Origin: a virus | Taxonomy: Duplodnaviria; Heunggongvirae; Uroviricota; Caudoviricetes | Strand: one strand, 5' to 3' | DNA: 64,000 nucleotides | Virus record (IMG/VR): IMGVR_UViG_3300031133_000383 | Location: 346,635 to 410,634 of that record | Shown here: positions 1 through 64,000 of the stretch, piece by piece | Position numbering within the stretch: the first letter of the stretch is position 1 | How the letters are laid out: each line of letters opens with the position of its first letter | Program-made: the position numbers and the translations under genes | Notes under the pieces: model-generated | The model's database searches: none | Told to the model about the DNA's origin: nothing | The model's input: the letters and a program-made list of their open reading frames with translations, nothing else

Positions 1-1
1 G

Positions 2-508
2 TGTGATATTCAAACAAAAGGTCTGTCTGCGGATGCTGTTCGCCAAATGGTCGATCTTTGCCAAAAAGATCTTGCATCACAAAAAACTGATGGGTTGACG
101 GAAAACGTTCAGATGCTGGGTAAAATCATGGAAGTGTCTCATGAGTTTTCTTCGTCTCTTGGACTTGCGGCTCGCGAACTGGGGTATGCTGCAAATGAGT
201 TCTTGGCATCACCAGCAGGCATTTTGACAGCAACTGTTATTATTTGGAAAGTGTTCATGGTCCAGATTCTTGGCATCATCTTTCTCATGGTTGTTATTCC
301 ACTCTGGATTTATATGCTGCGGAAAACTATGATAGACAAGGTTGAATATCTGCCTATCAAACGTTGGGGTGGTCGTGAAGGTCATAAAAAAGTCGTTACC
401 TATGAAAGTTTTGATTCTATTAGTAGTGAGCGTTGTGGATCAATGTTGATTATCTCTGTATTTGCAATTGTTCTTATTGCCATCATTGTAGGTAAGATGA
501 TTACTTAA
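2..508 (+). CDS. Membrane protein, probably 5'-truncated by window edge
   Basis: Frame open from base 2; hydrophobic segments; followed by terminator. Confidence 0.7.
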   Translation, partial: CDIQTKGLSADAVRQMVDLCQKDLASQKTDGLTENVQMLGKIMEVSHEFSSSLGLAARELGYAANEFLASPAGILTATVIIWKVFMVQILGIIFLMVVIPLWIYMLRKTMIDKVEYLPIKRWGGREGHKKVVTYESFDSISSERCGSMLIISVFAIVLIAIIVGKMIT

Positions 509-522
509 ATTGTCAATACAAT

Positions 523-547
523 AAAAGGCACTTAGGTGCCTTTTTTA
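523..547. terminator. Bidirectional intrinsic terminator
   Basis: AAAAGGCAC-TTAG-GTGCCTTTTTTT between convergent genes. Confidence 0.8.
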
Positions 548-572
548 TTGAACATCTACTGTATTATAATTT

Positions 573-2015
573 TTATATTTTAAAGTCACTTTTGCTTACA
601 TAATTTTGAGCTTGTTTAGCTATCTGTGCCAATTTAATATCTTGAATCTTTGAAAAATCATAGTTTAATTGATCCATATTGATTTTTTGCTTGATAGGGT
701 CAAGTACATCTTTGCTTATAATACTATGACTTTCTACTGACTGTTTTATCATTTCAATTGTTTTAGCTCTATCTCCCTTGTTGGTTAGATACATGAACTG
801 AGTCAGTTTTCCATAATCTATCTTATCGCCGACCTCTCTTAGTATTCTATCAGCAATTTTTTCCATTCTCATAGGATTAACCTTTGTCGATTCTTTGTAT
901 TCTACAATATCAAAACCTGAACGTTTAACAATGGATTCACCAAAATGGTTCATCATTGCAGTATTTTTATTATTATCAACATCATTTAAAATGTTACTTT
1001 TTGATAATGAAATCAAGTTACTTTCTATAAAATTTTTATTTGTGTCCTTAAAATCATTTGTTTTTATTTTAGAACTCACAATGTACGCAAACTCCGATAT
1101 ATCTTCAACTTTCATTTTAAGCAAATCAGGATTTTCATTGATTACTTTTTTGAACTCCATCATTGCATAGGCTGTGTTGTGTGTGAGATCATGATCTAGG
1201 TTTCTTACTCTGAACTTGATAACACCGTCTACAATTTCATTAAATGTGTCAAGACTTTGTGATTCGACACCTATCAGCATGGTGGATGCAAAATCTGAAT
1301 GCATTTCTCTGTTAACAACATCTTGATCTTGCCCAAATTGGTGTGATTGTCTGAATGAACTATGAGCGGCTTCATGATATACAAGATACTTAGTAATTAG
1401 TTGATGATTGCTTATCTCAACCAGACTTGAAATCCATGCCACATCTTGTAGATTGACATCAATGTTATTTTCATTGTTGTTGACTAACAATAGTGAATCC
1501 TTTACGTTTTCCAATACACCATTGTCTACATGATTATAATAAGCACTTCCGTTGGTATGAGAATTTGATAGTGTTAGTATGCTTTCAGACCAGAATGGAT
1601 TTTTGACAACCATTGTTTCACCTTCTTCAAGTGTTCCAATTCTATTTATATTACTTTGACCTAGTGCTTGAAGACCTATCCCACTATAGTTTGTGTTTGC
1701 AATATTGTTGCCCAAATTGATGTTGTCTTTATATTCTTTTATCTTTGAATATAAATCCATTCCTTGGTCATTTTGTTGTATCATTTGTTCATGTGCTGCA
1801 ATCGGTGCTTGTTCTGTGATTGGTTGATGTGGAAGTGCGTTTGAAATGAAATTTAATGCAGTGGCTCCCAACAGACCATAAATAACTCCCTTGTTTTTAT
1901 TGATGTATTCTCCAAAATTATAAAGAAGTCCTTTAGTGGCTTTAAAGCTGTCAGTATGATAAAGATTATCATCAAAATTTTCTTTTATATTAGCTAATTG
2001 ATTGAATTTAGACAT
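573..2015 (-). CDS. Putative HEXXH metallopeptidase-like protein with N-terminal hydrophobic segment
   Basis: YHEAAH plus downstream NREMHSD (zincin-like third ligand); 480 aa. Confidence 0.55.
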   Translation of the reverse strand: MSKFNQLANIKENFDDNLYHTDSFKATKGLLYNFGEYINKNKGVIYGLLGATALNFISNALPHQPITEQAPIAAHEQMIQQNDQGMDLYSKIKEYKDNINLGNNIANTNYSGIGLQALGQSNINRIGTLEEGETMVVKNPFWSESILTLSNSHTNGSAYYNHVDNGVLENVKDSLLLVNNNENNIDVNLQDVAWISSLVEISNHQLITKYLVYHEAAHSSFRQSHQFGQDQDVVNREMHSDFASTMLIGVESQSLDTFNEIVDGVIKFRVRNLDHDLTHNTAYAMMEFKKVINENPDLLKMKVEDISEFAYIVSSKIKTNDFKDTNKNFIESNLISLSKSNILNDVDNNKNTAMMNHFGESIVKRSGFDIVEYKESTKVNPMRMEKIADRILREVGDKIDYGKLTQFMYLTNKGDRAKTIEMIKQSVESHSIISKDVLDPIKQKINMDQLNYDFSKIQDIKLAQIAKQAQNYVSKSDFKI

Positions 2016-2135
2016 TATTTTTATTGATGTTTTTTATTATTATACCATTGATTCAGAAATATTAAATAGCTAATTCATTATCTTGACTAAAATAATCATT
2101 CTATGCTAATATGATGATTCTTTGGAGAAAACTTT

Positions 2136-2438
2136 ATGAATCGTGAAAAAATAATCAGTCTTTTCGAACATTACCTTGAAAATACAGATGAACATCACAA
2201 ATTTGATCGTATAAAAAACCCAGTTACCAAACGTCCCGATCTGCAAGCTTTCATGATTTTGGATACATTGCTGCCTTCTGATGATGATATTATTGCAGCG
2301 GCTGAGCATGATATTATTTATCTGGCTCCTGATATTGACGACTTGGCAGCAGTTATTACAGAAGACGACTTTCTTGCTCTGATTCGTTGTGGCATATCCT
2401 ATGACCGTCACTATGATTGCTTGTATATGTTTGTTTAA
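2136..2438 (+). CDS. Hypothetical phage protein
   Basis: GGAG RBS, upstream TTGACT..TGCTAAT promoter. Confidence 0.8.
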   Translation: MNREKIISLFEHYLENTDEHHKFDRIKNPVTKRPDLQAFMILDTLLPSDDDIIAAAEHDIIYLAPDIDDLAAVITEDDFLALIRCGISYDRHYDCLYMFV

Positions 2439-2503
2439 TTTTCCTTGTAAATTAAGCATTTTGGTGATATAATTATTTAAATCAAATTGTAGAGGTACTG
2501 TTC

Positions 2504-2941
2504 ATGGCTATTCATTTTATTGACAATATCGAAAAAGAGAAAAACACAAGTACAGAATTTTATCTTCGCGACATCATTAATTCTGCATTCTCTTTTTTGG
2601 AGTCAGAAGTTTACAAGGGTGCAGTACCACGTTATGTCTCAACGGCAAAACGTAAAGAAATAGAAAACATTATCAAAGAAAGATACTGCTTGGTCTATTG
2701 GTGTTCCTCTTATGAGTTTCCAGTCAACAGTTATCATGATGATGATGGTGATTATATATCCTCTGATTCAGAGACTGTTTTTTATGGATTTGATCATGCA
2801 GCCGCTGTTAAGGCTCTGGAATCAGATGGTATTGAGGATGCTGCTAAAGTCTTGAATGCAATACCAATTGTTGACGAATTTATCAATCTTTACTACGGAG
2901 AGGGCATCACCTTTTCTTATTTCTTTGTCGAAAAGAAGTAA
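2504..2941 (+). CDS. Hypothetical protein
   Basis: GAGG RBS, TGATATAAT promoter. Confidence 0.8.
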   Translation: MAIHFIDNIEKEKNTSTEFYLRDIINSAFSFLESEVYKGAVPRYVSTAKRKEIENIIKERYCLVYWCSSYEFPVNSYHDDDGDYISSDSETVFYGFDHAAAVKALESDGIEDAAKVLNAIPIVDEFINLYYGEGITFSYFFVEKK

Positions 2942-3239
2942 TTTGATTATTGTAGCAAGAAGGACACTTATTTTGAAACCGGTGTTATGGCAGTATTTTG
3001 ATTGATCTTTGCCGTTTTGTTCAAAACAGACATCTGCCATAAAGCCTATTTATTCGAGATTATTAGTATAATACTCCTTATTTTTCAGGTTTTACCTTCA
3101 AAGATGACTTTGTGGCCGTTAAACTATCTTGTAGTATGGGCTATGATGGCACTGAAAGTGTTACCATTCCAATACCTTTTGAATGGCTTGCGGTACAGCA
3201 AAAGAAAAAACTTGACGATCAAGCCACATAAAAGATATA

Positions 3240-3575
3240 ATGGCTTCCTATAAAGCCATTGGGGTACATATCATGAGTGCAATGCATGTTCGTTTAGAAA
3301 GAGTGTTCGATAAAAAAGGTAATTTCAACCTTTCTGAATTTTCTCTTACCCATTTTGATCCCTATCGTAAAACAAATAGTGAAAACTATATCGAACTTTT
3401 TAATCTTCTCTTTGATAATGACAGCAATGTCCTATCCGAAGTCTATCAAGCACTGCCTGCGTTCATCAAGAGTAAAAAGCTGAGTCCTTTTTCAGATGCT
3501 GTTAAACTTTACTATGGTCAGATGCATGGTGCCAATACCAATAACAGCTATCCTGCTACTTATATCTTTCGTTAA
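3240..3575 (+). CDS. Hypothetical protein (start may be 3273)
   Basis: ORF track; phage-like codon usage. Confidence 0.65.
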   Translation: MASYKAIGVHIMSAMHVRLERVFDKKGNFNLSEFSLTHFDPYRKTNSENYIELFNLLFDNDSNVLSEVYQALPAFIKSKKLSPFSDAVKLYYGQMHGANTNNSYPATYIFR

Positions 3576-3640
3576 AAAAAACTTGCTATAAACCGTTGTT
3601 TTTGCTAGAATAACTACACTTAACCACAAGGAAATAATAG

Positions 3641-3754
3641 ATGACTACCAATAAAAAACAAAATGAAATCGAAATGGCTTATGCACAACGTGATGCTATC
3701 AAGCAAAAACAAGAAGAAAAAATGTGGGCTATCCACGAAAAGAAAAAACGCTAA
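3641..3754 (+). CDS. Small basic protein, 37 aa (MTTNKKQNEIEMAYAQRDAIKQKQEEKMWAIHEKKKR)
   Basis: Not in ORF track; AAGGA RBS, TTGCTA..TAGAAT promoter. Confidence 0.6.
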   Translation: MTTNKKQNEIEMAYAQRDAIKQKQEEKMWAIHEKKKR

Positions 3755-3788
3755 TTTTCTTATCATTCTAATTTCAGGAATTATCTTT

Positions 3789-4163
3789 ATGCAAAACCAA
3801 ACAGTTCAACTTACGGATCACGCAATTATTGACTTTACTCACCTTGATCATGCTCCCGATGGGTATTTTGCAGCCGCTATGGGATGGTACTTTCACGGCG
3901 AGCTAGAATCGAAAGTAGGATATGATTTGGCGGCAGCATCAGAAGATTTGATGTTGCTTGAAGATGGTATCTATGCCGGTACTTGGCAAGGCCACGACTG
4001 TACCTTCTTTTTTTGGACCTATATTTCTGACTTCAATATTGCTCCCGCAAATGATCCTAGCATGAAACATAAACGCTATCGCGGGCTGATTGTGCTGAAT
4101 ACCGATAAGTCGTCTTTTGAGGATGCACACAAAAAATACACCGCAAAAGTACAATTCTTGTAA
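3789..4163 (+). CDS. Hypothetical protein
   Basis: Start moved to MQNQTV after AGGA RBS. Confidence 0.75.
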   Translation: MQNQTVQLTDHAIIDFTHLDHAPDGYFAAAMGWYFHGELESKVGYDLAAASEDLMLLEDGIYAGTWQGHDCTFFFWTYISDFNIAPANDPSMKHKRYRGLIVLNTDKSSFEDAHKKYTAKVQFL

Positions 4164-4382
4164 ACTACACCGATCAGAAGAAAGAAGTTTGCCTGTTTCT
4201 AATTGATTTCAAAGAATAAAATAGCCTGATAATATTCTAATTATCGGGCATTTTTATTTTTTTCTGTTTTTTTTGAATTTTATATGATATAATCGACTGC
4301 ATGTATTTTAAATTTCTATAGATTCTGTTATTTGGTAGAATTTTTAAGATAACTCATTTATTTTAGCTTAGGGGACATTTTC

Positions 4383-5054
4383 ATGCTCAAAAAGGTTAGC
4401 AGCTACTCCGAATTCATCAAATACCTTTTTGATGACAATGTACAAGTCAACTTTGAACTTATTGAAAACGAATTTCATTTGCCATCAAACAGAGATTCAG
4501 AGTTAATTCTAAGCCATTATCATATTGATAAGCCATCTGCTTTAAACAATATTCATCTATTGAAAAATGGTTTTGTTGATCATGAAGGATTCAGGATTTA
4601 TTTAATTTATTGTGAGGGATTGGTTTACTCTAAGGTTTTTAGTTATCTGGATGTTCATGTTGCTGCTAAATTCAGAGATCTTAATAGTCCTTGGAAAATT
4701 GTCTATGATTCATTATATTTTACATGGTTGAGTAAATCATTTCATAGACACTCAAAGCAAACCTATACGCATCCTGTTAAAATTGAACAACAGTATTCTC
4801 AATATACCCTTTATTTTGCACCACAAGAAAAATTTGCAGTATCAAGAGTCGTTGTGGATAGCAATTATAGATATATTGTTGATATTGAATTTTCAAAAAA
4901 CTATTCAACTGTTTTAAGACTGTCTGATTTGTCCTTATCTTATCCTGAGATTGCAAACCAACTCAGATTTAAAGTCCGTTCAGTTGATAAGTTTACAACA
5001 AACAATAAGCATTTTAGAGAGCATCTTAAAATTTTAGAAATGATTGCTCTTTGA
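4383..5054 (+). CDS. Hypothetical protein with C-terminal LKILEMIAL motif
   Basis: AGGGG RBS; shared C-terminal motif (see findings). Confidence 0.8.
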   Translation: MLKKVSSYSEFIKYLFDDNVQVNFELIENEFHLPSNRDSELILSHYHIDKPSALNNIHLLKNGFVDHEGFRIYLIYCEGLVYSKVFSYLDVHVAAKFRDLNSPWKIVYDSLYFTWLSKSFHRHSKQTYTHPVKIEQQYSQYTLYFAPQEKFAVSRVVVDSNYRYIVDIEFSKNYSTVLRLSDLSLSYPEIANQLRFKVRSVDKFTTNNKHFREHLKILEMIAL

Positions 5055-5063
5055 GGACTAATT

Positions 5064-5705
5064 ATGATTCCTATTACTGATTATGACTCTTTGTTTAAAA
5101 CACTTCTCTCCATTGAAGAAACTGGATATTTTATCACACCAATAGAAGTATTTTTAAAAAATGAAACAGTTACTAAAAATATATACTATACCTGTATTAT
5201 TGACAGTAATAGTTATGTAATATTCCAATTAACTAAAAATATAATAACCAAGAAATTTTTTTTCTGTACGGATTTTAAAGGCAGTCATCGTGACCACGAT
5301 GAACCTGCTGTTATTGAATATTCTATTCATGGCAATATTATTTTAAAAGAATGGTTTATTAAAGGTAGCCCAAATAGAAAAAATAATTTAAAACCTATTT
5401 GTATTGAATATAAATATAATAAAAAAAATGTACAACATGTTAACAATTCTGCTGATGAACTCAAAAATGCTGGTTTTGTTATTTTTAATTACTTGAAAAA
5501 AAATATTGGTGTTAGTTGCTCCCATATACTATATGATTTAGACAAATCAAAAGTTGTTGATATTTTTCTTTACAATAATGGTCAACCTATATCAATTGAC
5601 ACTTTATTGGAATCTTATCCCGCCATCAACGACCTCTCATTGTCTAATTGTTTTGATTTATCTACCTCTGATATTATTACTGTACTGGATATGATTTTTC
5701 AATAA
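5064..5705 (+). CDS. Hypothetical protein with MORN-variant-like beta repeat (HRDHDEPAVIEY..KEWFIKG) and C-terminal motif
   Basis: GAGG RBS; HR.D.PA repeat typical of phage MORN-like proteins. Confidence 0.7.
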   Translation: MIPITDYDSLFKTLLSIEETGYFITPIEVFLKNETVTKNIYYTCIIDSNSYVIFQLTKNIITKKFFFCTDFKGSHRDHDEPAVIEYSIHGNIILKEWFIKGSPNRKNNLKPICIEYKYNKKNVQHVNNSADELKNAGFVIFNYLKKNIGVSCSHILYDLDKSKVVDIFLYNNGQPISIDTLLESYPAINDLSLSNCFDLSTSDIITVLDMIFQ

Positions 5706-5795
5706 ATCAGTAACTGAATTAAGATTTCATTTCATAAATTTCTTGATTTTTTATCATTTTTTTGATAAAGTACTGCTTTGAAATGAGGATAATGT

Positions 5796-6224
5796 ATGCA
5801 AATCGATGTAGATACTATTAGGCACAATGAATCAGCAGTTGGTCAAATTTTCTGGATTTGTGATTTTCGTCGCGATGATTTGGATAAGAAAGCCCAACGC
5901 CATGTCCAACCTACAAAAGTAATGGTTCGTTCCAATAAAGAAACAACTAAAAGAATTTATTATTCAGAAGTTCACTTTGTTAAAGTAGGGGTTAATGGAA
6001 AAGTATCTACCACACCTATCATGTTGTTTGATAATACCGGTTATCGATCCGATACAGGTATTCCAGTGTTTGTTTTTGATAACGAAGAAGAATGTATTGC
6101 CAAATACAATCAACAAGCGGACAAAATTATCGCAGCCATTGATCTTCGCATGCAATGTATTCTGTCCAGTTTGGCAGCCGAAAAACAAGACATTCTCAGA
6201 TTGAAAATGAATTCAAGAACCTAA
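5796..6224 (+). CDS. Hypothetical phage protein
   Basis: GAGGA RBS, own promoter. Confidence 0.8.
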   Translation: MQIDVDTIRHNESAVGQIFWICDFRRDDLDKKAQRHVQPTKVMVRSNKETTKRIYYSEVHFVKVGVNGKVSTTPIMLFDNTGYRSDTGIPVFVFDNEEECIAKYNQQADKIIAAIDLRMQCILSSLAAEKQDILRLKMNSRT

Positions 6225-6333
6225 AATGATTTTTGATTATCTCAAAAAAATTGCTAGGTATGCAAAATGATTTTGGCACTGACATTTATTTTAATGCTGT
6301 GCTTCACTTTGAGTTTCATGAATTATTGGAAAC

Positions 6334-6714
6334 TTGTTCCACAACAGGACTTCGGTCTTTTCAAAAGGAGAAGGTATGTTTAGATTGTTTTCCAAAAAAG
6401 TCATTGTTGTTGAATATCCAAACAGTGTTAGCATTTATGATAGCTATTCAAAAGTCAAAAAAGATACTGAACTTCTCCAGTTTGTTGATTCTGATATGTC
6501 ATTGAAATCTAAATCAAGTAGCCTTGAAGCACTAGTGGTAAATCCCAATGATGAATCTTTTACTATCATCATCTATTCAATAAACAAAAATACAACAAAC
6601 AGGTTAAGTCCAGCGGCAAAGCATGCTTTTAATCGATATTATTTCTCATTTTTTAAATCATATCTAGATCTTGATATTTTCTCAGCTTTCTCATTTAGTA
6701 AACATGAAGCTTGA
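6334..6714 (+). CDS. Hypothetical protein (likely start MFRLFSKK at 6376)
   Basis: AAGGAG upstream of internal ATG. Confidence 0.6.
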   Translation: MFHNRTSVFSKGEGMFRLFSKKVIVVEYPNSVSIYDSYSKVKKDTELLQFVDSDMSLKSKSSSLEALVVNPNDESFTIIIYSINKNTTNRLSPAAKHAFNRYYFSFFKSYLDLDIFSAFSFSKHEA

Positions 6715-6779
6715 TTGTGTATTACTAACTTGATTTTTCTCTAATATTTGTTATAATAATAAAATCTTAATTCAAGGGT

Positions 6780-7268
6780 TTGAGATCCATGACTGTCACT
6801 TTTCGCATAAATCTTGATGAATCACAATTCCCTCAGAAAAAGGTTTTTATGTGTGATCTTTTTCCTGAACTCGATGATGCCTATTTTGAAGGCGATTATG
6901 GCATTAAATTTGACCCGGACACACGACAATTTTATGAGCTTCAAACAGTTATCGATTTTGCTCATGAAAAAAATTTCTCCACTTTCAATTTTCAAGCTTT
7001 ACTTAAATTGATTGATCATAATATTTATATCATAAGTAAAGAAAATGATAATTTTGGTGAAGTCAAATATGAAAATCTTCAATCATTTCGGCGTAAAGTA
7101 TTTATTGCTCGTAACAAAGTAAATCAGAACAATATAAAAGAAGGCTTTGTGGATGGCATTATGTATTATGGTGGTATGACTCTTGAATACATACAATTTA
7201 ATTTGTCATTGATGCTGAGCATTATTTATAATGCAATAAAACGCCAGTTTGATATTATTTGGAATTGA
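6780..7268 (+). CDS. Hypothetical protein
   Basis: ORF track; promoter TGTTATAAT. Confidence 0.75.
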   Translation: MRSMTVTFRINLDESQFPQKKVFMCDLFPELDDAYFEGDYGIKFDPDTRQFYELQTVIDFAHEKNFSTFNFQALLKLIDHNIYIISKENDNFGEVKYENLQSFRRKVFIARNKVNQNNIKEGFVDGIMYYGGMTLEYIQFNLSLMLSIIYNAIKRQFDIIWN

Positions 7269-7278
7269 GGACATACCT

Positions 7279-7623
7279 ATGAAGCATTCAACTGATGTAT
7301 TTAGACTTGGACTTTCATTTATGTTTGGAACATTGTTTTTTTCTCTATTTCTTTGGAATTATTTTATAAATCATTACGCACATTCTGTATTAATTCAGGA
7401 ATTAGGACAGCCTATGACTAGTAGTCTTCTTATCTTTGTTTACTTTATGCCTCTTTTTATTGGTTTACCTATTGGATTCTTTTTTATCTTTAAATCAATC
7501 AAAATGGAAAATGAAGAATGTGCTGTTCAAATAGCAGAAATTCGTCAACAACATGAACAAGAAACAAAAGAATACAATGAACGTATAGAGGCTTTAAGAT
7601 TGAACTTCTATAACAAAAGTTAA
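7279..7623 (+). CDS. Two-TM membrane protein with coiled-coil tail
   Basis: GAGGA RBS before MKHS; two hydrophobic helices. Confidence 0.75.
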   Translation: MKHSTDVFRLGLSFMFGTLFFSLFLWNYFINHYAHSVLIQELGQPMTSSLLIFVYFMPLFIGLPIGFFFIFKSIKMENEECAVQIAEIRQQHEQETKEYNERIEALRLNFYNKS

Positions 7624-7639
7624 ACTTAATTAGGAGAAA

Positions 7640-8026
7640 TTGATGACTCAGATTCCACAATCGCAAGTTGTTATGGTAGATTTAGTAAACTCTACTACTG
7701 ATAAGTTTGCAAAACTTATTGATGACAAAGCTATCGGTACAACATTTTCTTGGATTGAATTTCGCGACACAACGTTACTGAAAATTATCGAATTTTCATG
7801 TGGCTTTCTGAACTATTCGGATAAAGAACTTTATTTGAAAACCTTCAATAGTCGTATGGCTGCTAATGGGTATTTACTCAAAGCAGTTAATTCACTTGAA
7901 GATAAAGTAGAAGCTTGGCATGAAGGTGATGGACATTTACAAGAACTGCATGAATACCTTTCACTGACATGGCAAGATTATAATCATTTTGTTCATGGTA
8001 CACCTGTGTATATTAAAAATAAATAA
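7640..8026 (+). CDS. Hypothetical protein
   Basis: AGGAG RBS. Confidence 0.8.
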   Translation: MMTQIPQSQVVMVDLVNSTTDKFAKLIDDKAIGTTFSWIEFRDTTLLKIIEFSCGFLNYSDKELYLKTFNSRMAANGYLLKAVNSLEDKVEAWHEGDGHLQELHEYLSLTWQDYNHFVHGTPVYIKNK

Positions 8027-8093
8027 TTCGTCTATTTTATCAGTAAATTTCGTTTTTAAAAAAATAAGTCATAATAAAATTAGGAATTATACG

Positions 8094-8723
8094 ATGAATA
8101 CCAATACAGAAGAATCAATTTTTTTTAAAAAAATGTTTATGAATTTTGCAAGTAAACATAATATAACAGTTGAACGCTATTGCTCAGTCAAATTGTTAAG
8201 CTTTTATAATCATAATTTTGATCCTGTCATGCTTTATGATGTTGGTGTTGATGAAGTAGCTCCCCTTGTATTAAAACCTTTTCGAGGTTTCAAAATAAAG
8301 AAATTAGTTAATGAACTTACACAATATTTATCAAAATGTTCAAATAACTATCTAGATACTTTTTTGGACAAGGATTTTTTTACTTCATATATAATTTATA
8401 ATACTCAAAGTATTTTTTTGAATAAAGATTATACCAGTGTTCATGATATTGCTTATTATCAACTAGAACTTATCAATAATAAATGTTCAACTAATTTTTT
8501 AGTTAATTTGCATACAAAGCCAGTCAAGGCTACCTACTACGAAACGCCAGAAGATACTGTATTAGATAAATATTTGGTAATCGATGTCTATTATAAAGAT
8601 ATAGAATCTTTATTAAATCCTTTTCTTGATTATTATTCGACTGCCATATGTAAGATGCTTGAAATACCTTTAACTCCTATTAACAAAGAGTTGTTGACAG
8701 TATTGAAAATGAAAACAATTTAA
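8094..8723 (+). CDS. Hypothetical protein with C-terminal LTVLKMKTI motif
   Basis: AGGA RBS before MNTNTEE. Confidence 0.75.
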   Translation: MNTNTEESIFFKKMFMNFASKHNITVERYCSVKLLSFYNHNFDPVMLYDVGVDEVAPLVLKPFRGFKIKKLVNELTQYLSKCSNNYLDTFLDKDFFTSYIIYNTQSIFLNKDYTSVHDIAYYQLELINNKCSTNFLVNLHTKPVKATYYETPEDTVLDKYLVIDVYYKDIESLLNPFLDYYSTAICKMLEIPLTPINKELLTVLKMKTI

Positions 8724-8805
8724 TCACCATTATTAAACTTTTTCTTGACGAATGATTGATTTTTTGTTATAATCAGACAAATATAAATGAATGAGGACTA
8801 TATTT

Positions 8806-9885
8806 ATGTCAACCTTTAATGCTATCGTGCTTCCAGTCATTGTTGAGGCCCACCCAAACGCTGATGCAATTGAACTTGCTCGTGTGGGGGACTATTTTTC
8901 CATTATTCAAAAAGGATATCTAAAAACAGGTGATCTGGCTGTTTACATTCCAGAAGGTGCTCTTGTTCCTGAATTTATTCAAGAAGAAGTTGGCTGTTTG
9001 GGTAAATTAGCAGGCTCCAAGAAAAATCGTTTGAAACCTAGTATGCTGCGTGGAGTCCTCAGTCAAGGTCTTTGCTATAAGGCTCGTGATGGCTGGGTTG
9101 AAGGTCAGGACATGGCTCAGGAACTGGGTATTGAAAAATACGAACCTCCTATTCCTGTCCAACTCGCAGGTGAAATCTTGAATGTTGGTCATGAAAACGT
9201 TTTTACCTTTGATATTGAAAACGTAAAACGTTTTCCACATATTCTTCAAGAAGGTGAGTTGGTATCCATGACCGAAAAACTTCATGGTACTTTTACAGTA
9301 GTGGCCAGCTTGTATGGTAAAGAACCTAATTCAGATATGGTCAATGGCCGCTCTTTTGCGAGCAGTAAGGGAAATTTTAATAAAGGCTTGGCCATTCGTG
9401 ACAACGAGCGTAATGCTAAAAACACCTATGTTCGCGTGGCTAATGAGTTCGGTTTGTATACTGCATCTGCTGTACTATCAGATCGTTTTCAGGACAATGT
9501 TTATATTACTGGCGAAACTTTCGGCGATGTGCAAGATTTACGCTATGGCTTGGAAAATGGCAAAATCGATTTTCGTGTGTTCAATATTTTTGTAGGTAAC
9601 CGTGCAAAAGGTGTTATGCCACTCAATGATGCTGAACTTGAAGCAGCCTTGACTGAGTTTAACCTTAAGCGTGTTCCTGTTCTCTATAAGGGGCCTTACA
9701 GTAAAGAAGTGATGTTGCAACACACTGATGGCAAGGAAACCTATTCTGGACAAAACCTTCACATGCGAGAAGGTTTGATTGTCGAACCTCTTGTTCAGAG
9801 ACGTGTTCCAGAAATTGGACGGGTTGTCTTGAAAAGTGTTTCAGCTATTTACCTTGCTCGAAAAGGTGGGACAGAGTTCAACTAA
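8806..9885 (+). CDS. RNA ligase, DRB0094/Rnl2-like family with N-terminal OB domain
   Basis: HPNADAIELA OB start; motif I TEKLHG, GETFG, FRVFNI, EGLIV, LKSVS. Confidence 0.9.
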   Translation: MSTFNAIVLPVIVEAHPNADAIELARVGDYFSIIQKGYLKTGDLAVYIPEGALVPEFIQEEVGCLGKLAGSKKNRLKPSMLRGVLSQGLCYKARDGWVEGQDMAQELGIEKYEPPIPVQLAGEILNVGHENVFTFDIENVKRFPHILQEGELVSMTEKLHGTFTVVASLYGKEPNSDMVNGRSFASSKGNFNKGLAIRDNERNAKNTYVRVANEFGLYTASAVLSDRFQDNVYITGETFGDVQDLRYGLENGKIDFRVFNIFVGNRAKGVMPLNDAELEAALTEFNLKRVPVLYKGPYSKEVMLQHTDGKETYSGQNLHMREGLIVEPLVQRRVPEIGRVVLKSVSAIYLARKGGTEFN

Positions 9886-9886
9886 T

Positions 9887-9910
9887 TGGGACCTTCGGGT
9901 TCCTTTTTTT
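9887..9910 (+). terminator. Intrinsic terminator
   Basis: GGGACC-TTCG-GGTTCC + T-run. Confidence 0.8.
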
Positions 9911-9953
9911 ATGTCATCGTGCTATAATTATCCAAATTATCAGGATTAGAAAG

Positions 9954-10556
9954 ATGTCAAAAATTTTTGAAAATATCATCAACTCCAGTTTTCGTCTTGA
10001 CTTGAATGGTGTTGACACTTTTGAAATTACACCTACTGTTCCCAATAGCACCTTTAATAATTTTGTTATTTTTATTGCTCATGACCAAGATATTCATATC
10101 ATGCCCAGTATTAACATTGAAGCAGGTTCGCTTAGAAATGAACATGGCGAAATAAATGATGTTTTTATGGATATGTTTTTTTCTTATGAACAATATCCTG
10201 TCTTTACTGGCTTTCTACATATTCTTGCACATGCCATTGAATCTGATAATGCTAGTCGTCAAACCTCTGTTCTAGAGCCTGATGGTGCTCCTGTAACTGC
10301 TCTGATACGTCAAATCATTGCGAATCGTGAGTATCCTTGTGTGGAACAAGGCAAGTCGTATTCACGTCTGCAAGATGACAATGGCGGTGAAACCAGTTCT
10401 ACACTGGATGTTGCTTTTGTCTCGGACGGTGTGTATGTTAAGGTGAGATCCTTGGACAGCCTTCGTTTTAGGACTTATTATGGTGGTGGTAAAAGTCATC
10501 GTGTTCGTAATGTTTTGTTAATATTATGCTATCTTATCAAAAATCAACAACTCTGA
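9954..10556 (+). CDS. Hypothetical protein
   Basis: C-terminal LRFRTYYGGGKS.RVRN.L segment; own promoter. Confidence 0.8.
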   Translation: MSKIFENIINSSFRLDLNGVDTFEITPTVPNSTFNNFVIFIAHDQDIHIMPSINIEAGSLRNEHGEINDVFMDMFFSYEQYPVFTGFLHILAHAIESDNASRQTSVLEPDGAPVTALIRQIIANREYPCVEQGKSYSRLQDDNGGETSSTLDVAFVSDGVYVKVRSLDSLRFRTYYGGGKSHRVRNVLLILCYLIKNQQL

Positions 10557-10643
10557 TATTTCTTTAACTCTCTTGATAAAAACATGGTATCTTGTCATCT
10601 TTTGATCGTGTTCATTTATACAACTACGTACTAGCGTAGTTGT

Positions 10644-10799
10644 TTATTTTATTTTTAATTGTTCAATTTTTTTCGAGTCTAATTGCATACCATATTCTGA
10701 TGTTTTAATCTTTTTTGCTTCTTTATCTGCAGCTATTGCACCTGTGCCAAATACTCCCATAAATACAGATAGTACCAAACCTGTCATTTCTTTTTTCAT
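10644..10799 (-). CDS. Small secreted peptide, 51 aa
   Basis: AGGAGG RBS; MKKEMTGLVLSVFMGVFGTGAIA-A signal-peptide-like start; not in ORF track. Confidence 0.65.
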   Translation of the reverse strand: MKKEMTGLVLSVFMGVFGTGAIAADKEAKKIKTSEYGMQLDSKKIEQLKIK

Positions 10800-10934
10800 T
10801 CTACCCTCCTATATAGTTAGCTTGCTATCTATATTATAGATCTAATATCCTAAAGGTCAACAGTTTGTTTCGATAATATAGATCAACCTGTTTTATTTGT
10901 TTAAAAATAGTCAGTTATTATATAATTTGAATAT

Positions 10935-11236
10935 AAAAAAAGCCCTGCTTTTCTGAGCAGAGCTTGTGAATAAGGCGAGGTGGAGATGAATTTCCGATTA
11001 AAAACCTCGTAGGTCCCCATAATAAAAAAATCCTTGGCGATTTTTTCATTACTTGGTCATTATAAACCACGTTGTTGAGTTGACCATTCTTCAACGCAGG
11101 GCATCTTTCTATAATACTAGCTAGTTTGCAGAATTAGCCACTCCTTTAAAAACAACTAGACTAGGAATTTTTTTATATAACCAAGAGAGTATCCATGTAA
11201 AAAAATTTCTTAAAAAAATGTAATATCTCTACCAAG
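10935..11236 (-). ncRNA. Putative ~300-nt non-coding transcript
   Basis: TTGACA-17-TATTAT (11271-11243, minus) and terminator near 10935-10964; no convincing ORF. Confidence 0.45.
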
Positions 11237-11347
11237 ACAGTAATAATAACTTTATATGTTCATTTTGTCAACTGTCTTGATGCCCATATTGATCTTTCTA
11301 TTTGGTTTGTCATATGGTATAATGGCGTATATTTCAGGGGTGATATT

Positions 11348-11938
11348 ATGGCTGCTTTTATATTTACAGAACACCATGAAAACCATTCATTAGGCCGTTT
11401 GATACATTGTCATGGATTGTATGAGCACACTCATACAGTGAGTCGTTTTAAATCGATTTCCACTGACCTTATTGCTGGCAATACTATTTCTATTATGGGC
11501 GACCCATCTTGTTTAAAGATATCTCATTTTTCAACTGTTGTTTGCAAAGTCGATGATAGGCCAATAGGTTTGCTTATTTTTGAAAATTATTCAGTTGATT
11601 CTTCAGTTAAAACCTCTTTTATAGTGAATAAAAAGAAACGTTGTCATACCATGTTGGGTTTTATAGGCACTTACGTTGTTCCTGAATTTAGGAATCAAGG
11701 GATTGCCAGACAAATGATGGATGTTTTTAATCACCATATTGAATCAAAGTTTAAAACAAATGAACGCCATGTCTATATGCTCTGTGCCATGGGTAAGTCT
11801 TTTGATATAGCTGAAAGTGCTTGTGAACGTTTTCTAACTGTATCCAGTCCCTATAATTTAAATTTTTGGAAACAAAAAGCTCGTAATTTTTTTATCTACA
11901 ATGCTATTTCTCTGGCAGAAAATGCACTTATGACCTGA
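11348..11938 (+). CDS. GNAT acetyltransferase
   Basis: YVVPEFRNQGIARQMM acetyl-CoA motif A. Confidence 0.8.
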   Translation: MAAFIFTEHHENHSLGRLIHCHGLYEHTHTVSRFKSISTDLIAGNTISIMGDPSCLKISHFSTVVCKVDDRPIGLLIFENYSVDSSVKTSFIVNKKKRCHTMLGFIGTYVVPEFRNQGIARQMMDVFNHHIESKFKTNERHVYMLCAMGKSFDIAESACERFLTVSSPYNLNFWKQKARNFFIYNAISLAENALMT

Positions 11939-11991
11939 TAATATTATAATTTAATGCTGTAATTAATCTATTAAATAATGAGGATTTACTT

Positions 11992-12258
11992 ATGTGGCAG
12001 ACAGTATTTCGTAAACTAAACTATATTTTTATTTGGACTTGGTATAACGATTGGTTTCGTTTATTTGTTATTATGACACCCACTTACATGGTATTTTTGA
12101 TTCCTTTTTGTTTATGGATTGGCGTGCCTAATGAATACATGAAGAATGTATTATTTTCTGTCTATCTTATTGGTCTTGGATTGGCTTTTGTTTATAATGA
12201 TTATTCTAATCTGCGTAAAATTGGCATGGATGAAAATAGAAATACATTGAAAACATAA
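11992..12258 (+). CDS. Small membrane protein
   Basis: GAGGA RBS; two hydrophobic helices. Confidence 0.75.
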   Translation: MWQTVFRKLNYIFIWTWYNDWFRLFVIMTPTYMVFLIPFCLWIGVPNEYMKNVLFSVYLIGLGLAFVYNDYSNLRKIGMDENRNTLKT

Positions 12259-12278
12259 TTATAGTTTGAATTTGTTAT

Positions 12279-12306
12279 AAAAAAAGCTCCCGAAGGAGCT
12301 TTTTTA
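12279..12306. terminator. Bidirectional intrinsic terminator
   Basis: AAAAAAAGCTCC-CGAA-GGAGCTTTTTT. Confidence 0.85.
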
Positions 12307-12603
12307 TTCTTTGAAGTTGTGTATTTCAGCAATCAGTTTACAGTCATTTTCCATTGCTTCCATCTGCTCTCGAATAGTATCAATCTTGGCGAGATCTTTA
12401 TCTCGTACTTTTCCAATCCACATATCAAAACTGTTGCGATATGATTTTTTAAGTGTGTCGTAACCACTCACTAATTCAGCAAGTTTATATTCATTTTTAT
12501 AGAGATAAAGCCTACCTGATGCTAGTTGCACGATATATCCATCTTTTTCATAAACCTGCTCTCCATAAAGAGTACATTTGTTTGGAGCGGCTGTATATCC
12601 CAT
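12304..12603 (-). CDS. Hypothetical protein
   Basis: GAGGA RBS. Confidence 0.75.
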   Translation of the reverse strand: MGYTAAPNKCTLYGEQVYEKDGYIVQLASGRLYLYKNEYKLAELVSGYDTLKKSYRNSFDMWIGKVRDKDLAKIDTIREQMEAMENDCKLIAEIHNFKE

Positions 12604-12664
12604 AATTCTATCCTCTTTTGTTAAACTATTTTATCAAAAAACCGTTTAGATATCAATCGTTATT

Positions 12665-13654
12665 TTAAATTTTGTATCCATATAACTTTTTTCTCTCATT
12701 CCTTTGTACATCTTTAACCATTACGTTAAATAATTTTGCTGTATAATATGCATCATTTCCTGCATTGTGTAAGTTTTTTGCAATTATCATATGGTTTTCC
12801 AACAATGTCTTAAGTTTAAGCGAATCATGTTCACCTTCTTTTTTTAAATGATGACGATGTACAATTTGTGTATCAAATACCTTATGTTGACTGTAATCAA
12901 TCTTATTTCTTTCAAGAAAAGCCAATTCTGTTGAATGTTCATGCACAATTATAGCCGCTGTCTTTAATAGTGCAATTTCTATACAATTTTTAAGTTCATC
13001 ACTGGTAACTGTTTGTGAAATTCCAAAGTTGAAAGACTGCTGTAGTTTTGTTTTATTTTCGGATATTTTATCTATATGTTCTTGTACAATATAATGGTAT
13101 GATTCCATTTTTCCGTCTTTGAAAAAAGTCAATCCAGCTTCTCTTATATGCTTAATATTGAATTTATCTATCACGCCTGAATAATATTCAAAATCAATTG
13201 CTACTGCATAAGTGTTACTTAAATCAAAATTTTTAACTTCTCCATAGGTTTTAGTACGTTCCAACATTTCTACTTTATCCAATTCTTTCTGAGCCTTATA
13301 GGCTTTAAAAGCAGGCGTTTCTCTAGCAGTAAGTAAAGCCAATTTTAAATCTTCTATTGTATTGACAGGATATGCAACTATATCCGCTTCGCCAGTACGT
13401 GCTGCTTTCAAAAAATCATCTGTGATTTTAAAGTTCTTGTTTTTCATATACCAACATAGTTTTATCTTATCCAACTGATCATCAGAAAAAACCTTAGATA
13501 GTTTTTTATTACTTTGTATATAGATTTCTTTGAATTCAAAATGATTAAATAAATATTCCAAACCTGATATATGTGATAGTAACTTTCTGTTTTCTCTTTC
13601 TTCCAGTTGTTGCATCAACTTATTTTTTATTATATTAATATCATAATAATTCAT
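12665..13654 (-). CDS. DEDDh-like 3'-5' exonuclease domain protein
   Basis: AIDFEY (Exo I), VFDTQ, LHNAGNDA (Exo III). Confidence 0.75.
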   Translation of the reverse strand: MNYYDINIIKNKLMQQLEERENRKLLSHISGLEYLFNHFEFKEIYIQSNKKLSKVFSDDQLDKIKLCWYMKNKNFKITDDFLKAARTGEADIVAYPVNTIEDLKLALLTARETPAFKAYKAQKELDKVEMLERTKTYGEVKNFDLSNTYAVAIDFEYYSGVIDKFNIKHIREAGLTFFKDGKMESYHYIVQEHIDKISENKTKLQQSFNFGISQTVTSDELKNCIEIALLKTAAIIVHEHSTELAFLERNKIDYSQHKVFDTQIVHRHHLKKEGEHDSLKLKTLLENHMIIAKNLHNAGNDAYYTAKLFNVMVKDVQRNERKKLYGYKI

Positions 13655-13824
13655 ATTTTATATCCATGATACTTTCTTAAATTATATCATATTATTTTTA
13701 TATTCAAAGAAATGAACAGTTTATTTATGGCTTCCTTTTTTCTAGGTGGTGCTCCATATAATTGTTGCTTTCTGAATCTGGATTTGATATGATAGCCTTA
13801 CATTAATCAAACAGAGAAATAATC

Positions 13825-14199
13825 ATGAAAATTGAACATGAAGTGATCAGTGCCGTTGTCAGTCATTTTCTTAAAAATCAACCTATTTCCGTCTTGTCTA
13901 ATATGCTTTTTCATAAAGCTAAACAAATCAAGGATCGGCATGAAATTGTCAAGCATAGTGCCACCATGATTGTAAAGGATGACGAATGCAACATTCGAAT
14001 TCATCGAAATGATGTGTGTCCTCGTGTTTTGCAAGATGTTGAAAAAGCAGAAAATTTGACAACCCAACTGGAAATCACCATTGAAGGTGAGATCGTTAAC
14101 GTTATGATTGATTATGAACCCAACACGATGTGGTTTAATATCAAGTCGAAAAAATTTGATGAAGTCTTTGAAAAAGCCAAAGAAATGGCTAAGGAGTGA
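13825..14199 (+). CDS. Hypothetical protein
   Basis: ORF track; own promoter. Confidence 0.75.
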   Translation: MKIEHEVISAVVSHFLKNQPISVLSNMLFHKAKQIKDRHEIVKHSATMIVKDDECNIRIHRNDVCPRVLQDVEKAENLTTQLEITIEGEIVNVMIDYEPNTMWFNIKSKKFDEVFEKAKEMAKE

Positions 14200-14202
14200 C
14201 CT

Positions 14203-14625
14203 ATGGAATTTCGTAAGTTTGTTGAAAAAGCTTTAGGAGAAGTTAGTTTAGATAGTAATCTTCAGAGTTTATACGGCTATATTTCAGCACAAGATATTGA
14301 TGCTATGAGTGATGCCGAACTCGAAAATGTATTTTTTGAAAAAAATTGGGTATCTGGTGGTATAAATGGGAACAGTTGTTATGGTCGAAGTCCTAGATCT
14401 GTTGAACCGTCATCACCTGAAGATATTACGCCTGATTTGGCCAAAGTTTTAATAGCAGTTGAAAAAAGTGATATCAACTTTTTGACTTATATGTCAAAAA
14501 TACAACCATTGATTAAATCTATTGATTTTTCTATGGGTGAGGATTATTACGGCAATTACTACAATTACTCTCGTTTGTATGTAAACTTGAAAGAATTGTA
14601 TGATGCTCTCTATTCTGCTGCCTAA
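14203..14625 (+). CDS. Hypothetical phage protein (W.SGG..GNSCY / DYYGN motifs)
   Basis: AAGGAG RBS. Confidence 0.8.
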   Translation: MEFRKFVEKALGEVSLDSNLQSLYGYISAQDIDAMSDAELENVFFEKNWVSGGINGNSCYGRSPRSVEPSSPEDITPDLAKVLIAVEKSDINFLTYMSKIQPLIKSIDFSMGEDYYGNYYNYSRLYVNLKELYDALYSAA

Positions 14626-14832
14626 TTATTATATTCTTTTATGATGTTGCTATGCAATTTAAAGAGTTTGTTAAAGAAGTAACAATTGTTATGATTATAT
14701 GAATAAACGTATCGAGGCAGCAGCCCCGAACGATTTAACACAATTAGCAATACAATAAACCTCACTTGTGTGAGGTTTTTTTATTGCAGAAATAGAAAAA
14801 ATAAGCTATATTGATAATCTCAGGAGAAAAAA

Positions 14833-15066
14833 ATGAACAAAGGCTATTCGACCGAAATGATCTCAACCAATTTTTCAATTGGCTGGTTATATGTGGGCAA
14901 TATCCGAAGGTATCTCAATGACATTATTGAAAATCAGGGATGGCCTGTAAAGTATGAAGAAAAAGTACGATTTTTATCAAATGAATTTACACTGTATGGT
15001 AATCAACGTGACCTTGTTTATATTCAAAGCAAAATTCAACATTACTTAAATAATCTTGAATTCTAA
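14833..15066 (+). CDS. Hypothetical protein
   Basis: AGGAG RBS. Confidence 0.75.
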   Translation: MNKGYSTEMISTNFSIGWLYVGNIRRYLNDIIENQGWPVKYEEKVRFLSNEFTLYGNQRDLVYIQSKIQHYLNNLEF

Positions 15067-15525
15067 CAATGGCTGAGTGGCTTTCAAATATAATGGATGC
15101 TTGGGCATACCTTGTTTAGTTGTTCCCAAACACCACATTTCGACATTCAACTTAGTCAACAAGTCATAGACTTCTTGCACTCTTTCTATTTTCGCATTGC
15201 CTCCCCATGCACAAATAATCTTTTTATGTTTTAAAAAAAGATTCATGAGATATTGATTATTGTCTACACCGACCGGATCAGATGCTACCCATAGATCCTT
15301 TGGACTTGGACTTCTGAATGCATACAAATTAACAACCTTTAGCGAATCATGACCAAAATCTTTCGCAAATTGAATGCACCGCCTGATTGTAGGATCATCC
15401 AGTAAAGCATCTGCAGTACTGGGGTTTAACATACAAAAAATGGCTGGATTATTAGCATTCTCTACAAAGTCTCTACCCAGTTCATAACGATATTGTTGAC
15501 AATCACTTATAATCGCTGTTTTCAT
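15046..15525 (-). CDS. DUF1643 family protein
   Basis: YRY.L, MLNPSTAD..DDPTIRRC, VNLYA, AWG, PKHPLY. Confidence 0.9.
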   Translation of the reverse strand: MKTAIISDCQQYRYELGRDFVENANNPAIFCMLNPSTADALLDDPTIRRCIQFAKDFGHDSLKVVNLYAFRSPSPKDLWVASDPVGVDNNQYLMNLFLKHKKIICAWGGNAKIERVQEVYDLLTKLNVEMWCLGTTKQGMPKHPLYLKATQPLLEFKII

Positions 15526-15691
15526 CTAGTTTTCTCCAGTTTGACTCTACTATACAACATCACAATTAAAAGTCAAAAATGCATATGAAGGCTTTATTTT
15601 GTAAATGATATTTTTATATTGATAACAAAAGTATTGTTTTTATAATTTTATTTTGATAGTATTGTTCTTTATATTTTAAGAGGAAAGCAGG

Positions 15692-16162
15692 ATGAGTTTT
15701 CTAAACGCTATAAAAGATGTAGAAGATGAGCTAAACATTGTTTTGCCACAAGACTATATTAATTTTCTTAAAAATGAATACGAAAATTCATTAGACAACG
15801 ATGATGAACATGATGATTTCGAATATAAATCTGATTTTTTGAGCATTGATGAGTTAAAAACAGGACAAAGTGTATTAAAACGATACAATCTTTTCAAAAA
15901 TATGACACCTGATCAATTCAGTTTGGAAGATTATAGAAAACAATTGATTATTTCTGATATTGATGGCTGTTGCATTGTTATTGATACCAGAGAGAATGGC
16001 AATGGTGTTTACTTATTGTTTCCAAATCAACAAGAAGTTAGAGTGGTTATTGTACAAAATGAACAAAATGAAAATGCCGTCAGTATACTGGCTTTAGGCG
16101 GTGAACTTAGAAGAAAATTTGCTAATTTTACTGAATTCTACAATTGGTACATTTTATGCTGA
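15692..16162 (+). CDS. SMI1/KNR4 (SUKH) family protein
   Basis: E.ELNIVLPQDYINFL N-terminus; FANFTEF C-terminus. Confidence 0.75.
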   Translation: MSFLNAIKDVEDELNIVLPQDYINFLKNEYENSLDNDDEHDDFEYKSDFLSIDELKTGQSVLKRYNLFKNMTPDQFSLEDYRKQLIISDIDGCCIVIDTRENGNGVYLLFPNQQEVRVVIVQNEQNENAVSILALGGELRRKFANFTEFYNWYILC

Positions 16163-16183
16163 TAGTCTCATAATATATATTCT

Positions 16184-16248
16184 ATTTTTCCACCATCCAT
16201 ATCTTGAATCATCTATTGCCTGCCGTGCAGCATAAAGATTATATTGGT
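16184..16248 (+). repeat. Degenerate copy of the 5' end of the downstream RNA ligase gene
   Basis: Near-identical to 16425-16490 with one base deleted and no ATG. Confidence 0.85.
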
Positions 16249-16418
16249 CCATATTACAAAAGTTGAAAAGTAACATTAATTAATCTTTATAGTTGTTAAT
16301 AAAAAATAAAAACAAAACCTTAAAGGATCGCTTTTAAGGTTTTTTTGTCTTAAAAAGGTTGCTTATTGAGTGTTTTTTTGCTACAATAGCCTCATTGAAA
16401 ACCAACGGAGATACACCA

Positions 16419-17564
16419 ATGTCGATTTTTCCAACCATCCATACCTTGAATGATATGTTGCCTGCTGTGCAGCATAAAGATTACATTGGTGTTAACAAGC
16501 AGTCCAACGGTGCTACCGTTATTTGCTACAACATCAGTAACAGTGAATCTTTTTTGACTGCTCATGAAAAAGAAGCTCGTGGCATCACTTTTGACCGTGA
16601 AGGCAACATTGTGGCTCGCCCATTGCACAAGTTTTTCAACTTGGCAGAACGTGCAGAAGTTCAACCTGCTGTCTTGGATTGGACCAAAATGCACGCTGGT
16701 TTCGACAAAATGGATGGCTCCATGATTACTACTGGTTTCATGGATGGTGAGTTTTTTGCTAAATCCAAAAAATCCTTTGAATCGGATGTGGCGGTTTCGG
16801 CTAAGCGTTTCGTTGAATTGAACCAGAAGTATTACGACTTCACCAAATACTGTGCATTGGCTCACTTGACTCCTATTTTTGAGTTCACTTCGCCAAACCA
16901 TCGTATTGTGTTGCGTTACAATCAAGACAACATGACGTTGTTGCATATCCGTGATAACTTCACTGGTGAATACTTCATGCATGATGAACTGGCAAAACTG
17001 GCGGCTCGCTTTGAAATTCCAGTTAACAAGCCACTGTTTGGTAACGGTTTTGACCTGACTGAGTTGCTGCATTCCCTGAATACTGCCGAAGGCATCGAAG
17101 GCTATGTTATCCAGTTTGAAAATGGTGAAATGGTTAAAGTAAAAACCAAGTGGTATATGAACTTGCACCATGCTGTTACCTTTGTTCGTGAACGTGATAT
17201 TGCTCGTTTGGTACTGGAAGAAAAGATTGACGACTACATTGCATTTGTTAGCTTGAATGCACCAGACGCCGATTTGAGCCATATCCATCGTATCAATGAC
17301 ACTATCAAGGGTGAAGTGGAAGCGATTGATAAAGAAGTTACCGAAATTGCGACTCAGTATGCAGGTTCGGATTTCAAAACGATTGCAATGGCCGTTAAAG
17401 GTCATCCACATTTCACCTTTATCATGAACATGGTGCGTGGCAAGTCAAACGACTATTTGAAGTATTACGAAGCAAATCGCTTGCGAGAAGTATGGTCCTT
17501 GGAACAGATTGATTTGGGCGATTTTGCAGGTGATTTGGAAGAAGCAGAGGAAGAAGCGGGTTAA
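16419..17564 (+). CDS. rnlA: T4 RnlA (Rnl1)-like RNA ligase
   Basis: EARGITFD, LHKFFN, motif I DKMDGS, FEFTSP..RIV, EGYV, KVKT; GGAG RBS. Confidence 0.9.
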   Translation: MSIFPTIHTLNDMLPAVQHKDYIGVNKQSNGATVICYNISNSESFLTAHEKEARGITFDREGNIVARPLHKFFNLAERAEVQPAVLDWTKMHAGFDKMDGSMITTGFMDGEFFAKSKKSFESDVAVSAKRFVELNQKYYDFTKYCALAHLTPIFEFTSPNHRIVLRYNQDNMTLLHIRDNFTGEYFMHDELAKLAARFEIPVNKPLFGNGFDLTELLHSLNTAEGIEGYVIQFENGEMVKVKTKWYMNLHHAVTFVRERDIARLVLEEKIDDYIAFVSLNAPDADLSHIHRINDTIKGEVEAIDKEVTEIATQYAGSDFKTIAMAVKGHPHFTFIMNMVRGKSNDYLKYYEANRLREVWSLEQIDLGDFAGDLEEAEEEAG

Positions 17565-17594
17565 TCCCGCTTTTTTCATTTTTGGAGAAAACCA

Positions 17595-18150
17595 ATGATT
17601 ACGCCTGTAACTGACAAAAAAGTTATCAAGTTGATTAAATCTGGACTTTCACTCACAGGTTCCAACAAAGCAACTAGAATTGATAACTGGGTTTATAATG
17701 CTCCATTATTCAGAAACCTTTCTTTTGATAAACATGGGCCAACACGTCATTTAGCACTATTGATCTTTTGAAAATTTTCGAAAAAACTCGTGATTTCAAT
17801 TTGATTATGCCTGCTATTTAAAGCTGGCTTAACTTTTCTAATTATGCTCTAATACTGTATCTTTTATTGAAAAGAAACCATCATGACTATTAACTACCTG
17901 TCCATTTTTAACAGTCAGACAACCACACTCAATTATACCTGTGCCAAAGACAAGACGACCTCCTTGCTCATGGTGTTCTGAGTCCTTTTGTAGAGCGTGA
18001 ATCCAAATTTATTGTTACTGATGGTGTTTTGTTCACACTCTTTGGGTCGTATCCAAAAGGCAATGTAGGCAAACAGATATCAGATAAGCAACTCTTGCTT
18101 CTGGAAGAAATTTATAGTACAACAACTACAAAGCATCTGGATAATTGCTT
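17595..18150 (+). pseudogene. Fragmented/frameshifted gene remnants
   Basis: RBS+ATG at 17595 and ATG at 17883 with early stops; coding-like sequence continues in other frames. Confidence 0.4.
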
Positions 18151-18152
18151 AC

Positions 18153-18368
18153 TTGTCGAATACATCATTAAATAGGAGTTGTGTAATGTGGCCTTTCTTT
18201 ATTCTTATTATCATCTTGGTAAGTTCTCATATCATGTATGTTAGATACCTTTTTCAATTAATAAATAAATATCACGTCATTCCTAGACTAATACATATCA
18301 TAGTATACAGTGTTATTATAATTTCTGCTATTTTACTAATTGTTCTTGGTTATTCAATGCATTATTGA
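18153..18368 (+). CDS. Small membrane protein (likely start 18186)
   Basis: AGGAG RBS before MWPFF; two TM helices. Confidence 0.65.
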   Translation: MSNTSLNRSCVMWPFFILIIILVSSHIMYVRYLFQLINKYHVIPRLIHIIVYSVIIISAILLIVLGYSMHY

Positions 18369-18481
18369 GAAAAATCCTGATAGTATTTTACGATTTATGA
18401 AAAGTTCAATAAATTTTTGATATTTTCATGAAAATATATTTATTTTTTTAAATATTATGATATAATTATGCCATCACAAAG

Positions 18482-18841
18482 GTGGATATCATGAATATAC
18501 TCAAAGACTTGAAGCGTAAAATCAGACTCTTAAAAGTGTTCCGATTCAATCAAAAAATTCTTTATCTATTGCAAGATCCAGTGGTCGTCAATTCAGCACG
18601 TTTTGAAGATATTTATACGAATGAAAAAAAAGAAACGCACTATATGACCATCTATTATACTGTTAATGGATTTGAAATTTCAAAATTTCAAGTTGATGGC
18701 AGTTTTGCTTCTTACACTGTGTTCAAAGATAACCTTCAACTGTATTCATTTGTTACACGCTTTGGTATTCCACTGAAGAAGGATGTGGACATTGGGTTAG
18801 TTGATTCCATTTTTTCGAAAAAAATGTTGCAATCTTATTAA
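18482..18841 (+). CDS. Hypothetical protein
   Basis: ORF track; TGATATAAT promoter. Confidence 0.75.
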   Translation: MDIMNILKDLKRKIRLLKVFRFNQKILYLLQDPVVVNSARFEDIYTNEKKETHYMTIYYTVNGFEISKFQVDGSFASYTVFKDNLQLYSFVTRFGIPLKKDVDIGLVDSIFSKKMLQSY

Positions 18842-18889
18842 TCACCTATTATAATCAAATTGCATTTTAGCTAGATAGGAGAATATATT

Positions 18890-19027
18890 ATGCACGGTTC
18901 ATTTGGTGATGCCAAAGAAGCTTTTCGTGGTGGTAAAAAACGTGATACTGAACAAGCCAAATTTCATAAGAAAGATAAAGAATGGCGTAAAAAACGGCGT
19001 CAGCGACACGAAGCTATTGGTGACTGA
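18890..19027 (+). CDS. Small basic protein, 45 aa (MHGSFGDAKEAFRGGKKRD...KKRRQRHEAIGD)
   Basis: AGGAG RBS; not in ORF track. Confidence 0.7.
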   Translation: MHGSFGDAKEAFRGGKKRDTEQAKFHKKDKEWRKKRRQRHEAIGD

Positions 19028-19096
19028 TCGATAGAGCATATTATCGTTTAACATTAGCCATCATTTCTAAAATGATGGCTTTTTAATTAAGGTCAT

Positions 19097-19243
19097 TCAA
19101 TTTTTTTCTGGACCACATTTATTGCTGGGATTTTCTTTCAGACATTCCTGATTGTCCTGTGAGGTCGCAAACTCAAAGTTAACACCTGAATGACACGCTG
19201 TAAGTGTAAAGGCAGCAAACAGTACTACAATAAATTTTCTCAT
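19097..19243 (-). CDS. Small lipoprotein, 48 aa
   Basis: MRKFIVVLFAAFTLTA-C lipobox; GAGGA RBS; two further Cys. Confidence 0.75.
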   Translation of the reverse strand: MRKFIVVLFAAFTLTACHSGVNFEFATSQDNQECLKENPSNKCGPEKN

Positions 19244-19394
19244 ATTGATTATCCTCATAGATTTTTAATTATATTATTTTTAAAAATATAGTCAATCTCA
19301 AAATGTTATATTTTTCATTATTTTCTTTATTTTTTGTCCTTTAAATGGTATAATGGCTTATGTTTTAGACAATCTATTTGAATAAAGGATAAAA

Positions 19395-20189
19395 ATGATC
19401 AATAATCTTATGACGGCTCAGCAGGCTTTTAATGTATCCATGAATACGTATCCACTGCTGTATGCTGCTCCAAGTCTTGATGAAGCTAAAATAAAATATT
19501 TTGATCATGTGTTTAATACGATAGGTAATGGTATTAATGAAATACAAACCTTTGTTGCACGTCATCAACTCAATCCTGCAAATAGATCATTTACAAATAG
19601 TTTTCCAGTAAAATATAGTGATGGTTCCTGTTTATTTATGGCTTATACAGAAGTTCGTCAAGTAGCTGATGTAAAGTTTCCTGTGACAAGCAGCATTCTT
19701 CATGAACTATTTACAAAAGAAGAATTGGAGAGTATGCCAGAGGTGGTGGCGAGTGCTCCTTTTCAATCAAAAAGAAATAATCATGTTTTTAGTCCATATC
19801 CTAATTTTTCTAAGTGTTACTCCATGGTCTGGAATATGGATGTTACTTTGTTTCACCATTCATGGGTAGAATCTGCTTTTTGGTATTACACTCAAATGAA
19901 GACTTTTTTTAATAGTGAAACTGTACACTTTTATCATTCTGCTCCGCCTATTGAAGAGAATAAACTGGCACAGCTTATTGCTGATTATGAATCCAATTTC
20001 AGATATTGCAAAGTGGCAGATATGAGCGATGCTGATTACTTTAAGGCAATTTCTGATGCTTATGAATTGGATTATAATGGCGATACTCTAGATTTTATAA
20101 AAAGACGTTGGTCTATTGAATTGTCTCGTATCAATATTTTTATTGATGAAACACTTGATATGCTAGATAAAAAAATCAATAAAAAATAA
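19395..20189 (+). CDS. Hypothetical protein
   Basis: AAGGA RBS, TGGTATAAT promoter. Confidence 0.8.
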   Translation: MINNLMTAQQAFNVSMNTYPLLYAAPSLDEAKIKYFDHVFNTIGNGINEIQTFVARHQLNPANRSFTNSFPVKYSDGSCLFMAYTEVRQVADVKFPVTSSILHELFTKEELESMPEVVASAPFQSKRNNHVFSPYPNFSKCYSMVWNMDVTLFHHSWVESAFWYYTQMKTFFNSETVHFYHSAPPIEENKLAQLIADYESNFRYCKVADMSDADYFKAISDAYELDYNGDTLDFIKRRWSIELSRINIFIDETLDMLDKKINKK

Positions 20190-20228
20190 GTTGACTTTAT
20201 TCAATTTTTTTCATACAATTCTTGGATT

Positions 20229-20312
20229 GCGGAAGTGATGAAATGGTAGACGTGCTGGTCTTAGAAGCCAGTGTCGAGAGACGTGCGGGTTCGAGTCCCG
20301 CTTTCCGCACCA
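20229..20312 (+). tRNA. tRNA-Leu(TAG)
   Basis: Cloverleaf with long variable arm, loop CT-TAG-AA, encoded CCA. Confidence 0.95.
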
Positions 20313-20335
20313 AATTTTAAAGCAAGGACATTACT

Positions 20336-20767
20336 ATGTCTATTACTCATAATTATCAATCTTTGTTGGATTTTGGATTTAGTCACTATTCCGCAACACC
20401 CACTGAAGTCACTCATGTGCTTTCAGACCTCTATCAAGATGGATTCATTAGTTATTATCGATCACTTGATCTTACATTGCCAGAAGATTTATTCCATCAA
20501 CGTCAAAATTTTTTTAGCCATCTTGTGACTGATCATAATGATGAACCTGATTATATTCAACTATTACTTAAAGCTAACATTGATTACAAACATGCCGTTT
20601 GGACAAAAGATCAGACTGCACACGGTGCCATTACTCCTACATTTCGAAAAAACTTATCATGGCGTAATGAGACATATAATTACTTTCCTGACAAACACCC
20701 TTCACTCTACTTTATGATATATAGAGAAATTAGAAATTCTTTTGTTAACTTATTTATTCCTGAATAA
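20336..20767 (+). CDS. Hypothetical protein
   Basis: AAGGA RBS. Confidence 0.75.
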   Translation: MSITHNYQSLLDFGFSHYSATPTEVTHVLSDLYQDGFISYYRSLDLTLPEDLFHQRQNFFSHLVTDHNDEPDYIQLLLKANIDYKHAVWTKDQTAHGAITPTFRKNLSWRNETYNYFPDKHPSLYFMIYREIRNSFVNLFIPE

Positions 20768-20841
20768 TCTGGTCTATTTTATTATTTTCTGTACATTTTC
20801 ATTATTTTTTGATAAAATAAGACAACCTTTTCAGAGATTGC

Positions 20842-21462
20842 ATGATGATTTATAACCCCCAAGATATTTTTAAGCATTTAATCTTAAGTCAGCCTCAATT
20901 CTTTAAGACTTCTTGGGATTGTATGAAAACTATTTTTCTTAGCCAAGATGAACGTTTTGTTTTGACAGATGATTTTAAAATCTGTTTAGTAACTGATGAA
21001 CCTATTTCTGTACATATTGATCGCACATCATTGCAATTTTACAAAAAAGCAGTTCAATCTACAGCGTTTGCCAGTAATTATGGTCATAAGAACATTCATC
21101 AAAAAGCCATTATTGATCTTGAATTTCAAACATTGATTTATGATTTTATTGATGAAAGAATTGATGATATTGTCAAAATGAAACAACCTTATTGCGAAGC
21201 TTTTGAACCATCAGTAAAAGATTTGCAATTGATTTCTTCTACTTCATTGCTTTTTAAAATTGATAATCAATTAGACAGTGATTGGATTACTTATGCAACT
21301 ATTACTGCTGGAAATATTAAACATATTTTGTGGAGCAACTATGGTATTCATACTGCTCAGTCTGCCGTTACAGATCCTGCATCATGGGTTCAACATCATT
21401 ATTTTGAAACCTTTATTAAAATGAACGATATTATTAAGAAAATCACGGGGAAAGACGAATAA
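20842..21462 (+). CDS. Hypothetical protein
   Basis: ORF track; coupled to next gene (TAATG). Confidence 0.8.
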   Translation: MMIYNPQDIFKHLILSQPQFFKTSWDCMKTIFLSQDERFVLTDDFKICLVTDEPISVHIDRTSLQFYKKAVQSTAFASNYGHKNIHQKAIIDLEFQTLIYDFIDERIDDIVKMKQPYCEAFEPSVKDLQLISSTSLLFKIDNQLDSDWITYATITAGNIKHILWSNYGIHTAQSAVTDPASWVQHHYFETFIKMNDIIKKITGKDE

Positions 21463-22079
21463 TGAATAAAATTGAAAACATGATTAAATATATCATTTCA
21501 ACCTATTCGACTGCTTTTCCTACTCGTTGGTTAGTATTGCATCATATGTTTTTTGTCACAGGCAATGGCATGCATTGGTCAAAATCCGGCGAGTTAATAG
21601 GCCGTATCAGCTATGATGCGGAAAAGCCGATTGATCTCAAATTTGACCAACTTGATTCACTTGTTGTTATGCAAAAACAGCTTGCAGGAATCCAGATCCC
21701 TGATGTAAATCTGTCATTGGATGTCAAAATAGATTTTTATACAAGAATGTCGGAATTTACCCGTAAAAACATTGACACCATCAGTGCAAACAATTTTTAC
21801 TATTTCGATGAACAAAAACCATCGATTGAACAATTTGGCTGGGGTTTTTGTGGCAACCATTTATTAACAGATTTACCAAAAAACATTCAATCAGGTTATA
21901 AGTCTTTAGTTTTTGAAGCTGTTTCTATTGCTATGAATGTTTTGATAGAGAAAAGTTATAAAAATAATCAGAAAATAAATTCTTTCGATAGTGATTTTAT
22001 GCTACAATCAAACTGGATTAATACTGAACATATGGATAATTATCTCCAATTGAAATCTATTATTGAAAAGCTTATTTAG
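21462..22079 (+). CDS. Hypothetical protein
   Basis: ORF track; ends in TAG. Confidence 0.8.
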   Translation: MNKIENMIKYIISTYSTAFPTRWLVLHHMFFVTGNGMHWSKSGELIGRISYDAEKPIDLKFDQLDSLVVMQKQLAGIQIPDVNLSLDVKIDFYTRMSEFTRKNIDTISANNFYYFDEQKPSIEQFGWGFCGNHLLTDLPKNIQSGYKSLVFEAVSIAMNVLIEKSYKNNQKINSFDSDFMLQSNWINTEHMDNYLQLKSIIEKLI

Positions 22080-22092
22080 TTAGGAGAGCAAT

Positions 22093-22524
22093 ATGTCTAT
22101 TAACGCGGGTAATGCACAACTTTTCAAGCCTGTTTATAGAAATCGCAGTCATGCACGTTTGGATTTTGGTGACTTTCAAAAAGAAATCAATACTCATCTT
22201 CGCTCAATTCTGCCTTATCATCTGCAATTCAAAGTTTCATTCAGTGATCATTTTCTGGATCGCATCATGGATAGGAAAGCTGATCCTCGACATATCAAAA
22301 AAATGATATGGGATACTTTAGATAAAAAAATATGCGAAATTCTGTATTTTACAGTAGTTGAAAAACCGAATCCACGAATGACTTTTACTGATACTATTCA
22401 TTATGTAATGTCTTCATGGGTCCAACATTCGAAGACGCTGGTTTTTCGTACCTATGTCTATAACCCTAATCGATTTGAAGGCACCAGTAAAGAAAAGGAT
22501 TTTGTAATCAATCATTATCATTAA
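22093..22524 (+). CDS. Hypothetical protein (FSDHFLDRI.DR segment, possibly BECR/RelE-like fold)
   Basis: AGGAG RBS; fold guess from a short motif only. Confidence 0.6.
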   Translation: MSINAGNAQLFKPVYRNRSHARLDFGDFQKEINTHLRSILPYHLQFKVSFSDHFLDRIMDRKADPRHIKKMIWDTLDKKICEILYFTVVEKPNPRMTFTDTIHYVMSSWVQHSKTLVFRTYVYNPNRFEGTSKEKDFVINHYH

Positions 22525-22583
22525 CTTTACAAACCCTCTCTTTTTTGTTATAATATCATAAGTAAACAAAGGGGGGGATAATC

Positions 22584-23090
22584 ATGAATGACACTAAAGT
22601 AAACGATCTTAGTAATGAAATCGAAAACCTCGAAGAAAGCATCGAAAAGACGATTCGTCTTAAAGGTTTCTATCGCATGCCGATGGTTTCTGCTTATCCC
22701 CCTGCTATGAAAGTGCTTCGCGACATGGTTGAACGTGGTCTTTTGACTGAGCGTCAACATGGGCGTGAAATTTTCTTTTCAGCGACTAATAAAATTGTCA
22801 AAACTGTTGTTGTTCGCAGTATTCCAGCAGAAAAAATTCAGTCGGGCTTTACCGTTGGGCGAGCTAAAACGATTCGTGTTATTTCGCGTATCAATAATCG
22901 CTTTGCAGAAGTTGATGCTTCTAATTTTGAAATGTTGGGATTGGTATCGAAAGTTGAAACAAAAATGGTTCCAGCTAACTTTTGGGAAATGCTCACTTTT
23001 AAGAAAAATTGCCGTAAAACTGTTTTGAAGTTTTATAATAATACCACCGTCGTTGTTAATCCTGATGACGAATTGATGAAGGTACGCTAA
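22584..23090 (+). CDS. Hypothetical protein
   Basis: GGGGGA RBS, own promoter. Confidence 0.8.
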   Translation: MNDTKVNDLSNEIENLEESIEKTIRLKGFYRMPMVSAYPPAMKVLRDMVERGLLTERQHGREIFFSATNKIVKTVVVRSIPAEKIQSGFTVGRAKTIRVISRINNRFAEVDASNFEMLGLVSKVETKMVPANFWEMLTFKKNCRKTVLKFYNNTTVVVNPDDELMKVR

Positions 23091-23091
23091 T

Positions 23092-23436
23092 ATGAATGAA
23101 TTGGGTAATATCGAAATTAATCAAGAATCTTTGTGGCGTGAAGTTTGGAAATCTGAACGTATTTCTATTGACAAAAAACGTGAATACCTGCTGAATTTAA
23201 ATCACTTTAGAAAGGCAAGTGACAATGCTCGTAATTTGACATTGTTGGTTGACTCCAAAAAACCTTTGAGTTCAGAAGATATTGCTAATATTCAATTGGC
23301 CATACAACAAGAAAATGATTATATTGAATGTTTGCGTTTATCAGGCTCAGCTTTGTACATCGAATATGATAATTTGAGTTCTATAGCTGATGCCTTGCGT
23401 GTAGAATACGAAAAAAAAACTAGCTGTAAATATTAA
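23092..23436 (+). CDS. Hypothetical protein
   Basis: AAGG RBS. Confidence 0.75.
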   Translation: MNELGNIEINQESLWREVWKSERISIDKKREYLLNLNHFRKASDNARNLTLLVDSKKPLSSEDIANIQLAIQQENDYIECLRLSGSALYIEYDNLSSIADALRVEYEKKTSCKY

Positions 23437-23510
23437 TTGTACAGTTAATAGCGTGTAAAAAAGAAAAGACTATTTATTTAGTTTTTTATATTTTGTAAAA
23501 TTATTGATTA

Positions 23511-24473
23511 GTGAGTATTTTAATAATGAAAGAAGCCTTTTTTGAAAAATTTGGACAGATATTTTGTAGAGACTACGAAAATTTCAGTGTTTTTTTAAAA
23601 CAATCTAATTTTTTTAAAGAGGTAAAGTCCAAAAAGTATAACAATACAGATTTTAAATATTATGAATCAACTGAAAAATATAATGGGTTATCTTATATTC
23701 TACAATTAACAAATACACCTTTTTCTCAGCTATTATCTGTTTTTTCATGCAAATCTAATTATTTTAACAATAAAAACGACAAGTCTCCTAGTCTTAATAG
23801 GTTGTTTTCGCTTGATTTAAAAGTTTTAAACATTTATGAATTGATGGGTAAAAATCCTGATATTATGAACATTCTCGCTGACTTAGGCGATGAACCCTCT
23901 GACAATGTTCCTAATGTTTTATCAGTAGGTGATATTGACGGATTGAAACAGTTTTTTATTGATGCTCAATATGAATTGGGCATTAATAATTTTGATAAAT
24001 TAATTAAAGATTATAGTCAATACGATGAAGAATTCTTGTTCAAGCTCGATTTTATTTTTAATTTATACCATCATAAAGGCTTTACTGAAAAAATGATTCT
24101 TGGTGGCAGTTATCATTATATTAAATGTCACGTTGAAAATAAGGAGGTATTCTCTTATTCCAATGATTCAAGCGAAGATTATTTTTTTATTTTTGAAAGA
24201 GATATTGAAACAAAAAATATTCGTGTCTTCTTTGATTTCATGAGTAATATTGATAAATCTAAATTTAAATTCTCTACATGTGTGGTGGGTAATCATCCAA
24301 TGATTGTTAGACATTATTTGGAAAATGAAATTCCTTGTTTCATTTCTACTGATGGGCATACCAAAGTTATTAAAAATACTCAAACTTATCTTTTTGATGA
24401 TATTGAATACATTGCTAACAATTTGGCTCAGAAATTGAATATTAAATTGCCTAAAATCTTTAGCATTTATTGA
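23511..24473 (+). CDS. Hypothetical protein
   Basis: 320-aa ORF. Confidence 0.75.
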   Translation: MSILIMKEAFFEKFGQIFCRDYENFSVFLKQSNFFKEVKSKKYNNTDFKYYESTEKYNGLSYILQLTNTPFSQLLSVFSCKSNYFNNKNDKSPSLNRLFSLDLKVLNIYELMGKNPDIMNILADLGDEPSDNVPNVLSVGDIDGLKQFFIDAQYELGINNFDKLIKDYSQYDEEFLFKLDFIFNLYHHKGFTEKMILGGSYHYIKCHVENKEVFSYSNDSSEDYFFIFERDIETKNIRVFFDFMSNIDKSKFKFSTCVVGNHPMIVRHYLENEIPCFISTDGHTKVIKNTQTYLFDDIEYIANNLAQKLNIKLPKIFSIY

Positions 24474-24564
24474 TTATTAGAGAGTGTTCAGTATCTTTTT
24501 GTGTTTGTTTTTTGAAATTTATGGTACACTTTATTCTCAACCCATTCTTTAGAAAGGTGTTATA

Positions 24565-25200
24565 ATGGTCAAGAAAAATCATCCTCTCTTTGATTACCTA
24601 AAATCTGCTAAAATATTCACAGTCACTATGATGGTTTTTAGTTTTGCATTGCTTTACAATGCAATGAATACTCAGGTTAAAACAGATATTACATTTTCTA
24701 TTTTCATCTCTTTTTCATCTATTTGCCTTTGGGTCATGTGTATTATCACATCAAGGATACAGTCAATTCACACATTTTATCATTGGTCGAGTTTGCTGAA
24801 CTATACTCTATCATTGGCAATAGTTATTTATTATTTCATATGGTCTAAAAATTATCCAATTGCGGTTTTTGGCTTTTTTATTGCACAAGTTTATGTATTG
24901 ATATTATTGTCTCAGATCTATAATTTCTTTATTTTAAATCATCATGAATTTTCAGAATTACGCTTATTGAACAATGGCGAAAATCCTTTTAATTCACCTA
25001 TGAATGTTGCATTAAGCCTTTCAACTAAATTTTCGTTCTTTACTGCAAATGGGATTGTAAAAATTGGTTATGGTGATTTGTATTTTAACAATAAGAAATT
25101 TGATATGTATCATGTTCAACACTACTTTGAAAAAAATGGCCTTACTATCATGACAGTAACAAATGATGATTTTTTGGTTATGGAAATGCTAGACCACTGA
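24565..25200 (+). CDS. Four-TM membrane protein with C-terminal FLVMEMLDH motif
   Basis: Hydrophobic N-terminal half; AAGGT RBS. Confidence 0.8.
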   Translation: MVKKNHPLFDYLKSAKIFTVTMMVFSFALLYNAMNTQVKTDITFSIFISFSSICLWVMCIITSRIQSIHTFYHWSSLLNYTLSLAIVIYYFIWSKNYPIAVFGFFIAQVYVLILLSQIYNFFILNHHEFSELRLLNNGENPFNSPMNVALSLSTKFSFFTANGIVKIGYGDLYFNNKKFDMYHVQHYFEKNGLTIMTVTNDDFLVMEMLDH

Positions 25201-25258
25201 CCATTTACAAATTCCTTTTTTATGCTATGATTGCATTAATTAACATCGGCCAACTATC

Positions 25259-25483
25259 ATGACAACATTTTCACAAGCAGCCGTTCTTGGTGGTCATTCA
25301 ATCAAAGTCAATGATACTATTCTTATTAATCCCTCACGACATGTCACCATTGTCGGTTCTGATATTTCAATCAATCCTGACAGCGGCGAGACAGATGTCA
25401 TCTTTGTCATCAACTTTTATGATGGAGAACGCTCAGGTACTGAACGTGTACATCGAAAACATCTATCTGACTGGTTGCGTTGA
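25259..25483 (+). CDS. Hypothetical protein
   Basis: ORF track; own promoter. Confidence 0.65.
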   Translation: MTTFSQAAVLGGHSIKVNDTILINPSRHVTIVGSDISINPDSGETDVIFVINFYDGERSGTERVHRKHLSDWLR

Positions 25484-25567
25484 GCATTTTTCGGCCTTGA
25501 TATTGTTGTCAGTAGACTTTTTTTGATGTATAATAGTTGCATTAAAATTATTTTAAGGTCTTTTGAC

Positions 25568-26908
25568 ATGTCCTCCACAGTTGCATCTTTCAGTATTGTT
25601 GGCCGTAATATGACCGCTATGGCTCGAAACATGGTGTTGGATGGTGATTGGAGAAAAAGCACTAAATTCTTGATCGATGAATTTGAAGGTATGACGCATG
25701 GTTATGCTCACATGATTTTGCGTGGCACTCATGTGCTTGACGGTATCAATAATGATATTGAAATGATTGAAGAGCGTGACGATAACTATATTGAAACAAT
25801 GAACGAAATCTATTGTCACAACAGTTTTTACGAATTAGGACAGCTTTATGAATTTCAATCTTTGGTTACAAATGAAACTGTTCATGAAGACATTCGTCGT
25901 CGTCAACTTAACCATGATATTCCAGCCTATGAAGAATATGTTCGTAAATACCTATGCCCCCAACAGGCGTTAGTTTTCAATGTAACCATGGATAGTAAAA
26001 ACTTTTATACCATCATAGCAACTAAAAAAGATAACAATGATCTGCCATTATGGTTTGGAGAGGATGATTTTAGCCGTTCTGCTAAAGCATTCTTTACAAA
26101 ACATCTAAAACCTGCTCCAGTACCTGCAGTTGATAAAGGTATATTTATACAATCTGTTGATGAGCCTACCGAAAAACCTGACTGGTATAAATCCATTCGT
26201 ACTGCTCGGGCATTGCAAACAGCTTCAAATCATGGTTTTGATTCAATTGAAGGCTTTTCAAACAGCCTTCGAAAAAATGTCTTGCAAACAATTGTAGACC
26301 GTGGAGTTCAATGGAAAACGCTTCATATTAATCATGATGGAATAAATGAAACCATCCAGTATCCTTATGAATTAGCGATGGCGTATGTTTTTTCTCGGAC
26401 GGATATCCGACAATTTGCTCCGAAATGGACACCAGTTTGTCCTAGTAATATCAAACAAGATAATGATTCAAGACTGCATTCCGATATTTGGATTGCATTG
26501 GGGTTCGATTTCGATGGTCAAGAATACGACTATAGCACTAAAGAAAACTTAATTCTGTCGGCGATTGTTGATGAACTTCATAACGAAGTTTTCCCAGCCG
26601 GTGAATTTATCACTTTGAACTCGGCGGGGCTGAAAACATTTACAGGTAAAGTAGTTACTCCACAGTCAAAAAAAATTACAAAACATGATATTCTGGTTAT
26701 TCCACATGCTGGATCTGAATTTGAGATTTTTGCTCGGCAAGCGGGTCTTGTCATTTCAGAAGTAGGTGGTAAACTGGCTCACTTAGTCATTGTAGGTCGA
26801 GAAATGGGATTGCCTTTGGTTCGAGTTGATAATGCATGCGAGTTATTCAAGGAAGACGTTGTTATTTCTCTTAACTTTGATGAATGTACTTTAAAAGTAA
26901 AACGATAA
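25568..26908 (+). CDS. Protein with C-terminal PEP-utilising-enzyme mobile (His-swivel) domain
   Basis: ISEVGGKLAHLVIVGREMGLP matches T..GG..SH.AI.ARE.GIP signature. Confidence 0.8.
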   Translation: MSSTVASFSIVGRNMTAMARNMVLDGDWRKSTKFLIDEFEGMTHGYAHMILRGTHVLDGINNDIEMIEERDDNYIETMNEIYCHNSFYELGQLYEFQSLVTNETVHEDIRRRQLNHDIPAYEEYVRKYLCPQQALVFNVTMDSKNFYTIIATKKDNNDLPLWFGEDDFSRSAKAFFTKHLKPAPVPAVDKGIFIQSVDEPTEKPDWYKSIRTARALQTASNHGFDSIEGFSNSLRKNVLQTIVDRGVQWKTLHINHDGINETIQYPYELAMAYVFSRTDIRQFAPKWTPVCPSNIKQDNDSRLHSDIWIALGFDFDGQEYDYSTKENLILSAIVDELHNEVFPAGEFITLNSAGLKTFTGKVVTPQSKKITKHDILVIPHAGSEFEIFARQAGLVISEVGGKLAHLVIVGREMGLPLVRVDNACELFKEDVVISLNFDECTLKVKR

Positions 26909-27034
26909 TACGAAACATAGGTAACATACTCACGGCCATGAATCACCGGGATTTCCGGTAAAATATTCTAAATTTTTGTTTTCATTTAGGCTGTTTTGAT
27001 GTATAATCTCCTAAATCGTTAAGAGATTCTAGCC

Positions 27035-27535
27035 ATGAGCGAAAAGCCTACAAAAATCATCCCCTTCATTCCTCACTATAAACGTGGAAACAATGAAGTA
27101 GTTTTAGAAACGGAATCTGATTTTTATGACCGTCTTGGCAATAAGGCTAGGGTTACTAAAGTCGTTTATCGTGACAACAAAGGTAAATTTCACGAAGAAA
27201 CTATTCGTGTCAAATGGGAACAGCTAATTGACATCAAAAAGACGGTTCCTGAGAAAGTTCATTTGGTTCGGGCCTATATCAGTTTGATGGTGTGCAGTAA
27301 TGGCTTGTTTTTTTATACTACTTTAGCCATGAGTAATGGTGTTGTATCAACTCCAAAATGTTCAAAAGAACTCTATAAGGCTTTGTATGATGTTTTTTAT
27401 TTTGCCAATATGTTTGGTATCGAACCTGATATCTATGAACCCTCTGAGCATGTTTCTGCTGCTGAGATTGCAGCGGCTTACGAAGAAATTAGCCTTCTTG
27501 TTGAAAGCAAAAAAAATCGAAAATCTGACATGTGA
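27035..27535 (+). CDS. Hypothetical protein
   Basis: ORF track; own promoter. Confidence 0.8.
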   Translation: MSEKPTKIIPFIPHYKRGNNEVVLETESDFYDRLGNKARVTKVVYRDNKGKFHEETIRVKWEQLIDIKKTVPEKVHLVRAYISLMVCSNGLFFYTTLAMSNGVVSTPKCSKELYKALYDVFYFANMFGIEPDIYEPSEHVSAAEIAAAYEEISLLVESKKNRKSDM

Positions 27536-27921
27536 TTGATATGCTAATCTTCTTTCCTGTTCTTATTTTGGTATTGAATTGGCCTTTATATTTTATAGGT
27601 CTAATGGATATCTATACATTTCAAGATCTTTTTAAGTTTTTTAGTTATATGATGATGATAAGTATAGGTTTGAACATTTTTTATACTTTTTTGTCAATAT
27701 TTTATGTATTTAGAATTCGCAATTTGAGCAATAAATATCATATTGTTCCATGGCTAGTTTGTTTGAATAGTTTAATTGCTTTTAAATTTATAGCATATTA
27801 TGGTTATTTGAATTGGCTTCCAACTTTTTTGATTTGGTGTATGGTTACAATAACATTTTGCTTATTATCTTTTAAAATAATAGTGAAAAACCATCATAGA
27901 AAAATACAATCTTTTGATTGA
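27532..27921 (+). CDS. Membrane protein
   Basis: Four hydrophobic segments. Confidence 0.7.
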   Translation: MIDMLIFFPVLILVLNWPLYFIGLMDIYTFQDLFKFFSYMMMISIGLNIFYTFLSIFYVFRIRNLSNKYHIVPWLVCLNSLIAFKFIAYYGYLNWLPTFLIWCMVTITFCLLSFKIIVKNHHRKIQSFD

Positions 27922-27985
27922 TTTTTGTCTGTCTTCAGGCTATAATATCTCCTATTAAAATCAAATTCACAAAATAGAGGTTAAC

Positions 27986-28222
27986 ATGATTAAGTCATTA
28001 AAAGAGTATGCATCTGTTGCTCGCCTGTGGGTCATTGAATATGAAAAATCTATTTTAGAATTGGGGATCACACATACTCTTGGAGGTACGTTTACTTCAA
28101 AAGAAGATTTATATTCTGCTATTGAAAGCCAGCTTAAAACTATTTTGAACAGTAAGGAACTTGAAGAAGATATTTCTTTTGAGTCTGCTCTTTTGATTCT
28201 TAAAGGTCAGAATGTAGCATAA
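27986..28222 (+). CDS. Hypothetical protein
   Basis: GAGG RBS, terminator after. Confidence 0.75.
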   Translation: MIKSLKEYASVARLWVIEYEKSILELGITHTLGGTFTSKEDLYSAIESQLKTILNSKELEEDISFESALLILKGQNVA

Positions 28223-28505
28223 TATTTTTTACTTTAAAGCCATCTTCGGGTGGCTTTTTTGATCAAGTTAAATTGATTTCCATTATTGTTAAAAACTCGT
28301 TTAAATCAAAAATATTTCGACAGTCATTTGTATTTAAAAAAGCTACAACATCTTCTTTTCCTTATTTTTCTAAATTTACCTTAATATTTTCTCTATCTTA
28401 CTCTCTTTAGCTTTTTTATCAATAGCTTTACAATATGACATTTTTTATTTTTCTTTAAATAGTTGTTGACTGTAAACCATCATTTTGATAATATAGTCAC
28501 ATCAA

Positions 28506-28589
28506 GCCCGAGTGGTGGAATGGTAGACGCGGTGGATTCAAAATCCTCTGTCGAAAGACGTGCCGGTTCGAGTCCGGCTTCGGGCACCA
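28506..28589 (+). tRNA. tRNA-Leu(CAA)
   Basis: Cloverleaf, loop TT-CAA-AA, long variable arm, CCA. Confidence 0.95.
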
Positions 28590-28597
28590 AATTTATA

Positions 28598-28750
28598 TTT
28601 TAACTGTTGAAAAGAGATGCTGTGCTAATACCAGTGTGGCAGTAGAGGTGGTGACCTATTACTTTATTGCATGATGTTAGCAGGGTTATGAAAGTCACTA
28701 TAATAGTTAAGGGTTGGTAGTAATGCATTTTCAATCTCTCTATGCATTAT
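28598..28750 (+). ncRNA. Double-pseudoknot RNA family A, copy 1
   Basis: Homologous to 28770-28930 with compensatory stems. Confidence 0.75.
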
Positions 28751-28769
28751 GACTTTTATTGTTGGTAAG

Positions 28770-28930
28770 GTTTCAATTGTCGAAAAGAGATGCAGTGGTA
28801 ACACCCAAGCGGTGATAGAATTGGTGACCTATTATTTTATCACACGATGTTGCCATTAGTCAGGAAAGTCACTATAACAATTGAGACAGCAGTAGATGTG
28901 TTGTGTGCTTTAAATCTCTTTGTACACTGC
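28770..28930 (+). ncRNA. Double-pseudoknot RNA family A, copy 2
   Basis: Homologous to 28598-28750. Confidence 0.75.
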
Positions 28931-28976
28931 ATGCTGGACTACTGATTTGTAACGCAGGTTTTTATCCCTGCATTCT

Positions 28977-29065
28977 ATTTTGTTTAGGCTTGTAGCTCAG
29001 ATGGTAGAGCGGAGGGCAGAAACCCTCGCGTCGGAGATTCGATTTCTTCCTCGCCTAGACAAAAT
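28977..29065 (+). ncRNA. tRNA-like RNA with 6-nt anticodon loop (CAGAAA), extended acceptor stem, no CCA
   Basis: TAGCTCAGATGGTAGAGC D-arm, GAGGG/CCCTC stem, TTCGATT T-loop, TTTTGTTTAGGC/GCCTAGACAAAA closing stem. Confidence 0.7.
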
Positions 29066-29220
29066 TTTTTATTTTTAATCAATCAAAGATGACAGCTATT
29101 TGAACTCTGGATTGGTGTAATGATTTTTTTCAACAACCTTGAGCTTGATGTTTTCAAAAAAGAAATCATGGTTAAAAATCTTGACTTCTTTAGCATCTGA
29201 TGCTAATATAACCACACAAA

Positions 29221-29304
29221 GCCCGAGTGGTGAAATGGTAGACGCGGGGGACTTAAAATCCCCTTCCTTACGGAGTGCCGGTTCGAGTCCGGCCTCGGGC
29301 ACCA
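29221..29304 (+). tRNA. tRNA-Leu(TAA)
   Basis: Cloverleaf, loop CT-TAA-AA, long variable arm, CCA. Confidence 0.95.
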
Positions 29305-29312
29305 AATTTTAT

Positions 29313-29386
29313 TTCTCGTTAGTTTAACGGTAGAACAGCGGCCTCTAAAACCGTGTATGCGGGTTCGAATCCCGCACGAGGAACCA
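29313..29386 (+). tRNA. Amber tRNA (anticodon CTA)
   Basis: TTCTCGT/ACGAGGA acceptor, loop CT-CTA-AA (CTA at 29345-29347), GCGGG-TTCGAAT-CCCGC, ACCA. Confidence 0.85.
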
Positions 29387-29393
29387 GTATCAT

Positions 29394-29470
29394 GGGACTT
29401 TAGCTCAGTTGGTTAGAGCGTCCGACTCATAATCGGCAGGTCGTAGGTTCAAGTCCTACAAGTCCCACCA
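29394..29470 (+). tRNA. tRNA-CAT (probably Ile2, lysidine type)
   Basis: Cloverleaf, CT-CAT-AA, Ile-like D-arm, CCA. Confidence 0.9.
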
Positions 29471-29547
29471 AATTATCAAAAATTGTCTATATATTGTATA
29501 TTTCCTTTAATCAGGACAATTTGTTGCTACATCCTCTGAGGTGCCAA

Positions 29548-29898
29548 ATGAATTCAATTGATGTGAATAAAATAACCCCATCTTGGTATGTCAAAGATAA
29601 TATTCTTTTTTTAGATATTCATTATTGGAAACGTAACGAAACAACAGAAGGCCACTGTGGAAGCACTCTAATTTGGAGGAAGACTATCATAAATGGCAAT
29701 CTGATCGCCGCTTATAATTCCATAGTAAAATCAGCTAAAAAATATTTTGATTTACCCTACCTTAAAAAAATCAAGGTGGATAAGTCACCTGCAGTAACGC
29801 CTATTGATGAAAATCATGACTTTGATTTCTATCATCCTCTAGTAGTTTTTTTTATCGGGGTGCTTGTCGGTATGATTTTTATTAAAATGTTGAATTAA
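29548..29898 (+). CDS. Hypothetical protein with C-terminal TM
   Basis: GAGGT RBS before MNSIDV. Confidence 0.7.
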   Translation: MNSIDVNKITPSWYVKDNILFLDIHYWKRNETTEGHCGSTLIWRKTIINGNLIAAYNSIVKSAKKYFDLPYLKKIKVDKSPAVTPIDENHDFDFYHPLVVFFIGVLVGMIFIKMLN

Positions 29899-29932
29899 CT
29901 TTTTAATTTCGATACAGTATGGATATCTATTA

Positions 29933-31135
29933 ATGACAAACCGCCTTGAACTACTGTTAGCGAATACGCCTATTGAATCTGTTTTTGATCATTCAGATTT
30001 TAGTGTTGTTACAGAAGCTGCTAATGTAGGCGAAGTCAGTTTCAATCATTTTGATTTTTTAACTGATAAATCGTATACCGCTACTACCTTTTTCACTGGT
30101 CTTGTTCAATCTCTTTCTTTTATCTTTCCAAATTTTACGATTTCCGAAATTAAAAGTTTAAGTTCTACGGCTTACTTTTACTTTGACATTTTCCCATTTC
30201 CTCAGATTATGAATGATATGCATGCTTCTAATTTCAAAGTGCATGTACTTAATCGAAAAGATACAGTTCGTGTAAATTTCAACCTCTTTACTCTTTCGTT
30301 TCGTTTTAAAAAATGGATTTTTAGTTTTAGTGATACGTTCAAAAAAGAACAGGAAATGGAATCCATTTCTTTTGTTAATATTCATACTGCTATGCTGAGA
30401 TCTTTTAAAGAATTGATTTCAGATGTCATGATTAAGCCACCTCTATTATTTAATAATGCAATCTTCAAGAAAATTATTGAAAATAAATCTAACTTTTCCT
30501 TTAACTCCATGCGTTATGAAGATGTTTTTACACACGAAACTGATGTCAATTTTTCTAGGCATATTAAAAAAATTCAACCGTTGATGATTGTAGGCGATCT
30601 TCGCTCTATCAAGGGTGTTGCTCAACCAGCTATGTTGTATGTAAAAGGTGATATTCGCGTAACTCGTAATGTTTTGAATGTTGCTAAATCAAGTGAAACA
30701 CAAGTATATTTTCGTTATGAATCCCTTGATTTTATAGACTCGCTATTTTCAGTGACTTTTTCTTCTGAGCAACTATCTTCTTTACGAAAGATACTTAATT
30801 TGATTAACAAGATTAATATTTGTTTTGAAAAAGAAGCGTATTCAGGTATTGAAGTCATTCGTATTAACAATTCCAAAAAAGCTATTTATAATTTGATTAA
30901 AGAAAAAAATGCATTTCATATTACATTTGGTAGAACTAGTATTCATATCAATCGTTATATTGAATGCTCTATAATTATTAATAATTCATACCAATCTATC
31001 AAAGTTGAAAGTTTTGAAGAAGCTTTTAATTGTATTTATCAGGCATTCGCTGTACACGTTGCTAATTATTTTAATATTGATCAAAGCCTAGTGAATGATG
31101 ACTATATCAACTTATTGGAAATGGTTCGTCATTGA
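29933..31135 (+). CDS. Hypothetical protein with C-terminal INLLEMVRH motif
   Basis: 400-aa ORF. Confidence 0.8.
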   Translation: MTNRLELLLANTPIESVFDHSDFSVVTEAANVGEVSFNHFDFLTDKSYTATTFFTGLVQSLSFIFPNFTISEIKSLSSTAYFYFDIFPFPQIMNDMHASNFKVHVLNRKDTVRVNFNLFTLSFRFKKWIFSFSDTFKKEQEMESISFVNIHTAMLRSFKELISDVMIKPPLLFNNAIFKKIIENKSNFSFNSMRYEDVFTHETDVNFSRHIKKIQPLMIVGDLRSIKGVAQPAMLYVKGDIRVTRNVLNVAKSSETQVYFRYESLDFIDSLFSVTFSSEQLSSLRKILNLINKINICFEKEAYSGIEVIRINNSKKAIYNLIKEKNAFHITFGRTSIHINRYIECSIIINNSYQSIKVESFEEAFNCIYQAFAVHVANYFNIDQSLVNDDYINLLEMVRH

Positions 31136-31193
31136 CTTTTTTTTATAATTTTATATACTTCTTTTATTTTTATAATATTATTTCGGAGAATAT

Positions 31194-31901
31194 ATGATTA
31201 AAATTATGGAGTATATTGGCCCAGTCTTTACTGTAAATAATCCTCGATATAAACTAGTGCCTATTGAAGAAACAATACAATCTGCCTGTGTCAATGATGA
31301 CTGTATCAATTATCATCAGCCTCTTTTTGATGGTGTCTTTTGTCCTTTTTGTGGGATGAAAGGAGAGTCTTTTTCTTATACAGTTGATCGTTATTTAACA
31401 CAAGAACTTGTTCCCGAAGATGAACAATGTAATCTCTATCTCAAAGCAATAGAACTAGAATCCAGAACGCTTCGTTTTATTCCAAAATTCAAGTCTTATC
31501 AATATAGCCCAAGTTTTTCGTTAATTCATTTTGTTTCAAAAAAATGTTCAAATTATACTTGCCAAGACAACAACCACGAATATCATGATGATTATGATTT
31601 TTGTTATCAGTGTGGATCTAAACTTTCAAATAATATTGATTCTCAACAAAATACTATATTTATTGATGATATTTTAAAAGAACAGAAAAATCAAATATCC
31701 TTAATTTTATGTGATTCAATAGAACATTATGTTCTGCATAATTTGGATGAATTGATTTCAACACCGTTATTTGATCAGTTTATTATTGATTTCATGAACA
31801 GAAAAGAATACAAATCAATTATTAAAGAACTTGAATATATTTATGGTACAGGTACAGTTGTTGTTGAAAATAGACATATAACTTATCGACCAGATATTTA
31901 A
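31194..31901 (+). CDS. Double zinc-ribbon protein
   Basis: C-x4-C...CPFCG and C-x4-C...CYQCG. Confidence 0.75.
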   Translation: MIKIMEYIGPVFTVNNPRYKLVPIEETIQSACVNDDCINYHQPLFDGVFCPFCGMKGESFSYTVDRYLTQELVPEDEQCNLYLKAIELESRTLRFIPKFKSYQYSPSFSLIHFVSKKCSNYTCQDNNHEYHDDYDFCYQCGSKLSNNIDSQQNTIFIDDILKEQKNQISLILCDSIEHYVLHNLDELISTPLFDQFIIDFMNRKEYKSIIKELEYIYGTGTVVVENRHITYRPDI

Positions 31902-32073
31902 GAATTCTCTGTTATTTATGAATACATATTGAATTTTTAAGAGGATGGGAAAAATATCTTGACCTTTAGTAAAAATCTTGATATTATTATAGGTATTAAA
32001 GCCTACAGCAGGTTTCCTATGGAGTATGCTAAGTGTTTAATGCATACAACTAACTGTTACTGCTGTTTATTTT

Positions 32074-32147
32074 GCGGAATTGGTCTAGTGGTTGGGCCGT
32101 AGCCTTCCAAGCTACAGAGACGAGTTCGATCCTCGTATTCCGCTCCA
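32074..32147 (+). tRNA. tRNA-Gly(TCC)
   Basis: GCGGAAT/ATTCCGC, CT-TCC-AA, U73, CCA. Confidence 0.95.
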
Positions 32148-32304
32148 AATTTCAACAATGTGGTGGTAAAACAGCCCTATCTAAAAAAAATAAATATCCG
32201 ATGAATAATTAAAGCCTCTAAAAGAGGCTTTTTTATTGTCTTTAGTCTTCTTCTATTATATATTATATGTTAATATTATCATCTATTTTCATAGGCATTT
32301 AAAA

Positions 32305-33324
32305 ATGGCAACAACATTCTTTCACTTTTTATTTTACTTTTTATTTCCAGAATATGTAAAATTCAACAAGATTAAATACAAAGTACGTCGAAAATTTACA
32401 TTTACAAAGGTTATTTATTATGCAAAATTTGATAATTATTTTTTGAAAATTTCATATTCATATGTAGATGTTATTAAATCTATTTTTTTCAAAAAAGATT
32501 TTGAAAATTTAAATTTTTGTCTTTGGTATAAAGATATTTGCATTACACGAGTTAATTTGAAACATACTTATACAAGTATCTTTGTTAATAATTATGATAT
32601 TATTTTTTACTCTATACAATATTTAAATGATTTTATTAGTTGTTTAGAGCAAAATGTAACATCTGATAACTTATTGGAAATTTGTAATCAATTAATCGAT
32701 ATTCCTTCACCTGAGTTTATTATGTTTACATTTTACTATCAAAACTCTTATTCAATACGGTTTCCAAGTTATTCTAATGTCCCATTTTTCGGTTCAGTTT
32801 CAGACACTGAATCTTTTCATGATTTATGTGTTCTTATTTATGATAAATTTATTTATTTTAATAACTTTGAATCATTAAATAATAAAGATACCGTAGTAAA
32901 AGCTATGAAAGTATATCAAACATTGCAGACAATTTATTCTAAATACTCCATATCTGTCAATCGTTTTTCTAGACCTGAGAGTGGTCTTGTATTTCTAACA
33001 TGTATCAGTTATGGTTCAACAGATGTATCTACAAATGATTTTTTAATTTTAGATTTAGATAACAAAACAGGTATTCTGTTTATCAATTTTTGGAGCGATA
33101 GCTACCTCTTTAATGTTGGTTTTACTTCCTCATCTTTACCTGAATTAGTTCGTCTTGTTATGCAGTATCATGCTGGCGTTTATTTGATGATAAATAAATC
33201 ACCTATTATTGAGAATAGTGAAAAGCCTTATTTTTATAGTAATTTTAATAGTGAGTTCGATTATAAATTTGATAAGATGGATGACTCAATGTTAGATATA
33301 ATTCAAATGATGCATTTAAAATGA
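32305..33324 (+). CDS. Hypothetical protein with C-terminal LDIIQMMHLK motif
   Basis: Start moved to MATTFF. Confidence 0.7.
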   Translation: MATTFFHFLFYFLFPEYVKFNKIKYKVRRKFTFTKVIYYAKFDNYFLKISYSYVDVIKSIFFKKDFENLNFCLWYKDICITRVNLKHTYTSIFVNNYDIIFYSIQYLNDFISCLEQNVTSDNLLEICNQLIDIPSPEFIMFTFYYQNSYSIRFPSYSNVPFFGSVSDTESFHDLCVLIYDKFIYFNNFESLNNKDTVVKAMKVYQTLQTIYSKYSISVNRFSRPESGLVFLTCISYGSTDVSTNDFLILDLDNKTGILFINFWSDSYLFNVGFTSSSLPELVRLVMQYHAGVYLMINKSPIIENSEKPYFYSNFNSEFDYKFDKMDDSMLDIIQMMHLK

Positions 33325-33395
33325 AATTTTCAAATTTTTAACAAGTCTTTCTTAATATGTTGACTTTAGTTAATATCTACTGTATTATTGCGTCT

Positions 33396-33491
33396 TATTG
33401 GATTGAGATGACGCTGAAATCGCCTCACAGAAAGGGCAGATCATCTTGTGGTATAGCGGCGATTGAATGGGTTCGAGGCCCATGTCCGATA
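33396..33491 (+). ncRNA. tRNA-like small RNA (acceptor stem + T-arm, atypical D/anticodon region)
   Basis: TATTGGAT/GTCCGATA, ATGGG-TTCGAGG-CCCAT, AATCGCC/GGCGATT; TTGACT-17-TATTAT promoter. Confidence 0.55.
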
Positions 33492-33628
33492 CTGAATTGA
33501 ATGATTTAGACATTTGGTTTAAATCGTAATTATATAGAAGCATAAACAAAAAAAATAAGCACCACATACTTTTTATTAGGAAAATGGTGCTGTATTTTAA
33601 ACTATAATTTTTTAATCTTGGAAAATAT

Positions 33629-34276
33629 ATGATTATAGAAAATGATGTCGTAAATTATATAGATTCTTACTTTAAAAAAAAGTTTAAAAATGTCAAATTG
33701 TATAATCCTACCGTCACTTTATTTTCATCGTTACAAAATCAGGACGCACCTCATCGGTCTTATTCAGCTAAAATGACTATCGATGATAAACCTATAAATT
33801 TCTTAGTCTATTATACTTTAAAAGATAATGAAGAAGGTGTTTTGTATCTAAACTCTATTAAAGTTAGTTTTATTAAGCAAGATATTAATCTTGTACTAAG
33901 TTTTATTCGCTCTATGGGACAATTAAAAAACTCTTCTGTTTTGGAAGATGTTAATACTTATCTCCTTAATATCTATAATTCAAATCTTCCACAAAAAATC
34001 AATATCAACTTTCTTCAAAATTTTCATTTAAATAATATTCTTGTTCATAATGAAATCCGCATATACGACCTAAAAGATAACTTATCAGAAAATGAACATT
34101 CTGATTTTTTGATTGCTACTCATATTGGTCGTAAAAGTTCCATTTTAACTGATTTATCTTTGCCAGCTTTACCAAAATACGGTTCTGCAAATGTAGATGA
34201 AATCAGAAGCTTCCTTGATGCCTACCAGATTATAAAAAACGAAATTTTTGAATTGTTTAAGATCAACAGTTATTAG
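33629..34276 (+). CDS. Hypothetical protein (variant C-terminal FELFKINSY)
   Basis: ORF track; ends TAG. Confidence 0.75.
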   Translation: MIIENDVVNYIDSYFKKKFKNVKLYNPTVTLFSSLQNQDAPHRSYSAKMTIDDKPINFLVYYTLKDNEEGVLYLNSIKVSFIKQDINLVLSFIRSMGQLKNSSVLEDVNTYLLNIYNSNLPQKININFLQNFHLNNILVHNEIRIYDLKDNLSENEHSDFLIATHIGRKSSILTDLSLPALPKYGSANVDEIRSFLDAYQIIKNEIFELFKINSY

Positions 34277-34503
34277 TTTATTCATATGCTATTGAAATTA
34301 TCCATTTAAGAACACCGAAAAGATTGTTGTCTTTTTCTATATTTTTTGGTATAATTACTTCCTATTCAAAGAGGAATGACCATTATGAACAAGATTATTT
34401 CTGCTATTGTTTTTGCACTGGCTTTTTCATCTTTCAATGCTAATGCAATGATTGATGTTTCGGACAAAAAATAAACCGTCACCTAATTCAAGAGGCACTA
34501 CTA

Positions 34504-34977
34504 ATGTCAAAATCTATTCAGACAGCATCCACTATTGCTGATATGACTTATGAACAGAAAATTGAATATTTCTTATTTGATGATGGTTCTGTTTCCGGTC
34601 TGCGTTACAAAGAGCGTAGTAAATTTTGGAGAAGCATGGGGTTGTGGGAGGGTGGTTATTTTCCTGAACTGCATCAGGTTGCCTTGAAACTCATGATGTA
34701 TAAGGGTAATAAAGACAACCTTGATCAGACTATTAACTCGATCTCTGATATTTTACCTTTTCTGAAAGAATATCAAGGCATCAAACAGTTGGGTGTTTTT
34801 GAGCACACTCTTTCTGAAAATGGTCGATTCATTGTCGAGATTTCGGCATCGTCATATGAATTGGTTCTTTATCGCTATCATCGTCGCAGCGTTATAAAAG
34901 CATTTGATGACTTGCGTTCTTTGGTTGAATATGTTCAAGAATATCATTACTATGAAAATTCTATGATTGCAGAATGA
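34504..34977 (+). CDS. Hypothetical protein
   Basis: GAGG RBS. Confidence 0.8.
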   Translation: MSKSIQTASTIADMTYEQKIEYFLFDDGSVSGLRYKERSKFWRSMGLWEGGYFPELHQVALKLMMYKGNKDNLDQTINSISDILPFLKEYQGIKQLGVFEHTLSENGRFIVEISASSYELVLYRYHRRSVIKAFDDLRSLVEYVQEYHYYENSMIAE

Positions 34978-35124
34978 TTTAACAGTGCAAAAAACTGTTG
35001 ACGTGTAGATGTTTTTTTGATACTATAGCTTTATTGAAACAGCGAAACAACCAGCTAAAAAGTTTTGAAAAAGATGTTGCTAAGGTTTGTGTTTTGTGTT
35101 AGAATGACAGCATGAAATGAATAC

Positions 35125-35254
35125 GGAGCCTGTCAGCGAACAGGTTGGGTGGTAGCGGTGTCGCGGGCAAGCCATCACAGTGAAAGTTACATTGATGCAG
35201 GGGTTGCATTGATTAAAACGATTGGGCGAATCGGTTTCTTTCACAACTTAATTT
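35125..35254 (+). ncRNA. Structured RNA family B, copy 1
   Basis: GGAGCC...TGATTAAAACG...AACTTAATTT; covarying hairpins vs other copies. Confidence 0.8.
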
Positions 35255-35298
35255 GATAATAGGTAGTAGTTGTTGTACTGTCTAGTTTGAAGAGATAT

Positions 35299-35428
35299 GG
35301 AGCCTGTCTACAAGCAGGTTGGGTGGTAGCGGTGTCGCGGGCGAACCATCGACGTGAAAGATTCATTGATGCGGGGAAGGCATTGATTAAAACGGTTAGG
35401 TGGACCGGCTTCTTTCACAACCTAATTT
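35299..35428 (+). ncRNA. Structured RNA family B, copy 2
   Basis: Tandem homolog ending 2 nt before tRNA-Cys. Confidence 0.8.
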
Positions 35429-35430
35429 AT

Positions 35431-35504
35431 GGCTGCTTGGCAGAATGGTCATGCACCGGATTGCAAATCCGAGTATGGGGGTTCGATTCCCTCAGCAGCC
35501 TCCA
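35431..35504 (+). tRNA. tRNA-Cys(GCA)
   Basis: GGCTGCT/AGCAGCC, TT-GCA-AA, U73, CCA. Confidence 0.95.
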
Positions 35505-35647
35505 ACACAAAAGACTTCTTCGGAAGTCTTTTTTTTATTTCAATATATACACAGTATGAATACATATAATTTAATAAATGTTCATTTGTAATTGTATATT
35601 GTCATTCTCATGATTCTTTGCTATAATAGCCTTAGCTTATCAATGGT

Positions 35648-36178
35648 TTGAGGGATTCCATGGACTTTACAAATATCGACAAAATTGATCATCAGTTCAT
35701 TCAGGCCCATGAACTTAAATCTGCCGATCTTCTAAAATACCTTTTTGGAGAGCTTACAGAAATTTCTCTCTATTATCCTGATTTTTATGCATGGCTGACC
35801 AACACAGTTATGCCCGGTTTGATTTCAGGAGAACGTAGCATTATTCTTGAGCATCGTCATGGCGAATTGGCAGGGGTTGCGATCTTGAAGGATAGTGTTG
35901 ATGAGCAAAAGTTATGTTGTCTGCGAGTCATTCCTAAATTTCAGGGTATAGGCATTGGCTTGAAACTGTTTGAGAGATCTTTTAATGAGCTTGACACTGA
36001 TAAACCTCTTTTATCTATTGCAGAGGAAAACACTCATAAATTTAAAAAGATTTTAGCTTATTATGGATTTCAACTGGAAGAAGAGTATTCTGATCTTTAT
36101 CGCCTGAATAAGACTGAATTTAGTTTCAATGGCGTCTTGCTTGTTCCTAAAGAAAAAAAATGGAATATTGATCAATGA
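35648..36178 (+). CDS. GNAT acetyltransferase
   Basis: KLCCLRVIPKFQGIGIGLKL. Confidence 0.85.
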   Translation: MRDSMDFTNIDKIDHQFIQAHELKSADLLKYLFGELTEISLYYPDFYAWLTNTVMPGLISGERSIILEHRHGELAGVAILKDSVDEQKLCCLRVIPKFQGIGIGLKLFERSFNELDTDKPLLSIAEENTHKFKKILAYYGFQLEEEYSDLYRLNKTEFSFNGVLLVPKEKKWNIDQ

Positions 36179-36236
36179 CTTGCTTAATTCGTGGTTTTTT
36201 GATAATATAAGACTATCACTACAGAAGGTAATCAGA

Positions 36237-36416
36237 ATGAACAGTCTCTTTAAGCTTTCTCATAACAAACAATTCAAAACTGCGATGAATAAAACTTTTG
36301 AACAGTTTCAAAATATGACAACTGAAGAATTTTTTGCATTAGCTAGGAAACATTCTCCTGATTCTTCTTCAAGAGATGCGTCATCAATTTCAAAATCAGA
36401 CATAGTTATTCAATAA
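36237..36416 (+). CDS. Small hypothetical protein
   Basis: AAGGT RBS before MNSLFK. Confidence 0.55.
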   Translation: MNSLFKLSHNKQFKTAMNKTFEQFQNMTTEEFFALARKHSPDSSSRDASSISKSDIVIQ

Positions 36417-36781
36417 TTGCACTTTCTTTTTTTTGTCAATTGATGGCTCCAATCAATCAACTCAGCTATTTCTTGCTTAGGAAAATCGTAATCCAATAAC
36501 ACTGTAATCCAGTGTTTTTTATTCATATGATACGCAGGCAATATATAAGGCTGAATTCTTAATATGCTATTGAATTCAGGATTGCCCTTTAGATTGATAA
36601 TATCTACATCACCTTCTTCATTTATTCCTAATTTTCGCTTTTCTATTGTCATTATTAAACCATACCATTTTCCGTCACTATTTCTTAAGACGGCACAAGA
36701 AGGATGTTTCAAAAATAAATATTCAGGTTCTGTATTGTATTTTTCTTTTACATATTTAAAAATTTCTTGTCTGCTTATCAT
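36410..36781 (-). CDS. MmcQ/YjbR family DNA-binding protein
   Basis: YVKEKY..PEYLF, KWYG, NLK..P, PAYHMNKKHWITV. Confidence 0.9.
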   Translation of the reverse strand: MISRQEIFKYVKEKYNTEPEYLFLKHPSCAVLRNSDGKWYGLIMTIEKRKLGINEEGDVDIINLKGNPEFNSILRIQPYILPAYHMNKKHWITVLLDYDFPKQEIAELIDWSHQLTKKRKCNY

Positions 36782-37291
36782 TAAACACCCCTTGTCAATT
36801 AAATAATTTTTTCTTTTCCTGTTGCACGTTACTCTATATTTGCCCATTGTCTGTACAATTATTGAATTGGACAAAATACTCATTTAGTAGAAGACTATCA
36901 TTATTATCTGATAATTCAACACACTCTTAAACATATGAAACTATGTATTTTAGATTACCATTTTTTAATGATAATAAAATTATTGAAATTTGAAAGACAA
37001 TATTCAAGCATAGTATTTCAAAATATATCTTTACACCCAAGCTTATTTTTGCTATAATATGCTTCAAGCTAAACCTTATGAGATATTATTTTATGTTTTA
37101 CCAAAATCGTTATCTTCAAAATTTTTCGTAAGATGAAAAAGTTTTTTTGACTTTATTGATTGATTTTTAGAATCTTTTAATGGTGAGATTATGTCGGTTC
37201 ACTTGAGCAATGTCGAAAAACACAGATTTACACAGCCTTAGCAGAAATTGACTTCAAAATAATTAATCATCAACTTAAATAAAGGTAGCTT

Positions 37292-37627
37292 ATGAATATT
37301 TCCAAAGAATTTATTGACAATCTTAATGTACTCAAAAATGAGAAAACTTCAACAGAAGAAATGATTTTTGATCTGGCTATCAAATATACAGATATTAGTT
37401 CGCAAATCAATAAAAGCACTACTCAAAAACCTTATCTTGAATATTTCAAGATGCATAAAGATTTTATAAATTTCATGAATTCAGCTATTGAAAAAATTGA
37501 TAGCTCACAGTCTAAATTAACTTGTATCAAAATTAAATTGTCAATTGTTGAAATTCATGACAGTATTAAAAAAGAATATCATCGAAAAAATAATTTTATC
37601 CAAAATCTTGCTCTTCGATTTCTCTAA
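37292..37627 (+). CDS. Hypothetical protein
   Basis: AAGGT RBS. Confidence 0.7.
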   Translation: MNISKEFIDNLNVLKNEKTSTEEMIFDLAIKYTDISSQINKSTTQKPYLEYFKMHKDFINFMNSAIEKIDSSQSKLTCIKIKLSIVEIHDSIKKEYHRKNNFIQNLALRFL

Positions 37628-37908
37628 TACTTTCAATTGATGTAGATATCTTAATCGATAACTCTGTTATTTATAGCGGAGTTGTTTACAGACAGTACAT
37701 TGCAATAACTTTATAATTAGCCAGTAGACTTTCTCTTTTCGCTTCAATTCCTAGTTCTTCAAATTCCTTTTCATTTTGAATAACGTTACCAGATTTCCTA
37801 TGATAATAAAACTCAGACATGACTTGATGGAATTGTACTATTATTAGCTTTTAATTATCCTTTTCGTATGGTATAATAGCTTCACTAATCACATATTGAG
37901 AAACTATC

Positions 37909-38217
37909 ATGTACACGCCTACACTTGAAGAAATCCAACGAATGGAAAAATTTGTAGAAGAAATGACATATTATTTCAAAGATACCTTTTGTCAATATTC
38001 TCGTTCTCTGGTTCGCAATGTGGTCTATATTGACTCATGGGCAGATTACGAAGAGTGTGGTGGGGTGGCTATCTATCAAGATTGGAATGGCTATTTTTAT
38101 TCCGTCGATTTTGGTCATTGTGTTATGGGTGATAACAAAATTTATACGGCCCAACAAATTACAGAAGATCAAGCGATTGAAAGCATGATCGAAATGGATG
38201 AAATGTTGGCTTCCTGA
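37909..38217 (+). CDS. Hypothetical protein
   Basis: TGGTATAAT promoter. Confidence 0.75.
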   Translation: MYTPTLEEIQRMEKFVEEMTYYFKDTFCQYSRSLVRNVVYIDSWADYEECGGVAIYQDWNGYFYSVDFGHCVMGDNKIYTAQQITEDQAIESMIEMDEMLAS

Positions 38218-38525
38218 TACACTTTTTCTTTCGGAGATTTTTTATGCTAAATTCTAAACAAGGCATTTTGACAGAATCAGGATTTTATTTCATGTTAAAA
38301 TTGAGTGTGCAATTAATGATTCTGTTGGCCATGACGAGACCCTTTCAGTGTTCATTAAATCTAATAAAGAGAATATGGTTGCCATTGTGACTCAACATAT
38401 CAATGGTCAGGTTGATCAAACCATTCTCCGGGGGAAAAATTCGTTAAAGGCACTTAAAAATTTTCTTTAAAAAAGCTTTGACATAAGTAAGAGATTTTGA
38501 TATACTTATCTCATTGAAGCAGACA

Positions 38526-38740
38526 AGGGGTTGAGCATCAAAGGCTCAATGATAATCCAGCGAGGTCGGGGCGTGGATTAGGTGCCAATGATGGCACAAG
38601 GTTGATTGAGGTTTGATGAGAGTCAAGCCTATGTAGAAATGGCGAAAGCCAGTTCAGTAGCGAGTACTTCAAAGCTATTATGGTTTTCAAGGAAAGTGGG
38701 TCACTCAGGTACTCCCAACTTACTCGCCAGCCCTGATTTA
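38526..38740 (+). ncRNA. Structured RNA family C, copy 1 (~215 nt)
   Basis: Homologous to 41718-41929 with compensatory changes; between promoter and tRNA-Pro. Confidence 0.8.
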
Positions 38741-38741
38741 A

Positions 38742-38819
38742 CGGAGTGTAGGTTAGTCTGGTTATACCGCTTGCTTTGGGAGCAAGATGTCGCAGGTTCA
38801 AATCCTGCCACTCCGACCA
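38742..38819 (+). tRNA. tRNA-Pro(TGG)
   Basis: CGGAGTG/CACTCCG, TT-TGG-GA, CCA. Confidence 0.95.
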
Positions 38820-38832
38820 ATTTTTGTTTTGT

Positions 38833-38911
38833 AGCGAAGTAGAGAAGTCTGGCTGTTCTCGCTAGCCTCATAAGCTAGAGATCGGGGGTTCAAATCCCTC
38901 CTTCGCATCCA
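38833..38911 (+). tRNA. tRNA-Met(CAT), 1:72 mismatch
   Basis: AGCGAAG/CTTCGCA, CT-CAT-AA, CCA. Confidence 0.9.
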
Positions 38912-39002
38912 ATTGAAAAGCTAACAGCAATGTTAGCTTTTTTTTATTCTCTTTTTTGACATAGCTAAATTTTCGTATAAAATTACAGCAGTCTATAAGG
39001 AA

Positions 39003-39497
39003 ATGTTGATGATCGAGAGGAAAGAAAACCTTACTTCACTTTTTAAATTACTTTTGTTCTTTTTTGGTTTTGCGATGTTAATTGTATCGCTATTGACCAG
39101 CTATAACTATTTACGACATATTCCACAAGATATAGGCGAATATACATATACAAATAATACATTATTTTTTAAATTAGAACCCAAAAAGTTATTCTTTATT
39201 ACACTGCCTGAATCCTTGACTGAATATGAACTCATTTTGCCGAAAGATGCTAAATTTAATACCAATGATAAACTTTCTATTGTATTCTTAAGAGGTGTAA
39301 AACCACCTCCAGAAGATTTAAAAGCAAATGCAATGTATATACGGTATCATGTTAAACCTATAGAAATCAATCCTATAAAAGAAATTAACCTTTTTGTTAA
39401 TGACACATTACAATATGATTTAAAAGATAAACTGGTCTTAAAGATAATTGATAAAGATCCTAAAACAGGTGAGGTTTCTATCTCTGTTTTCGAGTGA
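39003..39497 (+). CDS. Membrane-anchored hypothetical protein
   Basis: N-terminal TM. Confidence 0.75.
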   Translation: MLMIERKENLTSLFKLLLFFFGFAMLIVSLLTSYNYLRHIPQDIGEYTYTNNTLFFKLEPKKLFFITLPESLTEYELILPKDAKFNTNDKLSIVFLRGVKPPPEDLKANAMYIRYHVKPIEINPIKEINLFVNDTLQYDLKDKLVLKIIDKDPKTGEVSISVFE

Positions 39498-39585
39498 TTT
39501 CACTCTTTTTAATTATTTTTGCATTAAAGGACCTTCTATGTTATACTTAAATCCTTAATTAAAGCCTCTATTTGGAGAATATAGA

Positions 39586-39975
39586 ATGAATGAAAACCAA
39601 GAAAATGAGATAATTTCCGCAGAAGAATGTACGATTAACTTTGTATTTAAAGAAGAACGCATTCGTGGAACTAAGAAGTTTAAATGTGTAGTGGTTGCAG
39701 AAGATGCCGATGCACCTGATCAGGAGATTTCAGACCGTATTGAAGCTTCTAGTTGGGCAGTTATGAAACAAACCTATCCTACTTTAAAGGATTTGGTTGA
39801 GCATATGTTTTGGTCTGAAAACTGGCAGGTTTGTGGTCATGGGCATGATGAACGTTATCTTATTCTGACAGGATGCTCTGGTCATGAGGGTATTTATGAC
39901 TATGTAGAAGGTGATGACATTCGGGTTCTTTGGTCAGATATCAAAGAAAATGATATTGTTTACCCAAAAGAGTAG
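39586..39975 (+). CDS. Hypothetical protein
   Basis: GGAG RBS; ends TAG. Confidence 0.8.
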   Translation: MNENQENEIISAEECTINFVFKEERIRGTKKFKCVVVAEDADAPDQEISDRIEASSWAVMKQTYPTLKDLVEHMFWSENWQVCGHGHDERYLILTGCSGHEGIYDYVEGDDIRVLWSDIKENDIVYPKE

Positions 39976-40029
39976 AATTTTTTTTGTGGTTTTGATATAC
40001 TTCAACAAATCTCAAATAGGAGTCATCTA

Positions 40030-40452
40030 ATGACTGTTAGTACGCAAGAAGAAATTAATGTATTGATGGCTGAATGTTCGAAACTTGAATCTCAGTTGCG
40101 GGCGAAGCGTGAAGCCCTTGAAATGGCTGTCATAAGCAAATTGACTGCCGATGGCAAGCAGCATCCGTTGTCTTCATTTTTGGGAAAGGTTGCCACCTAT
40201 GACCGTCCTCATAAATGGCAAGACCCTAGTTCGTCTGTATTGACCGAAGATGATTTGAAGAATTACAGCTATCTCAGTTTTAATGGCATTGTAACAGGTG
40301 CTCAGGTTAACTCCTTGTATCATGAGCCTCGATATGACGATAATGACACCTTTTATAGTTTTGCCATTGCAGAAGAATGGTCAGAAATTCCGAAGGGTCA
40401 TTACATTCCGATTGAAGAAGTGTATGAGATGTTGATTTTTAAAATACAATAA
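40030..40452 (+). CDS. Hypothetical protein
   Basis: AGGAG RBS. Confidence 0.8.
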   Translation: MTVSTQEEINVLMAECSKLESQLRAKREALEMAVISKLTADGKQHPLSSFLGKVATYDRPHKWQDPSSSVLTEDDLKNYSYLSFNGIVTGAQVNSLYHEPRYDDNDTFYSFAIAEEWSEIPKGHYIPIEEVYEMLIFKIQ

Positions 40453-40644
40453 ATAGCAGATAAGAGAATATCAAATACTGCGAATTGGTTTGATGGTGTG
40501 TTCTAAATAAAAGCTGAAGAAGCTTTATCTTATCAATGTTTAATTAGTCATTTTTAAATCAATAAATAAAACTTTATGTATGTCATTTATTGATTTTTTT
40601 GTAATTTATGTTATATTCTATACAACAAATAAAGAGGATATTCT

Positions 40645-40959
40645 ATGTCTAATGTTTCCCAAGCCACTTCCAACTTCCAGCAAAAATTCAGTCCAGAAGC
40701 TGCAAAAGGACTTGATGTTGTTTTTCAATTTAATATCAGTGATGCTGATAATTTTTACCTTGTTATAAAAGATAGTATCTGTACCCTTGTAGAAGGTGAT
40801 AATGAAGATGCAAATGTTGTCTTGGTGGCAGATTCTCAAACATTGCTAGATTTATCTGATGGTAGTCTTGATGGCATGCAAGCTTTTATGGCGGGTAAAC
40901 TTCGTATCGAAGGGGATATGATGTTGTCAATGAAACTTCATGAACTTTTCCCTGTTTAA
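40645..40959 (+). CDS. SCP2 sterol/lipid-binding domain protein
   Basis: F.PEAAKGLDVVFQF...LDGMQAFMAGKLRIEGDMML. Confidence 0.9.
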   Translation: MSNVSQATSNFQQKFSPEAAKGLDVVFQFNISDADNFYLVIKDSICTLVEGDNEDANVVLVADSQTLLDLSDGSLDGMQAFMAGKLRIEGDMMLSMKLHELFPV

Positions 40960-40973
40960 AGGAGTTTCTTGCC

Positions 40974-41501
40974 ATGTCCTTACCTTATGTTGCTCCTTTG
41001 GACAGGGTTTTCTTTTTGACAGCTACTAACGAACTTAATACTATAAAAGAGTCAAAAGATAGAATGGAGCAAATTCAGAAACGAGCTTTATATGTTTTTG
41101 ACAAGATTGCTGAAATCTATGATCGTTCTTATTCGTGGGTTACTTATGACAACTGCAATCTTGAAATTGAAGGTTCGGCAGGTAAATATGACTATGAGCG
41201 TTATCTTGAAGAATTCAAGTTTTATAGTGACCTCGATGATGCTGAATACCTTAATCGTATCATTCCTCTTTATTATAACAGTTTTCCATCTCGTTTTATT
41301 TATACTGATTTTGAAGATGAAGTCACTGCTGAACTTCAAGAATTTAAAAACAATGCTGATAAAAAACGTCAGAAATCAAAAGACAAACGTGAACGTCTTA
41401 AAAAAAGAGAGATTGAGCGAGCGAAGATCAGGCCAGACATCATCACGTCTATTACCGCTAAATTAACAGAAGAAGAACTTTCTTTTATTCTATTCAAATA
41501 A
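40974..41501 (+). CDS. Hypothetical protein with C-terminal coiled coil (AKLTEEE)
   Basis: AAGGAG RBS. Confidence 0.8.
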   Translation: MSLPYVAPLDRVFFLTATNELNTIKESKDRMEQIQKRALYVFDKIAEIYDRSYSWVTYDNCNLEIEGSAGKYDYERYLEEFKFYSDLDDAEYLNRIIPLYYNSFPSRFIYTDFEDEVTAELQEFKNNADKKRQKSKDKRERLKKREIERAKIRPDIITSITAKLTEEELSFILFK

Positions 41502-41717
41502 TTTGCAAAAAAAATTAAGAAAGAGTTGCAGTCTATCGTTTTTTGTTGTAGAATAGCCTCATTGAAAAGAAGACATCTGCAAGCGGCTTGAACCGTTGGA
41601 AGAAAGAGGAAAGGCTAACCATCCTACTTGCATGTTTATGATATAATTTTCAAAATTCTAAAAAAACGTTTGACATCTGAAATGAGTTTTGATATAGTTA
41701 TCTCATTGAAACAAATA

Positions 41718-41929
41718 AGGGATTGAGTGTTTAAGGCTCAATGTTAATTCAGTGTGGTCGGGGCGTGAATTAAGTGCTAGTGGCACATGGTTAATTGAAG
41801 CTTGATAAAATCAAGCTTATGTAGAAATGGCGAAAGCCAGTTCAGTAGCGAGTCCTTTAAAGCCCGTTTTGGTTTTCAAGGAAAGTGGGTCACTCAGGCA
41901 ATCCCATCTTACTCGTCAGTCCTGATTTA
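41718..41929 (+). ncRNA. Structured RNA family C, copy 2
   Basis: Homologous to 38526-38740; between promoter and tRNA-Asn. Confidence 0.8.
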
Positions 41930-41931
41930 AT

Positions 41932-42007
41932 TGGTAAATAGCTCAGTCGGTAGAGCAGGTGACTGTTAATCACCGGGTCGTAGGTTCGAGTCCTACTTTA
42001 CCAGCCA
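41932..42007 (+). tRNA. tRNA-Asn(GTT)
   Basis: TGGTAAA/TTTACCA, CT-GTT-AA, G73, CCA. Confidence 0.95.
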
Positions 42008-42034
42008 TATTTTATAGATACAAGAGATTAGATA

Positions 42035-42247
42035 ATGAGCAGATCGGTCAGAGGTTCTAAGGGTAGTGGTTACGACTACTGGGGCAAACGTGCAAAGAGT
42101 TGTTGTTCACCCGGTCGTGTCAATAAGAAGTTGACGTTGGGTATTGAAAGAATGCGTGAACATCAACTGGTATCGTATGAACTTGATCTTGTTGCTGATG
42201 TTCATAACCACTTTGAACACGAAGTTCAAGTACTTAAAGTTTTGTAA
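42035..42247 (+). CDS. Small basic protein inside tRNA operon (MSRSVRGSKGSGYDYW)
   Basis: ORF between tRNA-Asn and tRNA-Met. Confidence 0.7.
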   Translation: MSRSVRGSKGSGYDYWGKRAKSCCSPGRVNKKLTLGIERMREHQLVSYELDLVADVHNHFEHEVQVLKVL

Positions 42248-42262
42248 TTTAAAATGTTTTGA

Positions 42263-42339
42263 AGCGGGGTAGAGAAGCCCGGTAACTCACCAGTCTCATA
42301 AGCTGGAGATCGCAGGTTCAAATCCTGCCCCCGCAACCA
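42263..42339 (+). tRNA. tRNA-Met(CAT), initiator-like acceptor
   Basis: AGCGGGG/CCCCGCA with 1:72 mismatch, CT-CAT-AA, ACCA. Confidence 0.9.
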
Positions 42340-42438
42340 CTTCGGACACCTAGCGTGTCCACCTGTGAAGAACAACACAGAGGCGATTTAGCCTGAATCA
42401 AACGACTGTGAGTAAACACAGTTTTTAAAAATCATTAT

Positions 42439-42514
<76 letters not shown>

Positions 42515-42527
42515 GATTTGTAGTTTT

Positions 42528-42603
42528 GTCCTTTGTAGCTCAGATGGTAGAGCGGGCGTTAGAAGACGCCGCGTCATAGGTTCGATTCCTATCGGGGACA
42601 CCA
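42528..42603 (+). ncRNA. tRNA-like RNA with 6-nt anticodon loop (TAGAAG), bulged acceptor stem, encoded CCA
   Basis: GTCCTTTG/CGGGGAC, GGCGT-TAGAAG-ACGCC, ATAGG-TTCGATT-CCTAT, ACCA. Confidence 0.75.
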
Positions 42604-42609
42604 TTTAGA

Positions 42610-42637
42610 AACCATGCTTCGGCATGGTTTTTTGCTT
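42610..42637 (+). terminator. Intrinsic terminator, identical to 44212-44239
   Basis: AACCATGC-TTCG-GCATGGTTTTTT. Confidence 0.85.
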
Positions 42638-42709
42638 TAGCTTTAAAGTAACTTTACATGTCTTGATGATTTTAATATAATGTAATCCGTTTGTTAATGA
42701 GGCTATTTT

Positions 42710-43042
42710 ATGAAAACAACACTTCCTGCTGTTCTGTTTATTATTGGTTTGGTTGGTCTTACTGGCACGAGTCCTTCTAAGGCTGCTGTTGTTGAAGATC
42801 GTGTTGAACGATTTTCAGCGTTTTGTGTGACGTATGATCGTGCTGTTATCAATGAAGATTCGGTAACAGATATTAAGCGTGAGCCAGATGGTTACATCAC
42901 CATGACAACGGAAGATAATCTTAAAATTATTACTGGTGGTGTTTGTACATTTAAGCAGCTTAAACCCAGTAAAAAAGTGACGGTGATTGAAGATAACGAA
43001 TTCCCAGAAGATGGTGAACCACTTTATTCTATTGGTCATTAA
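42710..43042 (+). CDS. Secreted hypothetical protein
   Basis: Signal-peptide-like N-terminus. Confidence 0.75.
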   Translation: MKTTLPAVLFIIGLVGLTGTSPSKAAVVEDRVERFSAFCVTYDRAVINEDSVTDIKREPDGYITMTTEDNLKIITGGVCTFKQLKPSKKVTVIEDNEFPEDGEPLYSIGH

Positions 43043-43088
43043 GGAATATTAATTTTCACCCTCTCTCACTTTCAATTAAGGAATTCGC

Positions 43089-44189
43089 ATGATTATTAAT
43101 TATCCCGTATTAATTAAAGCTATTTATGACAAGTGCCAAGAAGCCATTGCTTCTGGTGAAGACTGGAAATTTATGGAAAATAAGACTACCTTTGCTGTCT
43201 TTAAAAGTCATTTGCAAGAAGCTTTTAATGCGACCTTGATTGATTTTGGTGGTCATAACCATAACAACATGGCTGGTGACCCGCTGTCGGTTGTTGAACA
43301 AGAAGAACCTTGCATGTATGAGAAGATCAAAGAGCGAACAACACAAGCTTTGAAATATTTTGTGCGAGATATTTATAAAGCTATCAAAGAAAATCAGCCG
43401 TATGAAGATATTGAAAAATCCGTTCTTTTAAAACCCAGCTATTTTTATACGATGGCTATGTTGATTCAAGGCTCACCGGGCACTTATTGTTTTGTGTGCG
43501 GTAAAACCAATGGTCTTTATATGAAGGAAGGTGTTATTTCGCCGGGTTGTTTCATTGATCAGAATAGTCCATTGTGGGAACTGCTCCATGATGATTACAA
43601 AATCATGTTGCGTGGCGAAGAAGCTTCAGAAGATAAACTTTGTGCATATCCCGATGGCATTGAAAAATTTGAGCAATTCATGACCATTAAATCCGATTAC
43701 TTGGTGTTTGCGAATGACTTGCGGAGTGATGTTAAAGTTGACCCCATCGAATCACTTAAATACAGCACAGAGCGTTCTGGTTATTACAACACTATCAACT
43801 CTGATTTGGGTGCTATGTATGACCAAGAATACGCACTAAGCCTTGGCTTGCTCAAAGTGCAAACAGGCAATTCGTCTCCTGTTGTTGCTTACAATGCAAA
43901 AACTGGTGTTATCTTGGCCGCTGATCAACATGCTTGGAAACAAAAGAAACAATATCAGTTCCCACTGGATGTTGAAGGATTTAAAGCTAAATGCACGATT
44001 TGCACCGATGTTTGGACTGTTCAGGCAGTCGATAGCATTATTTACGAAGACTGTGCAAAAGAACAAGGTATTACGCTGAAAGAAGCTGCAGCACAAAATG
44101 GTGATATTATTCCAGTGACACCGGGAAAATATAAAATCACCACGTATACGGCTCCACCTGTCTTTTTCACTATTGAAAAAGTGGATTAA
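43089..44189 (+). CDS. Hypothetical phage protein (CxxC; FANDLR, GNSSP, CTDVW motifs)
   Basis: 366-aa ORF, AAGGA RBS. Confidence 0.85.
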   Translation: MIINYPVLIKAIYDKCQEAIASGEDWKFMENKTTFAVFKSHLQEAFNATLIDFGGHNHNNMAGDPLSVVEQEEPCMYEKIKERTTQALKYFVRDIYKAIKENQPYEDIEKSVLLKPSYFYTMAMLIQGSPGTYCFVCGKTNGLYMKEGVISPGCFIDQNSPLWELLHDDYKIMLRGEEASEDKLCAYPDGIEKFEQFMTIKSDYLVFANDLRSDVKVDPIESLKYSTERSGYYNTINSDLGAMYDQEYALSLGLLKVQTGNSSPVVAYNAKTGVILAADQHAWKQKKQYQFPLDVEGFKAKCTICTDVWTVQAVDSIIYEDCAKEQGITLKEAAAQNGDIIPVTPGKYKITTYTAPPVFFTIEKVD

Positions 44190-44211
44190 GTCGTCATTTG
44201 ATTGTAAACAT

Positions 44212-44239
44212 AACCATGCTTCGGCATGGTTTTTTGCTT
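44212..44239 (+). terminator. Intrinsic terminator
   Basis: Identical to 42610-42637. Confidence 0.85.
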
Positions 44240-44364
44240 CAGGTTCAGATTAATTTTACTAGAAATCGAATTCATAGACTTCATTTTTTCCATAAAATAT
44301 TAAATTAAATTGCATTTTTATCATTTCTTGATATAATGCAGTATCTTATTAAAGGTAAATAGCT

Positions 44365-45267
44365 ATGACTATCTCAGAATTACGTTTCACTGGATTCAAA
44401 GACTCAAATGGTCTAGATATACATGAAGGTGACTATCTAATTCTCAAACTCAGTGATCTTTCCAAAGATGAAATTAAACAACGTACGTTAAATATCATGA
44501 TGGACGCTTATGATATTCAATACATGCAAGCTTACATCAAACCTACTGGTCAACTTCGTTATGACCTTGACGTTATTTATGTTAATGGCAACAATCGGGC
44601 GTTAACTTCTGTAGAATATGCTTTTATTTATGAACAGCATGATATGAGCAAGGAAGAATTTTGGTTGGAATTTGCAAAAAACTCAAAACTTGACGAAATT
44701 GAAACATGTCCAAGCTTCCGTTATTTTTCTATGTTGAAAGGTATTGTTCAAACTCAGTTGTGGTCAAAATCACAACCGCTGGTTAATCGCGACCACGTTA
44801 AAGCGATGGATTTGCAATTGGTTGACAATCAACAAAATCCAATCACTCAGGGTCAACATTTTATGTTTACTGTCCCTGATGATGTTTTCAATGCTGCCCA
44901 TGACACTTTCTATGGTGGTAATCTTGGGCAGAACATGAGACAAATCGCCTGCCGCCATTATTTGTTTTATGTTATTCCTACTGAATTTTTGGCAGTGCGT
45001 TTGATGACGTGTTTTCTTAAAGATGACATGACACCTTTTACCATTGCAGAAGATGAAAAAATTTCTGGTCATGATGCTGAATATTTTAATCATGATGGTG
45101 TTGATCTCAATACTGTTGATAAACAGGAAGTATCCTTGTCTTATGCAGAAGACGCATTTACGTTTGTTCGTTATCTGATGAGTAAGGGCTGGTTGTCTCA
45201 TGAACCTAATCCAGCGATTGATTTGTCCAAATTTAAAGTTGGCTACAAACACTTTATCTCAGCCTGA
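44365..45267 (+). CDS. Protein with YopX-like N-terminal motif, possibly internally duplicated
   Basis: FTGFKDSNGLDIHEGD; second LVDNQQNPITQGQ unit. Confidence 0.65.
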   Translation: MTISELRFTGFKDSNGLDIHEGDYLILKLSDLSKDEIKQRTLNIMMDAYDIQYMQAYIKPTGQLRYDLDVIYVNGNNRALTSVEYAFIYEQHDMSKEEFWLEFAKNSKLDEIETCPSFRYFSMLKGIVQTQLWSKSQPLVNRDHVKAMDLQLVDNQQNPITQGQHFMFTVPDDVFNAAHDTFYGGNLGQNMRQIACRHYLFYVIPTEFLAVRLMTCFLKDDMTPFTIAEDEKISGHDAEYFNHDGVDLNTVDKQEVSLSYAEDAFTFVRYLMSKGWLSHEPNPAIDLSKFKVGYKHFISA

Positions 45268-45314
45268 TATAACCCGTTGATGCTCAATATAAAAAAGCCC
45301 TTTAAGGGATTTTT

Positions 45315-45779
45315 TTATATCTTCCTCTTTTTGATATTTTTTTTCTCAATCGCCTCTTGGGCTTTCACATATTCTTTTAATTCAATTGCTGTTTCGCTCG
45401 GATATGTCATAAAATACCCAGCAGATGTATTAACCAATTTTTCAAATCCTGCATTTTCATAGAATTTGTTTAGCACAAAATTTCGCACTTGATTTTCGTG
45501 TTTATCTGAAATCAACATAGCAAACTGAGAACCTGATATAGCATCTTCTAACAATCCTTTTCCAATTCCTTGTCCTCTATATTCTCGTTCTACATTTAAA
45601 TTTTTAATAACCGTTATTGACTGATATCCTTTGGCTTCAATGAAGTTTATGATGTGTTTCCTTTTAATATGATCGGCAATATTTTCCTCTAAAAAATTCT
45701 TGTAATTATCTTCGTCAACACTAACTGTGTAGCCCGATATACTTCCGCCATCTTCCTCTGATTCTATTACTTCGTACAT
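45315..45779 (-). CDS. GNAT acetyltransferase
   Basis: LNVEREYRGQGIGKGLL, KFYENAGF. Confidence 0.85.
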   Translation of the reverse strand: MYEVIESEEDGGSISGYTVSVDEDNYKNFLEENIADHIKRKHIINFIEAKGYQSITVIKNLNVEREYRGQGIGKGLLEDAISGSQFAMLISDKHENQVRNFVLNKFYENAGFEKLVNTSAGYFMTYPSETAIELKEYVKAQEAIEKKNIKKRKI

Positions 45780-46131
45780 TTGACATCCTCATAATTACCT
45801 GCCGTTTATATTATTATACATTTTTACCATGCTTTTACAATTTTGATTTTACAAAAAATTGTAGTTTCTGTCAAAAGCACGGATATTTTAAAGGTATCTA
45901 GATAATGAGTATTAAACAATTATTTGAAAATAATCCAGCACTGGAGAAAGCTTATGCTTTTGTTTAAAGCTACAAAGAAGCTGATTGACATCCGCTCATA
46001 GATTAATCAAGGGGCGTTCTTTTTACTAAGCTTTGGTAATCTTTTAAAAAAGATTGAATGTTGACTTCTTTTTTGCTATAATATCCTTATTGAAAAGCAG
46101 TATCTATTCTTATTAAATAAAGGTTTCGCTT

Positions 46132-46359
46132 ATGTGCAGCAGAACTGACGCTGATGGTTTTCTTCCTTGTCCTTTTTGTGGTGGCACTGTTATCCATATG
46201 GAAACGTGGAGCCTCCAACGAGGTGAATGGCAAGGAAAAGTAACTAATGAATGTTGTGGCTATACGTTTATTGTCTTGAATGTGTATGGTTCTACCAAGA
46301 AAGAAGTTATCGAGTTCTACAAAAAAAAGTGGAACAAAAGGCCAGAAAAAGCTTGCTAA
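46132..46359 (+). CDS. Lar-like (restriction alleviation) zinc protein
   Basis: LPCPFCGG ... C-terminal KWNKR. Confidence 0.65.
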   Translation: MCSRTDADGFLPCPFCGGTVIHMETWSLQRGEWQGKVTNECCGYTFIVLNVYGSTKKEVIEFYKKKWNKRPEKAC

Positions 46360-46414
46360 GTGGTTTGAAATTTGATAAAATAGCTACATTGAAACAGAGC
46401 AGTGAACAGAATTC

Positions 46415-46577
46415 GGAGCCTGCGTGAAAGTGGGTTGGGTAGCAGCGGTGTTGCGGGCGAGCTACTACGAAGAGTGAGTCAGAAGCTGTGATTCCTCTTC
46501 ATGGGAATGGAGAATTGAAGTGTTGTTGGCTTTGATTAAAACGGCTGGGTGAGTCGGCTCCTTCCCAAACCTAATTT
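46415..46577 (+). ncRNA. Structured RNA family B, copy 3 (expanded central insert)
   Basis: GGAGCC...TGATTAAAACG...AACCTAATTT; own promoter. Confidence 0.75.
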
Positions 46578-46984
46578 AGTTGGAGTTGCTGGTTAATGTA
46601 TAGCTATTATACAAACGGTGACTCTTGATATGGTTAAGAGTGATGTAGTTTCCACTATACAACAGCGGGCAGAAATGGATAGTTGTCATCATACTGTACC
46701 CAATTAAAGAGCAATACCTACTGCAATAGAGACTGGGCTTTTGTAGTAGCAATTAGAATCCATCTCAGCAGATAGAGTGGAGCGATAGGCGTTATTTGAC
46801 CTTGACCTTTGAAGCGATGACATCTTGGTGGCTTGGTGGTGAAAAGTAACCACATATATTAAAGCAATCTGTTCAAAACAGGTTGCTTTTTTTTATAAAA
46901 ATCATAGTTAATTGTTAGTTTTCTTGTTTTTATTTTCTGCTTATGGTATAATCAATTTCCAATCTCTTACTAGGATTACTTATT

Positions 46985-47245
46985 ATGGAACGAGTATCAA
47001 TTCAAAACATTGTTGTGCGATTTTTCTCAGAGCGTTCACAAGCGGCTGATCAAGCAGGTATTATGAATATGAAAGTCTACCAACATGATAATATCAATCA
47101 ATTCGTAGTTTGTTCAGATATTTTGGTAGAACACCCCGAAATCTTCGATACAACTGGCGTTATTTTCAGTGAAAAAACTCAAAAAAAGAATATTGAGTCT
47201 CGCCTTTGGATTGCTGAGTTTATTAAGGATCTGAAAGAAGCCTAA
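46985..47245 (+). CDS. Hypothetical protein
   Basis: AGGA RBS, TGGTATAAT. Confidence 0.75.
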   Translation: MERVSIQNIVVRFFSERSQAADQAGIMNMKVYQHDNINQFVVCSDILVEHPEIFDTTGVIFSEKTQKKNIESRLWIAEFIKDLKEA

Positions 47246-47351
47246 TTCAGTCGTTTTGATTCACTAGAACCATCTATAACTATAGATGGTTTTTTTTATT
47301 GTCTTTATTCAGTCAATATTGTATAATATACGTCTTATAGGAGAAAGCTTG

Positions 47352-47894
47352 ATGAAAGTATCTAAATATTTTCTGTTCACTGCACTGTCGGTTGTTTCTT
47401 TTGTTACGTTTGCCGAACAACCCAGCCTGCCTTCTTTTGATAAATTCAGTTATCAGGGCATTAAGTTCACAGATAGTTTTGAAGATATTAGAAACAAACA
47501 CTTTATCTGCAATAAACGAATTTGTGAAGATAAACAAGAAGACATGACAGTGGTCGTTTCTTTTAGCCATTCCAAAATTACACAGATTGATGTATCAACC
47601 GCTTATCGTGGAGACGATAATTGTGCAGATAATATTAATGAAATCAAACAGTATTTGATTGATAAATTTGATGCTAAAATCGATCCAATCATTGTACCGC
47701 CTATCGCTACGGCTATAGTGATTCAGCAAACAGAAAATCCGTTAAAGGGAACAATTTCCACAGATAAGGGATTGGTCGGATTTGGACTGCGTTGCTCTCG
47801 TAAAAGTAATGAACGTGTGTCTTATTTGAATGTTAGCTTTTCTTTTAAAAATGTTCTATCACAAAATTTCAAAGATTCCTTTACTTATGAATGA
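47352..47894 (+). CDS. Secreted hypothetical protein
   Basis: AGGAG RBS; signal peptide MKVSKYFLFTALSVVSFVTFA. Confidence 0.75.
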   Translation: MKVSKYFLFTALSVVSFVTFAEQPSLPSFDKFSYQGIKFTDSFEDIRNKHFICNKRICEDKQEDMTVVVSFSHSKITQIDVSTAYRGDDNCADNINEIKQYLIDKFDAKIDPIIVPPIATAIVIQQTENPLKGTISTDKGLVGFGLRCSRKSNERVSYLNVSFSFKNVLSQNFKDSFTYE

Positions 47895-47927
47895 GCTAAT
47901 ACAACATAATAAAACGAGGACTGCATA

Positions 47928-48068
47928 ATGATTTGTCTATTTGGATGTTCTAACCTTGTGTATGTTACAACTGAACTTGCCGGAGATAGTTTGAATGGTA
48001 GTTATGAAATTTCAGTGTATAAATGCTCAAAGTGTGGAAAAGTTCACCGAAAAAAAGAGACACGATGA
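47928..48068 (+). CDS. Small Cys-rich protein, 46 aa (ICLFGC...YKCSKCG)
   Basis: GAGGA RBS; not in ORF track. Confidence 0.65.
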   Translation: MICLFGCSNLVYVTTELAGDSLNGSYEISVYKCSKCGKVHRKKETR

Positions 48069-48115
48069 ATTATGAAAATTAAGATAAAAGAAAAGGTAGC
48101 CTAAGCTACCTTTTT

Positions 48116-48436
48116 TTATTTTTTTACTTCTTCAACGTTATCACGAAGATAACTTTCTTTTCTGGATGTTTTTAATTCATCCCATTTTCTGTTTTGCTCT
48201 GCTGTCAATACATTTTTAACTTCTGCTTCCTCAGCTAAACGATGTTTTTGATGTATATCACTTAGTTGTGTTTTTTGAGTGGCTGTCAAATTTAATTCTT
48301 GGTAGTATTTCCCTACTACATTTTCAAACCAGTTGCTGTCTTCTTTTGTTGTGGTGGTTGTAGTTGTGGTATCTGCAAACGCCATAGACACTGGTAGAAG
48401 TGTTGCTCCTATAACTGAAATTAGTAACTTTTTCAT
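48116..48436 (-). CDS. Periplasmic Spy/CpxP-like LTXXQ protein
   Basis: Signal peptide; LNLTATQ and VLTAEQ motifs; AGGAGG RBS. Confidence 0.7.
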   Translation of the reverse strand: MKKLLISVIGATLLPVSMAFADTTTTTTTTKEDSNWFENVVGKYYQELNLTATQKTQLSDIHQKHRLAEEAEVKNVLTAEQNRKWDELKTSRKESYLRDNVEEVKK

Positions 48437-48623
48437 ACTTTCCTCCTAATTATTGGTTTACTCATGTTAACACCTTTTTCTTTAAAGTCAATAGTAATCA
48501 TTATCATTTTCAATGATTTGTATATAACCTTATAATTTTTAATTTTACTCAAATTAATTTTTTATTTACTTTTTAGCTTTTTTTTGATATACTCTACTCT
48601 TAAATTTATAGGAGTGCATTTTC

Positions 48624-48941
48624 ATGGTTAGCTTTATTAAACAAGAGTTCTCAGTTGATCCTGCATTTGTTGGGCAAATTACATCCAGTATGAAAGAATT
48701 TCGTTGGCTTAATGAATTCATCAATATTGAAAATGACGGCACTATTACACTATTCGACATCTCACATGGTGATACAAGTAGTGCTATTCAACAAGTCATT
48801 GATTGCTTGGACACAGAAGCTCGAAATAGCGTAAAAATGGAAATTATTGTCTCTGACAAAGATGAGGTTATTCGTTTTACATTTGACACAAAAGAACACA
48901 CCATTCATACTCAATATGCCACCGATTTTGTATGGGATTGA
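48624..48941 (+). CDS. Hypothetical protein
   Basis: AGGAG RBS. Confidence 0.75.
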   Translation: MVSFIKQEFSVDPAFVGQITSSMKEFRWLNEFINIENDGTITLFDISHGDTSSAIQQVIDCLDTEARNSVKMEIIVSDKDEVIRFTFDTKEHTIHTQYATDFVWD

Positions 48942-49021
48942 TCTTTGTTTATTTAATATATTTTTGTTGAGTTCTATTTGAAGCGTGCTATGATAATGGT
49001 AATTAACATATATTTATTATC

Positions 49022-49363
49022 ATGGCACTTGTAGTTTACACCAACCAGTCAAAACACATTATCACTTATGCTGATTCTCCTGACTCCTTTGATGAATTAG
49101 GAAGGCCAGATATTTCTTTTATACACTCAGTTATTGAGTCTAATGAAATTGAAAGTATTTATGATGAAGATCCGGCTGTTCTAATTTTAATCGATGGAAT
49201 TCAATACTCACTCTTATTATGTGACCAAGCGGCCTCTATAAAACGACTACCTATTAATATATTCGCCACTAAATTAGCTGTTGATATGAAAATTATAGAT
49301 TCAATGGATACTATTAGAGGAACAGTTATCTTCATCGAATTATCAGAGTTAAGCGAAAATTAA
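49022..49363 (+). CDS. Hypothetical protein (LPINIFAT..IRGTVI, DUF3846-like)
   Basis: Motif resemblance only. Confidence 0.6.
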   Translation: MALVVYTNQSKHIITYADSPDSFDELGRPDISFIHSVIESNEIESIYDEDPAVLILIDGIQYSLLLCDQAASIKRLPINIFATKLAVDMKIIDSMDTIRGTVIFIELSELSEN

Positions 49364-49491
49364 TTCATAAAATTATATAAATTTATGAAAATAAGCTATT
49401 TTTACCTCTTAAAGTCGAATAAAAATTATCTAACTTGTATTGACATGTATATAATATTTTATATAATGATACTAGAACATGGTATATATAT

Positions 49492-50025
49492 ATGAACAAT
49501 AAAATAGCACTACTTACCTTTTTAGCTTTCTCGCCTATTATATTTTCTACTACGCCTGCTTACGCTGATTATCGTATTAAAATCGGCATTCCTAACGTTG
49601 TATTAGTAGATTCGACGCCTGTCGAAGAACCCGTTGATGAACCTGCTGATAAATGTCCAAAGCCTTCTAATAAAATGCCCACTTATCAAAATGGATTTCC
49701 TATGGTTACGAAAGATCCGGCTAACGGTCTTGCACGTTATACTGTGCGTTATAATCATGATGGCGATAATTCAAGTTTAACAGATTTTCATAATACATCT
49801 GAACGCTATGTAAATATTATATTATCTAGGAATGAAGGTAATTCATTTAATAGAGATGCTTACTTATTTCCATATTATGACTTCTGGTGGGATGTTAAGG
49901 ATGGAGAACAAATTAACCTAGTCGTCAGAATGGCTGTATATGATAAAGAAGCTGGCGAAATTTGTAATTATGGGGACGAACATCTTATACTTCAAAAAAC
50001 TTATTCCCAGCTTATGAACGAATAA
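49492..50025 (+). CDS. Secreted hypothetical protein
   Basis: Signal peptide ending AYA. Confidence 0.75.
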   Translation: MNNKIALLTFLAFSPIIFSTTPAYADYRIKIGIPNVVLVDSTPVEEPVDEPADKCPKPSNKMPTYQNGFPMVTKDPANGLARYTVRYNHDGDNSSLTDFHNTSERYVNIILSRNEGNSFNRDAYLFPYYDFWWDVKDGEQINLVVRMAVYDKEAGEICNYGDEHLILQKTYSQLMNE

Positions 50026-50088
50026 CAAATAAAAAAAGAGATTTTAAAGTCTCTTTTGTTTTAATATGTATTATTTATTTTAATTTAT

Positions 50089-50601
50089 CTAGTTTGACCA
50101 TTTTTCTTGGCATACTGTTCTTATACGTTCAACTTCATCAATAAACCATTGAAAATCTTCGTATCTATATATTTTGTAGTTTCCATTTTTCCCATACCAA
50201 TTATAATGTACTAAAGGTAACTTGGTATTAACCAACATATGTAACAGACCTCTATTTTGCCTTAATTTGCAACGTAAAGCTTCCAACATGTCTTCTCTGC
50301 TTTCCATTGTAAATGGAACCACGTTTTGTGGATTCTCTTCACAAAGTCTATCACCTAGTTGTTTTGCTGGATAACCATGTGCCAGTCTCAACTCATCATG
50401 TTTTCCGCCAAGTATCAACCAATATTGAAAACCTTCAACAGATTCGAAACAACCATATTTAGGATGATTAAATGGGTAATGTCCAAAATTACTCATTGCT
50501 TTTCCAAGCTTTGTTTTAGCTTTGCTGGCTAAATTCAGATGCGTTTTACCATCATCGTCAGGCGTGAGTTCTATGTTGGGATCAATCATTAATGGCTCCA
50601 A
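50089..50601 (-). CDS. NADAR-like protein (T4 gp30.3-like)
   Basis: AMSNFGHYPF...FESVEGF...KLRQN..L...L..T...LVH pattern. Confidence 0.55.
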   Translation of the reverse strand: MEPLMIDPNIELTPDDDGKTHLNLASKAKTKLGKAMSNFGHYPFNHPKYGCFESVEGFQYWLILGGKHDELRLAHGYPAKQLGDRLCEENPQNVVPFTMESREDMLEALRCKLRQNRGLLHMLVNTKLPLVHYNWYGKNGNYKIYRYEDFQWFIDEVERIRTVCQEKWSN

Positions 50602-50668
50602 AAGTTAGTTGTATAACTATAACTCTAAAAAAAAAATAATCAACATATCAATCTATAATAAAACGATA

Positions 50669-51271
50669 TTATATAGTAAACGGCTTATTGACATTGCTAT
50701 GAGATTTTTCAGCAGCATCTCTTAGGTACTTTTGCTTTTTTTCGTACATTTCCAATAGTTTATCTGCATAACACTCTATCTCCGTATTTTTCATCAGCCT
50801 TGGAACAGTAGGTTCAACCCTTTCAATTTCTACTTTTTTTGGTTTTTCAATAATTACTTTTTCAACCTTGATTTTTTCAGGTTTTGGGGGTTTTGGAGGC
50901 TTTACAGGTTTAACCTTGGGTTCAGGCTTTGGACGATTCTTGATTTCTTCTAATTGGATAGCTCTTTTTTCAGCACGCTCTTTAAGGTATTCACCACTTC
51001 TATCAATCAACTCTTTTATGCCTTCATAGACAGGTCTATGAACGTTTGAAAGGGCTAATGCACCACTTGCAAACAATCCTACTGATGTAAATCCTGCTGT
51101 ACTGGTGTACGCTTGATCAACGTGGGCAACTGACATTGCTGCAGCACTTATACCTGCAACAATACCTACTTTCAGCATCAAAGCGATTTTAGAATTGATT
51201 TGTTCTGCCATTTCAGTATGATTATCAATCACTTCTTGTGGTATTTTATTCTTGAACAGTCTCATTATCAA
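50669..51271 (-). CDS. Membrane protein with Pro/Lys-rich linker
   Basis: Two hydrophobic segments; PKPEPKVKPVKPPKPPKP. Confidence 0.75.
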   Translation of the reverse strand: MIMRLFKNKIPQEVIDNHTEMAEQINSKIALMLKVGIVAGISAAAMSVAHVDQAYTSTAGFTSVGLFASGALALSNVHRPVYEGIKELIDRSGEYLKERAEKRAIQLEEIKNRPKPEPKVKPVKPPKPPKPEKIKVEKVIIEKPKKVEIERVEPTVPRLMKNTEIECYADKLLEMYEKKQKYLRDAAEKSHSNVNKPFTI

Positions 51272-51413
51272 TCATGTATATTTTCTTTTATTTTATCATA
51301 ACTATAATTATTCGCAAATATCATAATATCTTATTTGGTGCATTAATAATTTGGCAACTTGTTTTATAAAATTTTTTGAGTTATACTCCAGTAAATCAAT
51401 TTAGGACCATATT

Positions 51414-52370
51414 ATGCACAGTTTCCATAAACATCACTCTCATGACCAATCCTCACATGATGAAATCAATATTGCAAATCATGATCATTGTCCGCATGAG
51501 CATCTTGCACAAGTTCATCAACATAAAGTTCAAAGTCGAAAAAAGCTCAGTATCATCATGACCGTAACACTATTGTTTGCCATTGTTGAATTTGTAGGTG
51601 GCTGGTGGTCTGGATCTCTTGCTTTAATTTCTGATGCCTTCCACATGTTAACCGACTCATCGTCTCTTTTCATTGCTTTGCTTATGGCTATAATGGCTCA
51701 GAAACCTGCTGACAAACAGTATTCTTACGGCCATGGCCGATGGGAAGTTGTAGGAGCTTTATTTAATGGCTTGTTTATGATTTTTGTGATTGTTTTCTTG
51801 GTCTATGAAGGCATCAATAGAATCTTGAATCCACAGCCTGTTGAATCTGTTGCTATTATGGGCATTGCAGCAATTGGGTTGTTAGTCAACATATTTGCCG
51901 CTGTACTTTTACATGACTCCCATTCTTTAAATGCAAAAGGAGCCTTCATTCATGTCATGGGTGACTTACTGGGCAGTGTAGCTGCTTTGCTAGCAGGTGT
52001 TTTGATTTACTTTACAGGTATGACAGTATTTGATCCTATCATATCATTGATTGTTTCGGCTATTTTAGTTTTTCCAACTTATAATCTGCTTAAAAGTGTT
52101 CTTCATATCTTGTTGGAAGGTGTACCCGAACATATTGATTATATTGAAGTAGGCAAAGAAATCAATAAAGTCAAAGGAGTTGTTTCAATTCATGACTTAC
52201 ATATCTGGACAATGACATCAGAACATGTATCATTATCGGCTCACATTAAAATTAGAACAGTGGAAGAATGGAATACAATTCTGTCCTCTATTCAACTTGT
52301 GTTGACTGAAAAATATGATATTAATCACGTCACACTTCAACCCGAACTTATAGAACATCATCGCCCGTGA
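51414..52370 (+). CDS. Cation diffusion facilitator (ZitB/CzcD-like) Zn/Co/Cd transporter
   Basis: His-rich N-terminus, SLALISDAFHMLTD, HVMGD, HDLHIW, HVTLQPE. Confidence 0.92.
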   Translation: MHSFHKHHSHDQSSHDEINIANHDHCPHEHLAQVHQHKVQSRKKLSIIMTVTLLFAIVEFVGGWWSGSLALISDAFHMLTDSSSLFIALLMAIMAQKPADKQYSYGHGRWEVVGALFNGLFMIFVIVFLVYEGINRILNPQPVESVAIMGIAAIGLLVNIFAAVLLHDSHSLNAKGAFIHVMGDLLGSVAALLAGVLIYFTGMTVFDPIISLIVSAILVFPTYNLLKSVLHILLEGVPEHIDYIEVGKEINKVKGVVSIHDLHIWTMTSEHVSLSAHIKIRTVEEWNTILSSIQLVLTEKYDINHVTLQPELIEHHRP

Positions 52371-52520
52371 TGTTCTTTTTAACACATTCTTTTAAATATT
52401 ATCGACTCTAATGCGACATCTTGACCAATTAAGAAATAAAATTAACTTACTTGTTTTTGTTGATATTTTTTCTTTGTTTTGGTAGAATCAATTTAAATAA
52501 CTCACATAGGAAATTATACA

Positions 52521-52856
52521 ATGCCAATCGTAACCATCAATATTCAAGATACTAAAATTTCCAATATGGCTGAAAGCTGGTTTGGGGCTGTTGACAGTAT
52601 TCCTGATGATAAGCAATCTGATCGAATCCAAATTATTGAACACTCTACTCATTTATTCGATACTTTGCGTAATAATGCTGACATCAAAGCAAATGGATTG
52701 GTTTCAATTGTATTGACCAGTGATATGCTGTCAGCCGCTTCCACTGAATACTCTTTGTTTGTTCATTCCCTTCCAGCAGAAACAAAAAGCTTTTTTAATG
52801 ATCAATTTGAAGATTTCTGGCAAACATTGTGTAATCATATGGCTATTAAAAGCTGA
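52521..52856 (+). CDS. Hypothetical protein
   Basis: AGGA RBS. Confidence 0.75.
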   Translation: MPIVTINIQDTKISNMAESWFGAVDSIPDDKQSDRIQIIEHSTHLFDTLRNNADIKANGLVSIVLTSDMLSAASTEYSLFVHSLPAETKSFFNDQFEDFWQTLCNHMAIKS

Positions 52857-52896
52857 TGTTTATGTTTCAAGGTATATTGTTCTATAATAAAAACCG

Positions 52897-53352
52897 CTAG
52901 TCAGCGGTTTTTTGTTTTACTTTTTTTCTTTTTTGTTTTATATCATTTTTAATTTCTTGCTCTAGTTTACCTTTTCGGAAATTGCACACTGTACACATTG
53001 TTTGAGTATTTGATAGATTATCAGCACCACCAAGTGACCGAGCCAAAATATGATCATGTGTCATCAGAACTTCTTGACCGTTTTCATTGATTCCCCATAA
53101 ATTTAAATGATAAACTTTATCCCAACTGTGTTTTTCAAGAGCAAATAACGTGCCTTCAAGACCACATTCAGCACAATTTAAGCCTTTTAGAAGGAATGTT
53201 TTTAGGCGTAAAGAAGACAGCTTGACTTTATGGCCTTGAAAATCTACTCGTTTATCCACGTTGGGAACTTTCAAGTTTAAATCCATATGGGCTTGTATCG
53301 CTTCAACCACTAATTCCACTGTGAATGTAGTTAATCGATCATAAATTTTCAT
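52897..53352 (-). CDS. HNH endonuclease
   Basis: CAEC...THDHILARSLGGAD...N...CTVCN..K. Confidence 0.85.
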   Translation of the reverse strand: MKIYDRLTTFTVELVVEAIQAHMDLNLKVPNVDKRVDFQGHKVKLSSLRLKTFLLKGLNCAECGLEGTLFALEKHSWDKVYHLNLWGINENGQEVLMTHDHILARSLGGADNLSNTQTMCTVCNFRKGKLEQEIKNDIKQKRKKVKQKTAD

Positions 53353-53450
53353 GTTGTTTCTCCGTCTTAATCTAACAGTATATATTACGTTTTTCGTGAT
53401 TTCTAGTGGTCTATTAAAAAACTGCCTCACGGCAGCTTTTTTATTATTAC

Positions 53451-53792
53451 TTAATTATTTTTTGGTTTCCACCTAGGATTTATATTTTCAGCTTTTTGTT
53501 CTGTGATGGTTTTAGGGGCATAGGTTGCTTGTATAAATGCACCTATATGTGCAATTTCATAATTGGTTTTATTGCCGATTTTTTCCGAAATGATTTCATA
53601 TTCCTTTCCTCTGAACTCTACACGGCTTTCTACTACTGGGCTATTGACATCATATTTCAAACCGTCTATCTTTAAACCTCCCACTTCGATTTTTCCTGTT
53701 TGAAGATCCACCAAACATTCTTTCTGTATATTTTTTCCATCTGCATGAGTTTCAACAAATGATGCTTTTTTCTTGGTATCTGACTCTTTCAT
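53451..53792 (-). CDS. Hypothetical protein
   Basis: ORF track; basic C-terminus. Confidence 0.7.
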   Translation of the reverse strand: MKESDTKKKASFVETHADGKNIQKECLVDLQTGKIEVGGLKIDGLKYDVNSPVVESRVEFRGKEYEIISEKIGNKTNYEIAHIGAFIQATYAPKTITEQKAENINPRWKPKNN

Positions 53793-53894
53793 GATAATCG
53801 TGATGTTGTTTATATTATTGTATCATATTTAAAATAGTTCTCAAATTTTGTTGTATTTTGTCTTTGCTCTTGCTATAATCAAGTTTCATTTCTA

Positions 53895-54452
53895 TTGGAG
53901 ATTTTTATGTCTGACATGGCTGCTAGAATTAGTATTCTACTCACTTCCTACATTGTTTCATATTGTCATAATATTGAAAAAAAAGGGTTGTCAATTTCAT
54001 ATTATAATGAGGATGTACCTGAGTTTGTGACAGCATTCAATAATAACGATATCAGTGAAGCTTTGGAGTCCATTGCCAGTTTGATTTCCAGTAAATCATG
54101 GCATCCAGCAGAACATGAAAAAGAAATCAATTTTTTAAAATTTATTGAACAGCATATGGTCAAGTTATTGATTGAACTCAGTCATGAGCAACTGTTAGCC
54201 AAGACCAAAATCATTCAGGATTTTATAATGGATCATTCCATTAATAGAATTCTTAGTTGTCCCTTTTACGAAGGGCAGATTTCAAAAAATTATATGAATT
54301 CACTTCAAAAAGTTTCAGATTATGTTTTAACTTTGAAAACAAACTATCAGTCTGTCCTTGTTGATCTATTGAATGAATTAAAACAAGAAAGTAGTCAAAT
54401 ATATAGTTTGCAATTACAGGTAGACGGAGAAATCTATGAGCAACACGATTAA
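53895..54452 (+). CDS. Hypothetical protein (likely start 53907)
   Basis: GGAG RBS. Confidence 0.75.
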   Translation: MEIFMSDMAARISILLTSYIVSYCHNIEKKGLSISYYNEDVPEFVTAFNNNDISEALESIASLISSKSWHPAEHEKEINFLKFIEQHMVKLLIELSHEQLLAKTKIIQDFIMDHSINRILSCPFYEGQISKNYMNSLQKVSDYVLTLKTNYQSVLVDLLNELKQESSQIYSLQLQVDGEIYEQHD

Positions 54453-54867
54453 ATCAGAACATCTTCATTATTTTCGTGAAGCATTGTCTTTTGTTGAAGA
54501 ATTTGTCAAAAATACGCATACCGATATCTGTCTTTTTGGAAATTCGGACAGGATTGAATTAAGTCGTATGATTACAATCAATAACAAAACTCTGGTGTTT
54601 GGTCAATCTGTTTATAAAAAACTCTCTGAACATTTTGAAAGTCAGTTTTTAAATGACATTGATGTAGAGTATTTTTCAGAAGAAGAAATAAAATATTTTG
54701 ACTTTGCTTTTAATCTTCAAATCGAGTCATTATCTGCCAGTTATAAACGTTTAGCTGTTGTGACCAACAATCAAATGGTATTGTTTAATTTGAATGTTGA
54801 AATTGGGAGAGTCAAAATGGTTATGCAAGATTTAAAAGATATTATTAATATCCTGAATACCGTATAA
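54436..54867 (+). CDS. Hypothetical protein
   Basis: GGAG RBS. Confidence 0.75.
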   Translation: MSNTIKSEHLHYFREALSFVEEFVKNTHTDICLFGNSDRIELSRMITINNKTLVFGQSVYKKLSEHFESQFLNDIDVEYFSEEEIKYFDFAFNLQIESLSASYKRLAVVTNNQMVLFNLNVEIGRVKMVMQDLKDIINILNTV

Positions 54868-54913
54868 ACTAGACTTTTATCCCCGACCATGCTATACTAT
54901 TTTCATCAATTTA

Positions 54914-55483
54914 ATGTACATGAGTTCTCACATGCATTCGTCGAACAATATCGAAAAAAACAAACGCAAACTTAATAAACCCTTGGTCAGCCATGGGGTT
55001 TCACTGGTTCGTTGGGGTGGTTTGGGAATGGTTAAACAAAAAGGAAATTATGGCCATGACACCTTTCATTCTGCACCTGAACGTTATGGCCACTATGCGT
55101 TCCTTTTTCCTTTTATCGAACTCTTTTTGATTGGGTCCACTAAAACTGTGGAATTTTCAGCCGGGGTTCGTAAGGAATTTCATGCTACTGGTGGTCAGAT
55201 CTGGACTCATTTTAAGCCAGATGATCCTAAAGATATTCTAGCCATTCACAATGATTGGTATAAAGTAGATGTGTGTATTCTCAACAAATTGATTAAAAAA
55301 GTATTCGCACAGGATTCTGCATGTATTCAAACACGTTATTTCTTTGAGGATAAAGAAAACCGTATTCCATGGGATAAAAATAAGACTGAACGTGATTTGA
55401 AGGTTCGTCGTTTGAATCCTTATATTATGTGTTCGACTGATCACATGGAAGTTTTTGTCTGTCGGGACACCAAAATTTCTTAA
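54914..55483 (+). CDS. Hypothetical phage protein (RWGGL...FHSAPER.G.YAF)
   Basis: ORF track. Confidence 0.8.
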   Translation: MYMSSHMHSSNNIEKNKRKLNKPLVSHGVSLVRWGGLGMVKQKGNYGHDTFHSAPERYGHYAFLFPFIELFLIGSTKTVEFSAGVRKEFHATGGQIWTHFKPDDPKDILAIHNDWYKVDVCILNKLIKKVFAQDSACIQTRYFFEDKENRIPWDKNKTERDLKVRRLNPYIMCSTDHMEVFVCRDTKIS

Positions 55484-55560
55484 ATTTTGAATCTATTCTT
55501 GAATTGTTATGATTATTTTGCTATAATTGACTCAACCCAACAGAGAAACAGGAAAGAAAA

Positions 55561-55824
55561 ATGAATACCAATTTCCATATCTTTGAAATTCCACTACCAA
55601 CGATTGAAAAACCAGAACCTACAAAATTTCTGCGTGTTCGTATGAAATTTAAAGGTCAAGAAATTGTTGAAACTTCAAACTTTCAAAGTCTGAATGTTTT
55701 CAATTTCATTGCTGATGATGTGGATGTTTTGTTGTGGGAACACGTCCAAGATGATGGGGAAGTGTTAACAGAGGGTAATTCAGTAAACAGTATGAATCAG
55801 TATTTTGAAAATCTCCCAATTTGA
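55561..55824 (+). CDS. Hypothetical protein
   Basis: AGGA RBS, TGCTATAAT. Confidence 0.75.
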   Translation: MNTNFHIFEIPLPTIEKPEPTKFLRVRMKFKGQEIVETSNFQSLNVFNFIADDVDVLLWEHVQDDGEVLTEGNSVNSMNQYFENLPI

Positions 55825-55833
55825 GGTAACCGT

Positions 55834-56025
55834 ATGACTCCTGAAATGAAACGCCTTCATGGCCGACGCGAAGCTGATGACGATGGCTTTACCTATGTAG
55901 CTGGTAAACATAAGAATGGCCGCATCAAGCGTACTCGTAACAAAAATAACACCGCTCGTTGCATTCGCAGTGACAAACGCTCCGTTAAGGCAGCAGAAAC
56001 TAAACGCATGATGAATGAAAGCTGA
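55834..56025 (+). CDS. Small very basic protein
   Basis: GAGGT RBS; Arg/Lys-rich. Confidence 0.75.
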   Translation: MTPEMKRLHGRREADDDGFTYVAGKHKNGRIKRTRNKNNTARCIRSDKRSVKAAETKRMMNES

Positions 56026-56129
56026 TAGTTTTTGTAGAAAAGGGGTCCTTTGATGGGCCTTTTTTTGTTGTATAATTAAACTCAATTTGCTATAATAAGC
56101 CTCTATTCAGACAAACAGAGATATACACC

Positions 56130-56531
56130 ATGAACACACAAGAAAAGAATGCAATTTTCAATGATGATGATGTATACGATTTGATGGCTGAATTGAAGTC
56201 TGTTATTTGTATGATGGAGCCTTATTACAGTCAATGTGGTGGAGCCAACGAAGCGGAAGAGTTGTTGTCTCGTTTGGAAGCTAAGTTGCCTGTCACTGTT
56301 TCAAAAATGCATAATGCTCAATGCAAGATTTGTGGAAAAACATTTGAGCGTTCTAATTCGAAACGATTGTTGACGGATAGTCAACAAAATTCTTCTTTGA
56401 ATAATCATTTGGGTCACGTTCATGGCATCACTGACTTCAAAGAGCGTAACCGTAACAGTATTCGTGCTCATGTTCAAAACATTACCTATGCTAATAAAGC
56501 CGCTGCAGATGCGGCTAAAGAATCTGAATAG
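56130..56531 (+). CDS. C2H2-like zinc-finger protein
   Basis: CKICGKTF...HLGHVH. Confidence 0.7.
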   Translation: MNTQEKNAIFNDDDVYDLMAELKSVICMMEPYYSQCGGANEAEELLSRLEAKLPVTVSKMHNAQCKICGKTFERSNSKRLLTDSQQNSSLNNHLGHVHGITDFKERNRNSIRAHVQNITYANKAAADAAKESE

Positions 56532-56972
56532 TATTATTGATCAGTTAAAGAAACACGGATGTTTCTATATTTTTTATTATATATTCAGCCTCTAATTATC
56601 CTTTCAAAACAATATTTTCATTATTTTGCCATTTTTTTGGCATCTTTTAACTCTAAAAGACTATAAAGAAATTATTTTTTATATATTTTTATATCAATTC
56701 AAAACTTTATTCTACCGTTTTATTCCATTTTAGTCATTTTTTTGACTTTTTATTTGTAAAATATCCGTTATCATTACATGAAATATCAAGTCATATAGAT
56801 TATTTAAATATTGAATCAATTTGAAATAAAACAATCTTGGTTCATTTCTTATTCAAAGTCATAACTCTGCATTTAATTCTAATTCCAATTATAAATTTTT
56901 TTTTAAAATGAATGACTTGATAATTTTTATCTGAGTGTTATAGTATGCGTTAAAACATGAGGACAGGTATAT

Positions 56973-57842
56973 ATGAAAAAAGTATTAGCATTAAGTTTAG
57001 CATTGATAGGTGGCATGTCTTTAAACGCACAAGCAACAGAATCAGTGGACTTTTCAAAGCTTTCCGCACAAGATAAAGAAGCCATTGGACAAATTGCTAA
57101 AGAATACCTGATTGCTAATCCAGAAGTTTTGGTGGATGTTTCAAAAGCGTTACAAGCCAAAAATCAGGTTTCGCAAGAAGAACAAATAAGACAAGCTGCT
57201 AAAAAAGCAATTGAACAAAAAGATGCCGTTCTTAACGATAAAGATACACCTTTTATTGGACCTAAAGATGCTAAAATTGCTATTGTCGAATTCTTTGACT
57301 ATAATTGTGTTTACTGTTCTAAAGTGTCATCAGAATTAAAGGCCGTTATTAAGAATAATCCTGACATTAAATTTGTATTTAAAGATATGCCTATTTTTGC
57401 CTCTAGATTTCCAACTTCCAAATTAGCTGTTCAATTAGGTAATAAGGTTTATCAAGAAAAAGGAAGTATAGCTTATGTCAAATACCATGATGCAATCTAT
57501 GATACTAAACATTTTGAAGGTGAATTAACTGTAGCTGATGTTGAGAATGCCGCCAAACTTGTAGGTGTAGATCCTAAAATTGAACAAGATGCTTATCAAG
57601 AAAACATCACCAAAAATATGAAACTTGCCTCCGATCTAGCTATTCATGGAACACCAGCGTTCATCTTTATGCCAACCAGTGGTCAAACAGATGACAATAC
57701 TCTTGTTTTGATGCAGGCTATCAGTAAAGAACAAATGCAAGATATTATCAATCAGGTCAAAGAAAAGATCAATGTACCTGTTGCTGGTAATGCTGTTTCA
57801 TCCGAAGTCGAAAAGACAACTACAAAAGCAGTAAAAAAATAA
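56973..57842 (+). CDS. DsbA-family thiol-disulfide oxidoreductase (ScsC/Com1-like)
   Basis: Signal peptide, EYLIANPEVL, EFFDYNCVYC, HGTPAF. Confidence 0.9.
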   Translation: MKKVLALSLALIGGMSLNAQATESVDFSKLSAQDKEAIGQIAKEYLIANPEVLVDVSKALQAKNQVSQEEQIRQAAKKAIEQKDAVLNDKDTPFIGPKDAKIAIVEFFDYNCVYCSKVSSELKAVIKNNPDIKFVFKDMPIFASRFPTSKLAVQLGNKVYQEKGSIAYVKYHDAIYDTKHFEGELTVADVENAAKLVGVDPKIEQDAYQENITKNMKLASDLAIHGTPAFIFMPTSGQTDDNTLVLMQAISKEQMQDIINQVKEKINVPVAGNAVSSEVEKTTTKAVKK

Positions 57843-58031
57843 ATCATACGACTTCACTGATTTACTATCAAGATATCACCTTTTACAATGAGTTATAGCA
57901 TTGAAAAGGTGATTTGTTTTGAGTAGCTTGTGTCTTTTTTCGCAATACTCGTAAAACCATAAATTGTGATTCTTTTTGTCTTGTCTTAATTTTTTTTTAT
58001 GGTATAATAATATCAAAATTCGGAGAGCATC

Positions 58032-58415
58032 ATGTTCGCATCATTTAAAGACCTTTTTACCAAAAATAAACGTATATTGGCACTTGTTTTTCAAGATGGT
58101 ACAGTACATGTATTCACTAAACAAACTTTTGATTGGTCATCGCCAGTCGCATCGTTCGTGGATCATGATCTTTCTCTACTGGGTGTCGATGACAAAATGT
58201 CTGTTCAATCCATGGAAGTTGATATTTATGATGATGTGATTCATTATCCTCATCAAACACTGTATTCTATTCCTTATGATGCACAAAGGAAGCCAGAACG
58301 CACATCAATTTTGCCTGAATCCGTCTGGCTAGTTGTTTGGAACTATCTAGAAGGTGCCAAAGGGGAAATGACTCCACTGTCTCCCAACACTTTTAAGATG
58401 AAAGCTTCGGCTTGA
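58032..58415 (+). CDS. Hypothetical protein
   Basis: GGAG RBS. Confidence 0.75.
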   Translation: MFASFKDLFTKNKRILALVFQDGTVHVFTKQTFDWSSPVASFVDHDLSLLGVDDKMSVQSMEVDIYDDVIHYPHQTLYSIPYDAQRKPERTSILPESVWLVVWNYLEGAKGEMTPLSPNTFKMKASA

Positions 58416-58514
58416 TAGCTTTCATTGATATTGTGTTCTGTTGGTTAAGCTAAAAAAAATGATTACCTTCTTTCTATTTTTTGATATAATTCCCTTCTAA
58501 CGTAGGAGAATGCA

Positions 58515-59027
58515 ATGCCTAACAAATATATCTGCAATCAACGTCGTTTCTTGGTTTTTTCTAAAAGCCTTGTTCATCGTGAAATGGCTGTAAAGGTGCT
58601 GGGTCGCGATAAGTTGATTCATGGAGCAGGCTTTGTAAAACTAAGCGTCTTGGATGGTATCATTGCAGCAGATTGCTTTGGTAAAAGCGAATCATTGAAT
58701 AAAGGCGTTCATCGTCATGACAATTCAAATATTCTTAAATCCATTGGTGTTATTGAAAATGATTCCAGTGTTGAAGCAAAGTATGTTATCTGGCGTCATA
58801 AAGTGGTTGTATTCTCTCCCGAGATTGCTTTTGAAAATGTTATAAAAGGCTCATTTATGGGAGCGACCGATATTGATAGTGCAGGCACTGTTAGCCTAAC
58901 ATTGCGTGATGGCAAGATTGATGTAGTCTGTAAGCCAGCAGTAGAAACAGGTGTCGAAGTTGATCGCCTTGATGTTAGATCCATTTTTGATTTATTTCGA
59001 ATTCCATCAGAACAACAATTCTCTTGA
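58515..59027 (+). CDS. Hypothetical protein with two internal repeats
   Basis: KYI..R.LVFS...GAGFVKL / KYV..R.VVFS...SAGTVSL. Confidence 0.8.
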   Translation: MPNKYICNQRRFLVFSKSLVHREMAVKVLGRDKLIHGAGFVKLSVLDGIIAADCFGKSESLNKGVHRHDNSNILKSIGVIENDSSVEAKYVIWRHKVVVFSPEIAFENVIKGSFMGATDIDSAGTVSLTLRDGKIDVVCKPAVETGVEVDRLDVRSIFDLFRIPSEQQFS

Positions 59028-59054
59028 TTATATAACCAGAAGGAATTTACTATT

Positions 59055-59390
59055 ATGCTTGATTTAGATTTGTCTTTTGAACAACAACGCAATCGTTTTG
59101 AACGCCATCATAAATTGCAGTCGCCTGCATTTTCTGACTATACTCGAACCGAAACAGGCTATGCTGATCAGAACCTTGATTGTATTTTTAAAGGTTGGCA
59201 AATGGCTATGAAAGCTCAACCTTCTGATGAAGTTACGTTATATTTTAGTGTGACTTATGGTTGGCTTTTTGAATATATTGAAACAGGTAGTGGTGTTGAA
59301 TCTCCTGATTTTGAAGGTTGTGATGGTGAGGAACAAGCTATTAATTGGGCGAAAGAGCAAGGATTGATCATCGTCAAAATAGAAAATTAA
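59055..59390 (+). CDS. Hypothetical protein
   Basis: AAGGA RBS. Confidence 0.75.
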   Translation: MLDLDLSFEQQRNRFERHHKLQSPAFSDYTRTETGYADQNLDCIFKGWQMAMKAQPSDEVTLYFSVTYGWLFEYIETGSGVESPDFEGCDGEEQAINWAKEQGLIIVKIEN

Positions 59391-59533
59391 CAACTTGATA
59401 AAAAACCAGCATCTGTTGGTTTTTTTCTATCCTGTATTTAGTAAAATAACCGTATACAATTTTTAATATTTAAAACACACATATAGTTCTTTTCAGATTT
59501 TTTTTAAAAAATACGAAAATCATGAAAAAATGC

Positions 59534-59562
59534 TTGCCAAGGAAGATAGTTTTAGGTATTAT
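59534..59562 (+). promoter_or_regulatory. Sigma70-type promoter of minigene-repeat transcript
   Basis: TTGCCA-17-TATTAT. Confidence 0.7.
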
Positions 59563-59618
59563 AGACACATAAAGCGGCAAGCAAGAAACCTAATGAAAAC
59601 AATGATTTAAAGTAGATA

Positions 59619-59875
59619 AAGTGCCAGAGGTGAGCTACCAATGCAGTAATCGTCTAAAATTAGAGAACTTATTTATTATTGAATTTAGAAAAAACTTTAA
59701 CTCAAAAAACCTATTAAAAATTAAGTCTAGAGGTGGCTAAAAATGTAAAACTAATCCAATATTAGATGACTACTATTAGATAAGATTATGAATTTATTAA
59801 CCTTTAAATTAAAATCAATACAAGTGCTCGGAGGTGAGCCAGACATGCAGTAATTAACTAAAATATATAACTTTA
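59619..59875 (+). repeat. Three diverged 102-nt-period units, each AAGT..GAGGTG-N7-8-ATG(CAG)TAA
   Basis: ATGs at 59641, 59743, 59845. Confidence 0.8.
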
Positions 59876-59980
59876 GACTAATTAAACATAGATGAAAGAT
59901 GAGATAGAAAATCAAAACGGTGCGGTCTTACCAAATGACAATTTAACGTCTCCCACCTAATGATTGTCAAGTGTCAAAAG

Positions 59981-60010
59981 AAAGACCTAGCGATAGGTCT
60001 TTTTTTTATT
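59981..60010 (+). terminator. Intrinsic terminator
   Basis: AAAGACCTA-GCGA-TAGGTCTTTTTTTT. Confidence 0.85.
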
Positions 60011-60171
60011 TAAATTTCTACATTGAAATTTTCTTTCAGAATCAGAAAATGATTGTTATCCTATTGAATTTTTGGTATTATAATCATCTTGAAGCAGCCT
60101 TTACGTAAATCATCAACCACCAAAAGGAGACTTATTATGCTAAGGTTTTAAACTTAACAAGGTAAATTCAT

Positions 60172-60501
60172 ATGAGCAAAACAGTTAGACGCAAATCAGT
60201 AAACATCAGCTTCAAAAAAGGCTACCTCTTCGATATCAGCGATGTAGCTGTTAATGGACTGGTAGATTGCCGTTGGTGTCCTTCATTCAATGGCCTGTCA
60301 CTCAAAGAGGCTAATGCTAAAAAAATCAATTGGTTCCATTCCTGCAAAGGCCCAAGCGAACGCTACTGCCCCGGAAAAGGATACCGCCAAAAGTACAGGG
60401 CTAAGAGCAAACATCAACTCATCCGACAGTTGAAAGTGCTCGAAGACTACGAAGCCGTTCAAATCGACAAGGTTTGCTCGGATCATGAGTTCTGGTCATA
60501 A
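60172..60501 (+). CDS. Basic hypothetical protein (MSKTVRRK)
   Basis: AAGGT RBS. Confidence 0.75.
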   Translation: MSKTVRRKSVNISFKKGYLFDISDVAVNGLVDCRWCPSFNGLSLKEANAKKINWFHSCKGPSERYCPGKGYRQKYRAKSKHQLIRQLKVLEDYEAVQIDKVCSDHEFWS

Positions 60502-60571
60502 TTGGTAAATTAAGCTTGTTATGGATTAGTATATGGTCTATAATGAGCTTTCCTATTTTTAGAGGTGACTT

Positions 60572-61048
60572 ATGAAAGAAGAACAATTGTCCCAAAGTCC
60601 AGTTCCAACAGTTGGAACTAGCGTTATCTTTACAGGTCTCAATGGGTCTTTTGCTGATCGTCGCGTTATTAATGAACGTGAAGCTACTGCTGATGGCTCT
60701 CGTTTGACAGTGCGTAATGTTATTCCAACCATTAACAATGGTGTTGATCGTATTGATCTTGAATTTGAAGAAATTGAAGGTCAGCACAATTCAAACCTGT
60801 TTGTGGAGGCTGTTTATTGGTTTAAACATGTATTTCAGACTGAGCAAACGGTAGTTTTTACAGGTAAGGGGCCTTTTGCCTCTCAGATTGAGTCAGTAAA
60901 GGCACAGGGTGTAAAGCGTGGTGATGAATTAACCATTAAACGGGTTCGATCCAATAATGATTCTGTTTACCTTGAGTTCTATGAACTGGTTGACCTTCAT
61001 AATGGCTTGATGTTTTGTGATAAAAGTTTTTGGGCTAGACCTTGTTAA
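60572..61048 (+). CDS. Hypothetical protein with two internal repeats
   Basis: VIFTG...G.RLTV..V...LEFEE...HNS.LF duplicated; GAGGTG RBS. Confidence 0.8.
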   Translation: MKEEQLSQSPVPTVGTSVIFTGLNGSFADRRVINEREATADGSRLTVRNVIPTINNGVDRIDLEFEEIEGQHNSNLFVEAVYWFKHVFQTEQTVVFTGKGPFASQIESVKAQGVKRGDELTIKRVRSNNDSVYLEFYELVDLHNGLMFCDKSFWARPC

Positions 61049-61603
61049 AATACTTGAAATGATTTCTTTTTATGCTATAATTACTCATACATAAATTGAA
61101 GGCATCATGACAATGATTGTGTTGCCTAATGAGTGGAATCCATAGGAATATCAGTTTTAGCAGACCGTTTCTGTCCTATGGTTAAAAAATGGAATGTTGT
61201 TGTTCAAGTTTGCCTTTTTTCTTGTCCAACAGTTTACTATCTGGCACAATAATATTAGCCTTAAAAATCTGCAGTGATAGCATTGTATTTCAGGAGGCTA
61301 TCATGTTTTTTTCAGTTATCTACTTGAATCAACAAGATTAGATGCTATACTGACTGGAAAGTTTAATGCTGGTTGTTCCACCAATCAGTACCGAACGTCA
61401 GGTCTATATTAAATGGCAGAGTATCGCCGCCTGATCTCTTTTTTATGATGAAAGGCATCTTGGACTTCGGTTCTGGATTAAAACGGTTGGGTGAACTGGC
61501 CTTTTATCTCATTCTTCTAACCATAAGTGTCACTACTTATGGTTTTTTTATTGCTTATTTTTTTGTTTTTTGATACACTCTCATTATCTAATTTGAGGAT
61601 ACC

Positions 61604-62023
61604 GTGATGACACCTAAATTGCAAATGTTGTGGGACGAACTTGAAAAATTCCTTCGTGATGAAAATCAGCGTCTTCAACAATTCAATAATCTTGAACATC
61701 AACCTCGTAAAGCTGGGGCGGGATCTCTTATTTTTAATCGTAGCCCGAAAACGCAGCTAGTTTTGGGATGGAGTCACTATGACTATAATCATTCTCAAAC
61801 AACTTACAATTTGTGTTTGCAGATTGGTTCTGCAACAAAAAATGCATTGACTAATTATGAGGCAACTCTTAAATCAATAATGTCTTTGCCATCAATTTCT
61901 CATTTTGAAAAAGTAGAACGCTTTGAGAGTGTCACACATGTTTATGATGCAGGTAAAGCTGTCAGTATCATTGCTAAATCAGAGGGTAGTAATTTTTATT
62001 GGATTGGGATTAAACATTCATGA
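61604..62023 (+). CDS. Hypothetical protein
   Basis: GAGGA RBS. Confidence 0.75.
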   Translation: MMTPKLQMLWDELEKFLRDENQRLQQFNNLEHQPRKAGAGSLIFNRSPKTQLVLGWSHYDYNHSQTTYNLCLQIGSATKNALTNYEATLKSIMSLPSISHFEKVERFESVTHVYDAGKAVSIIAKSEGSNFYWIGIKHS

Positions 62024-62805
62024 TTGATTCGCTGTTTGCAAAAATTGATACCATAGAAAAGGCACAAGATCCTGCTTTTCTGTCTATACTCTTTGAAAAA
62101 CTGATTTTACTGCTTGAAACAGTCGGTTTAAATAATAATTATGAATACCACGATTTCAATTTTAAGCCTAAGAAAAAAATAGATGTAGACAAACAACGGT
62201 TTGTCATCAGTTTTCCAGAAGGCATTATTTTTGTAGGTTATCAACAATATTCAGTACAGAAATTTTCTGTTGTTCTTGGTATCAACAATAATGCTCATAC
62301 TGATTTGTCCAAACTTAATTGGTCTATTCACAGTCGTAAATGTTCAATAACTGTCGCCGTAAATAACGATCTTGAATATGAAAGCATGTTTATTCATAAC
62401 AGGCTTAATTTTAGGTTGGAATCAATAAATCCGTTTGATGATTATGTTTCTTGTTTTGATGCAGAATACCATTATGATAAAAACCTTAATGTAAAAAAGA
62501 AATTTAAATTTAGAGAAATGGAACGTTATGATGATATTAGTTTTATTTTTGAATTAACATTACCGCCTATCTTTTATACGAATAATATTCAATTTGAAAA
62601 TCATTTCTTTTCTTTTATGGATGCATTTGAAAAAAATAATCCACTCTTAAAAGAGCTTTTTCCCTTTATTCCTGATTTTTCTACTATTTTACATGACCAT
62701 TCTGCTTTTAATGATATGTGTTTTACTTTTGCTGAAAGATATGAAGATACACGCTCAGATTTTTTTAATAATATATTGGTGTTTGAAATGAGTACTTTTG
62801 TATGA
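62020..62805 (+). CDS. Tandem paralog family protein 1 (C-terminal ILVFEMSTFV)
   Basis: Shares FEK, FPEG/FKDG, LPPIFY.N with next gene. Confidence 0.8.
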   Translation: MIDSLFAKIDTIEKAQDPAFLSILFEKLILLLETVGLNNNYEYHDFNFKPKKKIDVDKQRFVISFPEGIIFVGYQQYSVQKFSVVLGINNNAHTDLSKLNWSIHSRKCSITVAVNNDLEYESMFIHNRLNFRLESINPFDDYVSCFDAEYHYDKNLNVKKKFKFREMERYDDISFIFELTLPPIFYTNNIQFENHFFSFMDAFEKNNPLLKELFPFIPDFSTILHDHSAFNDMCFTFAERYEDTRSDFFNNILVFEMSTFV

Positions 62806-63575
62806 CCATGATTGAAGTCTTCAGTAAAATAAAAACAAAAGAAGATATTTCACCCGATGTGAAACGATTTGTTTTTGAGAAATTCTTAACATTGATGCAG
62901 GATGCTGGTTTTATTGTAGACTATTTATTTGATGACTTTAAAATGTTGTGGATCGGTTCGCTTCCATATACTTTAGGTTTTTTATGTCCATTTAAAGATG
63001 GCCTTCTTAAAATTGGCTATCATGCATTAGAACAAAATTTTAATGTTCAACTAACCATCAATCCAAAAACTAAATTATCAAAACCCCTTTTTATGATTGA
63101 TGACATGTCATCATCAAGCATTTATTTGCAAGTAGATAACGATTTTAATTTTAAATCCATTAATTTCTCTTATCGGATATGTTTTGAAGATGAAGTTGGT
63201 TCTGTAGACTCAGACGGAGCTTTTTTAGATATTGATTACACTTATGACCATGTATCACCTCCTTTAAAAGAATTCAAAATCTGTCAATATTTTACAAGTA
63301 TTGATAGTAATGATTGTGACCATTCATTAAAGCTTCCACCCATCTTTTATAAGAATGATTTAGATTTCGATCATTTATTTTTTGACTATATCTCTAATTT
63401 TACTAAAAAAGATTCTGTATTTAATACTGTGTTTCCCAATACACCTAGCCTTTATGATGTTATAAATGATCCTGCTGTTTTACAACAATTATGCATTCAA
63501 TTTTCTAATGATTACTATGATCATTATTCTGTATTGTGTGATCGTCTATTGGTTTTAAATATGAGTAAGATTTAA
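62802..63575 (+). CDS. Tandem paralog family protein 2 (C-terminal LLVLNMSKI)
   Basis: ATGA overlap; homologous to 62020. Confidence 0.8.
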   Translation: MTMIEVFSKIKTKEDISPDVKRFVFEKFLTLMQDAGFIVDYLFDDFKMLWIGSLPYTLGFLCPFKDGLLKIGYHALEQNFNVQLTINPKTKLSKPLFMIDDMSSSSIYLQVDNDFNFKSINFSYRICFEDEVGSVDSDGAFLDIDYTYDHVSPPLKEFKICQYFTSIDSNDCDHSLKLPPIFYKNDLDFDHLFFDYISNFTKKDSVFNTVFPNTPSLYDVINDPAVLQQLCIQFSNDYYDHYSVLCDRLLVLNMSKI

Positions 63576-64000
63576 TGATAACAATGACACTTTCTGTTTA
63601 TTTGGGAAAAATTAAAAATCAAGATGATGTCGATTTTTATACTTCCATTATTTTCGAAAAGTTCATGAAATTTATGTCATTTACAGGATCTCCACCACCT
63701 TATACCATTAATGATTTTAATATTGTTTTTGAAAGAATTAATGGTCTTTCATTTAGATTGATGTGCTCTTTTCCTGATGGTAGATTAATAATTAATTACA
63801 ATGGTGGCATGCCCACTGTTAAGCTACAATTGAGCAGTATTCCCACTAATATGAAAGAACTGTTTATTTTAGATGATATAAACAATTTATTTGTCATGCC
63901 TTATATCGGTCCTGATTTAGATTTTAACGGTATCTATCTATCATATCGGTTTATGTTTAAACTTGTAGACAATCAAAATGAAGGAGTTATTTGTTATTTT
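63575..64000 (+). CDS. Tandem paralog family protein 3, truncated by window end
   Basis: MITMTLSVYLGKIKNQDD...IFEKFM...CSFPDG; TAATG coupling. Confidence 0.75.
   Translation, partial: MITMTLSVYLGKIKNQDDVDFYTSIIFEKFMKFMSFTGSPPPYTINDFNIVFERINGLSFRLMCSFPDGRLIINYNGGMPTVKLQLSSIPTNMKELFILDDINNLFVMPYIGPDLDFNGIYLSYRFMFKLVDNQNEGVICYF

Follow-up and report, generated by a model that had tools for sequence, protein, structure and literature searches.

The window, by which we mean the whole 64,000-nt stretch analysed, belongs to a 437,043-bp IMG/VR phage record with a distant XacN1-like marker, and it carries tRNA operons interleaved with non-coding RNAs (Table 1). ARAGORN and Rfam together place 12 tRNAs within 28506-42603. 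The non-coding repeats in these operons fall into three unrelated families, A (three copies and one half copy), B (two copies) and C (two tandem copies), in agreement with a preliminary description of this DNA. That description had also reported an amber tRNA, two anticodon-defective tRNA mimics (here X1 and X2) and two RNA ligases, all of which we recovered; both ligase genes lie upstream of, and outside, 28506-46890. On the other hand, its "T-arm RNA" had to be given up, as 28506-46890 contains no T-loop motif apart from those of the tRNAs and X2.

The standard genetic code fits the ORF statistics of the phage, and stop-codon recoding was dropped on these grounds as the reason for the amber tRNA. 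Terminase Pfam models found no match in the phage's own genome, and an IMG/VR locus search with two of its proteins returned no relatives.

Table 1. Features of the window, with positions counted from its first letter
Feature	Position	Strand	Description and evidence
RNA ligase	8791-9885	+	PF09414 and PHA02142 OB fold; Pfam match
RNA ligase, T4 Rnl1 family	16359-17564	+	PF09511 match
Operon 1 promoter	28466-28494	+	Sigma-70-like, TTGACT-17-TAATAT, TG-extended
tRNA-Leu(CAA)	28506-28589	+	CCA encoded; ARAGORN/Rfam
C1	28598-~28755	+	Four helices and two pseudoknots (AGAGAU/AUCUCU, GGUGAC/GUCAC)
C2	28771-~28940	+	In tandem with C1
X1	28986-29057	+	Loop CAGAAA, canonical D and T arms; Rfam tRNA 40.4 bits
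Promoter of tRNA-Leu(UAA)/tRNA(CUA)/tRNA(CAU) group	29181-29209	+	
tRNA-Leu(UAA), amber-suppressor tRNA(CUA), tRNA(CAU)	29221-29470	+	ARAGORN/Rfam
Amber-suppressor tRNA(CUA)	29313-29386	+	
A1	35121-35256	+	P1, P2 with invariant loop, three-way P3/P3a/P3b domain
A2	35295-35430	+	Ends 1 nt short of tRNA-Cys at 35431
tRNA-Cys(GCA)	35431-35504	+	Followed by terminator 35509-35532
B1 promoter	38478-38506	+	TTGACA-17-TATACT
B1	38512-38741	+	~230-nt multi-helix RNA, from inferred transcription start to first tRNA-Pro base
tRNA-Pro(UGG), tRNA-Met(CAU), terminator	38742-38942	+	Terminator 38915-38942
5' half of a different leader RNA, "E"	41540-41640	+	Conserved in relative L022
B2 promoter	41670-41698	+	Duplicated with B
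B2	41704-41931	+	Abuts tRNA-Asn at 41932
tRNA-Asn, 70-aa ORF, tRNA-Met, tRNA-Thr	41932-42514	+	ORF 42035-42247
X2	42528-42603	+	Loop UAGAAG, followed by terminator; Rfam tRNA 31.4 bits
Lar-like Zn-ribbon ORF, 75 aa	46132-46359	+	Pfam 24.1 bits, below the 28.6 cut-off
A3	46410-46580	+	Extra P2a hairpin, own extended -10 promoter, no adjoining tRNA
Non-coding tail after A3 (~285 nt)	46581-46889	+	Ends in terminator 46861-46889
Family A half copy	61440-61515	+	P3 domain only, followed by terminator

With Rfam 15 at the gathering threshold, only the tRNA family RF00005 matched in the region, and at E<=1 nothing fell on A, B or C. Covariance models built for the three families did find homologues with covarying pairs for each of them. 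Because the Rfam matches are confined to tRNAs and the homologues covary, neither of the outcomes that the preliminary description had named against itself, membership in a known Rfam family or lack of covariation, applies. We regard A, B and C as previously undescribed RNA families which, judging from their sequences, are evolutionarily conserved, selected and folded.

For family A, the alignment holds 14 distinct sequences from the phage, from metagenome contigs (L009, L026 and L028) and from IMG/VR fragments; the family occurs on five such fragments of 64-193 kb, of which L085, L086, L090 and L092 were aligned and L089 matches L085. With pair counts biased towards the structure, since the alignment was fitted to the model, 95.9% of the cells are paired, compared with 27-46% when the partners are slid, and 24 of the 35 pairs show double-sided changes. 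The covariation score of 0.611 (versus 0.267) was reached by none of 500 shuffles. Single-sequence folding energies are unexceptional for both A and C (z about -0.8 to -1.2). The units of A3 and L009, as read from the sequence, have a promoter in front and a terminator behind. The tail that follows A3 folds no better than its shuffles (46581-46860, z = 0.02), and at this place the relatives carry a tRNA-like RNA, D, with which we obtained no convincing alignment of the tail. A T-box, suggested by GGGUGGUA, was dropped as an identity for family A: the motif is lost in A3 and Rfam gives no match. We likewise rejected 54 bacterial matches to a P3-domain pattern, the best of which was a 30-bit partial match.

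A full copy of family B occurs in L023 (2030-2260, 199.8 bits) in the same synteny as B1, namely B, tRNA-Pro, tRNA-Met and a 162-aa gene. Pairing amounts to 97.6% with 10 double changes, in an alignment of three sequences only, and B folds better than its shuffles (z -3.2 and -4.0). A copy of the 3' domain of B, from a more distant phage, lies directly 5' of a tRNA-shaped sequence, which we read by eye and ARAGORN did not call. B behaves as a cassette: in our phage the 3' half of the "E" leader has been replaced by the B2 cassette including its promoter, and in L022 the B1 promoter is fused directly to tRNA-Met, so that B and tRNA-Pro are missing there. An RNase P RNA had been considered for B because of a GGAAAGU block, and was abandoned, the block not being kept in B3 and Rfam giving no match.

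The third copy of family C is found in L024 (7163-7325, 77 bits), flanked by tRNA-Arg and tRNA-Leu. Across three sequences only, 97% of the 46 pairs are paired and 23 carry double changes. Both pseudoknots have compensatory changes, from AGAGAU/AUCUCU to AGAAGU/ACUUCU in one and from GUGAC/GUCAC to GCGAC/GUCGC in the other. The family is absent from the five IMG/VR relatives, and in XacN1 neither A nor B was found. Furthermore, the whole 437-kb genome of our phage holds no additional full copies of the three families, the DNA of window positions 34900-42700, compared with 50,697 phage records, gave matches on tRNAs only, and exact and degenerate A, B and C motifs had no matches in viral and genome contig collections. 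The RNAs are carried by very large uncultured phages that form a clade, and there A, B and C behave as movable cassettes that are gained and lost.

The paralogous X1 and X2 fold as cloverleaves with D and T arms and share a conserved 6-nt YAGAAR anticodon loop. They do not have the canonical arrangement of a 7-nt loop with U33 and a 3-base anticodon, and for X2 ARAGORN prints "???" with the 4-base anticodon "agaa". The acceptor stem of X1 has two mismatches and the CCA is absent, while that of X2 has six pairs and an ACCA end. Between the two genes, 8 of 16 predicted pairs are altered on both sides with pairing kept. X1 and X2 appear to be selected tRNA-shaped RNAs that would be incapable of normal decoding. 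The relatives also encode tRNA-like RNAs, which end in CCA and bear inserts of about 100 nt.

Functional RNA can be freed from a tRNA precursor by processing, as with the 3'ETS-leuZ of E. coli; RNAs of that type have very little structure and work through short antisense pairing, whereas A, B and C have compact folds with covarying helices. GOLLD and ROOL are ornate RNAs of unknown role, about 580-800 nt long, which are borne by phages and prophages and often lie near tRNAs; their Rfam models have no match here, and A, B and C measure only 135-230 nt. The YrlA RNAs are bacterial and phage Y RNA-like tRNA mimics (PMC4201824), and the tRNA shape is also imitated by X1, X2 and the D RNA of the relatives. 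The best match of the YrlA model RF02553 in the region was partial, fell on true tRNAs and scored 23.5 bits, where the cut-off is 69.

The preliminary description had drawn an analogy with T4, in whose record tRNA-Arg, rnaD (119 nt) and rnaC (139 nt) follow each other head to tail, and the role of these two stable RNAs, also named species 1 and 2, is still unknown (PMC3014915). The analogy holds for position, since rnaC and rnaD, like our RNAs, are small RNAs that adjoin a tRNA within a tRNA cluster of a phage, and T4 also encodes Rnl1. It does not extend to homology. There is neither sequence nor structure similarity, and with filters off our models gave only noise on T4 69000-74000 (nothing above 12 bits, and at most 4.1 over rnaC and rnaD). 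Unlike the T4 RNAs, B forms a 5' leader, and A is able to occur by itself.

Taken together, A, B and C are probably new, unrelated RNA genes, structured and autonomous, which make use of tRNA processing, mainly RNase P, to form their ends. Sigma-70-like promoters of the host type would drive each of them, either by itself or in one transcript with tRNAs, and each family directly adjoins a tRNA or a tRNA-like structure. As had been proposed earlier, the RNAs are placed for release by tRNA processing: A2, B1 and B2 run up to a tRNA 5' end, and C1 begins shortly after a tRNA CCA. By cutting at the 5' end of the downstream tRNA, RNase P would set the 3' boundary of A2, of B1 and of B2, and likewise that of C in a relative; the 5' boundary of C would result when the tRNA upstream of it is trimmed at its 3' end. 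We infer that the RNAs are thereby released as discrete, stable molecules, which would act in trans through compact tertiary folds and bind a protein or small ligand. Our analysis gave no indication of such a partner.

The strongest competing explanation, although we consider it unlikely, is that the A2 and B leaders and the C spacers act in cis, on the order, efficiency or stability of pre-tRNA processing or in protection from host nucleases, and have no later role. The constant position of B at a tRNA 5' end, in four of four cases, would fit a cis-acting leader too, C adjoins tRNAs in every case, and long leaders precede other tRNAs both here and in relatives. However, ARAGORN finds no tRNA in the loci of A3 and its orthologues, and A is also seen as tandem copies. 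B stands upstream of three different tRNAs, the tRNA preceding C differs between phages, and the same tRNA-Met operon works with B in some phages and without it in others. Moreover, the pseudoknots and the long invariant unpaired blocks, of about 20 nt amid diverged helices, exceed what a spacer needs.

A bolder proposal, which we hold to be rather improbable, is that giant phages possess an RNA toolkit, in which C, and perhaps A or B, represents a new double-pseudoknotted ribozyme or aptamer class, and in which the tRNA-shaped RNAs (X1, X2 and the insert-bearing RNAs of the relatives) would serve as decoys or substrates and, jointly with both ligases, neutralise tRNA-targeting host defences. 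A Lar-like (restriction-alleviation) Zn-ribbon ORF precedes A3 and its orthologues, and in two relatives a family A orthologue lies upstream of an Rnl1 gene; these neighbours give a weak contextual hint towards a link with defence. None of our results lends support to the roles that the preliminary description had put forward, as decoys for defences that sense or cleave tRNA, as translation controllers or as ribozymes, and we found no defence-related or catalytic signature.

By analogy with the HDV-like theta ribozymes, one or more of the families, C above all, might instead be self-cleaving ribozymes that free tRNA ends, which we think improbable. Theta ribozymes are roughly 55 nt long, and the nested double pseudoknot of HDV has the helix order P1-P2-P3-P1-P4-P2, with a catalytic C in J4/2. 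C, by contrast, is ~155 nt long and runs S1, PK2, S2, S3 with PK1 in its loop, PK1 partner, S1, and S4 with the PK2 partner. We rejected an HDV/theta fold for C on account of this covariation-supported order and the lack of an Rfam HDV match; Rfam ribozyme families in general gave no match, and no catalytic motif was identified. Since the C copies are tandem, most of C is also not at a tRNA end. In favour of the idea, the double-pseudoknotted C begins 1-9 nt past a tRNA CCA (9 nt for C1, after tRNA-Leu(CAA)), with the amber suppressor tRNA 400 nt away. Theta ribozymes are likewise pseudoknotted RNAs beside phage tRNAs, often suppressor, Met and Leu tRNAs (PMC10879173), in genomes with a suppressor tRNA.

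Pseudoknots and conserved unpaired blocks are typical of ligand-binding aptamers, and A, B and C could accordingly be imagined as riboswitch-like sensors governing read-through into downstream tRNAs or genes. We find this very unlikely: neither an intrinsic terminator nor a sequestered ribosome-binding site follows A2, B1, B2 or C, the closing helix extends right to the tRNA, and non-coding RNA rather than a gene comes after A3. Functionless decaying duplicates or mobile-element remnants would account for the insertion, deletion, half copies and cassette-like behaviour, and are nevertheless hardly credible, as compensatory changes maintain the helices between phages that share only 50-85% protein identity.

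That tRNA clusters of phages contain stable RNAs has been known since T4, and these RNAs are still unexplained. A, B and C bring to this question three covariation-supported families with defined folds, tandem, half and stand-alone variants and clear processing contexts, which makes it testable by standard RNA biochemistry. X1 and X2, together with the insert-bearing, CCA-ended RNAs of the relatives, suggest that in these phages the tRNA serves as a scaffold on which other RNAs are built. Likewise, the families add candidate ribozymes or aptamers from the barely sampled phages of 0.4-0.7 Mb.

We found that the tRNA operons of the window contain three families of non-coding RNA (A, B and C), mutually unrelated by repeat finding and pairwise alignment. 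Rfam 15 was run on positions 27800-47300 with the gathering cut-offs and again, with filters relaxed, at E<=1; either scan returned tRNA only. Related-phage contigs were reached via neighbouring proteins (50-85% identical) and then searched with covariance models, which revealed covariation in all three families. Since Rfam recovers nothing but tRNA here and the families covary in homologues, the preliminary description of three unrelated RNA families interleaved with tRNAs is upheld. We regard A, B and C, with near certainty, as real, new and conserved structured RNAs.

The source record (437,043 bp in IMG/VR, estimated completeness 98%, GC ~33%) carries 26 tRNA genes, 13 of them within the window. 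The only annotated kin found were the Xanthomonas jumbo phages XacN1 and Xoo-sp13, with 45% identity across a 778-aa protein. By ORF statistics the genetic code is standard, since TAG is the rarest stop triplet and its read-through lengthens ORFs least among the three stops. No ORF above ~800 aa occurs in the 437 kb under any stop-codon reading save TAA read-through, and terminase Pfam models had no match in the whole genome. Beside the XacN1-like 778-aa gene lies another family of non-coding repeats, made up of ~235-nt tandem units that are 79% identical and a third unit that is incomplete. A 1.6-kb inverted repeat (90% identity), of which a 390-nt piece recurs at the record end, could be a mobile element or be linked to the genome ends.

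Coordinates of the features discussed (window positions unless a contig or the record is named)
Feature	Position	Remark
Window	346635-410634	bases of the 437,043-bp record
RNA ligase, PF09414	8791-9885	upstream of the RNA families
RNA ligase, Rnl1 family, PF09511	16359-17564	upstream of the RNA families
69-nt direct repeat	16181-16248; 16422-16490	88% identical; flanks annotated Rnl1 gene start
Family C, tandem pair	28598-28755; 28771-28940	~155-170 nt
X1	28986-29057	above Rfam tRNA threshold
tRNA(CUA)	29313-29386	regular cloverleaf
Family A, tandem copies	35121-35256; 35295-35430	~135 nt
Family A, third copy (A3)	46410-46580	with inserted hairpin
Family A, three-way domain alone	61440-61515	before terminator
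Family B	38512-38741; 41704-41931	~230 nt
70-aa ORF	42035-42247	between tRNA-Asn and tRNA-Met
X2	42528-42603	above Rfam tRNA threshold
CAT(T/C)GAA(A/G)CAG-like transcript starts	38507-38521; 41699-41713; 46385-46400; 35025-35040; L022:190-200	
tRNA-like RNA after A, relatives	L026:8318-8469; L009:~1815-1975; L028:~5330-5495	
Second insert-bearing tRNA-like RNA	L092:~11960-12103; L095:~1285-1452	own promoter
Acb1-like/CinA/AAA_33 region	L010:3593-4000; L026:12319-12729	
~235-nt repeat family	record 191021-191505; 187852-187941	second entry partial
1.6-kb inverted repeat	record 321694-323293; 421231-422830	390-nt piece at 436653-437043

From 5' to 3', family A consists of a hairpin, a second hairpin, an optional hairpin and a three-way-junction domain. 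The loop of the second hairpin, AGCGGUGUYGCGGGC, is nearly invariant and preceded by the invariant GGUUGGGU, and the joiner of the three-way junction, GAUUAAAAC, is likewise invariant; this last domain also occurs alone, in the window and in relatives. The second tandem copy stops one base short of tRNA-Cys. A first degenerate A motif matched one metagenome contig of 677,834 bp, where A lies in synteny with A3 and the protein upstream is 57% identical. A pattern of the 3' domain led to five IMG/VR fragments (64-193 kb) with two full tandem copies each, and covariance-model searches added more copies in related-phage contigs. Of the 54 bacterial contigs that the same degenerate 24-nt pattern matched (loci L030-L083), many belong to Bacteroidales (Parabacteroides, Tannerellaceae, Bacteroides); by the covariance model, none is family A. 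Among 14 distinct sequences, 95.9% of cells are paired versus 27-46% with slid partners, both sides have changed in 24 of the 35 pairs and no shuffle reached the covariation score, figures somewhat inflated because the alignment was model-fitted; MAFFT/RNAalifold recovered the helices alike on six sequences. ARAGORN calls no tRNA at the loci of A3 and its orthologues, which have a 75-aa Lar-like ORF upstream.

Both B copies are preceded by a near-consensus promoter (TTGACA-17-TATAnT) lying inside the duplicated unit, and end at the first base of tRNA-Pro and tRNA-Asn, respectively. They comprise about ten helices, one an invariant GAAA-capped hairpin, and long unpaired tracts identical between copies, such as GGUCGGGGCGUG; when folded one sequence at a time, the copies score 3-4 sd better than shuffles. 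A relative holds a full copy (199.8 bits) in the same order as the window (B, tRNA-Pro, tRNA-Met, 162-aa gene), and in one IMG/VR relative the 3' domain alone lies directly 5' of a tRNA-shaped sequence. Over three sequences, 97.6% of positions are paired, with ten double changes.

The C pair starts nine bases 3' of the CCA of tRNA-Leu(CAA). Its fold places two nested helices inside an outer helix; one loop pairs with downstream sequence, and a hairpin loop on the 3' side pairs with the 5' single strand. A relative's copy (77 bits, E 4e-16) sits between tRNA-Arg(ACG) and tRNA-Leu(CAA). Over the three sequences the structure has 46 pairs, those of two pseudoknots among them; 97% of positions are paired and double changes occur in 23 pairs, and in the third sequence both strands are altered in both pseudoknots.

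The two anticodon-defective tRNA mimics, the amber tRNA and the two RNA ligases reported earlier were also found; a "T-arm RNA" was not found within the window. The mimics, X1 and X2, have a five-pair anticodon stem and a six-base loop (CAGAAA and UAGAAG). From one to the other, both strands of the anticodon stem and of the T stem have changed with pairing kept, and the D arm is identical. X2 has an ACCA end; X1 lacks CCA and has two acceptor mismatches. Since the 6-nt YAGAAR loop is conserved and both stems were rebuilt by compensatory change, the sequences show selection for a tRNA-shaped RNA that is unable to read a triplet normally. Quadruplet decoding may be an alternative to a decoy role, because opening the closing pair gives an 8-nt loop with AGAA at the anticodon position, X2 then having U33 and a purine at 37. 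X2 is missing from the one relative whose contig covers its operon. This region also holds a 70-aa ORF inside a tRNA operon, without a match in a Pfam search.

The families behave as cassettes. In the related contig L022, the promoter and initial transcribed bases of the first B copy lead directly into tRNA-Met, B plus tRNA-Pro being precisely missing. A different leader, present in full in L022, survives in the window only as its 5' half, upstream of the second B copy, so B and its promoter replaced the remainder. A CAT(T/C)GAA(A/G)CAG-like initial transcript sequence is shared by many promoters, in the window and in relatives, irrespective of what follows. At four loci in three relatives, a conserved tRNA-like RNA of ~165 nt lies 3' of A. 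Its parts are a paired 7-bp acceptor stem, GCUC...GAGC split by a ~100-nt insert, a short element in place of the anticodon hairpin, a T arm and a terminal ACCA. ARAGORN finds nothing there; the L026 copy scores 33.7 bits as Rfam tRNA over 152 nt. An Rnl1 gene follows this RNA in L026 and L027. At these loci too, A therefore has an RNase P-type site on its 3' side. A second insert-bearing tRNA-like RNA carries a ~75-95-nt insert instead of the D and anticodon arms, and its acceptor stem shows G3.U70, A73 and CCA, alanine identity features that tmRNA also uses. Near the relatives' A locus lie CinA and AAA_33 kinase genes and an Acb1-like ORF (weak Pfam match).

The same RNA stands beside different tRNAs or none, one tRNA operon occurs with and without it, and pseudoknots and invariant unpaired blocks are typical of RNAs that bind something. 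On these grounds, autonomous RNA genes that borrow tRNA maturation are probably a better fit than tRNA-specific cis elements: tRNA maturation would form the ends of A, B and C, and the released RNAs may then act in trans. The main rival, in which the RNAs would act in cis on how precursors are processed or kept stable, is favoured by B always being positioned at a tRNA 5' end, and we hold it to be rather doubtful. A new self-cleaving ribozyme, for which C would be the first candidate, appears quite improbable; the helix order of C excludes an HDV/theta architecture. Riboswitches and junk are both unlikely.

Covariance models of A, B and C had no match in the T4 tRNA cluster, where rnaD and rnaC directly follow tRNA-Arg, and neither A nor B is present in XacN1. 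The three classes are new in sequence and fold; their genre, tRNA-associated phage RNAs without assigned function, is already known from T4 rnaC/rnaD, GOLLD and ROOL. Altogether, we consider the finding genuine and fairly rich. Judging by the company of two ligases, a Lar-like ORF and the relatives' Acb1-like ORF, a counter-defence role for these RNAs would be a plausible hypothesis.

Follow-up and report, generated by a model that had tools for sequence, protein, structure and literature searches.

Organization of the locus downstream of tRNA-Leu(CAA)

The window analysed here, a stretch of 64,000 nucleotides, comprises bases 346635-410634 of an IMG/VR phage record of 437,043 bp, which is 98%-complete and has a G+C content of ∼33%. 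A promoter scan located a sigma-70-like promoter (TTGACT-17(TG)-TAATAT) at 28466..28494 on the + strand of the window, ending ∼11 nt before a tRNA-Leu(CAA) gene (28506..28589, + strand). This is the first gene of the unit, encodes its CCA and was identified by ARAGORN and by the Rfam tRNA model (47.8 bits). Beyond an AU-rich linker of 9 nt lie two related units of ∼150-160 nt on the same strand, A1 (28599..28749) and A2 (28772..28929), which are separated by 22 nt and spaced ∼173 nt apart. The first-pass annotation of this DNA had reported a tandem pair of RNAs directly after the tRNA, and the pair is present as described. Both copies were delimited by alignment, by pair counts and by R1, a covariance model built from A1 and A2 only (184 bits for A1 and 192.9 bits for A2).

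A site scan of the + strand between tRNA-Leu(CAA) and A1 detected no promoter or terminator. One + strand promoter-like match was found within A1 (28677-28704), overlapping the conserved J2/1 block described below. A weak terminator-like hairpin of 5 bp with a T-rich tail, 3' of A2 (28954..28971, + strand), is suggestive, chance alone predicting one such site in the stretch. It is followed by a tRNA-like gene, here termed the tRNA mimic (28986..29057, + strand), which scored 40.4 bits with the Rfam tRNA model and was not called by ARAGORN; its aberrant anticodon loop is shortened, it has no CCA and a T-run follows directly. The mimic and its T-run may represent the end of the A1/A2 transcription unit. 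A second promoter, identical in form to the first (29181-29209), precedes tRNA-Leu(UAA), an amber-suppressor tRNA(CUA) and tRNA-Met. The promoter and tRNA-Leu module is duplicated (28466-28589 for CAA and 29181-29304 for UAA), and the block formed by A1, A2 and the mimic lies between the duplicates.

The next ORF after A2 starts at 29494, beyond the tRNA mimic, the second promoter and the three tRNAs. The region is variable and rich in ORFans; the neighbouring ORFs are themselves ORFans, among which no RNA-binding annotation was found, and searches with the neighbouring proteins returned no relatives. Elsewhere, the phage genome encodes RNA ligases of the Rnl1 and Rnl2 types, and a PNKP-type gene is present in relatives of the phage. 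A full-length DnaK/Hsp70 is also encoded (G000:C1:182807-184708, G000 being the 437-kb genome); tblastn matched it best (73%) to a record labelled Pseudomonas phage Y6, and the DnaK genes of uncultured phages of 480-735 kb share 50-54% identity with it. The suppressor tRNA(CUA), at 29313-29386, is located 400 nt downstream of A1/A2. The longest open frame in the genome has 796 codons, and recoding of TAG or TGA was rejected as an explanation of the short ORFs, as frames barely lengthen when either is read as sense. The genome in which the suppressor tRNA resides follows the standard code.

Two diverged copies share four helices

A1 and A2 are paralogs on the + strand with 83% column identity over 166 alignment columns. 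Each can be folded into four helices: P1 (9 bp), P2 (8 bp) and P3 (9 bp), which are nested, and a 3' hairpin, P4 (8 bp). In A1 these are formed by 28599-28607/28703-28711 (P1), 28623-28630/28675-28682 (P2), 28639-28647/28662-28670 (P3) and 28721-28728/28742-28749 (P4), and in A2 by 28772-28780/28877-28885, 28796-28803/28848-28855, 28812-28820/28835-28843 and 28901-28908/28922-28929 respectively, all on the + strand. The internal loop that separates P1 from P2 is referred to here as the hub.

When both pseudoknots described below were included, giving six helices and 47 pairs, 98.9% of the cells in the two copies were paired, the single broken cell lying in P4 of A2. Nine pairs carry two-sided changes (two in P1, one in P2, three in P3 and three in P4), and in six more a one-sided change retains pairing through G-U. 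Shifting the 3' partners by one to three columns reduced pairing to 31-51%, with 0-2 double changes, and the observed values were attained in 1/500 column shuffles, these statistics being drawn from two sequences and a single duplication. The G-U pairs in P1, P2, P3, P4 and PK1 are compatible with the + strand only, and therefore the + strand alone can adopt this fold. The helices thus lie where the first-pass annotation had placed them, and are kept by compensatory change, as it had proposed. Nested-fold z-scores were weak (-2.0 and -0.9), and minimum-free-energy folds pair part of the hub differently.

A protein-coding reading of A1/A2 was rejected, as the substitutions between the copies exhibit no three-base periodicity and the overlapping ORFs extend to only 41-46 codons. 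The region is non-coding, A1 and A2 are genuine structured RNAs, and their stems are well supported.

Invariant segments of the hub and hairpin loops are mutually complementary

Differences between the copies are unevenly distributed. They affect 16/23 linker and end columns (70%), 25/68 stem columns (37%), 15/49 other unpaired columns and 0/26 of the columns assigned to pseudoknots (pseudoknot against stem, Fisher p = 1.3e-4). The invariant blocks, GAAAAGAGAUGC, UGGUGACCUAUUA, GAAAGUCACUAUA and AAUCUCU, contain exactly the strands that can pair with one another. In A1, the P3 loop UGGUGAC (28649-28655) is complementary to GUCACUA (28694-28700) in J2/1, the strand joining P2 to P1 (PK1, -10.5 kcal/mol), and AGAGAU (28613-28618) in J1/2, the strand joining P1 to P2, is complementary to AUCUCU (28734-28739) in the P4 loop (PK2, -6.8 kcal/mol). 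The corresponding + strand segments of A2 are 28822-28828 with 28868-28874 (PK1, -9.2 kcal/mol) and 28786-28791 with 28914-28919 (PK2, -8.2 kcal/mol). PK1 would comprise 7 bp including one G-U, and PK2 6 bp, extendable to 8 in A2. This complementarity is exactly as it had been described in the earlier annotation, and two pseudoknots are a plausible consequence.

When all pairs of unpaired segments were compared, PK1 and PK2 ranked first and second in duplex stability in both copies. In shuffled sequences, a best duplex equal to PK1 of A1 was unusual (p = 0.008), as was the joint occurrence of both knots when composition was preserved (p = 0.0012-0.0056, even with any partner allowed; the joint any-partner value for A2 was p = 0.0012). 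The strands of both knots are identical in A1 and A2, and because pseudoknot bases never vary between the copies, covariation is absent from PK1 and PK2. The pseudoknots predicted from these complementarities are plausible and statistically unusual, though unproven. If both form, the order of strands from 5' to 3' is P1, PK2, P2, P3, PK1, P3', P2', PK1', P1', P4, PK2', P4'.

The RNA is confined to one phage lineage in the databases searched

Rfam 15 (4227 models) was searched for covariance-model matches at or near the gathering score. Between 28400 and 29100, only tRNAs were matched at E <= 10, with nothing over 28598-28930, and no match over A1/A2 was obtained from 19500 to 47500 at E <= 1. 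The first-pass annotation had not recognized the family, and Rfam does not contain it even at the most permissive threshold used. Within its own 437-kb genome, R1 detected A1 and A2 only. R1 rests on two sequences, and therefore distant homologs could escape it.

Five motif scans of viral contigs, metagenomes and GTDB genomes were performed. Every match from the viral-contig scans (with the PK1 pair, the PK2 pair and the three blocks) was rejected by R1, the GTDB genome scan yielded one chance match that R1 also rejected, and the three-block metagenome scan recovered the same phage only, on a contig (L115) with 99.6-99.8% identity. Protein similarity places the phage near the jumbo phages XacN1 and Xoo-sp13 of Xanthomonas and RsoM2USA of Ralstonia (43-46% identity), together with many uncultured relatives. 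R1 found nothing credible in the whole records of RsoM2USA, XacN1 and Xoo-sp13; a 17.6-bit match in Xoo-sp13 was discarded since all the motifs are absent from it. Ten IMG/VR relatives, identified through a 778-aa phage protein and including complete genomes of 452 and 481 kb with 42 and 56 tRNAs, gave no match, nor did an unfiltered search of their tRNA regions. In four contigs that share synteny by way of the upstream 461-aa neighbour nothing credible was found either, and a recurrent 19-20-bit match inside a tnpB ORF was rejected as coding sequence. The RNA was thus missing from 13 records of related jumbo phages as well as from the four syntenic contigs.

In two of the relatives (G009 and G010), inspection by eye of the sequence 3' of tRNA-Leu(CAA) revealed no such RNA; small ORFs follow the tRNA at two sites with long flanks, and the third site is a gap of 100 nt between two tRNA-Leu genes. 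One syntenic contig, L149, retains the tRNA-Leu(UAA), suppressor and tRNA-Met trio at 92% identity, with ORFs in place of the A module. At that position L149 has only the UAA-type promoter and tRNA-Leu module. As the RNA is missing from relatives, including L149, the A module represents a lineage-specific gain or a loss elsewhere, and since related phages manage without it, the RNA is dispensable for the lineage.

Full-text literature searches returned nothing on the A1/A2 RNA, and the main text of a phage RNA survey comprising 10,006 candidates describes no tRNA-trailer class of this kind (PMC10690425). A second multi-copy RNA, named family B in the first-pass annotation (core GGGUGG-AGCGGUGUCGCGGGC), is present at 35125-35430 of the window and has no Rfam match at E <= 1. 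A homolog of family B lies in L149 (11700-11838), directly upstream of tRNA-Pro; family B is therefore conserved beyond this genome, unlike the family formed by A1 and A2.

A strain variant carries a TnpB insertion upstream of the unit

The metagenome contig L115 (3.9 kb) is derived from a variant strain of this phage, in which neither A1 nor A2 has changed and eight substitutions occur in the flanking 2.4 kb. One difference in the variant, G-to-A at 29361, falls inside the suppressor tRNA(CUA). L115 also contains an insertion of 1186 bp (L115:1483-2668) that encodes a 365-aa TnpB-like protein and corresponds to 28401/28402 of the window, just upstream of the tRNA-Leu(CAA) promoter and ∼200 nt before A1. 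The two strains are polymorphic for the insertion of this IS200/IS605-type element. The tRNA region of L149 contains a TnpB fragment (Pfam OrfB_IS605, Cas12f1-like_TNB) whose DNA is near-identical to that of the L115 tnpB over the ∼97 nt compared. A TnpB guide RNA (omega/reRNA) would overlap the 3' end of tnpB and extend to the right end of the element. The possibility that A1/A2 is such an RNA was rejected: the reference strain has no tnpB here, the element in L115 ends at 28401/28402, and ∼200 nt, including the promoter and the tRNA, separate that end from A1.

Comparison with known structured RNAs

Small stable RNAs have been known in the tRNA clusters of phages since rnaC and rnaD of T4. 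In the T4 cluster, tRNA-Arg has rnaD (species 2, 119 nt) and rnaC (species 1, 139 nt) in tandem only a few bases downstream, and both are annotated as small stable RNAs; A1 and A2 occupy the same kind of position, in tandem and directly 3' of a tRNA. Both phages also encode an Rnl1-type RNA ligase. The similarity does not extend to sequence or structure, as R1 with filters off scored <= 7.9 bits in the T4 cluster and the folds differ: rnaC ends in a tRNA-like T arm, whereas A1 and A2 have no T arm. Nor do rnaC and rnaD look like paralogs of each other. The T4 arrangement may be regarded as the nearest precedent, by analogy of arrangement only and not by homology. To our knowledge, the function of rnaC and rnaD is still unexplained.

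GOLLD and ROOL are structured RNAs of phages and prophages, 500-800 nt in length, often near tRNA genes and of unknown function. They resemble A1/A2 in being phage-borne and tRNA-associated, but are far longer, and their Rfam models do not match A1/A2. The antitoxin RNAs of type III toxin–antitoxin systems (ToxI) likewise consist of a pseudoknotted RNA repeated directly in tandem, with a leaky terminator after the array. ToxI-type units are ∼34-40 nt and near-identical, whereas A1 and A2 are long, spaced ∼173 nt apart and diverged to 83% identity. No ToxN/AbiQ-like gene follows A2, the neighbouring proteins gave no toxin-type match in PADLOC, Pfam or NCBIfam, and an antitoxin array was rejected. 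A T-box-like pairing of the UGGUGAC loop with tRNA 3' ends was also rejected, as only five bases are complementary and these lie partly within the acceptor stem.

Alternative explanations

The two copies could act in cis, as a trailer that protects or times the maturation of tRNA-Leu(CAA) by blocking exonucleases or providing a nuclease entry site, and have no function once released. Their location between the tRNA and the end of the unit, the AU-rich linkers and the weakness of the terminator after A2, which a stable 3' structure could assist, are consistent with such a role. A mere block, however, would need neither 26 invariant knot bases nor invariant loop bases while the stems drift by 37%; two diverged copies have been retained, and the other tRNA-Leu unit (29181-29470) and the related phages manage without A1/A2. 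A trailer function is considered unlikely.

From the compact double pseudoknot, the first-pass annotation had proposed a ribozyme or a nuclease-resistant RNA, a step that the present results do not support. In a ribozyme reading, each unit would be a new self-cleaving RNA that cuts itself from the tRNA-Leu precursor, in the manner of HDV-like theta ribozymes near phage tRNAs; such ribozymes have reportedly been described in gut phages by Kienbeck and colleagues in 2024. Like theta and the small self-cleavers (twister, pistol, hatchet and hammerhead), A1/A2 are compact pseudoknotted RNAs, and these ribozymes can also adjoin phage tRNAs. The two-pseudoknot fold with ∼45 invariant bases, unpaired or knot-forming, the tandem position directly after the tRNA, and the presence of Rnl1/Rnl2-type ligases in the phage and a PNKP-type gene in its relatives, which could handle ribozyme-type ends, all agree with cleavage. 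Comparison with the known classes did not bear this out. HDV-like and theta ribozymes require the order P1, P2, P3, P3', P1', P4, P4', P2', which differs from that of A1/A2; both knots of twister use a single terminal loop, whereas those of A1/A2 would use the P3 loop and that of a separate 3' hairpin; and the hammerhead core is absent. No Rfam ribozyme model, including the HDV-type, twister and twister-sister models, matched at E <= 10. Moreover, at 150-160 nt the units exceed small self-cleavers two- to threefold in size, no cleavage site can be named, and most newly discovered pseudoknotted RNAs are not ribozymes. A self-cleaving function is therefore judged improbable. The more specific proposal, that A1/A2 represents a new ribozyme class in a megaphage tRNA operon whose 5'-OH and cyclic-phosphate products are healed, sealed or circularized by the Rnl1, Rnl2-like and PNKP-type enzymes, is thought very improbable.

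There is even less probability that A1/A2 is a tandem ligand-binding aptamer of the riboswitch kind or an antisense regulator. Tandem aptamers exist, as in glycine riboswitches, and THF riboswitches have a pseudoknot between a loop and a joining strand. Against this, no Rfam riboswitch model matches, and the unit contains neither an expression platform nor a regulated ORF, the ORF at 29494 lying behind the hairpin, the tRNA mimic, a promoter and three tRNAs. An antisense RNA directed against the phage itself was rejected, as no target complementary to the invariant blocks was found elsewhere in the 437-kb genome.

A non-functional origin, as a duplicated spacer, a DNA-level repeat or a decayed gene folding by chance, would fit the absence from all relatives searched, the variable, ORFan-rich surroundings and the weak fold z-scores, but is the least probable reading in view of the nine two-sided compensatory changes and 98.9% pairing, the confinement of invariance to mutually complementary blocks and the strand-specific G-U pairs.

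A trans-acting RNA as the favoured explanation

The duplicates are best explained as an old pair of paralogs, copies of a structured non-coding RNA that is restricted to one lineage and has no entry in the catalogues. As to what this RNA does, we tentatively favour a stable, folded, trans-acting RNA that is released by tRNA processing and binds a partner; this may be correct, but falls short of an even chance. It starts from what is evident in the alignment and at the locus: the copies are paralogous, are encoded on the + strand and have four helices, their hub is both invariant and complementary to the hairpin loops, and the unit is arranged as described above. The trans-acting reading fits best because the stems drift while the complementary loops are frozen, because two copies are kept and because no target, ORF or expression platform was found. 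The identity of A1 and A2 in a second strain, despite eight differences in the flanks, argues in its favour; against it, the evidence consists of two sequences from one duplication, to which an identical strain variant adds nothing.

In such a model, the promoter at 28466-28494 would drive + strand transcription, with A1/A2 presumably co-transcribed as the trailer of tRNA-Leu(CAA). Cleavage of the AU-rich linkers by host tRNA-processing nucleases, downstream of the CCA, in the spacer that separates A1 from A2 and upstream of the tRNA mimic, would free the two RNAs. Each RNA would fold as a stack of P1, P2 and P3 with P4 as its 3' hairpin and the P1/P2 internal loop as the hub. Pairing of the 3' strand of the hub with the P3 loop (PK1) would fold P3 back along P2, which would need a bend at the conserved 8/4-nt internal loop between P2 and P3; the near-equal lengths of P2 and P3 are consistent with this geometry. 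Pairing of the 5' strand of the hub with the P4 loop (PK2) would likewise cause P4 to run along P1. Together, the two contacts would produce a compact bundle around an invariant core, and such a shape would suit binding or catalysis. The hub could be the working surface and may bind a partner, probably a protein from host or phage that is connected with tRNAs and RNA repair. Such an RNA would function in trans, either within a stable RNP or as a decoy, and would serve neither as a message nor as an antisense RNA nor as a regulator in cis.

Significance

The A1/A2 family is a well-supported candidate from one phage lineage only, and not an established class. Its fold is new, and its genomic habit has a precedent in T4. 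A phage of 437 kb thus maintains, in a T4-like genomic habit, a further RNA that is unrelated to those of T4 and folded more intricately, with a tRNA mimic, an amber suppressor tRNA and RNA-repair enzymes as its neighbours. The finding is of relevance to RNA and phage specialists, tempered by evidence from a single lineage. If a partner or an activity were found, a new pseudoknot fold would be added, and the role of such RNAs in infection could be revealed, for example in countering tRNA-directed host defences or in steering tRNA processing.

Follow-up and report, generated by a model that had tools for sequence, protein, structure and literature searches.

What are the three GC-rich segments that recur in this AT-rich phage DNA, two of them in tandem just before a tRNA gene? 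The window (the whole stretch of DNA analysed here, 64,000 nucleotides) belongs to a 437-kb virus record whose GC content is 30.9%. An initial annotation had proposed that it carries three copies of a structured RNA, called family B hereafter, with a GC content far above the background. A covariance model (CM) built from the three window copies matched the proposed positions to the base, and the contrast in composition proved real (GC of 0.45-0.52 for family B RNAs vs 0.309 genome-wide). The copies are:

35125..35254, + strand, family B copy 1, 130 nt, without Pv hairpin (CM match)
35299..35428, + strand, family B copy 2, 130 nt (CM match)
46415..46577, + strand, family B copy 3, 163 nt, with a Pv hairpin at 46468-46500 (CM match)

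Copy 2, which shares 83% identity with copy 1, lies in tandem behind it, separated by 44 nt, and lacks its own promoter. Searching with the CM, as had been suggested, recovered homologues restricted to related huge-phage contigs (E 1e-19 to 1e-36) and led to a later alignment of 16 distinct full-length sequences. Each genome harbors about three full copies and one copy with the 3' domain only. Family B consists of structured non-coding RNA genes of 130-170 nt that are found in one clade of AT-rich huge phages only.

The 38 proposed base pairs are standard in 97.0% of cells across the 16 homologues vs only 28-46% for slid partners, changes on both sides affect 26 of them, and none of 500 shuffles reached the score. 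RNAalifold independently found the same helices, with compensatory changes in 25 of 36 pairs; these include three helices already described as covarying, CCTGT/ACAGG (P1), GGTGGT/GCCATC (P2) and CGATT/AATCG (P5). G-U pairs are frequent in the proposed stems and, together with the promoters and terminators described below, they place the RNA on the + strand. The 5' domain is composed of a 5' GG, hairpin P1 and hairpin P2, followed by the optional hairpin Pv; in the 3' domain, P3, P4 and P5 meet in a three-way junction. P4 (ATTGATGC/GCATTGAT) is a stem absent from the initial annotation. In copy 1, all on the + strand, the elements lie as follows:

35127-35133/35140-35146, + strand, P1
35148-35176, + strand, P2, with its apical loop at 35157-35166
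35180-35186/35238-35244, + strand, P3
35191-35198/35206-35213, + strand, P4
35211-35219, + strand, GATTAAAAC
35219-35233, + strand, P5
35245-35254, + strand, tail

The earlier interpretation as a real structured RNA, present in several copies, with covarying helices and no Rfam match, stands, except for its pseudoknots; none of the three pseudoknots tested was supported. The GTGAAAG/CTTTCAC pairing was recovered by RNAalifold, not as part of a pseudoknot but as P3, the nested closing stem of the three-way junction. The pairing of 5' GGAGC with GYTYC is possible in the window copies but is not maintained across the family: it is broken in four homologues (L046, L040, L013a and L017b) and clashes with P1 pairs 5-20 and 6-19 as well as with inner pairs of P3, which changed on both sides. 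Likewise, TTGGGT/ACYTAA can be drawn in the window copies and outscores shuffled tails in window-type copies only; it is not maintained across the family and overlaps the covarying P2. Tertiary contacts cannot be read from covariation here because the 16 sequences span only two or three sub-lineages.

Conserved positions cluster in loops and junctions, in contrast to the freely varying stems. Conservation starts in the leader, about 6 nt 5' of GGAG, and is near-total from GGAG onward. Both sequence blocks noticed previously, AGCGGTG-(2-3 nt)-CGGGCRAGC and GATTAA(A/C)AC, are family-wide. The G-rich apical loop of P2, GGUG(N2-3)CGG closed by GC/GC, is invariant, as are the junction strand GAUUAAAAC, the P5 loop GGGUG and the A/U-rich tail in the 3' domain. 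Leaders (..AAAYGAAUWC; GAATAC at the end of the copy 1 leader) and tails (AACYUAAUUU-like) are kept across paralogs and genomes. The insertion of about 33 nt ascribed to copy 3 is the hairpin at 46468-46500; Pv occurs in 14 of 16 family members, and copies 1 and 2 are therefore forms without it. The window also contains a shorter relative:

~61401..61519, + strand, 3'-domain-only derivative, core 61447-61508 (P3, P4, GATTAAAAC, P5), different 5' part

By eye, it is preceded by a promoter (TTGAAT-16-TATACT, 61324-61351) and followed by a terminator hairpin (~61519-61549). Such short forms, with the 3' domain alone, were found in every genome searched in full (E 1e-7 to 1e-10); the sequences of P3 and P4 differ but pairing is kept. 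The 3' domain is a portable module that occurs alone and after a different 5' part.

The surroundings of the copies contain putative signals for their transcription:

34998..35026, + strand, upstream promoter-like site, TTGACG-17-TACTAT with TG
35077..35105, + strand, promoter-like site of copy 1, TTGCTA-17-TAGAAT with TG, about 20 nt before copy 1
35431..35504, + strand, tRNA-Cys(GCA), 2 nt after copy 2 (as annotated initially), read as co-transcribed
35509..35540, + strand, intrinsic terminator closing the copy 1-copy 2-tRNA-Cys unit
46353..46381, + strand, promoter-like site of copy 3, TTGCTA-17-TAAAAT with TG, near-identical in the relative L046
46578..46897, + strand, stretch of about 280 nt after copy 3, read as co-transcribed with it, terminator at 46861-46897

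A -35/-10 pair is found 20-33 nt upstream of every non-tandem copy. Judging from these motifs, each gene or tandem pair appears to have a sigma-70-type promoter of its own, in which the -10 is extended. The predicted units are either stand-alone (promoter, RNA, terminator) or begin a short RNA operon closed by a terminator after a tRNA or tRNA-like gene. For instance, clade-2b copies have a hairpin and a U run directly 3'. Neither an ORF nor a significant fold was found in the 46578-46897 stretch; in relatives, a tRNA-Ile-like gene occupies its position. This gene lies about 10 nt 3' of the family B copy in L046, and L040 has a homologous stretch without a clear ARAGORN call. The genes flanking family B copies are uninformative, showing no consistent linkage.

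No Rfam family matches family B, which answers the earlier concern that it might be a known class. Family B appears to be a new RNA class without detectable relative in Rfam and the searchable literature, although it may be among the about 8,500 unnamed IMG/VR candidates of PMC10690425. This novelty concerns the RNA class and not a proven mechanism. An rRNA mimic was rejected using nhmmer against the E. coli rrnH operon (best E 2). Antisense pairing to rRNA was also rejected: the P2 loop forms a duplex of -21.7 kcal/mol with 16S 1401-1412 and its best one, on 23S, reaches -22.7 kcal/mol, a value equalled or exceeded by 45 of 60 shuffled loops.

In its general character, family B is akin to orphan phage RNAs encoded near tRNAs, such as ROOL, GOLLD and the T4 species 1 and species 2 RNAs (rnaC and rnaD). 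The latter are small (119-139 nt), stable, of unknown function, encoded within the phage tRNA cluster and co-transcribed with tRNAs. The copy 1-copy 2-tRNA-Cys-terminator unit has the same kind of location, a likeness of context and not of membership. Homology to rnaC/rnaD was rejected, the best cmsearch score (CM R1, filters off) being 4.1 bits (E 2.3) on rnaC. In contrast to the T4 RNAs, most family B genes have a promoter of their own; they occur as 3-4 paralogs and lack the tRNA-like T arm that ends rnaC.

What might such RNAs do? Our leading but still tentative reading is that family B RNAs are stable binding platforms acting in trans, expressed early and matured by tRNA-type processing. 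Host RNA polymerase would transcribe them early in infection. Considering their context and what is established about tRNA maturation, RNase P would trim their 3' side where a tRNA follows, and RNase E-type cuts would complete the processing in the flanking AU-rich sequences that are conserved (GAAUWC on the 5' side, AAUUU on the 3' side). The mature RNA would be abundant and stable and would act in trans, binding a conserved partner through a surface formed by its three invariant unpaired elements. This partner would most probably be a host or phage protein of the translation or tRNA-processing machinery and, for this reason, the RNA may function as a scaffold of an RNP or as a decoy. Catalysis, ligand binding or the assembly of RNA with RNA would be equally good roles for the invariant loops.

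Besides translation genes, huge phages carry large arrays of tRNAs. To our knowledge, their non-coding RNA content is almost uncharted. Family B is a two-module, multi-copy RNA behind strong promoter-like sites, amid unexplained structured RNAs. Since it is well supported, multi-copy, unmatched in Rfam and located in an RNA island, it offers a testable entry point to the use of RNA by huge phages in host takeover.

The alternative that survives best, to which we grant a limited chance, is a cis-acting processing or stabilising module. By analogy with mascRNA/MALAT1, the 3' domain would serve as a handle with the shape of a tRNA (acceptor-like P3, long P4, 5-nt variable-loop-like UAAAA, 5-bp T-arm-like P5), at which host tRNA nucleases would cut so that the attached 5' RNA or the downstream tRNA receives defined ends. 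The portable 3' domain is indeed found after three different upstream RNAs, and a tRNA or tRNA-like gene lies 2-10 nt after several copies. Its helix order (P3/P4/5-nt linker/5-bp P5/P3') is, in our reading of the fold, that of a tRNA without D arm, as in mascRNA-type modules and D-arm-less tRNAs. These also resemble family B in the adjoining tRNA genes and in the ACCA-like ends of the short forms (...GACCAAAUU), which recall the 3' ends and trailers of the phage's own tRNAs. However, the 8-bp P4 with a 7-nt loop lacking the U33 pattern differs from these modules, and the P5 loop GGGUG is no T loop. Among 21 3' domains, ARAGORN made no call with -t and one with -mt; they score nothing with the Rfam tRNA model, which matched only the true tRNA-Cys. 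tRNA or tRNA-like identity was rejected given these detector failures and the absent T loop. Moreover, clade-2b members are complete promoter-RNA-terminator genes with nothing to process downstream. A variant of this cis-acting explanation would be a promoter-proximal antitermination element. Processive antitermination RNAs such as HK022 put are promoter-proximal and structured, with conserved loops; family B shares these traits, nearly all its copies being promoter-proximal. Unlike put, it often has a terminator directly after it and no gene beyond, and the short forms are far from promoters, which speaks against put-like action.

A bolder possibility, to which we attach a small probability, is a new functional class in which the 3' module would be a tRNA-shaped entry ticket to tRNA-processing or ribosome-associated factors, the P2 loop an effector that is catalytic or captures a ligand or protein, and the whole a part of the RNA island. 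If so, huge phages would use family B to reprogram the host RNA or translation machinery, and the island would comprise family B, insertion-bearing tRNA genes and other structured RNAs.

Family B might also be a new catalytic or ligand-binding RNA, whose core would be the P2 loop, the GAUUAAAAC junction and the P5 loop, but this seems improbable. Conserved loops and junctions with free stems are the typical pattern of ribozyme and aptamer cores, the conservation beginning in the leader fits, and ribozymes beside phage tRNAs are already known, HDV-like theta ribozymes being an example. However, the Rfam ribozymes and riboswitches gave no match at E up to 10, the tested pseudoknots all failed, and a promoter for each copy makes self-cleavage unnecessary for release. 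An HDV-like or theta ribozyme was rejected: the 5'-end pairing that this fold requires (GGAGC/GYUYC) conflicts with the covarying P1 and P3 and is broken in four lineages. A riboswitch architecture was rejected as well, the RNA being stand-alone or having a tRNA or terminator directly 3', with nothing downstream that resembles an expression platform or regulated gene.

We regard it as very improbable that family B forms multimers of RNA alone, as ROOL and GOLLD do, with paralogous copies that would co-assemble by loop contacts. The invariant loops common to several paralogs per genome and the same ecological setting speak for this analogy. Family B RNAs are 130-170 nt long vs roughly 580-800 nt for ROOL and GOLLD, which are larger by a factor of four to six and assemble into homo-oligomeric cages. 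No conserved self-complementary loop was found, the CGCG of the P2 loop being absent from clade 2b. ROOL and GOLLD membership was rejected on length and because their Rfam models do not match family B. Both are phage or prophage RNAs of unknown function, often near tRNA islands, and in GOLLD the 3' region is conserved and the 5' region variable (bioRxiv 10.1101/2024.12.08.627333), as in family B.

We give hardly any credit to a HEARO/omega-RNA-derived guide or scaffold for a phage RNA-guided nuclease, e.g. its TnpB-like proteins, of which the genome encodes 3-4 ORFs. One representative, the true HEARO RNA L004 (156 bits, positive control for the model), has the G-rich 22-nt string GGGTAG-N-AGCGGTGTTGCGGGC, 21/22 identical to copy 3, and GATTAAAA ahead of a hairpin whose loop is GGGU, i.e. 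the local motif helix-UAAAA-hairpin(GGGU loop)-G-helix. However, the shared letters are helix strands in HEARO vs apical loop and P2 stem in family B, the motif order is reversed, and by our rough estimate about one chance match to this pattern is expected in the collection. HEARO (RF02033, gathering threshold 83 bits) does not match family B at E up to 10. There is no IscB RuvC domain, PF14239 being absent across the whole 437-kb record, and the ORFs flanking family B are unrelated to IscB (PLMP/RuvC/HNH). The TnpB-like ORFs lie 12-37 kb beyond the window ends, at least 22 kb from the nearest family B copy, with no family B match in their vicinity, and the conserved leaders and tails leave no variable guide segment. 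HEARO membership was rejected given the lack of a model match, missing IscB and missing guide.

Finally, that family B is a coding stretch (the 35287-35559 ORF, raised in the initial annotation) or a DNA repeat (mobile-element end or protein-binding site) has a negligible probability and is contradicted already by stops, lengths and strand-specific pairing: the frame spans copies 1 and 2 but is open in these only, with 1-4 stops in every other homologue, and reads across tRNA-Cys and its terminator, the length differences between homologues are not multiples of 3, both G-U pairs and compensatory changes are specific to one strand, and no transposase or inverted-repeat ends lie near the copies.

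Other structured-RNA repeat families in the window also adjoin tRNAs, and the RNA island includes tRNA genes with odd insertions. Upstream of copy 3 lies a Lar-like protein, which we read as a host-takeover neighbourhood.

The virus genome behind the window (IMG/VR) is 437,043 bp long, 98% complete according to CheckV, and has a GC content of 30.9%; the window spans its positions 346635-410634. The three full copies of family B were recovered exactly where the initial annotation had placed them. Copies 1 and 2 form a tandem pair with 83% identity and a 44-nt spacer. A partial fourth member, restricted to the 3' domain (the P3/P4/P5 three-way junction), has a 5' part unlike that of the full copies. 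The window also encodes 13-14 tRNAs, including a CUA suppressor. The features are as follows:

29313-29386, CUA suppressor tRNA
35125-35254 (+), family B copy 1
35299-35428 (+), family B copy 2
35431-35504, tRNA-Cys, 2 nt after the end of copy 2
35509-35540, intrinsic terminator after tRNA-Cys
46353-46381, promoter-like site of copy 3
46415-46577 (+), family B copy 3
46861-46897, terminator closing the copy 3 transcript
~61401-61519, partial fourth member, 3' domain only, from the repeat scan and covariance models

The largest table-11 ORF of this 437-kb genome has only 778 aa; together with the CUA suppressor tRNA, this is consistent with ORF calls being broken up by TAG recoding.

Family B is almost certainly a genuine structured non-coding RNA family. 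RNAalifold, applied to A3 (the covariance-model alignment of homologs; 20 sequences, 16 distinct), retrieved five helices with compensatory changes in 25 of 36 pairs. On the stored structure, 26 of 38 pairs change on both sides and standard pairs occupy 97.0% of 602 cells, versus 79.6% with shuffled columns and 28-46% with partners slid by 1-3 columns; since A3 was fitted to the model, these pair counts are biased towards the structure. The observed covariation score was reached by none of 500 shuffles. Furthermore, a three-sequence MAFFT alignment gave identical helices, which are also seen in a MAFFT-only alignment of the 3' domains. From 5' to 3', the RNA is organized as follows:

Leader, ending GAAUWC, then GG
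P1, 7 bp, loop variable
P2, 6 bp with a bulged A, a GC/GC clamp and an apical loop GGUG-N2-3-CGG followed by an R-A bulge
Pv, long optional hairpin, found in 14 of the 16 members, lacking in window copies 1 and 2
P3, 7-9 bp, closing the three-way junction
P4, 8 bp, loop variable and mostly of 7 nt
Invariant strand after P4, (U)GAUUAAAAC
P5, 5 bp with loop GGGUG, then 1-3 linking nt, then P3'
3' tail, A/U-rich, AACYUAAUUU or similar

The pseudoknots proposed in the initial annotation did not hold. GTGAAAG/CTTTCAC corresponds to P3, an ordinary nested stem, and looked like a pseudoknot because the 5' GGAGC had additionally been paired with GYTYC. This latter pairing is contradicted by covarying pairs of P1 and inner P3 and is mismatched at four loci of other contigs (L046, L040, L013a and L017b). 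Within P1, position 5 covaries with 20 and position 6 with 19 (1 and 5 sequences have A-U in place of C-G), and the GYTYC nucleotides belong to inner P3 pairs that likewise covary. The TTGGGT/ACYTAA pairing overlaps the covarying P2 and is better than shuffled tails in window-type copies only. Candidate pseudoknots (P5 loop-tail, J1/2-tail and leader-tail) were equalled by a median of 34-53% of shuffled tails and lack column-wise covariation. Therefore, no pseudoknot is established. An HDV-like fold is ruled out by covariation.

Family B matches no known class of Rfam 15. Searches at gathering thresholds over the window, at E values as high as 10 for the two loci, and on 12 homolog loci gave no family B match, tRNAs being the sole matches in all of them. 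Similarly, blastn against 50,697 GenBank phage records matched tRNA-Cys alone, and a strict two-motif pattern scan of viral contigs gave no match. R1, the covariance model built from the three window copies, revealed strong homologs (E 1e-19 to 1e-25) among loci that had been located by short-motif scans. These homologs fall in two sets: five IMG/VR contigs of 64-193 kb (four rated 50-59% complete, the 64-kb one 22%) and four more metagenome contigs with five loci, two of which share one contig. Each fully searched IMG/VR record (n=5) carries two full copies and one short form (3' domain only) directly 3' of the first copy. According to tblastn of window proteins, the homolog contigs are syntenic with the window phage, mostly at 33-59% amino-acid identity (95% at L046). 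With the improved model R2, none of 14 loci from pattern scans of bacterial genome contigs belongs to the family; the P2-loop motif occurs in 93 stretches of viral contigs, and the 75 further loci among these that were scored with R2 include no family member. A terminase Pfam search for further relatives gave no match. On present evidence, family B is thus limited to one huge-phage clade.

Two dissimilar family B loci (L041 and L046) share one metagenome contig of 1.86 Mb, Ga0308158_10000001. One belongs to the distant clade-2 type, and the other is flanked by a protein with 95% identity to the neighbour of window copy 3. Either the assembly is chimeric or the element is far larger than a phage. 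IMG/VR labels four of the five related contigs 'provirus', among them the one cut from Ga0308158_10000001.

Except for the second copy of a tandem, every copy is preceded, 20-33 nt upstream of GGAG, by a -35/-10 pair that in most cases carries TG. Copies of the clade 2b sub-lineage directly precede a hairpin plus a U run and hence are complete promoter-RNA-terminator genes. The abundance of G-U pairs, the promoters and the terminators indicate that the functional strand is the + RNA. Downstream of copy 2 lies tRNA-Cys, and at two homolog loci a tRNA-Ile-like gene follows the family B element by about 10 nt:

L046:6380-6560 (-), tRNA-Ile-like gene with an 80-88-nt D-loop insertion
L040:1816-1975 (+), tRNA-Ile-like gene with an 80-88-nt D-loop insertion

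ARAGORN called the L046 gene tRNA-Ile(aat) only after in silico deletion of the 80-88-nt D-loop stretch, and its L040 calls were ambiguous. These genes may represent a novel type of interrupted tRNA gene. In the window, about 280 nt (46578-46860) share the transcript of copy 3 and contain neither an ORF nor a significant fold (z = 0.09); the acceptor end of the L046 gene can be aligned with the 3' part of this stretch, which may therefore be a decayed copy. Moreover, two promoter-driven RNAs directly upstream of family B on another contig (L013:150-330 and L013:360-545) end with a T arm, an acceptor strand and CCA. They were not called by ARAGORN and may be further insertion-bearing tRNA-like genes.

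Family B combines strong promoter-like sites, stand-alone genes and several paralogs per genome with stems that vary freely, three unpaired elements that are invariant and a portable 3' module. Its genomic setting is an RNA/tRNA island next to genes for host takeover, with a Lar-like protein upstream of copy 3. From these features, we infer a trans-acting RNA. Our tentative proposal is an early RNA whose ends would result from tRNA-type processing. It would be made early by the host polymerase and accumulate as an abundant, stable molecule acting in trans. RNase P would set its end where a tRNA adjoins, and the other ends would come from RNase E-type cleavage within the AU-rich flanks, which are conserved; both steps lean on established knowledge of tRNA maturation. 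The invariant loops would serve as binding sites for a conserved partner, and a translation or tRNA-processing protein is the likeliest candidate.

A cis-acting tRNA-shaped processing handle or antitermination element is rather unlikely. The helix order of the 3' domain is that of a tRNA without D arm, and short forms end ...GACCAAAUU, as do the tRNA ends of this phage; tRNA detectors, including ARAGORN, reject a tRNA identity for this domain. A new ribozyme or aptamer is improbable, and an RNA-only assembly like ROOL/GOLLD quite improbable. Family B is akin in kind to other orphan phage RNAs near tRNA islands and is alone in sequence and fold. Literature searches found no description of it. 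About 8,500 unnamed candidate structured RNAs from IMG/VR have been catalogued (PMC10690425), and family B is possibly among them.

An omega-RNA-like guide is highly improbable. A scan for the P2-loop string matched one contig, where the string falls inside a true HEARO RNA (156 bits) located upstream of an IscB-like ORF:

L004:3690-3894 (-), HEARO RNA with a P2-like string, a 21-of-22 match to the P2 region of copy 3

This RNA likewise has GATTAAAA, then a hairpin with a GGGU loop. However, the motif order is reversed, and the common letters form helix strands in HEARO and a stem with its apical loop in family B. The HEARO model gives no score on family B; the likeness is local only and probably coincidental. 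Unlike a guide, family B has conserved leaders and tails. The genome lacks an IscB RuvC domain and a reverse transcriptase. It encodes 3-4 TnpB-like ORFs, 12-37 kb beyond the window's ends and at least 22 kb from the nearest copy, with no family B match near them:

309993, 322902, 421407 and 432532 of the genome, outside the window, TnpB-like ORFs (PF07282 zinc-ribbon; open frames of 358-549 aa)

Finally, a coding stretch or DNA repeat can practically be dismissed: no reading frame is conserved among homologs, the 35287-35559 ORF noted initially included, frame +1 is open in copies 1 and 2 only (1-4 stops in every other homolog), and homolog lengths (130 and 157-169 nt) do not differ by multiples of 3.

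Other identities were rejected. T4 rnaC/rnaD have a similar genomic setting but not the same sequence or fold, and show no homology with family B. An rRNA mimic was discarded, with no similarity to the E. coli rrn operon (best E = 2), as was an rRNA antisense: 45 of 60 shuffled P2 loops gave an rRNA duplex at least as good as the loop's best, -22.7 kcal/mol on 23S. Complementarity of the P2 loop to 16S 1401-1412, at -21.7 kcal/mol, is thus unremarkable. An antisense guide was rejected too: in the phage genome, only chance 8-10-mers match this loop, the best within an ORF. Its pairing with neighbouring tRNA or tRNA-like RNAs, including GCCGCGAC of the D-loop insertion, was no better than with shuffles. 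Comparisons of neighbour proteins with Pfam and PHROGs were uninformative.

Repeated, non-coding and GC-richer stretches also adjoin other tRNA genes of the window. Those at 38469-38741 and 41661-41930 precede tRNA-Pro and tRNA-Asn, and those at 28598-28678 and 28771-28851 follow tRNA-Leu. The repeat scan labels these two tRNA-adjacent families D5/D11/D16 and D9.

Follow-up and report, generated by a model that had tools for sequence, protein, structure and literature searches.

Two copies of the same kind of non-coding RNA, 84% identical over 215 nt by BLAST, lie in the window, the 64,000-nucleotide stretch of phage DNA analysed here, which comes from a 437-kb virus record. Each copy sits between a promoter and the first tRNA gene of an operon. 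The features are as follows.

38478–38506, plus strand: promoter of operon 1, TTGACA-17-TATACT with an extended -10 TG
38526–38741, plus strand: RNA copy 1, nine model helices and the single-stranded tail UGAUUUAA, ending at 38741
38742–38819, plus strand: tRNA-Pro(UGG), whose 5′ end would set the 3′ end of RNA copy 1
38833–38911, plus strand: tRNA-Met of operon 1, its ancestral first gene
38915–38942, plus strand: intrinsic terminator at the end of operon 1
41670–41698, plus strand: promoter of operon 2, TTGACA-17-TATAGT with TG, duplicated with its leader from operon 1
41718–41931, plus strand: RNA copy 2, nine helices as in copy 1 and the tail UGAUUUAAU
41932–42007, plus strand: tRNA-Asn(GUU), whose 5′ end would set the 3′ end of RNA copy 2
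42035–42633, plus strand: remainder of operon 2, comprising a 70-aa ORF, tRNA-Met, tRNA-Thr, a tRNA-like gene and a terminator hairpin

The preliminary description had already placed the two copies here, and had called a TTGACA promoter in front of each. Both observations hold, with the small adjustment that the RNAs extend to 38741 and 41931, the base directly 5′ of tRNA-Pro and tRNA-Asn, an abutment that is exact in both operons. The promoters each match 11 of the 12 consensus positions and share the extended -10 element (TTGACA-17-TGnTATAnT). With a GC content of 42–48%, the RNA copies stand apart from a genome of 30.9% GC, and most other first tRNAs in that genome have short AT-rich leaders (GC 0.17–0.24). 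In operon 2, the tRNA-like gene has an anticodon loop of 8 nt and the terminator hairpin reads AACCATGC-TTCG-GCATGGTT, followed by Ts. An alternative genetic code that would account for the short ORFs was not supported.

Judging from the spacing of the promoter elements, transcription of operon 1 is predicted to start near A38513. We found no terminator-like site between the RNA and the downstream tRNA in either operon, and expression of both copies is likely from the promoter match together with this absence. A very strong sigma-70-type promoter would initiate about 13 nt upstream of the fold, and each copy would form the 5′ leader of a tRNA operon transcript, with read-through into the tRNA right after the conserved tail.

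Our model of the fold comprises 57 pairs in nine helices, with 114 paired and 90 unpaired positions. In copy 1, the helices are P1a (38527–38530/38731–38734), H1 (38531–38536/38544–38549), H2 (38553–38559/38574–38580), H3 (38582–38585/38594–38597), H4 (38609–38617/38622–38630), H5 with its GAAA loop (38636–38643/38648–38655), H6a (38660–38665/38722–38727), H7 (38667–38676/38683–38691) and H8 (38694–38700/38714–38721). Fold z-scores against shuffled sequences are −3.3 and −3.6, one for each copy. The MFE structure differs in one respect: the invariant GGUCGGGGC loop pairs with the tail, replacing P1a and H2. The fold supported by covariation is 3.3–4.5 kcal/mol worse in energy than the MFE, and the modelled structure near the 3′ tail is ambiguous.

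The stems proposed earlier fared unevenly. TAATCCA/TGGATTA and AGGTTTGAT/GTCAAGCCT were both confirmed, each with one compensatory change. GGGTTG/CAGCCC does covary (G-C to A-U), yet a stronger TTGAGC/GCTCAA hairpin competes for its TTG and only 4 bp can be assigned. A six-base-pair GTGCTA/TGGCAC stem in copy 2 is impossible, as it would close a loop of 1 nt; a 4-bp stem with a 5-nt loop takes its place. The TGGC-GAAA-GCCA hairpin, described as invariant, is identical in both copies in the window, but copy 1 of L050, a sister strain, has a UAAA loop. The long identical tracts are real, at 12, 36 and 28 nt, and the tail and the H2 loop are likewise unchanged between copies.

The way the two copies have diverged points to selection on the fold. 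Thirty substitutions separate them, 10 in the 114 paired positions (9%) and 20 in the 90 unpaired positions (22%), and not one breaks a pair of the model. The paired-position changes consist of three double compensatory changes and four exchanges of G-C with G-U or of A-U with G-U. Substitutions placed at random broke 9.8 pairs on average, and none of 20,000 trials left every pair intact. When each copy's own MFE served as an unbiased model, 3–4 pairs were broken against 10–11 expected (P ~0.004). Covariation by pairwise comparison could not reach significance in a shuffle control (61/500), and the independent sequences behind it number two, the sister strains being 98.8% identical. Because the copies have diverged by 16% with no broken pair and with changes enriched in unpaired positions, the data indicate that the fold has been under purifying selection since the duplication. 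The original proposal of a multi-helix, structured RNA between promoter and first tRNA of two operons is supported, and the RNA is non-coding and constrained in structure.

It belongs to no catalogued family. Rfam searches, at the gathering threshold and at E<=10 on the 3.7-kb region and on each copy alone, returned tRNAs and noise only, which answers a check that had been suggested at the outset. The RNase P models (RF00010, RF00011, RF00373, RF00009 and RF02357) gave no match at the gathering threshold or, for each copy alone, at E<=10, nor did the self-cleaving ribozyme models of Rfam 15 (hammerhead, twister, twister-sister, pistol, hatchet, HDV-like and others) at E<=10. The covariance models of GOLLD (RF01998) and ROOL (RF03087) returned no score. 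T-box and riboswitch models did not match either. A leader of riboswitch or T-box type is not supported: the next gene is a tRNA directly after the tail, and the space before it has no terminator-like site that could act as an expression platform. A group I intron was also rejected: RF00028 found nothing, the block inserted relative to the related genome L067 includes the whole of tRNA-Pro, and copy 2 substitutes for 88 nt rather than interrupting them.

Homologues proved equally elusive. A distant-mode blastn search of 50,697 phage records found no match to the RNA, and similarity to E. coli genomes, including stable RNAs and rRNA, was limited to chance 21-mers. BLAST and our covariance model R1 found no further copies in the phage's own genome. 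Exact and degenerate motif scans yielded no homologue in viral contigs, 17 chance matches and no homologue in metagenome contigs, and 2 chance matches and no homologue in species genomes. R1 did not match the Xanthomonas phages XacN1 and Xoo-sp13, nor did it find the RNA in eight related IMG/VR records. When R1 was run on contigs reached via neighbouring proteins, also with filters off, the only carriers were the near-identical strains L021 and L050, in both of which copy 2 is identical. The 'family' of the preliminary description therefore comes down to two paralogues; the RNA was found in one phage lineage only, and these searches gave no independent homologues.

Comparison with relatives suggests how the arrangement arose. 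Syntenic relatives at 77–86% amino-acid identity lack the RNA, and in one of them, L067, the same promoter and TATCTCATTGAA leader run directly into tRNA-Met after 7 nt, an ancestral operon leader of 20 nt in all. The window's second promoter region (41657–41713) aligns to this L067 tRNA-Met promoter at 84%. Because the relatives are without the RNA and the L067 promoter and leader join tRNA-Met, the RNA and tRNA-Pro are, on this comparison, a lineage-specific insertion in which the two came in together. The cassette of promoter and RNA was later duplicated and placed before tRNA-Asn, where copy 2 replaced 88 nt of another leader segment and kept its own strong promoter. The borders of the insertion show no clear target-site duplication of the kind that would mark a mobile element. 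Both copies stop exactly at tRNA +1 although the two tRNAs differ. Co-duplication of the promoter and the exact ends at the tRNAs fit selection for high expression and for tRNA-dependent 3′-end formation. Restriction to one lineage could mean that the RNA is young and weakly selected.

We lean toward the reading that this is a structured, highly expressed RNA that is released by RNase P at the tRNA 5′ end and acts in trans. A cut by the host RNase P would free a discrete RNA of about 228 nt that begins with a 5′ triphosphate and ends at a defined 3′ OH, the tRNA serving solely as the device that forms its 3′ end. The freed RNA would presumably be stable and could work as a folded scaffold or as a decoy that engages a factor of the host or the phage. 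Against a stable released RNA counts the usual fate of 5′ leaders after cleavage, which is degradation. No notable complement to the invariant loops, such as would mark an antisense target, occurs in the phage genome, and searches turned up no partner, target complementarity or homologue suggestive of a trans role.

A leader acting in cis, its fold affecting only its own transcript, is a possible but rather unlikely alternative. It might render RNA polymerase resistant to termination, as the put RNAs of HK022 do, or assist or time processing of the downstream tRNA, or switch between P1a plus H2 and the loop–tail pairing so as to free or sequester the leader beside the RNase P site. The RNA directly follows the predicted transcription start in both operons, and the two near-isoenergetic pairings engage the tail next to the cleavage site; neither this tail nor the H2 loop varies between the copies. 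Yet the ancestral L067 operon works from the same promoter with its 20-nt leader, most other tRNA operons in the genome have short unstructured leaders, and neither a terminator nor any other expression platform precedes the tRNA. From L067 and these short, AT-rich leaders, the RNA appears dispensable in cis for the tRNAs. HK022 putL and putR offer a parallel: they are paralogous structured antitermination RNAs, each just downstream of a strong early promoter, and here too one phage has two paralogous structured RNAs, each just past a strong promoter. But the put RNAs, at about 70 nt and two hairpins, serve long protein-coding operons, whereas the present RNA, three times larger, stands before short tRNA operons; known antitermination RNAs manage with far less than 215 nt and nine helices. 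In relatives, moreover, the same operon functions with no such RNA. Less probable again is a passenger of little or no function, a foreign structured RNA that came with tRNA-Pro and was copied once by recombination without harm. Its presence in one lineage only, its absence from syntenic relatives, its joint insertion with tRNA-Pro and the GNRA loop that is polymorphic in a sister strain would all suit such an origin. The divergence does not: no pair is broken, changes fall preferentially in unpaired positions and three long tracts are still invariant. Copy 2, besides, retained a strong promoter while displacing another leader segment.

The remaining explanations are much further from our expectations. 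It is very unlikely that we are dealing with a new class of tRNA-directed RNA, whether a catalytic or gating module in cis that times tRNA maturation through two folds or a self-cutting ribozyme; the evidence for it comes down to the tRNA abutment, a loop and a tail that do not vary, and two folds of nearly equal energy. We give slightly less credence still to a ribozyme as such, one that cleaves itself from the tRNA or catalyzes processing, be it a minimal RNase P analogue in cis or a new class. A complex fold of many helices whose junctions are invariant, a 3′ end exactly at the tRNA cleavage site, the GGU within an invariant loop and the GGAAAGU ... CUUA strands around a bulged helix, reminiscent of P4, give the idea its appeal, but no RNase P or self-cleaving family was matched, the P4-like helix is local, and for the same tRNAs in relatives host RNase P is enough. 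The computations lend no support to self-cleavage or to tRNA processing by this RNA. The GGUCGGGG loop could form 8 bp with the 3′ end of tRNA-Pro, but we rejected this as chance: shuffled loops equalled it in 980 of 2000 trials, while among the tRNAs others gave higher scores and tRNA-Asn one of the lowest. Least credible of all is a small peptide, for example from the 10-codon ORF beginning at 38549 or from a GTG-initiated frame at 38696. The 10-codon frame is open in both copies, but each of its four differences alters a residue or the stop codon, and we saw no convincing ribosome-binding site. Longer frames enter the tRNA and are not common to both copies, and substitutions track base pairing rather than codon position.

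The likeness to RNase P RNA (bacterial types A and B, archaeal and type T), which had been noticed early and judged not to fit, deserves a closer description. A bulged helix built from the GGAAAGU and CUUA strands is followed by a second helix, in the order P2-P3-P4-P4′-P2′, and the RNA adjoins an RNase P cleavage site. In RNase P RNA, however, P4 forms over a long range, its strands CR-I and CR-V enclosing P5–P18 and the catalytic junctions, whereas the P4-like helix here (AAGUGGG/CCCAnCUU) folds locally into a hairpin closed by a 13-nt loop and encloses no catalytic core. Equivalents of CR-IV, J5/15, P15 and the specificity domain cannot be placed, and the whole resembling unit amounts to about 70 nt, a three-way junction on the 3′ side. 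The absence of a model match and the local hairpin argue against RNase P identity, and the early judgment stands.

Closer in kind are RNAs C and D of phage T4, which are made from the tRNA region and have no assigned roles (PMC3014915; PMC9697503). Like them, the present RNA is phage-encoded, non-coding and in or near tRNA genes; the T4 RNAs are stable and transcribed with or beside the tRNA genes, and the genomic arrangement here would fit co-transcription. T4 RNAs C and D come from the distal end of the tRNA cluster, whereas the RNA described here is larger, forms a 5′ leader abutting the first tRNA and exists as two diverged copies, and it has no sequence similarity to them (blastn, 50,697 phage records). 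GOLLD and ROOL often adjoin tRNAs and occur in prophages; they too are complex multi-helix RNAs of unknown function, tRNA-adjacent in phage or prophage DNA (PMC5737381). They are much larger (about 800 nt for GOLLD and about 580 nt for ROOL, against about 215 nt here) and widespread across phyla, whereas this RNA is found in one phage lineage. The shared tRNA adjacency is context, not homology, and the likeness to T4 RNAs C and D and other tRNA-linked phage RNAs is in kind only.

The locus offers a clean, datable case of a folded RNA inserted between a promoter and a tRNA, with the comparison to relatives then showing it copied, promoter included, to a second tRNA, both copies ending at the tRNA start. 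It suggests that phages use tRNA genes as built-in 3′-end processing signals for abundant non-coding RNAs, in much the way of T4 with its RNAs C and D. If the RNA is stable, it would make a compact 215-nt subject for structure determination and for a partner search. Among the many tRNA genes of huge phages lie embedded RNAs that have hardly been studied, and at least two further families of this sort occur in this genome.

On the evidence of their sequence, two stretches of the window are copies of a real, non-coding and structured RNA that is unlike any catalogued family and has so far been met in one phage lineage. The window itself is bases 346635-410634 of a 437,043-bp IMG/VR virus record (30.9% GC, 26 tRNA genes, standard genetic code), whose nearest named kin are the Xanthomonas jumbo phages XacN1 and Xoo-sp13 (about 45% identity over a 778-aa protein). 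XacN1 is noted for its 56 tRNA genes (PMC5852040). The copies can be aligned end to end at 84% identity (BLAST) with five gap columns, and the alignment bears out the three long identical tracts of the preliminary description. Their GC content is 42-48%, against 31% genome-wide. No terminator-like site was found between RNA and tRNA in either operon.

The two RNA copies and their operons (window positions)
38478-38506: copy 1 promoter, TTGACA-17-TATACT with extended -10 TG, near-consensus
38526-38741: RNA copy 1, from the two-copy alignment
from 38742: tRNA-Pro, directly 3' of copy 1
38915-38942: terminator of operon 1, the tRNA-Pro operon
41670-41698: copy 2 promoter, TTGACA-17-TATAGT with extended -10 TG, near-consensus
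41718-41931: RNA copy 2, from the two-copy alignment
from 41932: tRNA-Asn, directly 3' of copy 2

Four separate promoters have a short motif, CTCATTGAA, at their predicted transcription start (16391, 38510, 41558 and 41702), perhaps a signature of a promoter class or of start sites in this phage.

Both copies fold more stably than their own shuffles (z = -3.3 and -3.6). From helices on which energy and the comparison of copies agree, we assembled a model of nine helices and 57 pairs: P1a would be the closing helix, followed by five hairpins (H1-H5, with the GAAA loop on H5) and a 3' three-way junction of H6a, H7 and H8. Every one of the 57 pairs is standard in either copy. Between the copies, 10 of the 114 paired positions and 20 of the 90 unpaired ones differ, 30 substitutions in all; at three pairs both bases have changed (G-C to A-U in P1a and in H4, C-G to U-A in H2), and four show a one-sided change to wobble or back. 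Placed at random, these 30 substitutions break 9.8 pairs on average, and none of 20,000 trials left every pair intact. Because both copies guided the choice of the model, we also tested each copy's own minimum-energy fold, in which 3-4 pairs are broken where 10-11 would be expected (P about 0.004 whichever copy supplies the fold). With two sequences a per-pair shuffle control has a floor of 61/500, so the case rests on the missing disruptive changes rather than on formal covariation.

The 3' strand CAG(C/U)CCUGAUU is claimed by two competing pairings. P1a joins GGG(G/A) to (C/U)CCU, and P1a and H2 each carry a compensatory change; in the predicted minimum-energy fold the invariant H2 loop GGUCGGGGC pairs with the tail, replacing both. 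Forcing P1a and H2 costs only 3.3-4.5 kcal/mol, and the two arrangements may both exist, in a pseudoknot or as alternate states of a switch. Two stems proposed earlier fared less well: GGGTTG/CAGCCC needs correction, since its TTG is also used by a stronger TTGAGC/GCTCAA hairpin, and GTGCTA/TGGCAC is impossible as listed in copy 2, where its loop would be 1 nt.

Comparison with Rfam 15, proposed in the preliminary description, matched no family at threshold, and when the limit was relaxed to an E of 10, for the region as well as for either copy by itself, gave noise only; RNase P, ribozymes, riboswitches, T-boxes, group I introns, GOLLD and ROOL were all without a match at that limit. The faint likeness to RNase P P4, already judged not to fit, is a local hairpin (GGAAAGU...CUUA, 13-nt loop) inside a 70-nt three-way junction, not a long-range helix round a catalytic core. 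Searches of 50,697 phage records and of E. coli genomes turned up no similar sequence; motif scans across viral, metagenome and species-genome collections yielded chance matches only; and XacN1, Xoo-sp13 and eight related IMG/VR records held no match. A covariance model built from the two copies recovered just those two in its own genome.

Two near-identical strains were reached by way of neighbouring proteins. One is a Logan contig (L021) that breaks off inside a 36-nt identical tract. The other (L050) is 98.8% identical to the window over 11 kb; its copy 2 is identical to the window's, and its copy 1 has two base differences, with GAAA becoming UAAA through one of them. L020, a relative at greater distance (49% identity for the 175-aa neighbour), has GC-rich spacers between its array tRNAs, at its positions 686-860 and 1494-1685, which are unrelated to the RNA.

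Syntenic relatives record the site before the RNA arrived. Upstream of copy 1 lies a 102-aa gene whose homologues, 59-88% identical, are on contigs syntenic with the window that lack the RNA even with search filters off. One of these relatives, L067, keeps the promoter, -10 region and leader TATCTCATTGAAACA, with tRNA-Met starting seven bases later; compared with it, the window has 38522-38826 (RNA plus tRNA-Pro) as an insertion separating that leader from the same tRNA-Met. The copy 2 promoter aligns at 84% with this ancestral promoter, which indicates that promoter, leader and RNA were copied together as a single block and set in front of tRNA-Asn. The block displaced an 88-nt segment, still present in L067 and a second relative, L075, downstream of a small hairpin RNA common to all three. 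Both copies end exactly at tRNA +1 despite the different tRNAs.

Common to both copies are a very strong promoter ahead of the RNA and a tRNA directly after it. RNase P cleaves every pre-tRNA at +1; such a cut would leave the RNA upstream with an exact 3' end and no need of a terminator, and for this reason we read the element as an RNA released by tRNA processing. We lean towards a highly expressed RNA of ~228 nt, freed in this way and acting in trans. Complements of its invariant loops in the phage genome included none of note, and the 8 bp that the H2 loop could form with the tRNA-Pro 3' end were no better than chance. A purely cis-acting leader (serving antitermination, aiding processing, or switching folds at the RNase P site) seems unlikely; the ancestral operon lacks the RNA and first tRNAs in this genome mostly have short AT-rich leaders, so the fold is not generally required for making the tRNAs. 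That the element is a nearly neutral passenger is less probable still, and is countered by the structure-sparing divergence of the copies. We give very little credence to a ribozyme and hardly any to an encoded small peptide; of the longer overlapping ORFs, none is common to both copies.

As a putatively expressed and functional RNA, the element belongs in our analysis with the stable RNAs made with phage tRNAs. T4 RNAs C and D, which come from a tRNA region and are without known role (PMC3014915; PMC9697503), resemble it in kind, and GOLLD and ROOL, which often adjoin tRNAs in phages (PMC5737381), resemble it in position; neither likeness is one of homology.

Several neighbouring features deserve a record of their own.

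Other non-coding units and an ORF (window positions unless stated)
41526-41632 (L067 4877-4957; L075 about 1655-1760): small transcription unit just upstream of the copy 2 promoter
35121-35254 and 35295-35428; 46514-46578 and 61476-61505: another repeated non-coding family, from window repeats
28598-28678 and 28771-28851: third repeated non-coding family, 77% identity, from window repeats
42035-42247: 70-aa basic ORF inside a tRNA operon

The small unit has a promoter (TTGCAG-17-TAGAAT), a start at CCTCATTGAA and then a hairpin RNA of roughly 55 nt, GCAAGCGG...CTACTTGC, whose loop is purine-rich. The unit is 81% conserved in the relatives without the two-copy RNA, where its counterpart is followed by the 88-nt segment abutting tRNA-Asn. 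The second family is a tandem pair (83% identity) with partial copies elsewhere; the second member of the pair stops 2 nt short of tRNA-Cys (35431), whose leader is also GC-rich. The third has tRNA-Leu on one side and on the other a weak tRNA-like match at 28986-29057, picked up by Rfam only, which is paralogous to a tRNA-like gene at 42528-42603 that ARAGORN reads with an 8-nt anticodon loop. The tRNA at 29313-29386 has a CUA (amber-reading) anticodon, though the genome appears standard-code. A full-length phage DnaK (C1:182807-184708 of the record; 73% identity to Pseudomonas-type DnaK, 66% to Salmonella DnaK) hints at a gammaproteobacterial host.

The L067 contig (JGI 3300034157, Ga0370506_000001) is listed as 1,917,244 bp; near the syntenic stretch it has phage-like genes, numerous tRNAs and an aminoacyl-tRNA synthetase. 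A gene of 145 aa there survives in the window as a remnant at 38244-38470, with residues 1-17 and 86-146 still recognisable, though not in one frame, and a loss of about 204 nt between the two parts. The 70-aa ORF is only 86% identical in the strain whose DNA is 98.8% identical overall, and is thus locally hypervariable; relatives at 76-79% identity likewise directly follow a tRNA, and still more divergent homologues belong to head-tail modules on unrelated siphovirus-like contigs.
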